Assembly (NCBI GenBank): GCA_964016885.1
Contig: OZ024740.1
Location: 143,530,001 to 143,594,000 of the forward strand
Direction of reading: 5' to 3'
Length of the DNA: 64,000 nucleotides
Source of the DNA: Eledone cirrhosa
Lineage: Eukaryota
This document shows, piece after piece, positions 1-64,000 of this stretch. Both the position numbers and the translations under genes were made by a program. The notes under the pieces were generated by a model. The model was not told where the DNA came from. It searched no databases and was given only the letters and a program-made list of their open reading frames with translations. Positions within the stretch are counted from its first letter, which is position 1; each line of letters opens with the position of its first letter.

Positions 1-1940
1 CAGGGGAACACACCAGTCAGATAGATTATATCCTTACTAGAAGACGTGACAGAGTGTCTGTTGTAAATACTAAATCCCTCCCCCGTGAAGAATGCACCTC
101 CCAACACTGCCTCATAGTTAGCAACCTCATACCCAAAACTAGACATACTCGACAACAGAGGAGAAGAATATGAAAGTTGAAGGACCCCACAGCCTGTAAC
201 AAATTTAAAAGTATATTACTTGATGCTTTTGACAGTAAGAAAGAGCAATTAGAGACGTACAGCATCTGGAATGGTGGGACACACTATGGTCACCTGGATA
301 GTAAACCAAGTAATACAGAATGGAATCATACCAAATGACTGGCGTAGCAGCATCATCATTAACTGCTACAAGGGTAAAGGAGATGCTCTAGATAGGGGAA
401 ATTATAGAGGCATTAAGTTAGTTGACCAGGTCATGAAGGTCACAGAAAGAGTTATAGTGCAACTAATCACAGAGCGAATTGATCTAGATGAAATGCAGTT
501 TGGGTTTGTGTCAGGTAAAAGTACCACATACTCTTTTCCTTGTATGGCAACTACAGGAGAAGTACCTAGATAAAAGTAAACCCCTCTACTTAGCTTTTAT
601 TGACTTGGAGAAAGCCTTTGACAGAGTCTCCCCACCCCCCTCCATTATCTGGTGGACTCTTAGAAAACTTGGTGTAGATGAATGGCTTGTGATAGCTATA
701 CAAGCCATGTATAGAGGAACAGTCAGCAACGTTAGAATTAACAATAAATATAGTGAAGAATTTAGCATCAAAGTTGGTGTTCATCAAGGCTCTGTCTTTA
801 GCCCCCTCTTATTTATTATTGCCCTTCAAGCTATAACAGAGGAGTTCAAGACCGGCTGCCCGTGGGAACTTCTATACGCAGATGATCTAACTCTCATAGC
901 TGAATCGATGGCTGAACTAGAGAAGAAATTCCAAACATGGAAGCATGGCCTAGAATCAAAAGGCCTTAAAGTTAACTTGTCTAAGACTAAAGTTCTAGTA
1001 TGTAGAAAGGAAAATAGGGCACAGGTGCCCTCTGGGAAATGGCCATGCTCAGTGTGTAGGAAAGGAGAAGGCAGAAATTTCAAATGTCAGAAATTTCAGA
1101 AATTTCAAATGTCCCAAATGCAAACTATGGGTACATAAAAGATGTAGTGGGATCACAGGTAAACTATCTAAGAAGGTAGATTTTATATGTGGTCGATGCT
1201 CAGGTTCAATAAGTAGCAAGTGCCCACAGGATACTAGCTCCTTCTATTGCCCAGATGGTTCTATAGAAATTGTGGACACTTTCCGTTGCCTGGGTGACAA
1301 AATCAGCAGTGGTGGAGGGTGCTCTGAAAGTACAGTAGCCAGAGTCAGAACGGGATGGAAAAAGTTCAGAGAGCTTATACCATTATTGGCCACTAAAGGT
1401 TTCTCTCTAAAAATGAAAGGTAGATTGTAAGATGCCTGTATACAAACAGCAATGTCTAATAGTAATATACGCGAATGGCAAAAGATAAATGAACTGGACC
1501 GAGATCTTTGTGCATAGTGAAACCTTCAGTCAGTAGGCACCGCTTAACCAACACCTTGCCTATGTGCATAGTGAAACCTACAGTCAGTAGGCACCGCTTA
1601 ACCAAATATACACCCCATCCTACTACCCCCGACTCCACCCTCCCACTCCTGCCAACACTACCCTTTCTCTGTAAAGTTATGTTGGTACCACAACATCCAC
1701 TCCAAAATAAATGAGGTTGTGTAGGTGTCATGATAAAAAAACACAGTCCACGCTGTAATGTGGCCGTGTAGGTAACACAGTAAAAAACTCCCAGTCCACA
1801 CTGTAAATGTGGTTGGTGTTAGGAAGGGCATCCAGCCGTAGCAAACCTGCCAGCCAGTCCTATACGAGCAAGACATGGTCACCCGACCGTCTAAACCCAT
1901 GCTAGCGTGGAAGATAGACGTTAAACAATGATGATGATGA
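1..1940 (+). mobile_element. RTE-clade LINE, 3' part, decayed (RT, internal PHD-like finger, 3' UTR, (GAT)n tail)
   Basis: NYRGIKL, FIDLEKAFD, GVHQGSV and YADD RT motifs; WPCSVCRKG cysteine cluster; ends gacgttaaacaatgatgatgat. Frameshifts and internal deletions. Confidence 0.93.
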
Positions 1941-2334
1941 CATTTCTTGTATTCAAAGACAAACAGAAGAGTAAAGACTTCTGGTTATGAACATCAGAAA
2001 GAGTAAAGAACTTGGAGAAATTAATGGATGTTCATTGATTTCATCTGTCCAGTAAAATCGACTGCAATAATATACAAACTGTGTAAAATATAAACTTCAG
2101 GTATCAACATTTACATATGACTCATTTTTATTTGAGTATTGACAATAAATCATCATCATCATTTAATGTCTATGTTCCATGCTAACATGGGTTAGACGAG
2201 TTGTCCCATTTGAAGCAAGTCAGGTAAGATGTTACAGTGTTTCTCTCATTGATAATTCGACAATCACAAAAATAATGTTTAAAAAAATCTTGTATTTTGA
2301 ACTAAAATATTTTGCTTTTTCATTTTTTCAGATA

Positions 2335-2374
2335 ATGAAGATTTTACCACTACTCTATTTGCTGGCAATGACTT
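2335..2374 (+). CDS. Coding exon 1: first half of signal peptide (MKILPLLYLLAMT)
   Basis: Polypyrimidine acceptor ttttttcag ending at 2331, ATG at 2335, donor T|gtaagt (phase 1). The acceptor implies an upstream non-coding exon. Confidence 0.85.
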
Positions 2375-5300
2375 GTAAGTGATTTATCACCATCACCATC
2401 AACATCATCATCACCGTTTTACATCTGCTTTTCTATGCTTGCATGGGTTGGAAGTGTCTTTTCTAGCACAACCTCCTTCTACTCATTGTGGTACTTCGTC
2501 ATCTCTGGTACCTTCAGCAATTTCAGATGAGCACTCAAAACCTCTGCCCTGATCTGCCTTGGACGCTTAATGCAGCTTTCTTCCACTGGCATTTGTGCAT
2601 CCAAACGGAAGACGGGTAAATTCGTATATTCGGCCACAGGCTTCGAATGCAGTCAACTTAAAGTCGGAAGATTTGATGGGTATTTGGTGATAAGCTGCCT
2701 TTAGATCTATTTTCGAGAAATATTTGTGTTTTGAAATTTTGTTGAGTAGGTCTTCGATTATGGCATTAGTGGTGTGTAACGATTTATAGTGCCTGAGTAG
2801 TCTATGACAAGCCTTTTTTTGTTTTCTTGATCTATTACGAAACACTGCGCTCTCCATGGGCTTCTGCTCTGTTGAATTATTCCAGCTTTAAGCATTCTGT
2901 CGATTTCCGTTTTAATGAATTGCTGATCTTTATTGTATTTTCGAGGAGGTATAGATAATGGTTTTAATTTTGTAGTATCGATTCCAGGCATTAAATCATA
3001 TTCTTCACAATTCAGAGTTTGCATTGACATACATGTCGTGACTGCTCTCATGTCCCCTGCATATTTTATTGTTAAAGACTTATGCCTTTTAAGTATATCA
3101 AGAGCCATAACTACTGGAGCAAAGAGTTTGTCAACCACCATTAGATCGATGTGGTATTCTCGGCCCTCCCATTCTAATGTTGTTTCAAATGTACCTCGTA
3201 TTATGAGTTTACTGTTGTCGGCTAAAATTACACTCTTATTCTTAGTTTTCTTGAATTTACTTTGCCATTTCGACAAGTGGTTCATGTCAATGAAAGACTT
3301 GTCTGAGCCTGTGTCAAGTAAACCTTCTGTTTTATGTGAATTGACATAAATTGTTAAAAAGTTTGTATTATGATTCACGGAAGCAAGTTTATAGCAGGCA
3401 GCAATATTACTGCCATCATTGGAGCCCTCGTTATTATTCAAGACTGCTGCGTGTTTTATCTTCTTTAGTACCTTCTTATTTTTAACAAAACATACTGTTG
3501 CCCAGTGGCCTTTCTTGTGGCAGAAATTGCAAGTTGAATTTTTTGCAGGGCACTCTGATTTTTGGTGATATGTACTACCACACCAGAAACATTTTAATGA
3601 AGAAGCAGCGAATACGGGTTGTGACGGCGGTTGTATTGTTGTTGTTGACAGATTTTGTGCGTCTTCTATTGCCAGTTCTAATGTGAGAGCGGTTTGGAAT
3701 GTTTTATCTAGATTTTTGAAACTCCTACCTGTATCTTGAATACATCACTAAACTCATTACCTGCTCTCATTTTACTGACAGCACCTTTGTACATAGCTTG
3801 CATGGCTCTCATAACCCACTCATCTACACCCAGCTTCCTTAAGGACCACCAGATAACAGATCAATGTATAATTCTCTCTACAAGTATTAAATGTGTTATT
3901 ATTCTAACAAAAGTAGAAATCCAGTTTTTCTTATCTGTAATTCAGCAACAAGCCTTTTAAGACCATTTTCCTTGCTATATTAAGGGTTATCCCTTCATGG
4001 CATCCTTTTTGAGGCAATATTTTACAGCCACATTCCCTTCCTGTTGAAACCTCTTTTAGTCACCTCTTACAACACACATGGTTATGTAAAATCTGAAAAT
4101 ATATTTTCATCTTTTATAGATATATCAATGGTCAATGCACAGCTTAACATTGAAGCAAATGGTAATTGTATTATAAAAATCTTTGATTTTAAAACCAGAT
4201 GCTATCTTTTCTACTCTGCTTTCTGCTTCTTTCTCATAGTTAATAATCTTTAGTCACTAAATATATTTCCTCCTTTGAATGGGCAAAATTTCATCTTCAG
4301 AGCCCAAAAGACAATAATGATTATAAATATGATTGTGATTATAATATTGATTGTAGTAATACAAACTGTTATCTTAAAATATCAATTTGACAAAACTGTA
4401 GAAAGTAACTAAAGACTATTTAGTAAAAACAAATGTATATATATATATATATCAGCAGCAGCAGCAGCACTTAACATCTATTTTCCCTACTTTTGAGGAT
4501 TGAATAGGTCATTATAGAATAAGTCAGTACTTAATTGAAGCCAATAGCCTCTCAACAAGTCAGGTATCACATCTCACTTACATACATTCCTGAAATGTAC
4601 ATGTTGTAACAGATGCATTTTATCATGGCACCAGCTCTAGAGGGGTTTTTGTACCCTTGATAAAACTGAAGAGGCTTCACAACTCTTTGTTGGCCCAGTT
4701 TTCTATGACTGAATACCCTTCCTATCACCAACCACCTTATAGAATGTACTGGCTGGTTTTCTCATGTTGCCAACACTAGAGAGGTTATCATGCCCTTAAC
4801 ACAACTGAAGCGTCCTCTTGACCCTTTTTTGGTGTGGTTTTTCCAGCTGGACACCTCTCCTATCACTAACCACCTTACAAAGTGTACTGACTGCATCTTT
4901 TGTGGCACCAGCACTAGGGCAGTAGTCACGGTGTAGTCCTACAGATGGAAGCTCTTCCTAACACTAACCACTTTGATGGGGGAGGTAAGAAGGATGATGT
5001 ATATATGTGCACACACATACATATTACATATATGAATACATATTCAGAATTCTGTACATTTTTGGAGACACTTGTGATCTGTACATAAGTTGGTATAACA
5101 TGTGAGTAATGTAGCATGTCATCAGGGTCATGGTCCTTGAAAGACTTTCAGTTGTCTCCAATGGTAACATGACGCAAGATGATTAAAACTTAAGGATCTG
5201 CTGCAATATCTTCCGTCTTCTTCGTCATTATGTGAGTTAATTTAACACCTGCTTTATCACTATTGAAGATTGAAGACAATGAAACGCATTTAGTCTGAAT

Positions 5301-7998
5301 CCTCACCCTCAACTTTGCAATCTTTAAAGACCCTACTAGGAGGACAAACCTTCTGATGACATCACTGTCAAGGTCTGATGAACATGCAAGCTTCTCCACC
5401 ACATCATAGTAGATCTCTCATTCAATTTCTCATTAGTTCTGATAATCTTTATTATATATTTTTACTTTTAATTTCCATTATAAATATATCAAAGCTGATA
5501 AAAACTTAAACTTAAATCAATAAATTTAATATATCTATTTCAGGAACAATTTGGTTAGGGGAAGAAATAACTCTTAAAACTCCAATCAGTGCTAATACTG
5601 CGGCTATTACATGGAAAAGTGAAGGAAAGAATATTGCATGTGACAAAAGTTGCGGTGGGAATGAAGACTACAAAATTACTAGGGGAAATGGTTTATCTAC
5701 CCTTTGGATAAGAAATGTTTCTTGGCAATATCGTACATGGACAGTTATTGAAAATGATTTGGAAACTAATGACTTCACTATGGATATAAATGGTAAGGAA
5801 ATAATTTCTGATGATAATAATCATGGAGCAAGTATTTTATGGTGTTAAATCAAAGTCAACATTTGTATTTTAATGATTTATTTTCTATCTTGAATTGTAA
5901 TATTTCTGTAATATATAATAATGTGGGATAGTTAACTAAATGAACTGGTTAGATTAACCCCTATGTCCTTGTTCTAATATCTTGACCACATTTCCAATAA
6001 TTAGGTGTCTATATTACCACTTAATTGTTATATGGTTGACAATCTTTCGGTATCTTCTAATATCTTAATCACATTCCCAGTGGTCACTTATCTAATGTTA
6101 GGGGGTTATAAACCCCTATAAAATAAGCTAATTTGTCAGACTGCCATATTTGTGTTAAAAATGTTTGTTTTTTGAAATTCAGATGTTATGTTGATTTTAT
6201 TTATTTTTTTTTTTTATATAGAATTTTAAATAATAACATTCTTATTCCTTTTCTATCTCTAAGAATGATTCCACATTCCTTAGTACAGATGTATTGGAAG
6301 GTTTTATCTCTGAATGGTTTAGAAATCATATAAACACAAATTTAGCAGTATGTCTTATTTTATATAGTTGTCACAGAATTTTGAATCTCATAACTTGTTT
6401 GGTTTTAATATTGCAGTGAACTTTGTATATTTTCTGTTAGCCATGTGATGTTATAGACTATTTCCAACTCTCCTTATTTTCTGATAACTTTTTCTTGGAG
6501 TTGAAAACTGTGAAAACAACCACACATTAAGAAGACCCGCTTAACATTTGCAGAGATAGGAGAAATCAATCTAAATATACCTACAGACTAACAAAGAACA
6601 GTCTGTCTGAGGAACAATTTGTCCTCTATATATGATTATATACACTTACAGACTGATGAGGATTCTTTGTTACTAAAATATACATAAACCAACTTTATAC
6701 TGATATTATTCTTGTTTTTTTTCTTTCCTTTTTTCAATTCTTGAAATGACAAAGAAATTGGTCTTATTTTTCATTGATCAGAACCTTTTTCCAAATTCTC
6801 ACTGCAAACAAATCTATTGTAACCAAATCTTGACAATACAGTGTGGGAATAAAGAATCTGTAAATTAAAAAAATAGCTTGTGGTAGCAATAATAATAAAG
6901 GCTTACCTTGCTTCCAGAATTCACTTAGAGGAATTTTTAATAGCAGCTCTTTCATGCTAAACAGCTTAAAACACCACACTTTTCTGTGAGTCTCACACTC
7001 ACATACACACGCAACCATACTTTGAAAAAAATTCTATGTTGAAAGAGGATTGGAGTTCTGTTCCTTCACTAACCTGGCACTATTTCCCTCTCATACTTCT
7101 GGCTCTTAACCCACAATACTACATACATTTTAAAAGACGGTATCATAGAAGCAACTAATTCATTATCGCTGGCAGGGCCTATGAGAGGGGGTCCAACTAG
7201 TACTTTGTTCCGGGGGCCCAAGACCTAAGAAGGCCCCACAGCAACCATGCAACATCCATTTTGAGAATTTGCCTGCTTCAGAGCAAAATTTCTCCTGGAA
7301 GCCCTGATCGCAGGCACAGTTTTTTTCTTTGGCAATTTCAGTATTGAAAAGTCTTCTAGTAGATGTTTCTCAAATGAGATGGAGGTGGGTGCAAATATTC
7401 TAAAATGCTGCTATTCGCACCAGAAATCAACATTCTCTGTTAACTGTTCTCTCTCATTTTCTGCATCATCATCATTGAACAGCCATTCTCCCTGGTAGCA
7501 AGTGTTGGACAGGTTATTACAGAATGAGTCAGTGCTCAAGTAGAGCTACTGACCTCTCAGATGGGTCAGAGGCCCACATTGTGCTTACATATATTTCCAT
7601 ACTCTATAGAGTGCACTTTATTGTGGCGCCAACATTAGAAAGGTTGTCATGACTTTGACACTGCTGAAGAAGCCTCTCAACCCTTTATTTGACCAGTTTT
7701 CTATGACTGAATACCTTTCCTATCACCAACCACCTTGCAAAATGTACTGAGTTTGTTTAATTAAGTCACCAACACTAGAGAGGTTGTACCTTTGACGTAA
7801 CGGAAGAATTCTTTTGACTCTTTTTAACACGGTTTCTATGACAGGATTCTCTTCCTATTGCCAACCAAGTCACAGGTTGTACTGGGCGCATTTTTTGTAG
7901 CACCAACATTAAGGAGGTTATTGGTAATTGAGTTAACTGAAGATCCCTCTCTACTCTATGGGAGGGGATGTTAAAAAGGATGGTAAGTATAATGCATG

Positions 7999-8029
<31 letters not shown>

Positions 8030-11000
8030 TTGTATGTATAATATGTACACATGATATATTTTGCAGTGAAGCCAACGATTCATTTTGAAATCAAACCAAA
8101 TTGTGACTACAAAATAAAAACGACTTGTTCTAAACCCAAGGCAGATATAAAATGTCTCTACGGTGTAAGTAAATGGAATTGGGTTTTTACCTGTTTCTCT
8201 TCCTATCATTAACCTATTCAATTATGTGCTAGGGAGTGGATTGCTTAATTTTATTTAAGGTAACTGGAGTGAGTAGGGTGTATCTTGCTTAGAGACACAA
8301 CACAATTACTCTAGTACAGTATTTGTAATTCTAAGTCGGGACATATCAGTTCAAAATGAGATTAACAAAAAAAGATTTGACTATGGTATTTTAAGAAATG
8401 AACTGAGCATCAAATAACATTGTGACATTTACAATGTGGAACTTGCTTGATTAAAAGTTTTTTATCAGTCCAGTAATGAAGCAAAAGAATCATCATCCAT
8501 CATATGTAATATTTTCCAGTATTTTCATGTGTAAGTACAACAGTGGCACTGATCCATGATCATAACAATCTATGAGCTGACTGAGAGCAATGTTAGACAC
8601 TTTTGTCTATGTTGATCAATGTTCACTTGATGCCTAAAAAAACACATTTTTGAAGCTGTGCACTCCATCAGATTTTAAAAATGGAATAATTCCATAGAAA
8701 ATGAGATTTACAATTGTGATTCATAAAGAGCGGGTTTTCCATTTTGTTTACAATATCATATAAGACATGGGAGGACTTTCGGGTTAAGTTAGAACCTGAC
8801 ATTTGATCAGTAAATGAAATATTTTGGCAAACTATCTCCTGACTTCATTATAAGAAGTCCTCCTCTACACCTGCTTTCAAGAACTTGTCTGGGGTTCTTG
8901 TTTCTGAAGAGAGGTGCATCCTCATAAGCTAGAGAGAGTACTTTGCTGATCCTGGGTCACAATAGTTAATGTACATGAGTAGTGTCTAACCTTGCGAAGG
9001 CTGTGGTCACCAGAGCAATTAAAGTGCTCAAATGTGGCAAGGCCGCTGAGGAAGATGAAATTGGGCCTGAGGTTTAAAACCTTAAATAGAAAAGGTATGT
9101 TCTGGCTGACTCATGTGTTAGGTGGCCTGAATCTCTGTGAAGGCACCAAAGCACTAGCAGCAGGGAGTGATACAATTTTAGAAGAAGTGAGATTGCTCTA
9201 ATTATTTGTTGTTAACACAATATAAACTATAATAAAGTAAGAAGCGCGGGATTGCTTAGTAAAATAAGTTGGTTTACTTTGAATAAATAATGAATGAATG
9301 TTACATAATTTATCTACTAAATTTCGTGGCTGTTCATTAAATATATTTTATTATTTATTTAAAGATTCGCTTCTTTAAAATTTTCAAATGTAAACACTTC
9401 CGATCGCTTAAATAAATACTCATATATTTCCTTCACTAATTTTCTCCTAATGCAGTTTATATATAGTATCGTCTTTTTTAATGTATCATGGATTACATTA
9501 CTGATTAAATAAGACAGTGTAACACAGTCTTCGTTCAATTTCTGTGTATATTGTCAATTACGATTTTATTTGATGTATCATATCTACATGCATATATACT
9601 TGCGTAAAATATCAATATACACACTAAACATACTAGCAGAAAACCACCCGAAGGGTGGTTTTTCTGCTAGTTTATTTAATGAATATGATTTACAGAATAA
9701 ACAAATCAATAGAAATTAATTAGAGAAAGAAAAAACAAAAAAACAAGAGAAGATGGGTACACTCAATTGCATGCTACAACAGGGAATGTTCGTATTTCCC
9801 TAAAACATTTTGAGGTAATCAAGACACTCATGACATTGCTGCTGGAATAGCCAAGCACTCTTATGAGCATCACCTGATACTTCAGTAAGATGAGCTGCCA
9901 ACAATGACAAGAACCTTATTGTCAGCAACCCTGCTACCACCAAATATTTTGAATGCTTCAGGCTGAAACATGGATTACCAATAATTCACTGTATTTCAGA
10001 ATTTTATTTCGTTTGGCTATGGTTGCAGTGACCCCCATTTTTTCTGCAGCATCTAATATATGAGGAGCAAAAGCATCACTGACTGTGGTGCCCCATAAGA
10101 CGCATCTACTTTTAGCCTGAGGGCAAAGAGTAAGACGAATGAGCCTCTTTCCATTAACCCTGGACAATCCATTTCTAACAGAATTTGGAATTTCAAAATA
10201 TTTTCCACTTACTATAGCTAATCTTCCAGCTCTAATCATATCATCTAGATAGAAAAATATATTTACTATTATCGATGGGGGATGGGGCTGGAGTGTTGTA
10301 ACACTTTTCTGCTTGTTCGAGTTTAGGGTGGGGGGAGGTAGTGGATTAGCTAACCTGCTTCTGCTGCATGCATTCCACTTGCATGAGAGGCGAGTTCTTC
10401 ATATTACAGAATTTTTCTCAGTCCTGGATCATCTCCTTTATGGGATTTAACTGCATGAGGTCGGCCTTTATGACACCATCTCATCACAGAATTTCCTAGG
10501 TCTTCCTCTTCCAAGGGTTCCTTTGACTTCAGGAGCCCTACATTTCTTTATGCAGCTGTCATCCTTCATACATATTACATGTTCATACTATCGCAATTTC
10601 TTCTCATGAACACTACACATGATGCCTCTTATGCCCAGCTTTACTCTTAGCTCATTGATATTTCATCGCTCTTATATATTACTATTATACATTCATCGGA
10701 GCATGCTCATCTCATTTCTTTCCAATCTTTGTAAGTCCTCCATACACAAAGCCAAAGTCTAACTACAATGTAGCATTGCTGTTCGTACACAAGCAGCATA
10801 CAGTCTGCCATTCACTCTGAGGCAGAAACTTTTTGTAGCTAGCAGTGACAGTAGCTCCCTGACTTAACTTTTTCCAACCAGTCCTTATTCTGGCTACTGT
10901 ACTTTCAGAACACCCATTCCCACTACGAATTTGATCCTCTAGATAGCAGAAACTATTGACTATTTCTAGGAAGCCCTCTGAACATTTAATAGGGCGTTTC

Positions 11001-14000
11001 ATGTGTGCTCTTGTTACTTACTGCTTCTGTGCATTGGTTACATACAAAGCCTACATTTTTAACCTGGTGTAAAACCAAACTGCATCTTGTCTATGTTAAT
11101 TCTATCCTGAATTAGTTGTGCAATAACTATTTCAGTAACTTTCATGACTTGGTTCATCAACTTGATGCCTCTTTAGTTTCCTCTGTCTAGTGTGTCTCCT
11201 TTGCCCTTGATGCTGCTATGCCAGTCATTAGGTATGACACCATCCTGTATTACTTGATTTACTATGCACATAGTGTGTGCCCCACTCAACCAGATACTTT
11301 TGGCATCTGAGCTACTATCCCTGATGGCCCAGCTGCTTTACTTGTCTTCATATCCTTCATTGCCTTACTTACTACACAGTTGCTAACTTGGCTGACCAGA
11401 CCCTCTGTTGAATCTGCTTGAGGCAGGCCTTCTTTCTTCTCAGCAACAATGAGGGCAAGTCAACCACTGTCATTTTGGACACAATTCTCCCCAACAACAT
11501 CTTGATTTTTCCCTCACATCTTGCAATCCTGAACACCTCATGCCTATGGTCCCCACAGTGCAGAACATGCACACATTTCTTGTTTTCTGCTTTCCTCCTT
11601 CCTAAGTATACCTGTCACTTGGCTTCTCTTCTACCATCTTGATACTGTTCTCTGCTTCCCCCATTTTGCCAATCTTTCCATGTCTGTTTCTTAATTCTAA
11701 CTGTCTCATCTACTCTTCTATTCCACCACCATGTCACTCTATGGCATCCAGGGGCCTTGTTTTGAAGTATATGGGGACAGGGAAGGTTCTGTGGTATGAG
11801 TTAATTGGGTTTGGTGCCTGGGATGTAGTGAATTTGCATGGCATTTCAGTCATATTTCTGAACATGGTGTGGTACTTCAGCCCCTTTTCTAAAATGATCT
11901 ACCTCATTTATATCGCTTATCCAGATTGATCAGACAGAAAACTGTTGGTGGTGGAAAGGGGATGGAAGAGAGGTTTCTGATGAGGTTTAGGGAAGAGGAG
12001 GAGAATAGAATTTAGGAAAAGAAAGATGGCAAACATGGCTAAAATAGAACAGGACAAGAGAGATCTGAAGAAGTAAATTTTAGGGAAGAAAGATGAGATA
12101 GATTGAAAACAGCAAGCAAAAATAAAATGAAATATTTATGAACAATACAAGAGAGAGAGTGAGAAATGAATTGTAGGGAAGGAAGAAAAATGAGAAATAT
12201 ATAATGTATATGGCAGAATTTGCAGAAAAGAGGAGAATAGGATTTAGGAAAAGAGAGATAGCAAACATCACTAAAAATAGAATATTCATAAGATATAAGC
12301 TTTAAGGAAGAAAGATGAGATAAGAAGAAAATATATACTGTATATACTCAAATATAAGCCACCACCACCCCTATTTTATGTCTGAGAAATGAGCAAAAAT
12401 CCAACTGATCAACACATGTTTAGATAGAATGGTTTTGAAATTCTCGTGATTATAAAATATAGTTACAAAGTTTTAATATTTTGATGTTTAAAATATAGTT
12501 TTTGTTTCACACCTCCATTGGGTAATGAGTTTCCATTACGCTAAGTTTCAACAAGTTTCTCAAATGTTTGTTTACTTCTGGCCACTCACATGCTACAAGT
12601 ACTTTGAAAGCAAGAAATCAACTAAGAAAGCATTGTATTAGAATAGAAGAAGGAGGGGGTGACAGCAAGTGAGAGATGGCAATAAAATAATATTAGAAGA
12701 AAGATTTCAATTTTACAGAACATTGAAAGAAAAAGTATTATTAAGTCAGAGAAAAACATGTATGTGTGTGCACATGTGCATATGTAATTCTGTATAAGAT
12801 ATTTATGTATTAAAAAATTTAAATTATAAAACTTTGTTGGAAATATTTTCATGGGAATGCATAAAAAACACTAATGATGATGTAAATGAAGCAAAACAGT
12901 TTCATTGTAAAATAATCACTCCATATATTTTAACACCTTATTTCTGGTGAAAATCAGCAAAATATAAGCTGACACCCATTTTACCATTGATTCTTTTTGT
13001 CACATATTTATTAGCTTATATTCAAGTATATATGGTATATGTGACTGTGTTTGAAGGAAAAGGTGAGGGCTTACAAGAATTAGTCACATAGTGTTATGTA
13101 TATGCGGATGAAGTACAGAGGATATTATATGTAATATATTCTTGATTTGTGTAATGTTTATATTTTGGTTTAATGAAATTAAGCTATATCGTCAAGCACT
13201 TATTTCAGAATATTTGCAAGCTCTTTTAGTAATGGGGAATGAACTTTGACACGGGATTGGGGATCAAGTTTCATGTGACAAGGCCTAGTTTCAAAACGGG
13301 ATTTATATCATGTTGGTATCCTCTATATAGAAATATGTATAATGAGTGTTCTACCACATTCAGACTATAATCACTGTACTATGTCCAGCTCCACCACTTG
13401 TTCTGTTACCAATATAACAGAACTTATCAATAATATAGAAGATATCATTGTAAGCCTTGCATGTGTCATAGTTGAAATTATGGTAACTTTCCAGATTGTC
13501 TCAATAATGTTATACCTTATGACTGTTTTAACAAGCTAAGTAACTTAAATAGAAATAAATTAAGTATTAAATGTAATAAAGTAAAAGTTTAGTCCTTGAA
13601 AATTAGTTACTGGGGAAAAATCATTTGAGCCAGTCAAAATCTCACAAAAACTTTGAAATTCACTTTTATCATTTATTTATTGTTGTCAAACTTTTCCTTG
13701 CATTGATTATGACCAAGTTACTGACACAGTTTCACTGATAAATATAAAATGAATTTAAGTTTCTTAAGTCTCAACACAAGCTCAATCAAGTCACATACCA
13801 ACCAAGTACAACTCTGAAATTAATAATGATTTCTTTAAATATTCTTTTTTATTTTACTTTCTTTCTCAGAAAGATCTGAAACTTACACACGAATCTGAAC
13901 CTTGTAATAATCGAAGTATTAAATTAAACCCTCCTGGTGTAAATTTAATGCAGCAATCAACTACACCTGGGAAAATCAAATGTGATGTCCAACTTGATAG

Positions 14001-14659
14001 TCTTTTACACTTTACTGTAAATAAAGAATTTGAATGTAAGGGCATGATTTTATCATTTTTATAAATAATATTGGAAATTGTTTTCAAATGTTCTTTGTTT
14101 AGATATATTCACTTCTTAGAATCTGCTCCCACCATCACTGTACTCCCCCAATTCCACCCCTTCCACTCATCACCCTGTCAAACCCCAGCACACCTATCTT
14201 ATACCCATAACATATTCTCTTCACCTTTTTACTTCCTCACATCACCACTTGAAGCCAGGCATGGAACCTGTCACTCTCCACCTCTTGTCACCTATGATAT
14301 ACCTAATATCCTTTTTACATCCTTCATCGTCTCTCCCCAAATAAGTTGAGTGATTGCATAAATGCTGCATCATTGGCTCTAAAGGACTGTAGCATTACTT
14401 CTTCACATGAAGGTAACTTAGACAAACTATAACCACTTGATTTCTTGCAGCTATTAAATAAATAACAATATATTGGCTTTCTTTTGCAGGCACTAGCTCT
14501 TCAGTGAAGCCTCTTACTACAATGACAGAGGATATTACTACAATGACACCTTTTACAATATCGTCTATTTCAGGTAATAGTGCAAAATCCTGCATTTCCA
14601 GAATTTGGATGGAACTTATTATTGGGATCATCATTACTGTTATCTGTTTAAGATATTAA
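2335..14659 (+). CDS. Spliced host gene (6 coding exons, 254 aa): predicted GPI-anchored cell-surface protein with two atypical Ig-like domains
   Basis: Manual exon assembly; 40+42+249+98+166+170=765 nt, intron phases 1,1,1,0,1, all GT-AG, no internal stop. MKILPLLYLLAMTYISMVNAQLNIEANGTIWLGEEITLKTPISANTAAITWKSEGKNIACDKSCGGNEDYKITRGNGLSTLWIRNVSWQYRTWTVIENDLETNDFTMDINVKPTIHFEIKPNCDYKIKTTCSKPKADIKCLYGKDLKLTHESEPCNNRSIKLNPPGVNLMQQSTTPGKIKCDVQLDSLLHFTVNKEFECTSSSVKPLTTMTEDITTMTPFTISSISGNSAKSCISRIWMELIIGIIITVICLRY*. Confidence 0.85.
2567..3720 (-). mobile_element. Ty3/Gypsy LTR-retrotransposon pol fragment (protease and N-terminal RT) in intron 1
   Basis: LLDTGS aspartic protease motif; SPWRAQ, RLVIDY, IDLKAAYHQI and RLPFG RT motifs. 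Frameshifted here by a ~13-nt deletion relative to copy B. Confidence 0.9.
4120..4161 (+). CDS. Coding exon 2 (42 nt): end of signal peptide and mature N-terminus (YISMVNA^QLNIEAN)
   Basis: Acceptor cttttatag, donor G|gtaatt, phase 1-1. It is required, because splicing exon 1 directly to exon 3 would create T+GA = stop. Confidence 0.82.
4480..4970 (-). repeat. Degenerate tandem copies (~120-130 bp) resembling the RTE/SINE 3' UTR core
   Basis: Repeated ggcaccagc..ctagag / cccttcctatcac..accaccttac..gtactg units; a paralogous block lies at ~7470-7950. Confidence 0.55.
5544..5792 (+). CDS. Coding exon 3: atypical V-type Ig-like domain
   Basis: 249-nt open phase 1-1 exon (tttcag|...|gtaagg). 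Pattern G-x-x-I-T-L, ITW (C-strand Trp) and STLxIxNV (E strand), plus CDKSC. Confidence 0.88.
7470..7950 (-). repeat. Second block of degenerate RTE/SINE-tail tandem repeats (paralog of 4480-4970)
   Basis: Shares ccagttttctatgactgaatacc.ttcctatcac.aaccacctt with 4695-4740. Confidence 0.55.
8067..8164 (+). CDS. Coding exon 4: N-half of second Ig-like domain (VKPTIHFE...TTCSKPKADIKCLYG)
   Basis: Acceptor ttttgcag, donor |gtaagt. Phase 1 in and phase 0 out, matching exons 3 and 5. Confidence 0.85.
9632..9671. other. 18-bp stem hairpin with CTAG-containing ends
   Basis: actagcagaaaaccaccc-gaa-gggtggtttttctgctagt, with one bulged T. Confidence 0.85.
9800..10200 (-). mobile_element. CRE-clade non-LTR element, decayed C-terminal endonuclease region
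   Basis: LWGTTVSDAFAPHILDAA...KILKYSEL is homologous to the CRE copy at 28507-28860. Confidence 0.7.
10380..11700 (-). mobile_element. RTE LINE, heavily decayed
   Basis: SFCYLEDQIRSGNGCSESTVARIRTGWKK and HEVFRIAR fragments, same family as 1-1940. Confidence 0.8.
12336..13037. mobile_element. Non-autonomous pogo/Tigger-type DNA transposon (MITE-like)
   Basis: Terminal inverted repeats tactgtatatactcaaatataagc / gcttatattcaagtatatatggta, with TA at the ends. Confidence 0.75.
13870..14035 (+). CDS. Coding exon 5: C-half of second Ig-like domain (KDLKL...KIKCDVQL...KEFE)
   Basis: Very long polypyrimidine tract ending ttctcag; open phase-0 frame; donor T|gtaagg. Confidence 0.87.
14490..14659 (+). 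CDS. Coding exon 6: Ser/Thr stalk and GPI-anchor-type signal, stop TAA
   Basis: Acceptor cttttgcag; CTSSSVKPLTTMTEDITTMTPFTISSISGNSAKSCISRIWMELIIGIIITVICLRY*. Small-residue cluster (SGNSA), spacer, then a terminal hydrophobic stretch with no cytoplasmic tail. Confidence 0.8.
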
Positions 14660-15079
14660 AAATTAATAGAAAGAGATAGTATGTATTATCCACTATTTTT
14701 TTGCATGAATTTGATGGGTTTTCACATTTTTTGCATTTTTACTTTCAACTTGCTCCAACAATTTGAGATCAACTCTCACCACTTCAGTCAAAGTCTTCCT
14801 TAGTCTTCTCTTCCACATCTTTCTTCCTTGGATTCTCTTAGTTCTTCTTGACCCAACGATCATTATGCATCAGCATCACATGTCCTTACCAGTGCAATCT
14901 TCTCTCTTGCACATTTGATTCAACTTATGCCCAGTTTTTCACTCAATTCATTTGTGCTTCATCATTCATGCATACTAACATTACACATTCTTAAAGAGCA
15001 TGTTTGATTTGTTTCTCTGCAATCTTCACACATTCTCTGTATTCACTGCCCATGTCTTACTACAATGCTGTATCACACT

Positions 15080-15950
15080 TAAGAGACGTGCAACCAAGCA
15101 AATACCCTCCATCAGGCATCTACCATACTCTGAATGCCTTGCTTCCCTGGGCATGGATACATTGAAGCTCCGACGTCTGGCAATTGACTTGGTAAACACC
15201 CACAAAATTATTAACCATCTGAGCACCTTTTTGATTTCCTTTTTGTCTAACACACATGGGCATGCCTACAAAGTCAGAAAACAGCACAGCTCCCATGACT
15301 TTCGGAAAAATTTTTTCATGCTCAGAGTTGCTGAAGCATGGAACAAACTCTGCATCAGTTGTTAGCTGCCGAGACACAACATGCTTTAAAACCTCCATGC
15401 TTCCTGAAATTTGCCAACACTATACTTGATATCCATCCTCCATACACATGCACACATATATATCATGACTCATACACTGTTCACTTTCCTGGCATTTGTA
15501 CATCATTCTATGTACTATAAATGCACCTTTGATGAATCGTAGTGCACCTGAGCACTGTACACAATAAATTCATTATTATTATATATATATAATGAAATTA
15601 TTGTGTGAAGTGCTCAGGTGCACTACAACTCGTCAAAGGTGCATGTATAGTACATAGAATAATACACAAATGTCAGCAAAGTGAATAGTGTATGAGTCAT
15701 GATATACATGTGTGTATGTGTATGGAGGGGGAACATTAGGTGTAGTGTTGGCGAATCTCGGGAAGCATGGAGGCCTTAAAGGATGCAGTGTCTCGACAGC
15801 TAACAACCGATGCAGGTAGTTTGTTCCATGCTTCAGCAACTCTGAGCGTGAAAAAATGTTTTCGAAAGTCATGGGAACTGTACAGTTTTCTGACTTTGTG
15901 GGCATGTCCACGTGTGTTAGACACATGGAAATCAAAAAGGTACTCAGGGT
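15080..15950. mobile_element. Two CR1-type LINE 3' fragments, tail to tail (15080-15580 +; 15592-15950 -)
   Basis: Both encode NTRGHxxK...FFTLRVAEAWNKLP, the typical CR1 ORF2 end. Their 3' UTRs face each other across a (TA)n spacer. Confidence 0.88.
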
Positions 15951-16579
15951 TGTTATATGCAGGAATCATACAATCTACGCTTCAGATGTAGAGAAAAACC
16001 CTTGTTATCAACAAATATTTCAGTGTTACCTCTTTTCTCACTATTACCTCAGACGAAGAAGAATCCATCTTTAAAAATTTATAAATAAATTTTTTTTAAT
16101 GAAATAACTATTTAAAAGATCTTTTGTTTTCTCTACGTTAACAGAGCAGAGATCAAGGAATTTCAGTTATTCTTTGTTTGCAAATAATCCAAAAGAAACT
16201 GTTCTCAAAATAAAACAATGCCAAGGGTGAGACAAAACATGTCTGGTTGACTAAAAAAAATAAGATCATTATCATCATCATTTTATGTCTGCTTTTCACG
16301 CTGGCATGGATTAGGCAGGTTGTCGTAGTCTGAGACCAGATGGGTCAGAACAATCAATCTTGCTTATTACATTCCATATTTGGTTTGGTTTCTACAGTTT
16401 GATGCTCTTCCCCTTACATGGTGTACTGGGTGCATTTTATCATGGCACCAGTGCTGTCCTCTCAAACCTTATCTTTGTCTCTGTTCAATTGCCAAACACT
16501 TTTAGTGTCGCAGTGCTTGTGCTGGTGAACAACTCTTTTGTATTATAGCATATCTCCAGTCAGCTTGGTTGTTCATTAT

Positions 16580-17750
16580 CTCCTTAGTGGAGAGTTTTCC
16601 TTGGTCTCCTTCTTCAAGCCCTTGGCACTTTTTCATACAATTCTCCTTTTCCTTGTTCATTGCATTCATCACATGATGCTTAGCCTAGTGACCTTTACGT
16701 TGTTTGAAGCACATCTAGAATGCTTCTTCCAAAATGGCTCTCAGCTTCACCGTTGTAGTTTGCATGATATCCTCTCAGCTTTCTAAGCAAGAGCTTTTAA
16801 GTAGCATTTTTATTTTGGGAAACACCAGAAGTCATAAGGAGCTATATCTAGAGAGTAGGGAGCATGATAAATGAGCGAAATGCTTTTCTTGGCCAAGAAA
16901 CCTCAAATCAGCTGTAATTAATTTATCAAGATGTTGTCATGATGCAGTTGCCAGTTTTGTGAAACCTGTAGATCAAAGTGTCCTGCTCCAAGCTGCATTA
17001 TTAATATGTCAGAGGACTTCCTGATACAACTCCTTTGTAACTGTTTGTCCTAGTATGTATTCATGATGTACACTGCCCCAGTAGCCAAAGAAAATAGTCA
17101 GCATCACTTAATTTTGCTTCACACCTGATATGCTTTTTTGGGCCTTGGCAACATTGGCTGCTTCAATTGTGATGACTGAACTTTGGATTCCAGGTTGTAC
17201 CCATATGCTCATATCTCGTCTCTAGTTATCACAATATTCAGGAACTCAAAATCCTTGTTAGCAGTATCCAGCAGGTCCAGTGCAACTTCAAGATGAAGTT
17301 TTGTTGCTCCCGAGAAAGCAACTTGGGCACAAATTTTGCTGCTATTCTGCACATGACCAAATCCTTTCTTAAAATTGCATATGCAGAATTTTTACTGATC
17401 ACAGCCTTCATCACAAATTTCCCACACTGTCAAATGATGATTCTTCATTATCAAGTTCTGCACTTTCTCAATAATAACTGCCTTTCGACCTGTTCTACCA
17501 TTAGTAACCTGCATGTTGAATTTTACAAATTATTTCTGCTTGGATATATTTTGGAGAAAAATTTGATACAAGCTCATTGCTGTTCTGTCAGCATGAACAA
17601 AATTGAAATGGCTCAACAAAAATCATGCAGCTCCATTTTGCATGCTTTTGTCTCCCTAACATCACTACTTCTCACAAGAAAAAATAAGTGTGATATGGTT
17701 TTGACAAACATTACATATAGTTTCATAATATTCATACAAATTTTGATAAC
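16580..17750 (-). mobile_element. Decayed mariner (Tc1/mariner) transposase
   Basis: The minus strand near 16830-16866 reads HAPYSLDIAPYD, matching the mariner HPPYSPDLAPSD motif. Boundaries approximate. Confidence 0.7.
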
Positions 17751-17939
17751 TCATTTTGTTATTCATTTTTGTTAATTTCAGGTCACTGCAAAGACATAAG
17801 GAATGCTTTTTAAGACATAAGGAATGCTTTTTAAGACTTTTTAAATAACTGTGTTTTAATTACTCTCAATTCTTGAATAATCTGGTATGGGTGTCCCGTT
17901 TACTTGTTCCAGCCATCCGGCTGAGGCGACCGCAGATTA

Positions 17940-18042
17940 TCTATATCTATATACTACTAAAACTCTGTGATTGCTTGCTTGCCTGTAATACATTACAAAA
18001 AAGCTGAAGTGAACGTGACCCAACGGTTCACGGGTGGTCTAG
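17940..18042 (+). mobile_element. Miniature non-autonomous Helitron (~100 bp)
   Basis: 5' TC, subterminal hairpin cgtgacccaacggttcacg, 3' CTAG, inserted between A and T. Confidence 0.7.
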
Positions 18043-18289
18043 TATAATATAAAAGAGAGATATTTATTAGTTGGTTGAATCACACAAAAACTACACATAC
18101 ATCTAAAGAAAGAGAGAGATAGGCCATTATACAGTGAGAGATACAAGTGTTAAATATTCAGAGAGAGAGTGACATCCCACAAAAGTATAGAATCAGCTTA
18201 AACTATAGATGCTTTGATCCATAAGAAGGTTTAACAATATTGCATTAGCTTTTATAAAGTAGTTTTACAGTCTTTGATTTTACAGAACA

Positions 18290-18495
18290 AAGAAAAATTG
18301 ATATTTGAAATTAATCTACCCTCCAGCTTGTATCCATATACTACTTACAGTCTGTACTAACGGAGCAACACTTCAGAAGCAATGGTGCGTTTCAGATGAC
18401 GTCCTTTGGAGCTGAAAAAGATCATACTGACTGGTTATTTCACATTTAAAATCCAAGGCCAATGCTATCATTTAATCAGCAGTTTACTCCTCCAT
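18290..18495 (+). mobile_element. Helitron Rep/Hel coding fragment
   Basis: AFQMTSFGAEK...FTFKIQGQCYHLISSLL matches the conserved Helitron N-terminal segment. Confidence 0.72.
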
Positions 18496-19402
18496 CTAAT
18501 CCATGCTAGCGTGGAAGAACGGACGTAAAACGGTGATGATGATGATGATCTACACATTTTGGTTACTAATTATCATCTGCAGTAGCATTTAATATCCACT
18601 TTCCATGCTTGTGTTGGTTAGACAGATTGTCACGTTATGAGACAAGACAGGTCAAGTAACCAGGACTGGATTTAGACCATGGGGGTACCCCCTTCCTTAC
18701 ACAAAATGCAAAAAACTGACCAATAATACATAAATATAATAGAGATACATACATAGACATTAAATGGAAATATACATAATATATACACAATAGGTAAATG
18801 TTAAATATTATATATAAATGTAGACATATTAGTGTCAGAGCTGGTACAAAGATTTTCGCATATATGTACTAGAGGTTTTGGCCAAAGCGTATCAAACCAC
18901 CATAATGTGGTTAAATGCATCTATCAATGAAAATCTATCGTTGCCTAAACTAAGTACAGTAAGTTATATCTACATATTCAGAACACTGCTCTCTACATCC
19001 TGTAGGGAGAGAGCACTTAGTATTTTGTGGGTCATAATGATTGTCAGTTAAATCTTTATGAGTGCTAATTTGCTGAATGATCTCTCTCCTGAACTCTTTA
19101 CTATCAAATATATCATAAGAACTATATCAACACTTGGAAAGGTATCAGCAAGCCAATCATAGAGTAACACTGCCTGTTGAGATGGCATGAGACATGACCT
19201 GAAAGTTTTAATCAAGGAATTGAATATATTTTAACCATAAACCCTGTAATTTTGACATGTACTATATTTCTAATCTGAAGAGAATGATGCATTCATCCCA
19301 CAGAAAGATGAGCCTTTGTAATTTAAACTTGTATAAGGAAGAAAAAAGGGAATAAAAAGAAAATTTATTGTATATAAACTTTGTTGCACTTACTGACATT
19401 AC

Positions 19403-19740
19403 ATCATCATCATCATTTTACGTCTGCTTTTCTCTGCTTGCAAGGGTGGGACAGGAACTGATTCTGGCTTGATTTCTACAGCTGGATGCCCTTCCTAACA
19501 CCAACCTCATTTACAGTGAGTGCTGGGTGCTTTATTGCCGTGGCACCTCCAAGACCACTTTGCAGTGGAATGATATGGACCCCAGTCCCTATCATCTCAT
19601 TTCTACAGCTGAGTAAACTGGAGCAATATGAAATAAAGTGTCTTGCTCAAGGAAACAACACATCACCCAGTCTGAGAATTGAACTCACAACCTTACGATT
19701 GCAAGGCCAATACTCTAACCATTAAGCCATGTGCCTCCAT
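19403..19740 (-). mobile_element. tRNA-derived SINE with RTE-derived 3' tail
   Basis: Reverse-complement paralog of 43402-43700; (CAT)n tail. Confidence 0.85.
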
Positions 19741-20359
19741 TACACATGTTTAAATTTTAGAATATAGGCCTTGTTTTGAGCAAAGTATGAGATTTCTAAA
19801 AAAAAACATCCCTAAACTAATAAAAAATGAAAATCTGCAGTTCAAACACAGCATCAAAGTTTCAAATCCTTTTGAGAGATGTCTGGGAGAAATAGAGACA
19901 GATTTACCACAGTATTTAAGTAGTTTATTCTCACCTCCACTCTAGAAGAGAGATTTTTCAAAGTTCTTTATACGTTCATAGCAGACAGTTCTCCATTTTC
20001 CAGTCAGCAGCTAGGGCTTCAAACGAAGTAAGATATGTTCCCTGATTTAAAATTGTACTTCAGTTTGTCTTTTTATCTGAATAATAGTCTGCTTACATTA
20101 CTTGCACCATTATGAAGTTGACTGTATAACAGTACCTTGGGTGTGCTGTCGTCAATCATACATAGAACATGACCAGCCCATATATATATATATGTGTATA
20201 ATCATTGATATATATGTATACTGAACCTTAAGGACATTAAAGCACATGTATATAGAGTGAGTCTGCAGTGCTGAGACCGGGGAGTCCACTAATCATGAGA
20301 GTGTATATATATATATTTATATTTGAAAAGGGAGTAAGGTTCTATACAAAACAGGTTAT

Positions 20360-20805
20360 AGAGAAAAAGTAGGATTGGAAACAGCACAGGAAATAAATTT
20401 AAAGAATCTGGGTTTTTTTTACTTCTTTGATCCGTCAATTTGAAAAATGAGAACAATTTGAAAAAAAGGAGTTTTATAATGTATATAGAATATGACCGGT
20501 TCCGATGTATTGTAATATTGAATATTACAATTTAAAAGTAAGTGTTGAAGAAGGTCTGTTCATTTTTCTTGTTGGAAAGATGAAGAGACCTTCAAAACTT
20601 AATTTTTAATTGTAATATTCAATATTTGATAAGATGGATTACATAGATACATCGAAACCGGTAATATTTTATATATTCTATATACATTATAAAACTCTTT
20701 TTTAAAAGAATTGTCCCTCTCATTTTTTCAATAATGACGGATCTAAGAAGAAGAAAAAAAACAGATTCTTTAAATATATTTTCCGTGCTTTTTCCAACCC
20801 TACTT

Positions 20806-20812
<7 letters not shown>
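20360..20812. repeat. Long imperfect palindrome (foldback/MITE-like, ~200-bp arms)
   Basis: For example gagttttataatgtatatagaata vs tattctatatacattataaaactc, and tttaaagaatctg vs cagattctttaaa. Centre ~20560-20585. Confidence 0.85.

Positions 20813-20892
<80 letters not shown>
20811..20892. repeat. (CT)n microsatellite
   Basis: About 40 uninterrupted CT units. Confidence 0.98.
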
Positions 20893-20895
<3 letters not shown>

Positions 20896-22098
20896 AGACT
20901 AAAGTTCTAGTTTGTAAGAAATAAAATAAGGCGGCGGTCCCTTCCGGGAAGTGGCCATGCTCAGTGTGTGGGAAAGGCGTAGGTAGAAACTCCATTTTGT
21001 GTCCCAAATGCAAAGTATGAGTGCATAAAAGATGTAGTGGGATCACAGGTAAGCTAACTAAGAACATAGATTTTACATGCGGCTGGTGCAATAAGTAGCA
21101 GCAAGTGCCCACAAAATACTAGCTCTTTCAACTGCGCAGAGGGTTCTATAGAAATAGTGGACAGCTTCCGTTACCTGGGTGACAAAATCAGCAGTGGGGG
21201 AGGGTGCTCTGAAAGTACAGTAGCTAGAGTCAGAACTGGATGGAAAAAGTTCACAGAGCTTATACCACTATTAGCCGCTAAAGGGTTCTCCCTAAAAATG
21301 AAAGGCAGGTTGTACGATGCCTGCATACGAACAGCAATGTTGCATGGCAGTGAGACCTGGGCATTGTGTGCAGAGGATATACGCAGACTAGAGAGAAACG
21401 AAGCTTGCATGCTCCGCTGGATGTGTAATAGTAATATACGTGAACGGCAAAGCATAAACGAACTAAGGAAAAAATTAGAAATAAGAGGGATCAAATGTTG
21501 TTTACTCGAGAGAAGGCTACGTTGGTATGGTCACGTGATGCGCATGAAGGACGATAGCTGTATAACAAAGTGCAGGGCAATAAAGATAGACGGTAGCCAC
21601 GGAATAGGCAGACCCAGAAAAACCTGGGACGAGCTGATAAATTCCGACCTCACACACTTACACCTCACCAAGACAATGTCACTGGACCGAGACCTTTGGC
21701 GGTACTCAGTAATAGAGAAGACTCGCCTTACCTAAATACAAAGTAAAACCTACTACAGTCAGTAGGCATCTCTAACAAAATACACCCCCACCCCATCCAC
21801 ACCACCCCCTTCAATGTAAAGTTATGTTGGTGCCACAACATCCAGGCCGAAACAAATGAGATCGTGTAGTGTCACGTCAAAAAACACACAGTTCACGCTG
21901 TAATGTGGCCGTGTAGGCAACACGGTAAAAACCTCCCAGCCCCACTGTAAATGTGGTTGGTGTTAGGAAGGGCATCCAGCTGTAGAAAACCCGCCAGATA
22001 GTCCTATGTGAGCAAGATAATCACTCTTGCCTCAAGTGGGAAAACCCCCGTCCAAACCCATGCAAGCGTGGAACACGGACGTTAAACGTTGATGATGA
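20893..22098 (+). mobile_element. RTE LINE, 5'-truncated (PHD-like finger, C-terminus, 3' UTR)
   Basis: ORF 21157-21735 with FRYLG...MLHGSETW...RRLRWYGHV...GRPRKTW; tail gacgttaaacgttgatgatgat. Confidence 0.93.
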
Positions 22099-22903
22099 TA
22101 TATATATAATGTGTATGTAGGTACACATTCTTAGTAGACAAGCCAGTATATTATATACACTCAACCTTAAATATCTTGTCGTTTAAGTGAAGTTTTGCTG
22201 AATTTTTGTGACAACACTGGTGTTATATACATTGTTAAAAACAACTCTTGTATGTCTAAAAGATAAAGTCAAATTATCACAAAAGATACATTCCCTCTAG
22301 TACAGAGCCATCCGTGTCTGTAAGAGATTACCAGGGGAAAATATTTCTTTCGCTACATGTTGATAAAATTATTAGATTAGAGCACAGAAAAAGATCAAAA
22401 TTCATTTAAAAAATTAGATATATCCATGAGAAAAAAGGAAAGTTTCCTCTAAACAACAAAAATTAAGTATTAAGCTGGCTGTGCTGTATTTGTCACATCC
22501 AAGATGTTGGCATTAATACAGTTAGCCTTCTCTATGTATGCATAAATCTAATTATTTACTTCTGAGACTTGTTTCTCCTCTTCCTCTCTTTCCGTTGCAT
22601 TACCATCTATGTTTGTTTACATGTCTCACTCGTTTCACCCTATTTTACGTGTCCCAATAACTTTCTTTAGTTATTGCTCGCACCAACCAGAGGTATATGA
22701 TCTTTAAAGCGAAGAAATACCAAGTTTGGAAGATCACTGATGAAGGACTAATTTTATTCATATGTAACCCATATGCAACCACGCAGCACGCCATTTTTCA
22801 TATATATATATATATACATATAACATACATATATATACATACATACAACATAGATACATACATATACATATGTATATATATATATACACACACGCACACA
22901 CAT

Positions 22904-25520
22904 ATCATCACCGTTTTACGTTGGTTCTTCCACGCTAGCATGGGTTAGACAGGTTGTCCTGTTGTGAGCAGTGTCTGGTCGGCTGACTTTGTCTTGCTCA
23001 TATGGGAACTGATTCTGGCTTGATTTCTACAGCTGGATGCCCTTCCTAACACCAACCTCATTCACAGTGAGTGCTGGGTGCTTTTTTTTCCATGGCACCT
23101 ACACATCCACTTTACAGTGTGGGCTGGGTGCTTTTTTGCCGTGGCACCTCCACGACCACTTTGCAGTGAGAGGGGGTGGAGGCATATTGTCTATATGCTT
23201 CAGCTTCAGCTTGTACCCATGGGATGTCGGGTCTTCTGTATTATTGCATGATGCCAGAGTTCGCAATTGGGTAAGGTCGGCTTTTATCACCTCATTCCAG
23301 ATCTTCTTGTGTCTCCCCACTCCGTGGCTTTCATTGACTTCTAGTGCTCTGCACCTTTTTATGCAGCTGTCATCCTTCATACGCATCACATGTCCATACC
23401 AACGCAACCTCCTCCTGCACACAGCATTTGATTCCTCTTATGCTCAGTCTCTCTCTCAATTCGTTTATGCATATATTACTATTACACATCCATCGGAGCA
23501 TGCAAGCTTCGTTTCTTTTTAATCTACTACGCAAGTCTTCTATAGACAGCGCCCAGGTCTCACTACCATGTAACATTGCTGTTCGTATACACGCATCACA
23601 CAGTCTGCCTTTCATTTTGAGGGAAAAGCCTTTTACAGCTAGCAGTGGCAGTAGCTCCCTGAACTTCTTCCATCCCGTTCTTACCCTAGTTATTGTACTT
23701 TCCGAACACCCACCTCTGCTGCTAATTCGGTCACCTAGGTAGCAAAAGCTGTCTACTGTTTCTACAGAGCCCTCCCAGAGTTTGGTGGTGCTTGTTTCCC
23801 GTGGTCGCTTGCTGCTTGCTGTCCCAGCACAGCTGCTACATGTGAAGCCTACATTCTTAGTTAAGCTTCCTGAGATCCCACTACATCTCTTGCGTACCCA
23901 TTGTTTGCATTTGGGGCAGAGGATGGAGTTCCTACCTACACCTTTCCTACATACTGAGCAAGGCCATTTCCCTGAGGGGATCTGGGTTCTGTTTTCTCAT
24001 CTACTTACAAGGACCTTAGTCTTTGTTAGGTTGACTTTGAGACCCTTTCTTTCTAGTCCCTGCTTCCATGTTTAGAATTTCTTCTCTAGTTCTACCATAG
24101 ATTCAGCTATAAGTGCAAAGTCATCTGCATATAGGAGTTCCCATGGGCATCTGGTCTTAAACTCCTCCGTTATTGCCTGCAAAACTAAAATTAACAGGAG
24201 AGGGCTAAGAACAGAGCCCTGGTGGACACCAACCTGTATGCTAAATTCCTCGCTATAGTCATTGCTAACCGTAACTTTGCTGACTGCTCCCCTTTCACAA
24301 GCCATTCATCTACTCCTAGTTTTCTAAGAGCCCACCAGATTATAGCAAGGGGGACTCTGTCGAAGGCTTTTTCCAGATCGGCGAATGCCAGGTAGAGCGG
24401 CTTTTAGCTAGGTAGTTTTCCTGTAACTGCCTCACAAGGAAGAGGGCATCAGTGGTGCCTTTTCCTGGCACAAAACCAAATTGCATCTCATTTAGTTTTA
24501 CCCAGTCCCTAATCAACTGTGCTATAACTCTTTCTGTTACTGTCATGACCTGGTCCAGCATCTTTATACCTCTATCTAGTGCATCACCTTTACCCTTGTA
24601 GCAGTTGACAATGATGCTGCTACACCAATCCTTTGGTATGACACCCTCTAGTATTACATGGTTAACAATATGTGTGGTTATGGTGTGACCTACCAACCCA
24701 GATGCCTTCAGCATCTCGGCTGCTATACCCGATGGACCAGTTGCCTTCCCATTCTTCATATCTTTGATTGCCTTACTTACTATGCTGCTGCTGACTTGTA
24801 CTGCTGGCCCCTCTATAGGGTCCACTTAGGGTAGGGTCTCTTTTTCCCATGCATTCTCCTCATTTAGTAATCTTTCATAATGGCTCTTCCATGCATCTTT
24901 CTTCTCAGCACTTGTGAGGGCAAGCTCACCTTTATCATTCTAGATACACTTCTCTCCAATGACATCACAATTCTTTCTGACACACTGCCTCGCAATCTTG
25001 AACACCTCCTGTTTCTGGTCCTCATGTTGCAAAACATGCTTGAATTTTCTATCTTCTGCTTCCCTTCTAGCTAAGTATACTTGTCGCCTAGCTTTCCTCC
25101 TGGTCTCTATGTAATGTACCCTGCTTCCCCCGTTCTTCCATTCTTTCCATGCCTGTCTCTTGGCCTTAACTGCCTCATCTACCTTATTGTTCCACCACAA
25201 AGTCACTCTCCTCCTCTCTGTGGTCTTGCTCCAACCACAAATCTCATCCATCGCCTTTAGTAAGTTATTTTTTAGGAATTCCCAGTGCTCTACTACATTG
25301 AATGTCTCTATCTGTTCTTCTTCGAGTAAAATATCTTTTAATCTGTTACTGGCTGAGGGGTCTTTCAGCTTCCAGATCTTTCTTCTCCAGGTTGCCTTCT
25401 GTTTCCAAGTTCGTCTAGTTCTGACAGTGAAGTCGCTGACAACTAAGTTATGTTGGGAAGTACATTCCTCACCAGGGAAGGCTTTTGTGTTTACTACCGT
25501 CCATTTATCACGTCCTCTCT
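22904..25520 (-). mobile_element. RTE LINE, decayed, long copy
   Basis: Minus-strand ORFs with QFGFVPGKGTTDA, GVHQGSVLSP, YADD and HGSETW. Confidence 0.93.
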
Positions 25521-25545
25521 CTCTCTATATATATATATATATATG

Positions 25546-26781
25546 ATCATCATCATTTTACATCCGCTTTTCCCTGCTTGCAAGTGTGGGATGGGTCCTC
25601 TTCAGCACAGCATCTCTCTATTTGTCACGCTTCTTCGTCATCTCTTCAGTGAGTTTCAGCGATCTGTGGTCAGCTCTCACCACCCAAACCCACGTTTTTC
25701 ACGGTCTTCCTTTACTGCGTCTTCCTTCCACTGGGATTACTTGACACTTCTTCACTGTCACATGGTCATTCAAACGCAGTTATCTCTCCTGCACACTACA
25801 GTTTATTCCTCTTATACACAGTTTCATTCTCAACTCGTCCATGCTTGGTCGTTCACGCACATTGACATTGCACATCCATCGGAGCATGCTTGCTTCATTT
25901 CTCTCCCGCCTTCACATATCCTCCACAGTTGCTGCCCATATCTCACTGCCATGTAGCATCACGCATCTCACCCAGGCTTTCATTTGTAGAGAGAAACCCT
26001 TCATTGTCAACAGAGGAAGCAGCTCCCTAAACTTCTTCCATCCTGTCCTTATTCTAGATACTATGGCCTCGGAGCATCCTCCTCTCTTGCTAATTTGCTC
26101 ATCTAGATATCGGAAGCTATCAACCACCTCTATAGATCCTATCTGCGTTTGAAAAATGTGCCTATCACTGACACTTCTACTATCAATTTTCCCTGAACAT
26201 CTACTACATATGTAGTTTTCCTTTCCTGTTATTTTGCCTGCTATCCCACAAAAAACCTTTTGTGTACCCAAGATCTGCATTATATACATTCTATAGAGTT
26301 TATGCCAACTCCTTTTCTACATATCGAACATGGCCATTTTCCTGATGGAATCAGAGTTTTGTCCTCTTTCCTACTTATCAATACTTTAGTCTTTGCTAGG
26401 TTCACTCTCAGTCCTCTTGATTCCAACTGCTGTTTCCACAGTTAGAATTTATTCTCTAGCTCCTCTACTGATTCTGCTATAAATACCAGATTGTCAGCAT
26501 AGAGAAGTTCCCATGAGCAGCCAGTGTTAAACTCCTCTGTTATGGCTTGGAGAACTATAATGAATAAAAGTGGGCTGAGGACCGAACCCTGATGTACTCC
26601 TACTTGTATCTGGAATTCCTCACTAAGCTCCATTCCTACTCTCACTTCACTGACAGCACCTCTGTACATAGCTTGCACTGTCCTCACAAGCCATTTGCCT
26701 ATACCTAGTTTCCTTAGAGACCACCAGATGACAGATCAGGGTACTCTATCAAAGGCTTTCTCTAGGTCAACAAAAGCTAAA

Positions 26782-26785
<4 letters not shown>
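25546..26785 (-). mobile_element. RTE LINE, related subfamily, 5'-truncated
   Basis: GVHQGSVLSPLLF, YADN, FRYL and HGSE motifs; (CAT)n tail at the left end. Confidence 0.9.
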
Positions 26786-26828
<43 letters not shown>

Positions 26829-26908
26829 TTTGTATATGGTTAATTATGCTAATTAGAAGAAGAAATGGTATATATTTTAATATCTGATGATTCTAAAGAC
26901 ATGATTTA

Positions 26909-26947
<39 letters not shown>

Positions 26948-27079
26948 CTTCATCATCATCATCGTCATCGTTTAACGTCTATCTTCCACGCTAGCATGGG
27001 TTAGACGGGTTTGTCCCACTTGAGGCAAGATTGGTCAGGTGACTGTGTCTCGCTCGTATAGAACTGTTTCTGGCAGGTT

Positions 27080-27995
27080 TTCTTTACTGGAATATAGGAT
27101 GCACTCTAAATTTAATATGAATATCCAGGAAAAATAAAATTATGGGCAATTAACACTATTAACGGTATCAAAATTTTAATCACTTTCAAATCTTATAAAA
27201 TCATGACTACTATCATCCACATTGATTTCCTGGCTGTCACCCTCGTTTAATTCCTGAAATATATCATCTTCCTTGCATTCCTCAGAGTCATACCTGTTTT
27301 CAGAATCACTTGTGTCGCTATATTATACAGAAAATCATCTTCGGTGCCATCTAGGGGTTGGTAATGCCACATTTTTTGAAAGCTTTTATAACTGTCTCAG
27401 TTTTCACAGCTCCCATGAGTTTTTCACCCACTGGGTTACCTGGGAAAATGTAGGCCTCCTCATACGTTTTTTCGGTGTCAGTTCATGTTGCGAGTGCTTT
27501 ACCCAATTATCCCATTCCTCTCTCATGTGTGCCTTAAAAGGTTTGTTTAGTGAAACATCAAGAGGTTGTAATTGAGAAGTCAGATCACCAGGTATAACAG
27601 CTATTTAAGAGTTTAAGTTCTTTAACCTCCTTATAGTATTGCACGAAATACCGTACAATGCACAAAATTGGTCCCAAACAAGAAGTGATGGTCTTTTGAG
27701 TAAAGCATCATGACGCTGTGACCATACTTTATCTAGCCATAACTTAATGCCATTTTCGTCCATCCACCCCTTGGAGTGGACATGAATATCAGCTCCTGAT
27801 GGAAAAGTGTCTTTTGGAAATGTTTTTCTTTTAAATATTAGAAGTGGTGGCAGTTTTGTCCTATCTACGCAGCAAGTCAATACTACAGTGTAGTGTCTTT
27901 TTTCTTGACCAGTTGTTTTAACAGTTATTGTTTTGGTGACTTTAACATCCGCAGTCCTGTTCAAGGGAACATAAAATGTCAGTGGCACCTCATCA
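27080..27995 (-). mobile_element. pogo/Tigger-type DDE transposase fragment
   Basis: VPLTF, KLPPLLIFK, KGWMD, LLVWDQF and (other frame) LQPLDVSLNKPFK; TIR-like tttactggaatataggatgcac at ~27083. Confidence 0.88.
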
Positions 27996-28029
27996 TAATA
28001 AACATGAATAATAAAAATAAGACTACTAA

Positions 28030-28222
28030 TTAATTGTTTCTACTTTTGACACAAGGCCAGCAATTACCCAGTACATTACTGGTACTTTATTTTATCGACC
28101 CCGTAAGGATGAAAGGCAAAGTTAACCTTGGAGGGATTTGAACCCAGTCCGTAAAGGGACGTAACTCTATGCTAGAAAGCATGGCATCCGAACCTCTACT
28201 GATACTGCCAATCCACTGCCCT
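28030..28222 (-). mobile_element. tRNA-derived SINE (second family; other copies 37728-37918, 39843-39955, 50385-50570, 55345-55530)
   Basis: Core ggtactttattttatcgaccccgtaaggatgaaaggcaaagtt. The minus strand carries a Pol III B-box (GGTTCAAATCC). Confidence 0.88.
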
Positions 28223-28249
28223 ATTAATACTTCATAGTTGCACAAACAA

Positions 28250-31200
28250 CATCGTTTGCAATTCCTTCAGAATGAAAACACAAACAGAGCATATAAATAA
28301 ATTTACAGTAGAATAACATAACAAATATGTTTTAAATATATACATAAATAACATTACAAATGCCTCGGTAACACTAGAAAGGATGATACAATGAAAGATA
28401 TATTCCTTCAATGCTACAATATTAAAGAAAATGTAAAGGAAGGGGTGAACAACGGAGCCAACACCAGAGCAAAAGACAGCAACATCGCGAGTACTGGGCA
28501 ACCTCTCTAATGATTTTTGAGGCAAGCCAGCACACTCGCAGCGTTGCCTCGGGTGATGGCGAGGCTGATGCGCTGAAACAGCCAAGCACCCTCGCGAGAT
28601 TCGCCAATCACCTCTATTAAGCGAGCCGCCAGTGAGGAAAGGAACCTCAAAGTCAGCGGCCTGACTCGCCCAAACGTCTCGAAAGCCACAGGCTGAAAAA
28701 TATAGCTGGCCGACAGATCAGAGTATTTGAGGGTCTTACTCCACTCGGCTGCAGAAGCTGTGGCTCTCATCCTAACCGCAGCATCCAGGATGTGGGAAAG
28801 AGCAAAGGAGTCACTAACAGTGACTTCCCAGACAAGACACCTTACAAACTGATCTGACTGGACGAAGAGGGAGTCGAAGGTGGCCTTTGAACTTATGCTG
28901 TCCCAAGCTCTCTGACTTCGACTGTCCTCCACCTTCTCAGGAAGAGACAAGCCCAGCTCACTCCATTGCTGGAGAGCTTCACCCAACTCCCTGTTGGAAC
29001 TAGTCCATGTTGGAGAGGAGAGGATGCTGCTCACCAGGGTGGAGCAAACGTGGGTGGAGGAAAGGAAGCAGGGGAGAGAGAGGGATGAACACTTACGGAG
29101 ACCAAGACCCCCAAATTGCTTGGGGAACGCAGCCTGGTCGTTGGACTCCGGAGAGAGTCTAACATTGACCAGACACTCGAGTGTCTCGAAGATTAGGTCG
29201 TCGAAGCGTTGGAGGCAGGACGGAAATCTGTGAGAGGGGCTGACCCTGAGCAAATACAGAAGCTTAGGAATAGACAAGTAGTTCCTGAGTAAGAAGAAAC
29301 CTTGATGGGGTTCGATAACTTCGATATTCCTCAGCAGCTGCTCAAGGCCAACCATCTTCGATTGGAAGGTTGACTCGAAGGCGAGGTCTGTGATTGGGGC
29401 TCCTAAGGAGCACCAAGCCAATGGAAGGGAAGGACTCTGTGAACAGGTCGATCTGCTGTTGGTGTTGAGAAGCCGGGTGGTTGAGGATCCAGAGCTCACA
29501 TTTGGAGCTATTGATCTGGAGACCCTGGCCGCCAAGCTCCTCCACCATCCTGTTGGCAGTGCCGAGAACCATATCCGGAGTTCCCTCCAAACAGGCGTCA
29601 TCGAGGTACCAGACATTGAGGTCCAACTCAACCCCCATCTTGGTGACGTCATCAATGCTCAAGAGTGCGGGCCCGAGTGGGTCACCCTGTTGGACTCCTG
29701 AGGCAGAGGTGATGATCTGGTCACTGAAAGAGAGGTAGGAGGGCTCCCGATAAGCCTGCCAAGCAAAGTGGTAGAGTTGTGGGACCCTCTCTCTTACTGA
29801 GCCGAGGACGATGTCGCGGCTGACGGAGTTAAAGGCATTCCTGAGGTCAAGTTTGAGGATGACCTTGGGGGACGAGGAGGGCAAGTTGGCAAATTCTCTG
29901 GCAGCATGGACACCAGCCTCACATCCCAAGCTGGTACCCACTCCCAGCTGGATGGGGGAAAATTCCTCTGCCAGTGTGTCGGAGACCAACAGCAAACACG
30001 CCTTTGCTGTGAGGCGGCGAAGAGTGCAGCCAACCGCAATGGGGTGCAGGTCCCCGTTGGGTTGGTGAGACCAAATAGCTTCACACCGAAGAACAGTGGG
30101 TGGATGAATGGGAGAACGTTCACTGAAGAGAACTGATTCACAAACTGAGTCAGACTCTCCAAGGGTTCGAGTCCAACGTCACCGGCCGTTAAGGAAATAC
30201 TATCCTTGAGGTGTTGAGGATGACGGCCGTCAATTCCCGCGCCTGACCCAGCTGGGAAGGATGAAATCGCCTTTCTGATGATATCGGTGGTGTAAACCGG
30301 TCTCAAGTATTCTGGTGGTTCGAGCCAGTGTAGCTGATCATCTGGGGCTGCTGATGAGTGCTTCTCTTTCAGTCGCTCAAGAGAATTAGAGTTGCACGGA
30401 GCAAGGGAGGACAGAGAAGAGAGGAGACGGACAGTCCCTTTAATGTCAAATTCGCTGAATTTGGCATTGACCGCTCGCTTGAGGTCTACCGGTTGTCTGT
30501 TGGTGGACAGCGAGCTCAGTGTCGAACTGAGATGAGATGTGGTTGGGGTGGACTCAAATAGCTGGAACTACCGCTTGAGAGAGGACATGAGGGAACCCAA
30601 GTTCGCATTGTGCACGTGAAGAGAGATGAGGGGAAACAAAAACAATTTCTGCCAGTCAGACCTATTATTCGATGAGCAAACGTTTTTCAGTAAATTAGAG
30701 AGGGCACGTGCAAAGCTATTCCGAGCTCCCTTAGGGATCCGGTTAACGAGCTTTGATTTGGAGAAGCCCTGGAGGGCTGTGGCAAAGTCGTCAGTAGAGA
30801 GTTGGTCATCAAATACGTCGGAGCTGAAGTGGCACCGATTACAGGTCCAGTGTTGAAGCCTTTCGGCTTGAGCTTTGGTGATGCCGACACAGCTTCTGTG
30901 GTAGCTTGCATGGCATAGGTGACATTTAATTGTCTTTAAGTACTGGCTAGTGTGGGCACAGAGAGCGCAATCAGGTGGTGGGTTGGCAACAGCGACAGTA
31001 GAGGGCCAGCATTGGAATTCGGTGGAGGGAGTGAGTCAGTAAAGGAGACAGCAGTGGTTCTAACAGTGGGACTAAATGGAGGTTAGGTGGTGGGCTAACA
31101 GTTGTAGGGATGGTGTGGTTGGCCGGGCTGGATTCGTTCGGAATCTGCCGTGAAGGGTAGGTGGGGCCAAGTTAGCTCCTCTCGTGCATGCCGCAGTTGG

Positions 31201-31330
31201 TGGAGAATGAGAGGTCGGAGGCTGACCATTTGTCACATAGTCGTTCCACCAAGCAGGTCTCTTGGTCGTTCGACGCATGCCACCGCCACCTAGAGTGGAC
31301 TAGGTTAAAGTGGTGGCAACTTTAGTAATT
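28250..31330 (-). mobile_element. CRE-clade (restriction-like endonuclease) non-LTR retrotransposon, near full span, frameshifted
   Basis: LKLDLRNAFN, GVQQGDPLGP and WYLDD RT motifs; FGGLGLR; C-terminal PVAFETFG...FQRISLAITRGNAASV. GC-rich relative to flanks. Confidence 0.9.
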
Positions 31331-32529
31331 GGTAATCGCCGGTGATAGTTCGGTCGAAACATCGGCCACCGGCGGGTTGAACGAATACCTAGGTGGGCTG
31401 TGCACGAGGAGGGATAGAAAGTGGAGAAGGGGTGAGAAGATTATGAGTGCGTGGAGATGAGTGTGGTCATGTGAGAGACAGTTAAATACAGTGGGAGAGA
31501 AAGAGCACTGAACATGCAAAGAGAAGGAAAATAAAAAGGCTAGAAATACAAACTCTGAGGCTGTGAGTTTGCGTAATAGTTCGCATGGGTAAATCCGCAG
31601 TAAAAACCGAAATTGTGAGTTTGTGTAAAAAATAAAAAAATAAAAAAAACACATGGGCAAGACTTCAGTAAAATCAAAACCTGAATGATAGTGACACAAG
31701 ATGTTTACAATTACAGAGTGATTACATTACTGGACCTGAATTCTATCAAGTGGTCAAAGCTTCTAATTCTGTGAAATAGAATGGAAGTCTGGATTGACCT
31801 TTCAGTCACACCTGACTATAAATAGATTCAGGTTATTTGAAGAGGGAGATGGGATGGTGCCATGTGTAATCTCTTCTTGTGAAGCTAGTGGTAGTTCCTC
31901 GCCATTTATAATTATTTATTTTTATTTTATATTTGGGGGGTTTGTATTTGAAAAATTGTAAGTGTATGTTAAGGAGGAATGTATAATTGTGTGATACAAT
32001 TGCTCCAGGTTGGTTCCCTGCGTTGTTACCACAACCATTCCTTTAAAATTTTTTTTTTTTCCTCCGAAGATCTGTTGTTCTCCGTCTGAATTTCTGGATT
32101 TGTTTTTTTCTTTCCAGCGTGGTGGGGAAAATAAGGTGTTTCAGATATATACAAGTACAAATTCCAAATATAAAATGACAATAACTTATATATATCAATG
32201 TGATTGATTTCTTGTTTTTGGTGGGTAGTCGCACGTGGCTGTATGTGTTGCTTATGTTGACTTTGTTTGAAAGTAATCAAGAATTTGGAAGGATTTAATT
32301 AAACAACCTCTCCAATATCTAAAAACAGATTTGTTAATTCACATATATATAGTATGTTTAATAATGGAGAGATCCCTGTGGAAATTTCACTAAACTAAAG
32401 AATAGTTTTTAATGTGGTGCAGCCATAGTGAGGTTTTTTTTTTTTCTCTCGTGTATATATTTTTTATGTTGCAGATATATAATCCACATTTTCCAAAATG
32501 CAGATTACGATTATAATTCTTATATATAT

Positions 32530-33560
32530 AGTGGTAGAACACTGGAAGGTAATATCCATAGTGGTAGAGCCCTCAGTCCATGGGACGAGTTAGGTAGAAG
32601 TGGTTACACAACAGTTAGTTCACTATACCTAGAACAATTGTTTCACCTTAGCGGATCCTCAGCTCGTGATAGACATGGTTATACGGAACAGGAAGACAAC
32701 CGTACGAACGCGCATGTGCAGAAACAATCACTTCACACAGGCAATACTAAAATGCGTGCGAGAAGTGTAAGGGAGATAACTGCGAAAGTCTGAAAAGTTT
32801 CTAGTTGATAAGAAAATTAGGATGTTGTTGTTATTCAATCCGGAGCTTTGGAGTTATGTAAGAGGTGTTTCGAGACATGTGGACAACGTGTGAAAAATTC
32901 ATTTCTTGCGTTTAGGAAATCTCTATTGCGTAATCTCTTTAGAATATTTATTCATTCGTCGATACATAGTCCACATGACGGATTGCCCCTTGCGTATGGC
33001 TTGGACTTAGTGATGGCTTTTCATTGAATGGAGTAGTCTATACTTGAGTCCTTGAGGGACCACACATGGCTCGCGAGTTTCGTGGATAAACGTCTGTCCG
33101 GGTACCTAAAGGTCGACTGGTGGTTCAGGAAGCGTTCCTTAAATCGGCCCTCCGCCATACCCACATAGGATTTGACCTCCTGTGGTTGATTTGGTCGGTT
33201 GGAAGTGACCACAGCTTCATAAACTACAGCGGGTGTGTTGCATTGCTGTTGTAGGGGACAAGCTTCAGGCTTACGGCAAGAGCACCCTGGTGGGGTGTTG
33301 CTCTTAGGGCTGTTGGTGATGTGGGCCTTCATGTTCTTAGCGCAGGAGTATCCTAGTTTTACTTTGTGTCGGTTAAAGATGGGGTGGTATTTATGACCAA
33401 TGGGAAAGTGTCTATCTAAGAGGGCTAAACATATTTTGCCTACATTGGTTTTAACGTTGAGTGAGAAGGGAGGAGAGAACCAGATAGTTTGTCTATTGTT
33501 ACGCTTTCTTATCTTATGCTGTTGTTGATAGTGGGTGAGTAAGTGATAGGTTGCGAGAAT
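32530..33560 (-). mobile_element. Penelope-like element 3' portion (GIY-YIG endonuclease) with pseudo-LTR
   Basis: IWFSPPFS..VKTNVGK, CSCRKPEACPL, VVYEA...YVGMAEGRFKERF; pLTR segment 32530-32666 is repeated at 33800-33925. Confidence 0.88.
32628..32666 (-). ncRNA. Minimal hammerhead ribozyme motif in pLTR
   Basis: Minus strand: cgag-CUGAGGA-uccgcuaaggu-GAAA-caauug-UU-cuag. Confidence 0.6.
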
Positions 33561-33886
33561 ATATATATATATATATATACACACATACAGACACACTTCT
33601 TTGTCAATTTTTCAAAAAAATTAGATATACTTTCAAAAATTTAAACACAAGTCTAAATATTTCCTGCTTTTTAATTATAGAATTTTTTCATACAGTAATT
33701 ACCTAAGCCTGACCTACGCCTTTATAAGATGCACAGTGATTTTGAGGGGCAAATTTTGAAAAAAAAACAAAATATATATATATATAGAGAGAGAGAGAGG
33801 TGGGTAGAACACTGGTGGCTTATATCCACAGTAGTAGAGCACTCAGTTCATGGGATGAGTTTGGTAGAAGTAGTGCCACACCATTT

Positions 33887-33925
33887 CTGAGAACAATGTT
33901 TCACCTCAAACGGATCATCAGCTCG
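33887..33925 (-). ncRNA. Minimal hammerhead ribozyme motif in second pLTR copy
   Basis: Minus strand: gag-CUGAUGA-uccguuugaggu-GAAA-cauug-UU-cuc; stem I gag/cuc. Confidence 0.68.
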
Positions 33926-33927
33926 GT

Positions 33928-35935
33928 TTGCTAAAAATAGCAGCTACATAAGCTAAATAGGTGTGCTAAATAGGTGTGCTAAAAATAGCAGCTACATAAG
34001 CTAAATAGAATGTACCTCATTGTGGACGATAGGTGTGCTACAAATATCAGCTAAATAGGAGGAACCTTATGGTTGTCCATAGGTGTGCTAGAAATAGCAG
34101 CTAAATAGGGGGAACCTCATTGTAGTCCATAAGTATGCTAGAAATAGCAGCTAAATAGGGGGGGGGGCCTTATGATGGTCCGTAGGTGTGCTAAAAATAG
34201 CAGCTACATAAGCTAAATAGAATGAACCTCATGGTGGATGATAGGTGTGCTCCAAATAGCAGCTAAATAGCCTTATGGTTGTCCATAGGTGTGCTCGAAA
34301 TAGCAGCTAAGTAGGGGGACCCATATGGTGGTCCATAGGTATGCTAGACATAACAGCTAAAAAAACTTCATGGTGGTCCAAGTGTGTGCTAGAAATAGCA
34401 GCTGCATCAGCTAAAAAAGGGAATCTAATGGTGGTCTATAGGTGTACTAGAAATAGCAGTTAAATAGGGGATCATTATAGTGGTATATAGGTGTGCTACA
34501 AATAGCACCTAAATAGGGGGAACCTCATGGTGGTCAATAGGTGTGCTAGAAACAGTAGGTAAATAGCGGAACCTCATGGGAGTACATAAGTGTGCTAGAA
34601 ATAGCAGCTGCATCAGCTAAACAAGGGAATCTCATGGTTATCCAAAGGTGTACTAGAAATAACAGCTAAATAAAGGGAACTTCATGGTGAACTGTGACCT
34701 AGATATATTAACTAAATACGGGGAACCTCATGGTGTTCCATATGTGTGCTAGAAATAGCAGCTATATAGGGGAACCACATGGTGATCCATAGGTGTGCTA
34801 GAAATAGAAGCTGCATCACGTAAACAGGGGGAATCACGTGGTAGTCCATAGTTGTGCTAGAAATAGCATCTAAGTAAAGGGAACCCATGGTGGTCTATAG
34901 GTGTTCTAGAAATAGCAGCTAAATTAGGGGAACCTCATAGTGGTCCATAGTTGTGCTAGAAATAGTAGCTAAATAGAGGGAACCTTATAGTGGTCTATAG
35001 CTGTGATAGAAATAGTAGTTAAATAAGAGGAACCTTATGGTGGTTCTTAGGTGTGCTAGAAAGGGCTGTTACATCAGCTAAGCAGGAGGAACCTTATGGT
35101 GTATGTAGGTGTGCTAGAAGGAGTAGCTAAATAAAGAGAACCTCATGGTGATTCATAGGTGTGCTAGAAATAGCAGCAAAATAGGGGGATCCTTATGGTG
35201 GCCCATATGTGTGCTAGAAATAGCAGCTAAATACGGCGATCCTCATGTTGGGCCACACGTGTGCTAGAAATGGGAACTACACAGTGGTTCATAGGTGTGT
35301 TAGCAAAAGCATCTAAATTGTTGTAACCCTTTTAGTGGTCGATAGGTGTGCTAGAAATAGCAGCTGCGTCAGGTAAACAGGGGAATATCATGGTGGTCCA
35401 TAGGCGTGCTAGAAATAGCATCTAAATTAAGGGAAACCCATGGTGGTCTATAGGTTTCCTAGAATTAGCAACTAAAAAGGGGGAACTTCATGGTGGTCCA
35501 TAGGTATGTTAGAAATAGCAGCTAAATAGGAGGAACCTTATAGTGGACCATAGATGTGCTAGAAATAGCATCTACATCAGCTAAACAGGGGCAACGTCAT
35601 GGTGTCCATAGCTGTGCTAGAAATAGCAGCTAAATAAGGTCAACCTCATATGTATCCATTTGTTGTGCTAGAAATAGCAGCTAATAGGGGGAACCTCATA
35701 GTGGTACCTATGTGTGCTACAAATAGTAGCTAAATAGGAGGGACCTTATAGTGGTCCATATCTGTGCTAGAAATAGCAGCTTGATGGAGAGGAACCTGAT
35801 GATGGTCCATGGGTGTACTAGAAATAGCAGCTACATCAGCTAAGCAGGTGGAACTTAATGGTTGTCCGTAGGTGTGCTAGAAATAGCGGCAAAATAAAGT
35901 GAACCTCGTGGTGGTCCATAGGTGTCCATAGGTGT
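33928..35935. repeat. Tandem minisatellite array, ~50-bp unit (59-bp variants), roughly 35-40 copies
   Basis: Consensus approximately taggtgtgctagaaatagcagctaaatagggggaacctcatggtggtcca; recurrent 9-bp insertion variant (gcatcagct/acatcagct). Confidence 0.95.
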
Positions 35936-36009
35936 CTCTTCTTTGTCAATTTTGTTATACTATACCATAGGGGAGTAATTAACAAATCAATTTAAGATCT
36001 ATATATCTA

Positions 36010-37400
36010 TAAACAAGTATAGACATATGTTCAAGACCATGCTGACAAAAACCTTCCTAACAATGCTTAGCAGCAAGATGCCTTGGTAACTATTGCAGTC
36101 ACTTCGGTCACCTTTGTTCTGATAGAAGGTGACAATGATACAGTCTCTCATGTCTTGCGGGACTGTTCTGTCTTCCCAGCACTAACACAGTAGTTTCAAC
36201 AAGGGGCTAATTAGCACTCCCTTTGCACACCTGATGACCTCTTGGAGGATGCCGTCAGATCTTGGTGCCTTCCCAGCAGGTAAACTAATCAATGGCTCTG
36301 CACAGTTCTTCAGCAGTCGACAACACATCTAGCTCCTCCATGACAGCTAGGTGTTTCATGGTGTCTAGCATGTTGTCTGAGATACTTTTTTTCCTTGCCA
36401 TACAGTTTGAAGTAATATTCCACCTATCTCTCCAACCGCTCTCTTTTTCCTTTGATGACCTCACCTGTTCTTGATTTGAATGGAGGAGTCTTGCTCTGGG
36501 TTGGGCCAATGGCTTTCTTGATGCCCTCATACATTCCCCAAATGTTACTTGTGTCAAATAACAGCTGGATGCATTTGAATAACTGTAACCAGTAGTCATT
36601 TGCACAGTGACTCGTAATCTTTTATGTCTTGTTCCGAGCTCATCTCAATGCTCATAGTGTTGCTCTGGTGGGTGAGTGTTTATGCTTCAACAGGGAGCAT
36701 GCTTCTTCTCCATGGTCGCATTGAACTAGTCATGTGTCATTCTTCGATTCTTCCTGAAGATCTCTTCAATGCAGTGTCATGGATGGTGCCTCTGAGAAAG
36801 TTCCATCTTTGCTGAACACCACCTTCCAGAGGTTCTGCAAGGAGGATGTCTTCCAGTGACTTGAGGAATACAGGTACTTTGACTGACTGCTGGGTCACAG
36901 TAGCCTTGATATGCTGTATGACAAGAGGCTTAGCATAGTGCATTTTTGGTTGGAGTTTGAGATTGCAGCAAACCAGGGAGTGATCTGTGCCAAAGTCAGC
37001 GCTCCAAAAGGACCAAGTCAAGAGTACATTTCTCAAGTGGTTGTGTCTTATGAGGATCAGATCTAGCTGGTGCCTGTGCTCTGAGCGAGGATAACGCCAG
37101 GAAACTTTGTGTTGAGCTTTGGCCTGGAAGTAGGTGTTGGTGACACATAATCCATGGAGCATACAGAGCTCAAGCAGTTGTTGCCCGTTGTCATTCATGT
37201 TACCGACCCCATGCTGTCACAGTTACCCTGTCCAGGAGTCGTGGTCGGCTTCCACTCTGGCATTGAAGTCACCAAGTAACACCAGCTGTTCTCCATATGG
37301 GATTGCCTGTATTTTTCTGGAGAACTGATTGTAAAACTTATCCGTGTCATCTTGTGTGTAATAGAGGGTTAGGGCATAAGCACTGACAAGGTTGACAAGA
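36010..37400 (-). mobile_element. RTE (BovB-like) LINE fragment: APE and linker
   Basis: LLGDFNARV, NDNGQQLLELC, HKVSWR.PRS..HQLDLIL and TDHSLV. Confidence 0.88.
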
Positions 37401-37429
37401 CAGGAGCCTCCCAAAAGTCAGCTTGAAGG

Positions 37430-37665
37430 TAACACAGAGGAGACTGAGGTTAACTGGACATGCTCAGAGTTGACACTGCACTCAATGGTCCTGTGGGAGC
37501 CCCTACATGAACACACTAGAAGAGGGAAACCAAGGATGACATGTATTGATACCTTAAGGACAGACACTGGTCTCTGGGAGACACAGGCCATGGAAACGAT
37601 GATGAAGAACAGAGACCGCTGGAGAGAACTCGTACATGGATCTCGGGAATTTTACCTGCCCTAGA
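37430..37665 (+). mobile_element. LINE ORF2 extreme 3' fragment
   Basis: MVLWEP...RRGKPRMTCIDTL..DTG...M.NRDRWR is typical of RTE-type C-termini. Confidence 0.65.
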
Positions 37666-37727
37666 TAGATATATATGCATATATATATGTGTGTGTGTGT
37701 GTAATTATGTGTTTTATATCAAATAAT

Positions 37728-37918
37728 AATTGTTTCTACTTTTGGCACAAGGCCAGCAATTACCTAGTGTATTACTGGTACTTTATTTTATCGACCCCAT
37801 AAGGATGAAAGGCAAAGTTAACCTCGGCGGGATTTGAACTCAGAATGGCAAGGGCCGTAACTCTATGCATCAAAGCATGGCATCTGACCCTCTACTGATA
37901 CTGCCAATCCACCGCCCT
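37728..37918 (-). mobile_element. tRNA-derived SINE with target-site duplication
   Basis: Same core as 28030; flanking direct repeat tatcaaataataat. Confidence 0.88.
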
Positions 37919-38169
37919 ATTATTATCAAATAATAATAATATTCGATTTGTTTGCAAGCAGACAGTCTCATTATGCTATGTTTAGTTTTTGATGGCCATC
38001 ATCATCCGTTCAACAGCAGCATTGAAGAACAATCAACAGGTTTCTGGGTTATTGTTCTTCATCAGGACTGTACTTCTCTGCTACTCGTTTGAACTGTTGA
38101 AAATATATAGTATTTTCTAAACTATACATTGGCTGATTAGCCTCATTTGCATAACAAGTGATTTTACAG

Positions 38170-40680
38170 CTGGGCTTGCCGAAAAACAAAATTAGAATTT
38201 GATTTTCTGCTCTAACATAGCAGATTACATAAATGTAATTATGGATTTTATATTGAATATTAATAATAAGGTCAGCCGTAGAATTGCTTGGTATGCACTA
38301 TTCTTGTCATTAACCAACAAACCTAATACAGGGCCCTCGAAACAGTCAAATCCAGCTGCGTCACTAGCCCCAATATATTTTTACTTAATACACAAAGTGT
38401 CAGCCTTTTCATCAATGCAGAAAAATGGAAGATCCAATTCTTTGAGGTTTGGGTTACCAACCATCCACACCATATCCCTTTCTTCATCCTAACTGAGACC
38501 CATTTTAACGTCTCCCACTTGGAAACTGAAGTGAGGGTGAGAAATTTTACAACCATCTGCGTGGATCATGTTGGCAGAAGAAAAGAACAAAACTACCATT
38601 TCCTGCATGATTCTTTTATGGCTGATGAAAATAACATATTCTCCAATGGTTATTATGAATCAGTTTCTGTGCACAACAAAGCCAATGATTTGATTGTAGC
38701 TTGGGCTCTATAAGCCTCCCCAAACACCTCTACCGTGCTTCAAAGAATGCCCCAACAGCATTAGGTGTTTTATCCAACAGTGTGATTCTGGGAGATTTGA
38801 TAGGTGACTTCAATCTACCCTGTGTTGATTGGTCTACAAACAGTTGAAATCAGGTCCTTCTTCCTCAACCCCTAAGTAGTTTTTCCTGTCCTAACTTGTG
38901 CTTGCACCAACAAGATATCACAAAAACATTTTAGATTTAGTATTTAGTAACCACACTAAAACTATCTGCATTATTGCAGTAGTAAAAGCTCTCCTCTCAG
39001 ACCATGACATGGTACTTTGTAACTTGAGGTTCCACCAGCCAAAAGTTTAACCTGATGATTCTTTCCAGCCCACTTATGTAATAACATTGATCTTCATAAT
39101 GTAAACTGGTCTTTCACACACAGCCACCAACATCAAAACATGAATGATGACCTTCATCAATAACCAACAGACTGAGTCATTGACAAAATTAAACTCAAAT
39201 CCAAAATGTTCTTTCCATTTGCCAAAAATCACAAGACTGCTGTCACAACCATTGGGCTTCTGTTTGATGAAAATGGCACACTCCAAAAGAATGCTAAAAG
39301 CATGGGTGAAATACTGCAGAAAAAATACTGCTCTGGGCTGTATCAGTGATATTAACCCCCTACACACCATATCTGACATAACATTTGCTGCCCCTGATAT
39401 CTTAGTGACAATAAACAAAATTAAACACAACTCAACAATAGTCTCCGATAAGCTCCCTGCTACTGTCCTGAAGGTGTGTTGACACCAGCTTGCACCCCCT
39501 ATACCTAATGTATGGAAGAACTCGCTGGATGTAGCCTATTTCCCTGAAGATTTTGTATCCCAGTTTATCATCCCAGTTTTCAAAAAAGGATACAAGTTCT
39601 TTGCTGTAAATTACCATCTGATAAATAGCTCACTACCTTGAAAACAACACCCTACTGAACTCCAACTAGCATAGCAACATTTGAGTATGTGGAAAACTAC
39701 TATAGTGGATTTAGTGTTTCCTAACAGATCTCACTATGTTGTGATTGAAGGAACATGATCAAGCTCAACCAAAGTCTGAAGTAGTGTCCCACACGGCACT
39801 GTGTTGTGCCCACTTCTCTTCATTATTTATATCAATGACCCTTTTACGATCTGAGTTCAAATCCCGCCGAGGTTGACTTTGCCTTTCATCCTTACGGGGT
39901 CGATAAAATAAAGTACCAGTAATGCACTGGGTAATTGCTGGCCTTAGAAACAATTATTTATATCAATGACACAGTTGTCATCAAGTACAGCAAAATAAGA
40001 ATGTTCACAAATGATTCCAAGCTCCAGAAAGTCATTAACAGAGTGGGATACTGGGCATGCCTTCAATCAGATATGTTTGCTGTTATCCAATGTGTGAAAA
40101 AAAATAGTGTGCTACTAAACGAGGATAAATTTGAATTAATCCCCTTTAGAAAAGAGGATGCACTGAAGTTAACATATTATCTTCCCTCAGGTGAAATCCT
40201 CATAGCATACAACACCAGAGACCTTGGTGTAAATGTTGATAGCAACTTAAGCTGGAATACTCACATAAACAACAATGTTGTCATGACCTGCGGGATGTGT
40301 TCCTGGATTCTCAGAATTTTCCATTCGAGAGATATCCATACCATCATCCTTCTCTTCTCTACTTTTGCCTGGCCCCACCTTAAATACTGTTGTCCATTGT
40401 GGTATCCTCACATGAAACAAAGTATTATGAAAATTGAAGTACCTCAAATGTAATTACAAAAGGAAAGATGGTTTGACTAGAAAAGCTCAAACTCTACTCT
40501 CTCCAATGCTGTCATAGCACTACCTTACCTTCATGATGTGGAAAATATTCCATCATCATTGCCCAGATGATGTTGGCATCACCTTTAAAATTCACATAGG
40601 GCTATCTGCCACTACAAAAATCAAACTCGCATCACATAACAACATTATAGTAGAATTATTTCACCTCAACTTGTCCAGCT
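38170..40680 (+). mobile_element. CR1-type LINE, highly decayed, interrupted by a SINE fragment (39843-39955)
   Basis: GDFNLP, LDLVF and LSDH APE remnants; RDLGV, PHLKYCCPLW ORF2 motifs. Confidence 0.78.
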
Positions 40681-40831
40681 CTCTTATTTACTATATATAT
40701 ATACACACGTATATATATATATATATATATATATCGCAAAGCCACTGCTTCGGCTACTACTCCTTCAGTTTAGACCTGGCTGTTTTCTGGTATGCTAAAT
40801 GGACTACAGAGTTGGAGAGTCTGAGCACTCA

Positions 40832-42830
40832 ATGACAATGTCAAAGATAAAGATAAATTCACCTCCCCCTGCCGGACGAGAATGCAAGGACTCCTCTTTA
40901 TTTCAGACATGGAAGATCAACATAATTCCGTCACCACTCCCTGTGCCCCCAACCCATCCCTTCCACCCACCAAGCAAAATCCAAAACTTCAGAGTTGGTA
41001 CCATGAACATTGAAAGGTCGCTCAAATGAGGTTGTAGAGATGCTTGAACGTAAGGAAGTTGATGTTTGTTGTATTCAAGAGACTAGGAGGAGGGGTCGGT
41101 CTGCCAGATTCATTGTGGGTAAAAAACAATGCTATAAACTTTTCTGGATGTGAAATGACAACGGGCTGGGGGAAGTAGGAATTATGTTAGCAGAAAAATG
41201 GGTAGATAAGGTAATTGCCGTAAATAGAGTGAACGATAGAATAATTAAAATAAGACTAGTTCTAAATAGAACAACTGTGTTGATAATATCTGCTTATGCA
41301 TCCCAATCTGGCCTACCTGATGTTATAAAAGACAGATTCTATGAGTCGCTAATGCTCACTACCTCCCAAATAACCGACAGTGACTACATAATTATTGGTG
41401 GTGACCTTAATGGTCATGTTGGACAACATTGTGATGGCTATGACGGGATCCATGGAGGCTATGGGTTTGGTACTAGGAATGAAGAAGGCTTCAGAATCCT
41501 GGAATTCTGTGATGCTAATAACCTAACTATCTGTAACACAAACTTCAAAAACCGAGACAATCACTTGATCACTTATAGATCAGGGGAACACACCAGTCAG
41601 ATAGATTATATCCTTACTAGAAGACGTGACAGAGTGTCTGTTGTAAACACTAAGTCCCTCCCCTGTGAAGAATGCACCTCCCAACATAGCCTAGTAGTTA
41701 GTGATCTAATACTCAGGACTAGACGTACTCGATGACAGCGGAGGACTATCTTGGGGAGAAGAACATGGAAGCTGAAGGACCCTACAGCCAGTGACAAATT
41801 TAAAAGCTTATTACTTGATGATTTTGACAGTAAGGAAGAGCAATTAGAGACGTACAATATAGAAGTACAGTAGGAATTCATGAAAGTTAACCTGCTGAAG
41901 GCGACAGACGAAATCTGTGGCTGGAGCAGACCTATAGGCAGGAGGAGAGTAACTTGGTGGTGGAACAGTAAAGTGGAGGAGACAATGAAGGCTAAAAAGC
42001 AGGCTTGGAAAGTATAGCAGGATGGGGGTAGTAGAGAACACTATCAAGTGTCCAGGAGAGAAGCTAGGAGACAAGTGTACCTTGCAAGAAGGGAAGCAGA
42101 GCATAGAACATTCAAGCATGTTCTACAAAACGAGGACCAAAAACATGAGGTGTTCAGGATTGCAAGACAATGTGTCAAGGAAAACCGTGATATTGTCGGG
42201 GAGAAGTGTGTCTGTAATGATGATGGTGTACTTGCCCTCACTGATACTGATAAGAAGGTAGCTTGGAAGTGTCACTACGGGAGACTACTAAATGAGGAGA
42301 ATAAGTGGGAAAAAGATAGTCTGCCCCAAATCGATCCAATAGAGAGACCAGCGATGCAAGTTAAAGGTTGTATAATAAGTAAGGCAATCAAAGATATGAA
42401 GACAGGCAAGGTGGCTGGGCCTTCGGAGATAGTTGCTGAGATGTTGAAAGCATTTGGAATGATGGGACATACTATGGCCACCCGGATAATAAACCAAGTA
42501 ATACAGAATGAGGTCATATAAAAAGACTGGCGTAGCAGCATCATCGTTAACTGTTACAAGAGTAAAGGAGATGATCTAGATAGGGGAAACTATAGAGGCC
42601 CCTCCAAACCTAACATACACCCCAACCCACTCCCACCAACACCACCCTTTCTCTATAAAGTTATGCTGGTACCACAACATCCAGTCCAAACTAATGAGAT
42701 CGTGTAGGTGTCACGACAAAAAAGCTCCCAGTCCACTCTGTAAATGCGGTTGGTGTTAGGAAGGGCATCCAGCCGTAGAAAACCTGCCAGATAGTCCTAT
42801 ACAAGCGAGACATGGTCACCCGACCAATCT
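40832..42830 (+). mobile_element. RTE LINE with both ends but RT deleted
   Basis: Begins tgacaATGtcaaagataaag; APE motifs (GDLNGHVG, QIDYIL). Jumps from NYRG (~42600) directly into the 3' UTR. Confidence 0.92.
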
Positions 42831-43310
42831 TGCTGGACACCACCAGAGGGTGTTAGACGCTGGTGTTTGCATAGTTACGGCTTCCTAAATGTTTCCTGTA
42901 AACATACCGTGTTTCTTTAGAAATACGAAATTTCTATAAATATTTGCTTAAAGTTGTAAGCAAAATCCTATTTCTATTCTAGTTGAGCCAACTTATGCAG
43001 CTTCATATACAAATGAGATTAATCACCTCATTTACACAGATGAGAAAACTATATATTCTCGACTGTTCTCAAGTCCAGCAGTTGCAAGCGGTGGGAGGGA
43101 CCATCCTGACGAAGGCCAGTCAAGCCTGAAATGCATAGACGGTTGTCCTCCTTGCTTCTGCTGGACACCACCAGAGGGCGTTAGCATCCAGTGTTTGCAT
43201 AGCTATGGCTTCCTAAATGTTTCCTGTAAACATGCCGTGTTTCTTTATAAATATAAAATTTCTATACATATTTGTATAAAGCTATGCTTGAAGCAAAATC
43301 CTATTTCTAT
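42831..43310 (+). mobile_element. ~328-bp-period partial tandem repeat carrying a type I hammerhead (non-LTR retrozyme-like)
   Basis: tgctggacaccaccagaggg... starts at 42831 and again at 43159; the ribozyme core lies just before the second copy. Confidence 0.72.
43074..43165 (+). ncRNA. Type I hammerhead ribozyme
   Basis: CUGACGA (43106-43112), stem II aggc-cagucaa-gccu, GAAA (43128-43131), ugca, UA. Long stem I: uccagcag..gcaag..ggagg..accauc pairs with gacggu..ccuccuugc..cugcugga. Confidence 0.75.
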
Positions 43311-43401
43311 ATATATATATATACATAGATATAGATATCGATATATATAATAATATAATTATTATAAAGAATGAGGAATCACAATTTATTAACATATTAC
43401 A

Positions 43402-43700
43402 TGGCGGCACATGGCTTAGTGGTTAGAGCATTGGCTTTGCAATCGAAAGGTTGTGAGTTCAATTCTCAGACCGGGTGATGTGTTGTTTCCTTGAGCAAGA
43501 CACTTTATTTCACATTGCTCCAGTTTACTCACTGCAAAAGTGGTTGTGGAGGTGCCACGGCAAAAAAGCACCCAGCACTCACTGCAAATGAGGTTGGTGT
43601 TAAGAAGGGCATCCAACTGTAGAAATCAAGCCAGAATCAGTTCCCGTCCCACCCTTGCAAGCAGGGAAAAGTGGACGTAAAATGATGATGATGATGATGA
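43402..43700 (+). mobile_element. tRNA-derived SINE with RTE-derived 3' tail
   Basis: A-box tggcttagtgg, B-box gagttcaattc, core ccttgagcaagacac; 3' part matches the RTE 3' UTR; (GAT)n tail. Confidence 0.9.
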
Positions 43701-43776
43701 TTACATATGTTTCTCCATCGATCAGCTCGAGACAAGATCTGTTATAGATCGAACCCGACTCTGCATTCGAAGGGTC

Positions 43777-43806
43777 TATATATATATATATGAGTGTGTG
43801 TGTATG

Positions 43807-43840
<34 letters not shown>

Positions 43841-43844
43841 TATA

Positions 43845-43894
<50 letters not shown>

Positions 43895-43947
43895 AATATA
43901 TATGTATATATATATACACACATATATATATGTATATATATATAAAA

Positions 43948-44008
<61 letters not shown>

Positions 44009-44090
44009 TATATGTATATATATATACACACATATATATATGTATATATATAAAAAATATATAAAAATATATATATATATATATATATAG
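43777..44090. repeat. Compound (TA)n/(TG)/(CA) microsatellite
   Basis: About 300 bp of dinucleotide repeats; source of spurious YI-rich ORFs. Confidence 0.98.
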
Positions 44091-44331
44091 TAATAATAAT
44101 AAATTTGAAGACTAAAATCCAAAGAGGGCTCGATAAGAATAAATATATATCAAATATATAAGAACCGTAGAGCAAATATTTATTAAAATAACAGATTAAA
44201 GTTTAAGCAAAGAATCGCTGCTTTCACCCTTAACGGGATCTTCTGAAACTAAAAAAATCAATCTGTGAACGCAGAAGTAAATATTTCGAAAAACGTTGCA
44301 ACCGAAAGAAGACAGGAAGACGATACTTTGA

Positions 44332-44508
44332 TTCGTGGAAACGTTCCCTGCCAAAGAACGTAAAAAAACGAAGATAATTCGTCCTAATTTGGAGCGGTGA
44401 AAACAATTACGTGGTATTGTTTTTGCGTGTAATTGTTTTCAAAGCTCCAAATAATGACGTATTATCTTCGTTTTTTTACGTTCTTTGCCAGGGAACGTTT
44501 CCACGAAC
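44332..44508. repeat. Inverted repeat (~78-bp arms)
   Basis: ttcgtggaaacgttccctgccaaagaacgtaaaaaaacgaagataat... vs ...attatcttcgtttttttacgttctttgccagggaacgtttccacgaa. Confidence 0.9.
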
Positions 44509-44518
44509 CAAAGAATTG

Positions 44519-45117
44519 ACGATGGTTGCTGGACACTACGGCTTAATACGGGATGTTTGTTTACAAACACACCGAGCATTATAATAAATGTTCGGTGAAT
44601 CCATACGTACATATATATATGTGTGCATGTATGTATATATATATACATACTACTGTACGTCTGTATACATATATGTATGTACGTGTACATACTTATATTT
44701 AAGTAACAGCCGTACTAAGAGTGGGAAATGAGATTTCGTTTCATTTTTCCCGTTTATCGTTTTCGGTGCACCCGGCCGATTAACCCACTCGATATGCAAA
44801 TTGGGCTACTCAGCCGTTAATATGCATAAGGTAAGTATATACGTTCAGCAATCTGGCAGGAAGGTATACGTTGCTGACGATAGCTAATAAGCTTGAAACT
44901 AGTACAGCGTTCCTTTGTCAGTGTTGAACAAACGAGCAACGATGGTTGCTGGACACTACGGCTTAATACGGGATGTTTGTTTACAAACACACCGAGCATT
45001 ATAATAAATGTTCGGTGAATCCATATGTACATATTTATATGTGTGCATGTATGTATATATATATACATACTACTGTACGTCTGTATACATATATGTATGT
45101 ACGTGTACATACTTATA
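44519..45117 (+). repeat. Direct repeat of ~180 bp (44519-44697 and 44939-45117)
   Basis: Near-identical acgatggttgctggacactacggcttaatacggg...acatacttata, 420 bp apart. Confidence 0.92.
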
Positions 45118-45419
45118 CATATTTGTTATGTTATACTGTAACTCTTTGCTCTAAAGATGGCGTCAGACTCTCTACCGATACTGCCATTCCACCACCACAG
45201 TTTATATTTGTTATTTAAGCATTTGTAAAGTTATTTGTGTATATATTTAAAACATATTTGCTATGTTATTCTATCGTAAATTTATTTATATGCTTTGTAT
45301 ATATTATGTGTTTATATTTTCATTTTAATGTTATTTATACAATTGTGAAGAAATATTACACCAAAAAGTGAAAATAGGAAAGTTAGGCGCAAGTAGTATC
45401 TCCTGCTGCGAAAACAATT

Positions 45420-48400
45420 CATAGTGCATCAGATTTAAATTCCAAGCAGTCAGGAGAACGGTTGTCTCTAACCGGAGATTGTAAGACGGGTGTCGGCGAA
45501 AGTCTCAATGAGGAAGCCGACATCCTGAGGACCAGAATTCTGTCTGCAAAAACAACCACACGTATTGGATATTGGAACATAAGAACTATGTACCAACCAT
45601 CCAAACTTGCACAAGTTATCGGAGAAATAGAGGCCTACACAATTAACATCCTGGGCCTCAGCGAGGTCCGCTGGACTGACTCTGGGAAGTTTGTCCATGA
45701 AAACAAGACCATCCTGTTCTCAGGCCGTCAGAACGGGACCCACCGAGATGGAGTTGCAATCATCATGGACAGGGCTGCCAGCGGTGCCCTTGAGGAGTGA
45801 ACTCCTATCAACGAACGCCTAATGACAGCAAGATTCACCACATCACATGCAAAGGTCACCATAGCTCAGTGCTATGCTCCAACCAACGAACATAACGATG
45901 ATGACAAGGACGCTTTCTACCAGCAACTACAAGATGTTGTAAACAAAACCCCACGTCATGACATCCTGATCATCATGGGAGACATGAACGCACAGATCGG
46001 GGGAAGCAGGGTTGGCTTTGAACATGTCCTTGGCCCCCATGCTTATGGAAACCGCACGGACAACGGGGACAGGTTTGTCCAGTTCTGTGCCATGAACAAT
46101 ATGAAAATCGGCTCGTCACTATTTGACCACAAGAACACCCACAGGTCACATGGGCTTCGAACGACCACAGGACCAAGACGCAAATAGACCACATTGCGAT
46201 TGGCCCAAGTTGGAGAGCTCCTTGCCTGCAGGACGTCCGAGTCTACCGGGGCGCAGATGTCTGCAGTGACCACTATCTGTCTGTTACCAAACTTAAAATC
46301 AGACTGAGGAAGCAGAAAAAGAGAGCACTCACTACAAGGCGTTTTGACACTACCAAGCTGAAGAACGGTGACACAGAGGCACAGTTCGAGGCTGCTTTGA
46401 GGAACAGATTTGCTGTCCTTGAGGAGTCTGCACCAGGATCGGTCAATTGGTGGGAGGAAATGAAGAAGACCATGGAAGCTGCAGGGGAAGAAATCCTGGG
46501 CTACAGGAAGTCCCTCAGAGAAGCTTGGGTCAGCGACAACACCTGGCAGCTGATTAATGAAAGGAAAACCCTACATCAGCAGAGGCATGCCACTACCCCA
46601 GAGGCCATCAAGGTATATCAGCAGTATGTTGACAAGGACAAGGAGGTGAAACGCAGCGCACAAAAGGACAAACGCATGTGGATTGAGGGTAAGGCGGGGG
46701 AGGCGGAAGCAGCTGCGGCACGCAATGACATGCGCTCTGTGTACCAAATTGCCAAGAAAATCACCGGCAGCTCTAGAGCTAACTCAGGCCCGGTGAAAGC
46801 GAAAGATGGTACGCTGCTTTCCAAGGGTGAAGAAAAGTTAGACAGATGGGCTGAACATTTCAAGGAAGTCCTCAACCGACCGGAGCCACGTGTGCCAGCA
46901 GACACTAAGGAACCTACTAGTTTGTTGCCTATCAATACTGATGACTTCACCGAGAAGGAAGTCCGCATGGCCATAAAAACCCTTAAGAATAACAAGTCAC
47001 CAGGTATGGATGGCATTTCTGCTGAAATGCTGAAGTCAGGAGGCGAAAGCATGGTCAAGTGGATGGGCCACTTATGTAATCTTGTGTGGAACACGGGTGA
47101 AGTCCCAGCAGATTGGAGAAACGGAGCGGTTGTCTGTATCCCCAAGAAGGGCAACCTTGCCGATTGTGACAACTGGAGGGGAGTGACACTTCTCTCCATA
47201 CCAGGGAAGGTCTATTGTCTGATGATCCTGAACCGCATACGTGGCATGGTAGACCGGGAACTGCGAGAACAACAGGAAGGGTTCCGACCAAAACGTTCCT
47301 GTGCAGAGCAGATCTTTACCTTACGCCGCATCATTGAGAGGTACAACGAATTCCAGAGGCCCCTCGCCGTCAGCTTCATCGATTTCTCCAAAGCATTCGA
47401 TAGCTCTCATCGGCCGTCACTCTGGAGCACCATGCATGAGTATGGTCTGCTCCAGAAAGTCATTTCGGCAATCAAACAGATTTACGCAGACTCCAAGTGC
47501 TGCATACGGACAGAGGATGGTTACAGTGACTGGTTTGAGGTGGTTACTGGTGTGCGTCAGGGTTGCTCGCTCTCTCCAATTCTCTTTGCCATAGCCATTG
47601 ACTGGGTACTAAGAAGAGCGTCTAAAGACCAGGGTATATCTTGGGTGGGAGAGCAAAAGTTGTCTGACCTGGACTTTGCGGACGATATTGTTGGACTTGC
47701 AGAGAGCACAGCTGACCTGCAAATCATTATGAACAATATCAATGTCGAAGCAGGAAGCTTAGGTCTCAATATCAGTGCTAAGAAGACCAAAAGCATGTTA
47801 TCTGGGACACACCCATCACCAACTGGTGTTTTCATTGAACAGGGGGGGGGGAGATAGTGGACAACTTCACCTACCTAGGAAGCTCCATTGACAATGGGGG
47901 CGCCATGGACAGTGAATTGCAGTGTAGAATGGGAAAGGCTTCAGCAGCATTTAACCAGCTTGTCAAGATCTGGAAGAGCAGGAAGTTCACCCTCAAAACA
48001 AAGATGAGATTCTACAACAGCAACGTGCTGTCCACACTCTTGTACGGAAGTGAAACATGGCACCTTAAGACCAGCCAAGAGAAGAAGTTGGACGCATTCG
48101 ATTCCAGGTGTCTGCAAAAGATCCTGGGGATTAAATGGAGTGACCATGTAACAAACCAGGAAGTCAGGAACCGCACCAACCAGCAGCTGGTCTCTTCTGC
48201 CATCTGCAAGCGACGCCTGGGCTGGTTTGGACACGCTTTGAGACTTCCCCCGGAGAGACTGGCGAACCAAGTACTTAAATGGAACCCACAGGGAAGCAGA
48301 CGGAGAGGGCGACCCAAAATGAACTGGCGCCAGACAGTTGAAAGGGACCTGCGAGCGACAAACAGACAATGGCGGGACGCTGTGCAACTGGCTGCTGACC

Positions 48401-48470
48401 GAACGCGGTGGAACACTATGATTGCCTCATGTGTCGCAAGACGCGGGAGCTTCTGAGTCAGAGTCTGAGA
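45420..48470 (+). mobile_element. Near full-length, young RTE-clade LINE (APE-RT), a different family from the others
   Basis: WNIRTM, LGLSEVRW, GDMNAQIG, NWRGVTLL, FIDFSKAFD, GVRQGCSLSP, FADD, YGSETW and RGRPK. Only one stop (~45800) and two frameshifts (~46140, ~47850) seen; short tgagtc-type repeat tail. Confidence 0.95.
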
Positions 48471-48699
48471 GAGAGAGAGAGAGGGGGATGATTGCGACGC
48501 AAACGAGTAAGTAATCCAATTCGTTTAACTCTTTTGGCTATATAAAACTAAATATATACATACGTAAACATGTCTTATGTCCGTATTTCTTGCAGTAATG
48601 TTGACTTTCGTGCCTCTTGTAACAAGTGAACGGTTTACTTGTGTTGAATCGTATTTTCTTTCGTTTTCATTTTATATTTTTATATCCTGGATATATTTT

Positions 48700-49190
48700 T
48701 TATCCTGGATGCTGCGATTAGGACGAGAGCCATAGCTTCCGCAGCAGAGCGGAGTAAGACCCTCAAATACTCTGATCTGTCGGTCAGCTACATTTTTCAG
48801 CCTGTGGCTTTCGAGACGTTTGGGGGGAGTCGGACCCCTGACTGCGAGGTTCCTCTCTTCACTGGCGGCTCGCCTAATAGAGGTAACTGGCGAATCTCGC
48901 GAGGGCGCTTGACTGTTCCAGCGCATTAGCCTCGCCATCATCCAAGGCAACACTGCGAGTGTGCTGACTTGCCTCAAAAAGTCATTAGAGAGGTTGCCCA
49001 GTACTCCTCGCGACGCTGCTGTCTTTTGCTCTGGTGTTGGCTCGGTTGTTCACCCCTTTCTTTACATTTTCTTTAATATTGCAACATTAAAGGAATATAT
49101 CCTTCTGAAAGAATCGCGAGCAATTTATAATGTTATCTAAGCATTTGTAATGTTATTATACTGTAAATTTAATTATATGCTCTGTTTATA
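48700..49190 (+). mobile_element. CRE element 3' fragment, close paralog of 28250-28790
   Basis: ILDAA...KTLKYSDL...QPVAFETFG...FQRISLAI plus a matching 3' UTR. Confidence 0.9.
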
Positions 49191-49782
49191 TCATATGTGT
49201 TCGTATGTTCACTCCATATGTCTAAATCGTGTATAATAACACAATAATATAAACTCATTGAACAAAAATAAAGGAAAGAAAAGGAAGGAAAAAAAGGGGG
49301 GGTTTCACCACCAAGTGTGATATTCGGCCAGACCTCACACTATATCAATCATGTAATTTTATTTTGTATATAAATATCATTACAAATAATTAAAAAAGAG
49401 AAAGAAAGGGGAAAGTAAAAAAGAAAGAAAAAACGCACATACATCTAGGACCACATACAACCAAAGGCAGGCGAACGAGGTGGACACGAAGAAGATTCAA
49501 CACAATAAAATAAGGGCAACTAGTTATATTTATGGATTATACCTCTATTTCAAAGAATTAGAAGCCACGGGTAGAATTAATTTTTGAAGCAAGCCAACAC
49601 TCTATTCGTGCTGCCTTCTAGCTTATTCTATAGAAAACGTTTGCTGGTGTTGGTTTAAACAGAGCTCCTCGCTCCAAAAACTGTTTAAACCAAAACAAAA
49701 ATCGAATAGATATTTCTGACGCTGTTTTATATGAATGCCCTCATTTATTATAATTCTTTAATGTAATTACAATTCAAGAACA

Positions 49783-49826
49783 TGTTTGATGACCCTGTGA
49801 TAAACAAGTGAAACTCAGAGTAACAA
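49783..49826 (+). ncRNA. Degenerate hammerhead ribozyme motif (probable Penelope pLTR relic)
   Basis: ugu-uUGAUGA-cccugugauaaacaagu-GAA-ACUC-a-GAGU-A-aca. Core C is mutated to U and stem II is weak. Confidence 0.45.
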
Positions 49827-50065
49827 GACTCCCTATTTAGCCCTAATAAAATTAACATTAAAACTCTACTTCGGTATTGAGTACTCCTTTCTCTTAGTCG
49901 TCAACCACATAGGGATATATATATCCCTATGTCACACGAAGTCGTCTTCCTCACTGATTAACTTTTAAGTTAACACTCTAATCGGTTGGGTTCGAATTTT
50001 AATAATTCCACAACTATATATCTATGTATAAATAAATAAATAATTATTTATTTATTTATTTATTA

Positions 50066-50740
50066 TCTATGTATATATATAAAGTTGTAGTTCCTGTCTG
50101 TTTGTTTGTTCACGAACTCCTCATATGGTTTTCGAGATAGACCCCCTTAACCATATATATTCTGAAACTACATTGCCCAGGGTACTTGGATAAGTACATT
50201 TTAATCAACCCTCGTTGAAATTTTTTTCCTTTCGATTTATATGAGATTTAAACCATAGGTAAATGACAGGATAAGATGCCTATTCACAAAAGTTTTGAAT
50301 TGATATTTTGAAAAAAATTATTTACAAGAAAGAAAATAAGAATAAGATTTAATAATGTAATTTTGATTTGATATATTACAAAAAATAATTGTTTCTACTT
50401 TTGGCACAAAGCCAACAATTATTCCAGTGCATTACTGGTACTTTATTTTATCAACCCCGTAAGGATGAAAGGCAAAGTTAACCTGGCCGGGATTTGAACT
50501 CAGAATGGCAAGGGCCGTAACTCTGCGTCAAAGCATGGCGTCCGACCCTCTACCGATACTGCCAATCCGATATTACAAAAAATAATGTTTTCCAATTTTT
50601 CATGCATTACATTTTACATTGAGTAATATTGAAATGCAGAGTTTTTCTCCATAAAATTATATCACTGATTTAAAATCAATCATCATTTTCTTACAAAAAA
50701 AAATGTGTGAAACGCAGCAAGGCGCGGGTAATTCGGCTAG
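50066..50740 (+). mobile_element. Non-autonomous Helitron with nested SINE (50385-50570)
   Basis: A|TC start, GC-rich subterminal segment, CTAG|T end. The SINE is flanked by the duplication atattacaaaaaataat. Confidence 0.7.
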
Positions 50741-51169
50741 TAAATATATATACTTCGTTTTTGTATTTGTTTTTCTAGATTTATTATCTGAAAACGTGTG
50801 TTGAAATAGATATTGTTATACTTTGGGAGGGTCATTCTGCCAATAAAAACATGCACCTCCTGGTTTTCATTTCAATTTATTATATAAACTTTCAGTCAGT
50901 TCATTTAATAACTGGATGGTTGTTTAGGTCTTGAATTTCAAAGCTTTTCCGGCACACATTCTGTAACTTCAGTGACTACCTTTGTTGTTATTTTGTGTCC
51001 CGCCTTTGTTCTGTCCTACAGAATTTTGTTTTTGTGAGCTGTGTACTTGGGCTGTGCATGTATTATATCTAGGTTTGTGTGTGTGTGTTTTTTTCTTTAT
51101 ACGTTTATTTACTTGTCACTAGTTGGTTGCTTGTTCTATCTGTGTGTGTCAGTCGAGATGTCATCCTCT

Positions 51170-51860
51170 GTTCAGTTAAGAAGGCCCCTCAGCTTTACCA
51201 CTTTGCTTGGCAAGATTATCAGGAGCCCTCCTACTTCTCCTTCGGTGACCATTTCATCCTATCTGCCACAGGGGTCTGACGGTGACACGCTCAGACCAGC
51301 TGGGTATTGATGACGTCACCAAGATGGGAGTTGACCTGGATTTGAATGTCTGGTATCTGGATGATGCTTGTTTGGGGTGTTCTCCAGATAAGATTCATGG
51401 AACCGCAAAGACGATTGAGGAACTGAGTTGCAGGGGCTTTCATGTCAACAGTTCCAAATGCGAGCTCTGGTCCCTCAACCACCCAGCTTCACATCAACAG
51501 ACTGTTGACCTGTTTACAGAGTCCTTCCCCTCTATCACGGTTCCTCCCTCATCAGCGTGGTGCTCTCTTGGAGCCCTAATTACTGACCAAACCTTCGAGT
51601 CCATCTTTCACTCTAAGTTGGCTAATCTTGAGCAAATTTTAAAAAATCTCGAAGCTTCACCAAAGTTTTTTTATACTTATGAATTACATCAATTCCTAAA
51701 TTGTTGTATTTCATCAGAATTAGCCCCTCTTACAAAATTTCGTCAACTCTCCAATACTTTGATGACTTAATATTCAATGAGCTCAAGGGCTTGGTCAATG
51801 TCTCTCTCCAGAATCCCACAACCAGGCTCCCTTGCCTAAACAGTTTGGAGGTCTGAGAAT
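51170..51860 (+). mobile_element. CRE element RT fragment
   Basis: IDDVTKMGVDLDLNVWYLDDACL...NSSKCELW, homologous to the 29342-29995 region. Confidence 0.88.
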
Positions 51861-52449
51861 TGCTATCACTTGATCCTTTTCTTACTCATGTCTGCGATGA
51901 ACATGACTTATATTCCTTTCTGCATATACTGTAATGAAACAAAAAACGTTTTTCAGCTATGGCTAGCCACAATGTTCATGCAACACACATGAAAGTTGTT
52001 TAGATGAAGCAATGCCTGTGCTTGAAGCTTTTTTAAGAAAGACCTTGCACTGGGCCAATCCCACTCTGAACAACTGTGATAGGTATCCAGAAACAAGAAC
52101 AGGTCAACATCATTGGCTGCCATTGAGTCACAGGTTTTACATCAGTTTTCCTTCTAGAATGATGTCCTAACAAGGCCTAAGGGTCTCACACTTCCGGTGG
52201 GCTAAACACACACTCAGGCACCAAACCGAGTACTCAAAGTACCTGCATATATATTATATTATGTATATATAAGAGAGTGTTGTAGTTTGGTTGAAGCATT
52301 GTCTGTAGTGTTATTTGAAGGCTATGACAATGCAAAATGAATGATAAATTTTTAAAATGAAAGCAAAGAAGATTTTTGTGTTACCTGGTAGTTTATTTAT
52401 CAGTCTTTATATTTCAGGATTAAAAAAACAAACTAGTTCAGAGCTGTAC

Positions 52450-53500
52450 ATTTTGTTTGTTATAGAATCGCCATCTTACTTTCTTTGTTTGGAAACGATG
52501 GTTTATTTATAACTGCCAGAAATGGTGGAAGATTGGCATTATATGTGGACTACTATATGTGTGTACATTTTTATGTCAAATATAGGTTTCCTCGTAGTGA
52601 AGGGCTGGAGAGAGCTAACTGTGTATCTAGTCCCTCCTTGCAGATCACCATGGTTATTTTTTTGCTGAAGTGTAGTAACTTCAGAAAGCAGGTGTTGGAG
52701 GAGGTCTTACATTTCCAGCATTTTGGACCCCGAAGACGACTTTTGATGAATGTTGGATATTCATTGGTCTCTAGGAAGTGTGCGGTGTAGGGGACCTGGT
52801 CCTCTGCCTTGCTGCATTTTTTTCCAGGAATGTGTGAATTTATTCTTTATGTATCAGGTTTTAGCACCAATGAGCAAACAGGTCTCTGCAATTGGTTTTT
52901 CTGTAGAAGTTATGGATGTCACCTTCTGTTATCCTGAGTTGGTAGTCAAGTAGAGACAGGGATCCAGGGCAGTTATGGTTTTCTACGCTGAACTACATGT
53001 TATCATCCTTGTTTATGAACATGGTAGATATTCCATTGGCCTCTTCATCAGAGAATGTGAGTAAGAGTACGTCATCTATGTATCTAGTGAAGAAGGTACA
53101 GGAGCGACAGGTGTTGAACGTTTGATGTTCTAGCTGGTCATGTAGGTGATGGCTAATAGGCCTGAAAGATTGGATCCCATGGGTAGACTTGTTGTTTGTT
53201 TGTAGGTGTGGTGATGGAAGGTGAAGTATGTGTTTTCTACAATACTGATAGGAGGTGGTGAGGCCAAAGTTGTATAGGTCGGAAGAAATGATGCAATCAG
53301 TCACAAGGTTGACCACTGGGTGAGTGGGTACTGATGTGTAGGAGACAACATTGAGGCTAAAGGTGTATCTGTTAAGTTTAAGTTGACCTGTATTTGTTAG
53401 GAAGTTGTCTTTGCCTACAGATATCAGCCTAGACTCTGTTAATGTGGTCTTCAATTTGGGTTGATGTTGTCTATTATTTCCGAAATAATCCATTGTTGCT
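52450..53500 (-). mobile_element. Penelope-like element RT fragment, decayed
   Basis: RYIDDVLLL, plus LPMGSNLSG in another frame. Confidence 0.72.
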
Positions 53501-54537
53501 GTGGTATTCAAATACCAGCTTGTTGTAGATGTCACAAGTGACAATGCAAAATTCTTTCCCTTAAATCACAAATTAAGGTACAAAGCAACGTATATATACA
53601 AAAATTATGTGTCAGTGTATAAACAGAAACTAAGTACATTTCATAATTTCTTTGTTTGTTTTTTGTTTTTTTTATTTTCAACATATAGATACAATAGAAA
53701 ATAACTTTCTTCCTGTTTCCACCATTCATCTATGGTTCTTGTGATGTTTTGTGTTCTTCAGATTCACTTGTACAAGATATGTAATTCCTGTCATTTTCTC
53801 TGCTGAAAGATGGGGCAAACAATGCATGCAAAGACAAGGTGAACTCTCTAACTGTTAGAATATTTTATATGAATAGACTACACAAAGTTGTGACAAAGTT
53901 CTTTGACATGTCTACTACTGCTGGTCCTGATTGTGGCAAAGCAGAAATAATATATTAAAAATTTCAAGATACCATGGGTCAACTGTGTTGGCTTGGGGGT
54001 AGACAATTGCTGCATAAACATGGGACAACCTAATTTAGTCATGTCTAGAATTCACAATATAAACAGTGCTTTAATTTTTATTAAGATACCCTTGTCATCT
54101 CATACATGACATTGCTTCCTTTCAGTCAAATTTAAAGATGTATGTGGTTTTTGACTTTTGCATTGATCTATTTTACTTTTTGGATAAGAGTACAAAATGA
54201 AAGGAGGAGTTAGAAGAGTTTTGTTGCTTTTACGATAGAGAATATAGGGGAATTTTAAAGAATGTCAACAAGGTGGTTAAGCCTAGAAATGGCAATTAAT
54301 TGGGTTCTACTTTTTGATGCACTGCAGTTTTTTTCATATCCTGTGATAAGCATCTCAACTTTATATGTTTGAAAGCACCCCTTCTAAACTCTCATGTTAA
54401 AAATATATTTACTATTCTATCAGGTTGTTCTGCCATCTTTCACCAATTTTAATAAAGACCTTTCCATTCACCTGCTAGACTGAATTACATTCTTTTTTGC
54501 TAGAAACTTTTAAGTAAATTTATAAAGTCGAAAGCTA

Positions 54538-55260
54538 TCTATCTATATATATAAAACTGAGGATGTGTGTGTGTATGTGCATACCCACATAACTTCCACA
54601 GTTTGCAACCGACTTTCTTCAAATTTGGAACAAACATGCATTATGTTCCCAGGAGTGTTTTGGACTCATAAAATTTCAAGTTTTTGTCTAATGTGGCCCC
54701 TAGATAAATATTAGTTGGTTGCATGAAAACTACACACATACATATACATCTAAAGAGAGAGAGAGAGAGTGAGATAGGCCGTTATACAGAGAGAGATAAA
54801 GATATTCAGATAGAGAGAGAGAATGGCGACGAACGCTGGTTTACACACGCACACACATATAAAGAGAGAGAGATCTGTGCGTTCTTGATTGTTCTTCATT
54901 CTGTAGAGAAAGAGAGAGAGGGGTTCAGAAAGAAAGAAAGATTGTAGGGGGTTGGGGAGGGAAGAAAATGATAGCAGCGTTCAATAACTTTAACTTTTAT
55001 TTATTTATTTATTCTTTAGAAACTAAAAAAAAAGAATCAATCTGTGGACACAGAAGTAAATATTTTTTTAAATGTTACAACCGAAGGAAACCAGGAAGAT
55101 AATACTTTCGTTCGTGAAGATGTTCCCTGGCAATAAATGGGAAAAAAGCGAGTATAATTATGTCGTTGTGTGGGGTGATGAGAACAATGTCTTGCAAAGA
55201 CAAAAACACGTTTATGGTTTAAATGGAGACGTTAGACTTATATTCTATTTAGAATAACTG
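54538..55260 (+). mobile_element. Helitron-like non-autonomous repeat (partial)
   Basis: TC-start tctatctatatatataaaact; segments similar to 18065-18170 and 44245-44400. Confidence 0.5.
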
Positions 55261-56119
55261 GATGATTCTCGGCTCCAGAGTTTAAGAATAATGTAAATAA
55301 AGTTGTTAAACGGAAATGACAGAGGCTATTAAAATAGTAAAAGTAAATAATTGTTTTTACTTTTTGGCACAAAGCCAGAAATTATTCCAGTGTATACTGG
55401 TACTTTATTTTATCGACCCCGTAAGGATGAAAGGCAAAGTTAACCTCAGCGGGATTTGAACTCAGACCATAAAGAGCCGTAACCCTTTGCTGCAAAGCAT
55501 GGCGTCAGGCTCTTTACCGATACTGCCAATCTTCCGATTTAGGCCAGTGCATAAATATGCGCTGACGCATACATACGCATCATACATAGATATATGCACA
55601 CACAAATATACTTATATGAGCAGCCAGTTTGAACAGAAAAAGATGAGAGAATTCTGGTCAGATATGGCTGGTTTATGCTAGTGTGGAAGATAGACGTTAA
55701 ACGATGATGATGATGATGATATATATATAATATACTTACATATACACACATATATACATGCACACATACACATATACAGATACACACATACATATACCTA
55801 CATGTATAGGCCTAAAAACATATATATATATACACACATACACAAATTCACATATGTACATACATACATATGCATATATACATATAACACATACACATAC
55901 ATATATATATATACATGCATATATACACATATTCATATACATACATACACATGACTGCTATTTAATACCCTCTGCTAGTTTTAAGTAGAATATCTTGTTT
56001 GAAAGAAGACTATGTAAAAAAATAAAGAAAATCATATGAGCTGTATGGATGTCTTTATTGGAATTATAACTCTCCTAAAACACAGAGTGAGTTTCTAGAG
56101 AATGCATCTCTTGTTTTCT

Positions 56120-57020
56120 GACACTTCCATATATATAGGTGAGCTATGAGGCCCTCTTACCAGCACTTTCCCTTCCACCCACACACGTCAGCCACCCACC
56201 CCTGATGCCGCTTGGTGCCCCACACCCCATCCCCCATCCCTCCAAGCTGACACCTGCTGCACTTGCAGCACCACTAACAAACGAAAGAGGGGCCGGAACT
56301 GTTTGGGGTGCGGCTGCTTCCACCACCTCACCTGTGTTGGCTTGACTCGTCGAACTTCCAATGCCCTCGCAGCGTGGAGGTGCAGGAGCTGCCCTTCCCC
56401 ACGACTTCCCAGCCACGGCCGTCTGGCACACCACCACATGGGACATGGAGCTTGCCTGACGCCCGAGCCTCGCTGGTCAACTTCGCTCGGCTCAGGCGGT
56501 TCCGGAAGATCACACTCAGGATCCCGAGAGCGGCACAGGTGCCGGTAGCTGATGCCCTCGCTTCCTCAATTGAGAGCGCCCTGGACTCCAATCGAGCCAG
56601 TGACTGGGAGCGGCTGTTCTATTTCACCCCACTTGCCTTCGGCCTCCCCAGCTCTGGCGCTGAATGGGGCGGCCGGTCAACAGCAGCCTTCGTCAAGGCA
56701 ATATCAAACACCCTGGGCCACCCACTGATCTCAGACCCATACCCCCACCCGACTCCCACTTGCTCCTTGTGGCTTCTGATGCAGACATCAGGTCCTTCCC
56801 AGCTAGCAGCTGTGGAAGTGAGGATGGTCTCCGACCAGGCCACCTCAAGGAGTTCACATCCCCCCTCTCCGCTGAGGCCGGGTGCCGCCTTCTGAGTGCA
56901 ATTGTGGCGCTCACCAATAGGCTCATCCATGGTGCCCTGGACTCTTACGCCCGAGGCCTCTTTTTTGGGGCCAGCCTCACCGCTCTCAGGAAGAAAAAGG
57001 GTGGCATACGCCCCATTTCT
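56120..57020 (+). mobile_element. CRE element N-terminal/early RT fragment (different subfamily)
   Basis: DGLRPGHLKE...LFFGASLTALRKKKGGIRPI; GC-rich. Confidence 0.85.
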
Positions 57021-57642
57021 CACATAATCCATATCCATGGGTTCACTTCTCTGAAGCACAAGCCTCATCAGGGGGTTTTGTAAAAGACCAGCAGTTACCC
57101 ATGCATGCAAGTCTACCCTCTATATGATACCAATGTTGTCAAAGGCAGAGGCTGGTTACAGCTTGACACTAGTGTTGTCATTTTTTCCAGCTAAGTTAAC
57201 TGGGGCAACATAAAATAAAATGCCTTGTTTGAGGACACTATGCTGTCTGGTTCAGGAATTGAACTAATCCACATTCTTCACAAGTTTTAGAAGCGTGTGA
57301 TAACAAGTCAACTAAACACGGCAAATCTTACTGCCGAATTGTTGATTTGAGAAATGTAATGTATTCAGTTCATTTTCATGTCGTCTCTACATGTTTCTTG
57401 GTCCATTTACCTATCAGTATTTAAACTGTTATTAATCTGTTATATGTTTGTATCACTTAGAATATAATCTTTTCAATATTATCGATAAATCTGTCGGACC
57501 CTCAAAAATAATCTTCTCGTATTTAAACTCCTATTATTTGTTATACGCTCGTTTAACTTTTCAATAATAAATTTGAATCTGTCAGACCTTTATAAAAATA
57601 ATCTTCTCGTAAACTTTCCCATTTCTCCCCCCCCCCCTTCTT

Positions 57643-60508
57643 TGACAATGTCAAAGATAAAGATAAATTCACCTCCTGTTGTCGGGCGAGAATGCAAGAA
57701 CTCCTCTTTATTTCAGGCACGGATGGCCAAAATAATCCCATCTCCCACACCCCTTCCTGTGCCTCCAACCTATCCCTTCCACCCACCCAACGAAATCCAA
57801 AACTTCAGAGTTGGTACCATGAATGTAGGCACTTTGAAAGTTTGCTCTAACGAGGTTGTAGAGATGCTTGAACGTAAGGAAGTTGATGTTTGTTGTGTTC
57901 AAGGACTAGATTCATTGTGGGTAAAAAACGATGCTATAAACTTTTCTGGGTGGGGTGGGGTGGTGTAGGAATTATGTTAGCAGAAAAATGGGTAGATAAG
58001 GTAATTGCCATAAATAGAGTGAACGATAGAATAATTAAAATAAGACTAGTTCTAAATAGAAGTACTGTGACAATAATATCTGCTTATGCATCCCAATCTG
58101 GCCTACCTGACGTTATAAAAGACAGATTCTATGAGTCGCTAATGCTCACTACCTCCCAAATAACCGACAGTGACTACATAATTATTGGTGGTGACCTTAA
58201 TGGTCATGTTGGACAACATTGTGACGGTTATGACGGGATCCATGGAGGCTATGGGTTTGGTACTAGAAATGAGGACGGCTTCAGAATCCTGGAATTCTGT
58301 GACGCTAATAACCTAACTATCTGTAACACAAACTTCAAAAAATGAGACAATCACTTGATCACTTATAGATCAGGGGAACACACCAGTCAGATAGATTATA
58401 TCCTTACTAGAAGACGTGACAGAGTGTCTGTTGTAAATACTAAATCCCTCCCCCGTGAAGAATGCACCTCCCAACACTGCCTCATAGTTAGCAACCTCAT
58501 ACCCAAGACTAGACATACTCGACAACAGAGGAGAAGAATATGGAAGTTGAAGGACCCCACAGCCTGTAACAAATTTAAAAGTATATTACTTGATGCTTTT
58601 GACAGTAAGAAAGAGCAATTAGAGACGTACAGCATCTGGAATGGTGGGACACACTATGGTCACCTGGATAGTAAACCAAGTAATACAGAATGGAATCATA
58701 CCAAATGACTGGCGTAGCAGCATCATCATTAACTGCTACAAGGGTAAAGGAGATGCTCTAGATAGGGGAAATTATAGAGGCATTAAGTTAGTTGACCAGG
58801 TCATGAAGGTCACAGAAAGAGTTATAGTGCAACTAATCAGAGAGCGAATTGATCTAGATGAAATGCAGTTTGGGTTTGTGTCAGGTAAAAGTACCACACA
58901 CTCTTTTCATTGTACGACAACTACAGGAGAAGTACCTAGATAAAAGTAAACCCCTCTACTTAGCTTTTATTGACTTGGAGAAAGCCTTTGACAGAGTCTC
59001 CCCACCCCCCTTCATTATCTGGTGGACTCTTAGAAAACTTGGTGTTGATGAATGGCTTGTGATAGCTATACAAGCCATGTATAGAGGAACAGTCAGCAAG
59101 GTTAGAATTAACAATAAATATAGTGAAGAATTTAGCATCAAAGTTGGTGTTCATCAAGGCTCTGTCCTTAGCCCCCTCTTATTTATTATTGCCCTTCAAG
59201 CTATAACAGAGGAGTTCAAGACCGGCTGCCCATGGGAACTTCTATATGCAGATGATCTAACTCTCATAGCTGAATCGATGGCTGAACTAGAGAAGAAATT
59301 CCAAACATGAAAGCATGGCCTAGAATCAAAAGGCCTTAAAGTTAACTTGTCTAAGACTAAAGTTCTAGTATGTAGAAAGGAAAATAGGGCACAGGTGCCC
59401 TCTGGGAAATGGCCATGCTCAGTGTGTAGGAAAGGAGAAGGCAGAAATTCCATTTTATGTCCCAAATGCAAACTATGGGTACATAAAAGATGTAGTGGGA
59501 TCACAGGTAAATTATCTAAGAACGTAGATTTTATATGTGGTCGATGCTCAGGTTCAATAAGTAGCAAGTGCCCACAGGATACTAGCTCCTTCTATTGCCC
59601 AGATGGTTCTATAGAAATAGTGGACACTTTCCGTTGCCTGGGTGACAAAATCAGCAGTGGTGGAGGGTGCTCTGAAAGTACAGTAGCCAGAGTCAGAACG
59701 GGATGGAAAAAGTTCAGAGAGCTTATACCATTATTGGCCACTAAAGGTTTCTCTCTAAAAATGAAAGGTAGATTGTAAGATGCCTGTATACAAACAGCAA
59801 TGTCTAATAGTAATATACGCGAATGGCAAAAGATAAATGAACTAAGTGAGAAATTAGGAATAAGAGGGATCAGATGCTGTTTACTTCAGAGAAGACTATG
59901 TTGGTATGGTCACGTGATGCACATGAAAGACGACAGCTGTATAAAAAAGTGCAGGGCGATCAAAATTGATGGAAGTTACAGAGTAGGTAGACCCAGAAAA
60001 ACCTGGGATGATTTGATAAATTCCGACCTTACACACTTACACCTCTCTAAGACAATGTTACTGGACCGAGATCTTTGTGCATAGTGAAACCTTCAGTCAG
60101 TAGGCACCGCTTAACCAACGCCTTGCCTATGTGCATAGTGAAACCTACAGTCAGTAGGCACCGCTTAACCAAATATACACCCCATCCTACTACCCCCGAC
60201 TCCACCCTCCCACTCCCGCCAACACCACCCTTTCCCTGTAAAGTTATGTTGGTACCACAACATCCACTCCAAAATAAATGAGGTTGTGTAGGTCTCATGA
60301 TAAAAAAACACAGTCCACGCTGTAAGGTGGCCGTGTAGGTAACACAGTAAAAAGCTCCCAGTCCACACTGTAAATGTGGTTGGTGTTAGGAAGGGCATCC
60401 AGCCGTAGCAAACCTGCCAGCCAGTCCTATACGAGCAAGACACGGTCACCCGACCGTCTAAACCCATGCTAGCGTGGAAGATAGACATTAAACAATGATG
60501 ATGATGAC
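57643..60508 (+). mobile_element. RTE LINE with both ends and internal deletions (duplicate of the element ending at 1940)
   Basis: Same 5' start as 40832; APE, RT (YADD), PHD-like Cys/His cluster and (GAT)n tail. Confidence 0.95.
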
Positions 60509-60903
60509 ATTTCTTGTATTCAAAGACAAACAGAAGAGTAAAGACTTCTGGTTATGAATATCAGAAAGAGTAAAGAACTTAGAGAAATTAATGGATGTTC
60601 ATTGATTTCATCTGTCCAGTAAAATCGGCTGCAATAATATACAAACGGTGTAAAATATAAACTTCAGGTATCAACATTTACATATGACTCATTTTTATTT
60701 GAGTATTGACAATAAATCATCATCATCATTTAATGTCTATTTTCCATGCTAACATGGGTTAGACGAGTTGTCCCATTTGAAGCAAGTCAGGTAAGATGTT
60801 ACAGTGTTTCTCTCATTGATAATTCGACAATCACAAAAATAATGTTTAAAAAAAAATCTTGTATTTTGAACTAAAATATTTTGCTTTTTCATTTTTTCAG
60901 ATA

Positions 60904-60943
60904 ATGAAGATTCTACCACTACTCTATTTGCTGGCAATGACTT
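60904..60943 (+). CDS. Paralog B coding exon 1 (MKILPLLYLLAMT)
   Basis: Same splice sites as 2335-2374; one synonymous change TTA>CTA. Confidence 0.83.
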
Positions 60944-61135
60944 GTAAGTGATTTATCACCATCACCATCAACATCATCATCACCGTTTTACATCTGCTTT
61001 TCTATGCTTGCATGGGTTGGAAGTGTCTTTTCTAGCACAACCTCCTTCTACTCATTGTGGTACTTCGTCATCTCTGGTACCTTCAGCAATTTCAGATGAG
61101 CACTCAAAACCTCTGCCCTGATCTGCCTTGGACGC

Positions 61136-62300
61136 TTAATGCAGCTTTCTTCCACTGGCATTTGTGCATCCAAACGGAAGACGGGTAAATTCGTATATTC
61201 GGCCACAGGCTTCGAATGCAGTCAACTTAAAGTCGGAAGATTTGATGGGTATTTGGTGATAAGCTGCCTTTAGATCTATTTTCGAGAAATACGTGTGTTT
61301 TGAAATTTTGTTGAGTAGGTCTTCGATTATGGCTTTAGGGTATGAATCTAATGGTGTGTAACGATTTATAGTGCCTGAGTAGTCTATGACAAGCCTTTTT
61401 TTGTTTTCTTGATCTATTACGAAACACTGCGCTCTCCATGGGCTTCTGCTCTGTTGAATTATTCCAGCTTTAAGCATTCTGTCGATTTCCGTTTTAATGA
61501 ATTGCTGATCTTTATTGTATTTTCGAGGAGGTATAGATAATGGTTTTAATTTTGTAGTATCGATTCCAGGCATTAAATCATATTCTTCACAATTCAGAGT
61601 TTGCATTGACATACATATCGTGACTGCTCTCATGTCCCCTGCATATTTTATTGTTAAAGACTTATGCCTTTTAAGTATATCAAGAGCCATAACTACTGGA
61701 GCAAAGAGTTTGTCAACCACCATTAGATCGATGTGGTATTCTCGGCCCTCCCATTCTAATGTTGTTTCAAATGTACCTCGTATTATGAGTTTACTGTTGT
61801 CGGCTAAAATTACACTCTTATTCTTAGTTTTCTTGAATTTACTTTGCCATTTCGACAAGTGGTTCATGTCAATGAAAGACTTGTCTGAGCCTGTGTCAAG
61901 TAAACCTTCTGTTTTATGTGAATTGACATAAATTGTTAAAAAGTTTGTATTATGATTCACGGAAGCAAGTTTATAGCAGGCAGCAAGATTACTGCCATCA
62001 TTGGAGCCCTCGTTATTATTCAAGACTGCTGCGTGTTTTATCTTCTTTACTACCTTCTTATTTTTAACAAAACATACTGTTGCCCAGTGGCCTTTCTTGT
62101 GGCAGAAATTGCAAGTTGAATTTTTTGCAGGGCACTCTGATTTTTGGTGATATGTACCACCACACCAGAAACATTTTAATGAAGAAGCAGCGAATACGGG
62201 TTGTGACGGCGGTTGTATTGTTGTTGTTGACAGATTTTGTGCGTCTTCTATTGCCAGTTCTAATGTGAGAGCAGTTTGGAATGTTTTATCTAGATTTTTG
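61136..62300 (-). mobile_element. Ty3/Gypsy pol fragment, copy B (protease-RT frame uninterrupted)
   Basis: ORF 61136-62023: LLDTGS...IDLKAAYHQI...RLPFG. Confidence 0.9.
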
Positions 62301-62701
62301 AAACTCCTACCTGTATCTTGAATACATCACTAAACTCATTACCTGCTCTCATTTTACTGACAGCACCTTTGTACATAGCTTGCATGGCTCTCATGACCCA
62401 CTCATCTACACCCAGCTTCCTTAAGGACCACCAGATAACAGATCAATGTATAATTCTCTCTACAAGTATTAAATGTGTTATTATTCTAACAAAAGTAGAA
62501 ATCCAGTTTTTCTTATCTGTAATTCAGCAACAAGCCTTTTAAGACCATTTTCCTTGCTATATTAAGGGTTATCCCTTCATGGCATCCTTTTTGAGGCAAT
62601 ATTTTACAGCCACATTCCCTTCCTGTTGAAACCTCTTTTAGTCACCTCTTACAACACACATGGTTATGTAAAATCTGAAAATATATTTTCATCTTTTATA
62701 G

Positions 62702-62743
62702 ATATATCAATGGTCAATGCAAAGCTTAACATTGAAGCAAATG
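62702..62743 (+). CDS. Paralog B coding exon 2 (YISMVNA^KLNIEAN)
   Basis: Same splice sites as 4120-4161; CAG>AAG (Q>K) at the predicted mature N-terminal residue. Confidence 0.8.
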
Positions 62744-64000
62744 GTAATTGTATTATAAAAATCTTTGATTTTAAAACCAGATGCTATCTTTTCTACTCTG
62801 CTTTCTGCTTCTTTCTCATAGTTAATAATCTTTAGTCACTAAATATATTTCCTCCTTTGAATGGGCAAAATTTCATCTTCAGAGCCCAAAAGACAATAAT
62901 GATTATAAATATGATTGTGATTATAATATTGATTGTAGTAATACAAACTGTTATCTTAAAATATCAATTTGACAAAACTGTAGAAAGTAACTAAAGACTA
63001 TTTAGTAAAAACAAATGTATATATATATATATATATCAGCAGCAGCAGCAGCACTTAACATCTATTTTCCCTACTTTTGAGGATTGAATAGGTCGTTATA
63101 GAATAAGTCAGTACTTAATTGAAGCCAATAGCCTCTCAACAAGTCAGGTATCACATCTCACTTACATACATTCCTGAAATGTACATGTTGTAACAGATGC
63201 ATTTTATCATGGCACCAGCTCTAGAGGGGTTTTTGTACCCTTGATAAAACTGAAGAGGCTTCACAACTCTTTGTTGGCCCAGTTTTCTATGACTGAATAC
63301 CCTTCCTATCACCAACCACCTTATAGAATGTACTGGCTGGTTTTCTCATGTTGCCAACACTAGAGAGGTTTTCATGCCCTTAACACAACTGAAGCGTCCT
63401 CTTGACCCTTTTTTGGTGTGGTTTTTCCAGCTGGACGCCTCTCCTATCACTAACCACCTTACAAAGTGTACTGACTGCATCTTTTGTGGCACCAGCACTA
63501 GGGCAGTAGTCACGGTGTAGTCCTACAGATGGAAGCTCTTCCTAACACTAACCACTTTGATGGGGGAGGTATGAAGGATGATGTATATATGTGCACACAC
63601 ATACATATTACATATATGAATACATGTTCAGAATTCTGTACATTTTTGGAGACACTTGTGATCTGTACATAAGTTGGTATAACATGTGAGTAATGTAGCA
63701 TGTCATCAGGGTCATGGTCCTTGAAAGACTTTCAGTTGTCTCCAATGGTAACATGACACAAGATGATTAAAACTTAAGGATCTGCTGCAATATCTTCCGT
63801 CTTCTTCGTCATTATGTGAGTTAATTTAACACCTGCTTTATCACTATTGAAGATTGAAGACAATGAAACGCATTTAGTCTGAATCCTCACCCTCAACTTT
63901 GCAATCTTTAAAGACCCTACTAGGAGGACAAACCTTCTGATGACATCACTGTCAAGGTCTGATGAACATGCAAGCTTCTCCACCACATCATAGTAGATCT

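Follow-up and report, generated by a model that had tools for sequence, protein, structure and literature searches.

Eledone cirrhosa carries nine spliced genes in a tandem array, and four intact retrogenes on a second chromosome, for a predicted surface protein with two immunoglobulin (Ig) domains and a likely GPI anchor. Its outer domains change faster than neutral, and we put at roughly one half the probability of our preferred reading, in which binding by a parasite or microbe is the likely cause; gamete recognition is the main rival. Little is known about the molecules with which cephalopods recognize parasites, microbes, or mates. The window, i.e., the whole stretch of DNA analyzed (64,000 nucleotides), covers parts of two neighboring units of the array.

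A tandem array of nine intact genes

In an initial annotation of the window, positions 1–5416 were reported to recur at 58,371–64,000 with single-nucleotide differences and indels, and self-BLAST bears this out. Positions 1–1495 match 58,371–59,843 at 97.3% identity (19 mismatches, 22 gap columns) and 1493–5416 match 60,060–64,000 at 98.8% (31 mismatches, 17 gap columns), with an offset between the two copies of 58,370–58,584. The suspicion that the repeat is part of a longer array of paralogs was also correct. Searching the genome with the first Ig exon revealed nine copies, 98–100% identical, at C1 143.31–143.76 Mb with a spacing of 47.9–61.1 kb. They define nine units of 47–62 kb, ~503 kb in total, with no N letters in the 584 kb examined; the window repeat corresponds to units 5 (copy A) and 6 (copy B). 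Outside exons, units differ by 0.06–0.59%, and the four-gamete test detects at least 48 exchange events within one unit. All nine units contain an intact gene encoding 254–268 residues, and each of its six coding exons is bounded by AG and GT. The features in the window are as follows.

1..5416, + strand: segment of unit 5 (copy A) of the array, recurring one unit downstream (self-BLAST)
2332..2374, + strand: exon 2 of copy A, with the ATG (2335) and the first part of the signal peptide (AG/GT ends in 9/9 units; joined to the next exon in retrocopies)
4120..4161, + strand: exon 3 of copy A (42 nt), in which the signal peptide ends and domain 1 starts (joint 4160>5543 in run X4)
5544..5792, + strand: copy A exon 4 (exon 3 of the initial annotation), V-like Ig domain 1 (X4 joints; weak Pfam I-set match, E 0.017; modeling and fold comparison for a retrogene paralog)
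8067..8164, + strand: exon 5 of copy A, opening part of C-like Ig domain 2 (X4 joint 5791>8066, loose end at 13,870)
13870..14035, + strand: exon 6 of copy A, remainder of domain 2 (run X4 and nine-copy comparison)
14490..14678, + strand: exon 7 of copy A, with the Ser/Thr stalk, the predicted GPI signal, and the stop codon (14,657–14,659; X4 joints 14035>14490 and 14678>17782)
14679..15570, + strand: start of the copy A last intron, which the C2 retrogenes keep as far as an AATAAA carried by a SINE; likely an alternative 3' end (retrogene 3' flank matches 14,554–15,499 at 87.6%)
17782..18100, + strand: copy A exon 8, 3' UTR, 3' limit approximate (X4 joint; in 9/9 units)
45400..48489, + strand: 3.1-kb LINE, its endonuclease and reverse-transcriptase pieces frame-broken, immediately 5' of exon 1 (in 6/9 units)
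48490..48506, + strand: putative exon 1 of copy B, a 17-nt non-coding exon with a GTAAGT donor (from retrocopy 5' ends)
58371..64000, + strand: matching part of unit 6 (copy B) (self-BLAST)
60901..60943, + strand: copy B exon 2 (nine-unit exon comparison)
62702..62743, + strand: copy B exon 3, with exon 4 at 64,128, beyond the window (nine-unit exon comparison)

The Ig exon of copy B, predicted at ~64,128, lies at C1:143,594,128, which is window position 64,128, and all later coding exons of copy B are intact; a lack of exons 3–6 would have spoken against the proposed receptor cluster. The initial exon set was incomplete, as it lacked the 42-nt coding exon (4120–4161) and the 17-nt first exon. 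The motif of the latter occurs once in each of the nine units; in the four retrogenes it precedes the ATG exon, and one pseudogene has a similar motif. One host gene and ~45 kb of transposon debris had been proposed per unit. The rest of the unit does appear mobile in character: 9 of the 26 ORFs scanned have Pfam matches, all of transposon-type kinds, and at least 51% of 18,100–58,370 matches repeats elsewhere in the DNA examined. Of this debris, ~12.4 kb is copy B intron 1, and a small second host gene is possible beside the Ig gene.

Run X4 was taken as RNA because it is the sole run with spliced GT..AG joints, no RNA run being on record. It carries variants of at least two copy classes. Its contigs have the three private residues of unit 9 at 56–59 but the base of another class at 2344, and are therefore mosaics or come from another individual; we do not take unit 9 as the main expressed copy. 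RAD-seq runs X6 and X7 have almost no reads on the gene.

It is highly improbable that the array is an assembly artifact, in which two haplotypes of a 4–5-unit array were joined end to end. The order of the units does resemble a-b-c-d followed by a'-b'-a''-c'-d', with non-exon differences of 0.06% for U1/U5, 0.17% for U2/U6, 0.22% for U4/U9, and 0.31% for U3/U8. In run X1, which may be the assembled sample, depth is 40–69 over seven array contigs and 40 for a stretch found in six of nine units. Although contig depth is not a copy number as such, array depth divided by the assembly's own k-mer multiplicity is 6.1–8.0 per single copy, while a single-copy flank has a depth of 4.7–6.5 and two-fold retrogene pieces 15.3–16.5 (~8 per copy). 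Joined haplotypes, with 4.5 copies per haploid genome, would need ~14 per copy, whereas nine copies give ~7. Contig depth thus fits nine copies per haploid genome and a real tandem duplication, not the uncollapsed haplotypes that the initial annotation had named as one ground for refutation. The 4.45-kb junction upstream of U5 is also distinct, with 22–27 substitutions relative to its four full-length counterparts, and the array has no gaps. Together, depth and junction disfavor haplotype concatenation.

Protein architecture, fold, and relatives

The predicted protein has a signal peptide, V-like and C-like Ig domains, a Ser/Thr stalk of 27–41 residues after domain 2, and a GPI-type tail, and would lack a cytoplasmic part. 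The tail consists of small residues (S-G-N-S-A), a short spacer, a hydrophobic stretch, and two final residues, which by the general rule for such signals we read, by eye, as a GPI signal. Since all 13 intact copies stop two residues past the hydrophobic stretch, the term receptor used initially does not hold in a signaling sense, and the last coding exon ends at a stop (14,657–14,659) with no cytoplasmic tail. A lipid anchor would hold the protein on the outer membrane face, where it could not signal alone, so that its predicted role is that of an adhesion, coat, or decoy molecule. That it is a decoy of its own signaling twin is unsupported in this genome: searches always returned the same 15 loci, none of which showed a tail (divergent or unassembled members can escape such searches).

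Fold was assessed on a retrogene paralog that is 50% identical to the window's protein. Its AlphaFold model consists of two beta-sandwich domains with a pLDDT of 75 (75–93 per block for most of residues 21–199). The top rows of both fold searches are Ig superfamily (IgSF) ectodomains, including butyrophilin (Z 13.0, rmsd 4.4, 176 aligned), CD200R-like (Z 12.9, rmsd 3.5, 169 aligned), nectin-3 (Z 12.3), CD58 (Z 10.9), and CD48 (Z 10.6). The modeled Ig beta-sandwiches support IgSF membership by fold. Identity to the V+C matches is 9–18%, and the two-domain fold shared with CD48, CD58, B7/butyrophilin, and CD200R (Z 10.6–13.0) singles out no one family among CD2/SLAM, B7/butyrophilin, and CD200R. 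Sequence searches gave no significant Pfam match for family members here, none at E ≤ 1 for the four retrogene proteins, and CD2 as sole PDB match (E 0.19). In the Atlas features of a homolog, a mollusc-rich Ig-like cluster comes first, with CEACAM1-named clusters at 0.89. A homodimer prediction for the retrogene ectodomain, run without an alignment, scored 0.00, which is no answer either way. Eight shared cysteines are kept in 13/13 arrayed copies. The sole cysteines of domain 1 are Cys60 and Cys64, joined in two retrogenes by Cys66, and the canonical B–F disulfide is absent from it. CD48 and CD58 are GPI-linked, with a domain 1 that also lacks this disulfide. Atypical V domains of this kind are already known (PMC9546547, in the part available).

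Homologs were found by exhaustive protein search, while a word-index search with one retrogene protein found none. They include LOC106868859, LOC106876057, and LOC106876058 in O. bimaculoides, LOC115210431, LOC115232395, and LOC115225115 in O. sinensis, GAB1602944 and GAB1602345 in Argonauta hians, and a distant cluster with CAE1280570 in Sepia pharaonis. The domain pattern is shared by 18 of the 20 matches at E ≤ 0.001 (16 octopod-named, one that clusters with Sepia, and one nameless); the other two, a shrimp repeat protein and a sea-cucumber MAM protein, are repeat-driven noise. The unnamed octopod proteins show 27–36% identity and the same domain 1 signature (Trp, a CxxxC pair, and no further cysteine), their two-domain members share the six-cysteine domain 2, and some have a short hydrophobic tail. 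Many differ, however, by transmembrane helices and tails, some tyrosine-bearing, or by up to four domain 1 repeats; as for longer or fused forms, one 567-residue O. vulgaris protein was found. Significant sequence similarity and the common Trp/Cys pattern place the Eledone copies in this unnamed octopod two-Ig family, where they group in a separate clade (FastTree support of 0.78, and of 0.997 for each of the two arrays). Our literature search returned no paper naming six of the octopod gene ids, and none on this family or on a variable cephalopod Ig family, although genome-paper tables may list the genes; the part of PMC11999971 that was available does not mention octopus, cephalopod, or squid.

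The modeled V-like plus C-like architecture with a GPI anchor or tail, the former as read by eye, would match that of CEACAM and CD2/SLAM proteins. As far as the available part of PMC8860441 goes, primate epithelial CEACAMs (GPI-anchored CEACAM5/6) share with the Eledone proteins N-terminal V-like and C-like domains, a GPI anchor (here by eye), clustered paralogs, ectodomain positive selection, and inter-paralog exchange. This is a likeness in architecture only: sequence homology was not detected, no ITIM/ITAM partner was found in this genome, domain 2 is here as variable as domain 1 (nine-copy array), and there is a second array of intact retrogenes. The analogy drawn initially with the Hydractinia Alr genes extends to the clustering of invertebrate IgSF genes and to atypical V-set domains lacking the core disulfide, but not to architecture. 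Alr proteins have, in the portion of PMC9546547 available, an Fn3-like spacer and, besides a transmembrane helix, tails that in many cases bear ITAM/ITIM motifs, whereas the copies here have the 27–41-residue stalk instead of the spacer, no cytoplasmic tail in 13/13 copies, and no ITAM/ITIM. In addition, they are of very recent origin (94–100% identity) and retain the C-strand Trp.

Retrogenes and diversification of the Ig domains

On the second chromosome (C2), tandem units of 7.5 kb hold four retrocopies that are intact and lack introns; their proteins are ~50% identical to those of the nine-copy array, and there are two processed pseudogenes besides. In all four, the five coding introns are precisely missing, the ORF encodes 241–251 residues, and the 68 amino-acid versus 4 silent changes among them (whole ORF) argue for functional retrogenes. 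X4 contigs miss most of retrogene 1 (one run, contigs only), which does not mean that it is silent. Since the retrogene array keeps the last intron, which is spliced in the C2:72.29 Mb pseudogene, there were at least two, and probably three, separate retro-insertions.

Among the nine copies, 38 of 777 exon sites are variable as against 82 of 10,605 intron sites, a ~six-fold excess (Fisher p 3e-16), and the contrast with the whole unit is similar (36/710 versus 273/24,597). Against this, ~1% of non-exon windows reach the variability of single exons. Exon 6 is the most variable exon (12/166 sites). Amino-acid changes exceed silent ones in the Ig domains, 29:3 in the array and 50:4 in the retrogenes (p 5e-4), with 37:2 in retrogene domain 1, although in the array alone this excess is marginal (p 0.015–0.07) and silent sites of exons are raised too (6 of about 170–206). 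RNA editing or cDNA-driven mutation was rejected as the source of the exon excess in view of the many transversions and few silent changes, as judged by eye. Codon models, run on fixed trees and open to bias from exchange between copies, gave for the 13 intact copies an omega of 2.45 for the Ig domains (p = 2e-4 versus 1), 3.71 for domain 1, and 2.18 for domain 2, and 0.50 for signal plus tail; omega was 3.54 for the array alone (p 0.04) and 3.62 for the retrogenes alone (p 0.009). Diversification of the paralogs, which the initial annotation had proposed to check by dN/dS, is thus exon-restricted and mostly amino-acid-changing. That the Ig domains of both arrays diversify faster than neutral is what one would expect of a protein on the cell surface that a parasite or microbe is probably pursuing. 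Two independent amplification routes with the same diversifying ectodomain make an unusually clean internal replicate of selection. Among 79 amino-acid changes, 11 gain or lose an N-glycan site, versus 5.5–8.2% expected (p 0.004–0.06; hand count, post hoc). U5-type proteins have three such sites, U2-type proteins six.

What might drive the diversification

The data show 47–62-kb units being added and mixed by unequal crossing-over and sequence exchange, which hold non-coding DNA at ~0.5% difference, while the Ig-domain exons differ ~six-fold more, nearly always by amino-acid changes, with signal peptide and tail fixed. An mRNA ending in the last intron would have been reverse-transcribed into the other chromosome; the copies there form an amplified series of 7.5-kb units, in which domain 1 is diversifying again. 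If a parasite or microbe is the driver, each copy may then offer a different surface, partly via N-glycan gain or loss, so that no single adhesin could grip all, as proposed for primate epithelial CEACAMs (PMC8860441, in the part available). With 13 intact natural variants, a conserved anchor, and fast-changing outer domains, effects of ligand, tissue, and glycans are directly testable. A more specific version is possible but less likely than not: an octopod-own, copy-number-variable surface-recognition system of tail-less V+C Ig proteins, amplified both at the DNA level (nine 55-kb units in which transposons have shaped two alternative promoters) and through RNA (four retrogenes), both positively selected, in which copies turn N-glycan shields on or off and thereby evade or trap a ligand that coevolves with them.

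Recognition of gametes or of self would explain the positive selection equally well. If it sits on sperm or egg, an Ig protein of GPI type might diversify under sperm competition or sperm–egg conflict, with the retrogenes as germline-expressed daughters. This is unlikely on balance yet the most serious rival, since retro-insertion into the heritable genome needs germline mRNA, so the two or three insertions favor a reproductive role, and since a tail-less architecture with omega above 1 is typical of gamete proteins. The octopus relatives, however, with their many transmembrane, tailed, and domain-1-repeat forms, look more like immune or adhesion proteins. We consider improbable a tag of self or cell identity, in which like-to-like trans binding (Alr-, nectin-, or SLAM-like) would set individuals or cells apart. 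Nectin, SYG-1/Neph, and CD200R are among the fold neighbors, and the paralogs are clustered and variable with mosaic exchange, but the protein lacks a tail, ITAM/ITIM, and an Fn3-like spacer, the nine copies amount to only about four protein classes that are 94–100% identical, and octopods are solitary animals that are not known to fuse. Arms-race selection on a surface protein also accounts better for the data than dosage amplification or neutral copy-number drift under relaxed constraint, with old variants shuffled by conversion as the exon excess, which we hold to be just as improbable. Units that are very young or homogenized (0.06–0.59% non-exon difference) and the raised silent sites of exons would suit it, but omega is significantly above 1 in each array independently and between arrays, signal and tail are conserved, and 13/13 arrayed copies are intact with every shared cysteine.

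The nine-unit array and its copy number

Both the end-to-start recurrence within the window and the longer paralog array proposed in the initial annotation hold. Self-comparison matches positions 1-1495 to 58,371-59,843 (97.3%) and 1493-5416 to 60,060-64,000 (98.8%). When the first Ig exon was used to query the 3.0-Gb genome, we found nine copies on the same chromosome (C1), 98-100% identical and spaced by 47.9-61.1 kb, and six on a second chromosome (C2) at 68-76%; whether DNA or any of five proteins served as the query, the search returned the identical 15 loci each time. The stretches examined were 520 kb surrounding the window plus 80 kb from C2. The array (units U1-U9, ~C1:143,293,800-143,796,800) contains no N, and the window (C1:143,530,001-143,594,000) holds most of U5 and the beginning of U6.

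Non-exon differences are 0.06% for U1/U5, 0.13-0.17% for U7 versus U1 and U5, 0.17% for U2/U6, 0.22% for U4/U9, 0.31% for U3/U8, and 0.37-0.59% for the remaining pairs. The suspicious unit order of the pairs U1/U5, U2/U6, U4/U9, and U3/U8 fits block duplication or an assembly artefact in which two haplotypes were joined end to end. We consider this artefact highly improbable, since it would require a depth of ~14 per copy, whereas the contigs of run X1 give 6.1-8.0 (seven contigs on non-repeat parts of the unit, depth 40-69, normalized to the k-mer multiplicity that nine assembled copies predict), although depth taken from contigs is approximate and the sequenced sample may be the assembled one. 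In addition, U5 is preceded by a 4.45-kb junction with a sequence of its own, 22-27 substitutions away from the four full-length counterparts of that junction. In X1, a stretch found in only six units has a depth of 40, single-copy flank (next best match 76%) 4.7-6.5, and retrogene pieces with a multiplicity of two 15.3-16.5; flank depth in sister runs X2 and X3 is 9.1-10.5. Nine copies per haploid genome fit every one of these values, and the array is real.

Each unit also contains a degenerate ~200-bp tandem repeat (window 33,925-35,925). The array's left edge (C1:143,286,500-143,293,200) carries a ~420-bp satellite whose unit recurs within the array units of the LINE type. Window 28,246-31,035 (-) holds a non-LTR element encoding a PHD finger and a reverse transcriptase.

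Gene structure and predicted protein

Six coding exons are flanked by AG/GT in nine of nine copies, and the open frames encode 254 (seven copies), 261, or 268 aa. Among the joints listed, GT..AG joints 4160>5543, 5791>8066, 14035>14490, and 14678>17782 occur only in X4, a run taken as RNA, in which a loose contig end also connects 8164 with 13,870; retrocopies supply the joint between exons 2 and 3. At least two copy classes are represented among the X4 contigs by their alleles (positions 13,937-13,953, depth 352 of 1178). Because retrocopy 5' ends match it, we infer a 17-nt exon 1 lying 12-15 kb upstream in every unit, preceded by either of two candidate promoter types, LINE-adjacent or foldback-adjacent.

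Features of the C1 gene and its protein
Window 45,400-48,489, sense: 3.1-kb LINE, immediately 5' of exon 1 in six units
C1:143,293,660-143,294,440 (example): foldback element, ~110 bp upstream of exon 1 in three units (U1, U4, U9)
Window 14,517-14,558 and equivalents in U4 and U9: Thr-rich 7-residue stalk repeat, one extra copy in U9 and two in U4, changing stalk length
Residues 21-110, after a signal peptide: domain 1 (V-like Ig), Trp51, cysteines Cys60/Cys64 only
Residues 111-199: domain 2 (C-like Ig), six cysteines
C-terminus after domain 2: Ser/Thr stalk, small residues, short spacer, hydrophobic stretch, two last residues

The two longer proteins (261 and 268 aa) are those with extra stalk repeats. 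Ig folds and a lipid anchor are predicted: the C-terminal end follows the rule for a GPI signal, which we take it to be, the alternative being a tail-less membrane anchor. Folding of retrogene 4, a natural single-exon paralog, aligned with 14 relatives, gave two beta-sandwich domains (mean pLDDT 74.8). Its Foldseek and VIA-align matches are V+C IgSF ectodomains at 9-18% identity, with Z scores (butyrophilin 13.0, CD200R-like 12.9, Rst/Neph1 12.5, nectin-3 12.3, CD58 10.9, CD48 10.6) so nearly tied that this model points to no single family.

Intron 2 contains an LTR retrotransposon gag-protease-RT fragment (-) at window 2758-3744 and 61,136-62,326, with an open frame of 328 aa in copy A (U5) and of 396 aa in copy B (U6); contig depth ~3x that of the array indicates further genomic copies.

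Retrogenes and relatives

All four intact C2 copies lack the five coding introns, encode 241-251 aa, and share ~50% identity with the C1 protein. Each starts with the exon 1 motif and retains ~0.9 kb of the last intron, stopping at an AATAAA-bearing SINE, so the source mRNA likely ended there.

Intronless copies on C2
G000:C2:173,850,267-173,873,601 (fetched stretches L054-L056): four intact copies, in tandem units of 7.5 kb with 95-98% similarity between units
C2:357.996 Mb and C2:72.29 Mb: two pseudogenes with stops
L059:4984-5340 and L060:5261-5927 (-): positions of the two processed pseudogenes in the fetched stretches

Judged by its splicing at the last intron, the 72.29 Mb pseudogene is a separate retro-insertion event. 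Domain 1 of both pseudogenes is nearer to each other and to Octopus-type sequence than the living copies are, and the pseudogenes may record an older state. Two of the four retrogenes have a third domain 1 cysteine (position 66), which may be unpaired. Just upstream of the gene, each retrogene unit carries an 88% relative of the window's PHD-finger element.

An exhaustive protein search yielded 20 proteins at E<=0.001, 18 of which share the domain pattern. Those assigned to a species are uncharacterized products from Octopus sinensis, O. bimaculoides, O. vulgaris, and Argonauta, and one distant Sepia cluster; on the strength of these homologs we treat the genome as octopod. Transmembrane helices, tails, or repeats of domain 1 are present in many of these proteins. 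P0018 (O. sinensis LOC115232395) combines a transmembrane helix with a tail holding repeated tyrosine motifs, and signalling members may thus exist in other octopods. In a tree of 7 of the 13 intact copies and eight homologs, the copies form one clade apart from the homologs (support 0.78), and both amplifications therefore look lineage-specific. Clustered diversifying IgSF surface proteins are a known kind; in the literature searched, we found no description of this cephalopod family.

Diversification of the ectodomain

Across the nine units, 38/777 exon sites vary versus 82/10,605 intron sites (P = 3e-16), or 36/710 versus 273/24,597 over all DNA common to them. The three Ig exons have 29 variable sites, when the maximum of any 513-column non-exon window is 24, and ~1% of shorter non-exon windows equal single exons in variability. 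The residue is changed in 26 of 30 variable codons. Within the Ig domains, the C1 array has 29 amino-acid changes against 3 silent ones (P = 0.015-0.07); for the retrogenes the ratio is 50:4 (P = 5e-4), and 37:2 for their domain 1 alone. Between arrays, dN/dS is 2.3-3.2 for domain 1 and 2.1 for domain 2, with the tail almost unaltered. One-ratio codon models on fixed trees support the diversification previously suggested, with an Ig-domain omega of 2.45 over 13 copies (P = 2e-4), 3.54 for the C1 array (P = 0.04), and 3.62 for the retrogenes (P = 0.009); signal plus tail gives 0.50, indistinct from 1 (P = 0.21). The units are mosaic, with at least 48 exchange events; such exchange can bias codon models, whereas the count-based tests are tree-independent. 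The excess of amino-acid change is confined to the ectodomain.

A coevolving partner would drive this change. We favor a microbe or parasite (probability roughly 0.5), drawing on the parallel of the GPI-anchored CEACAMs of primates, whose ectodomain selection and gene conversion are proposed to evade bacterial adhesins (PMC8860441). As a V+C protein that lacks a tail and belongs to a birth-and-death cluster, the array protein would work in the manner of CEACAM5/6 or CD48 types, though it is not assigned to those families. Because retrocopies require germline mRNA, gamete recognition is the main rival, albeit a rather unlikely one; self-tagging and neutral or dosage amplification both seem improbable. 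The analogy with Hydractinia Alr drawn in the initial annotation fails in architecture, since the array protein has no Fn3-like spacer, tail, or ITAM/ITIM, features of Alr (PMC9546547).

N-glycan sites number six in U2, U3, U6, and U8 and three in U4, U5, and U7. Counting by hand and post hoc, we find that 11 of the 79 changes create or abolish a site, compared to 5.5-8.2% expected (P = 0.004-0.06), and the retrogenes gain and lose sites too.
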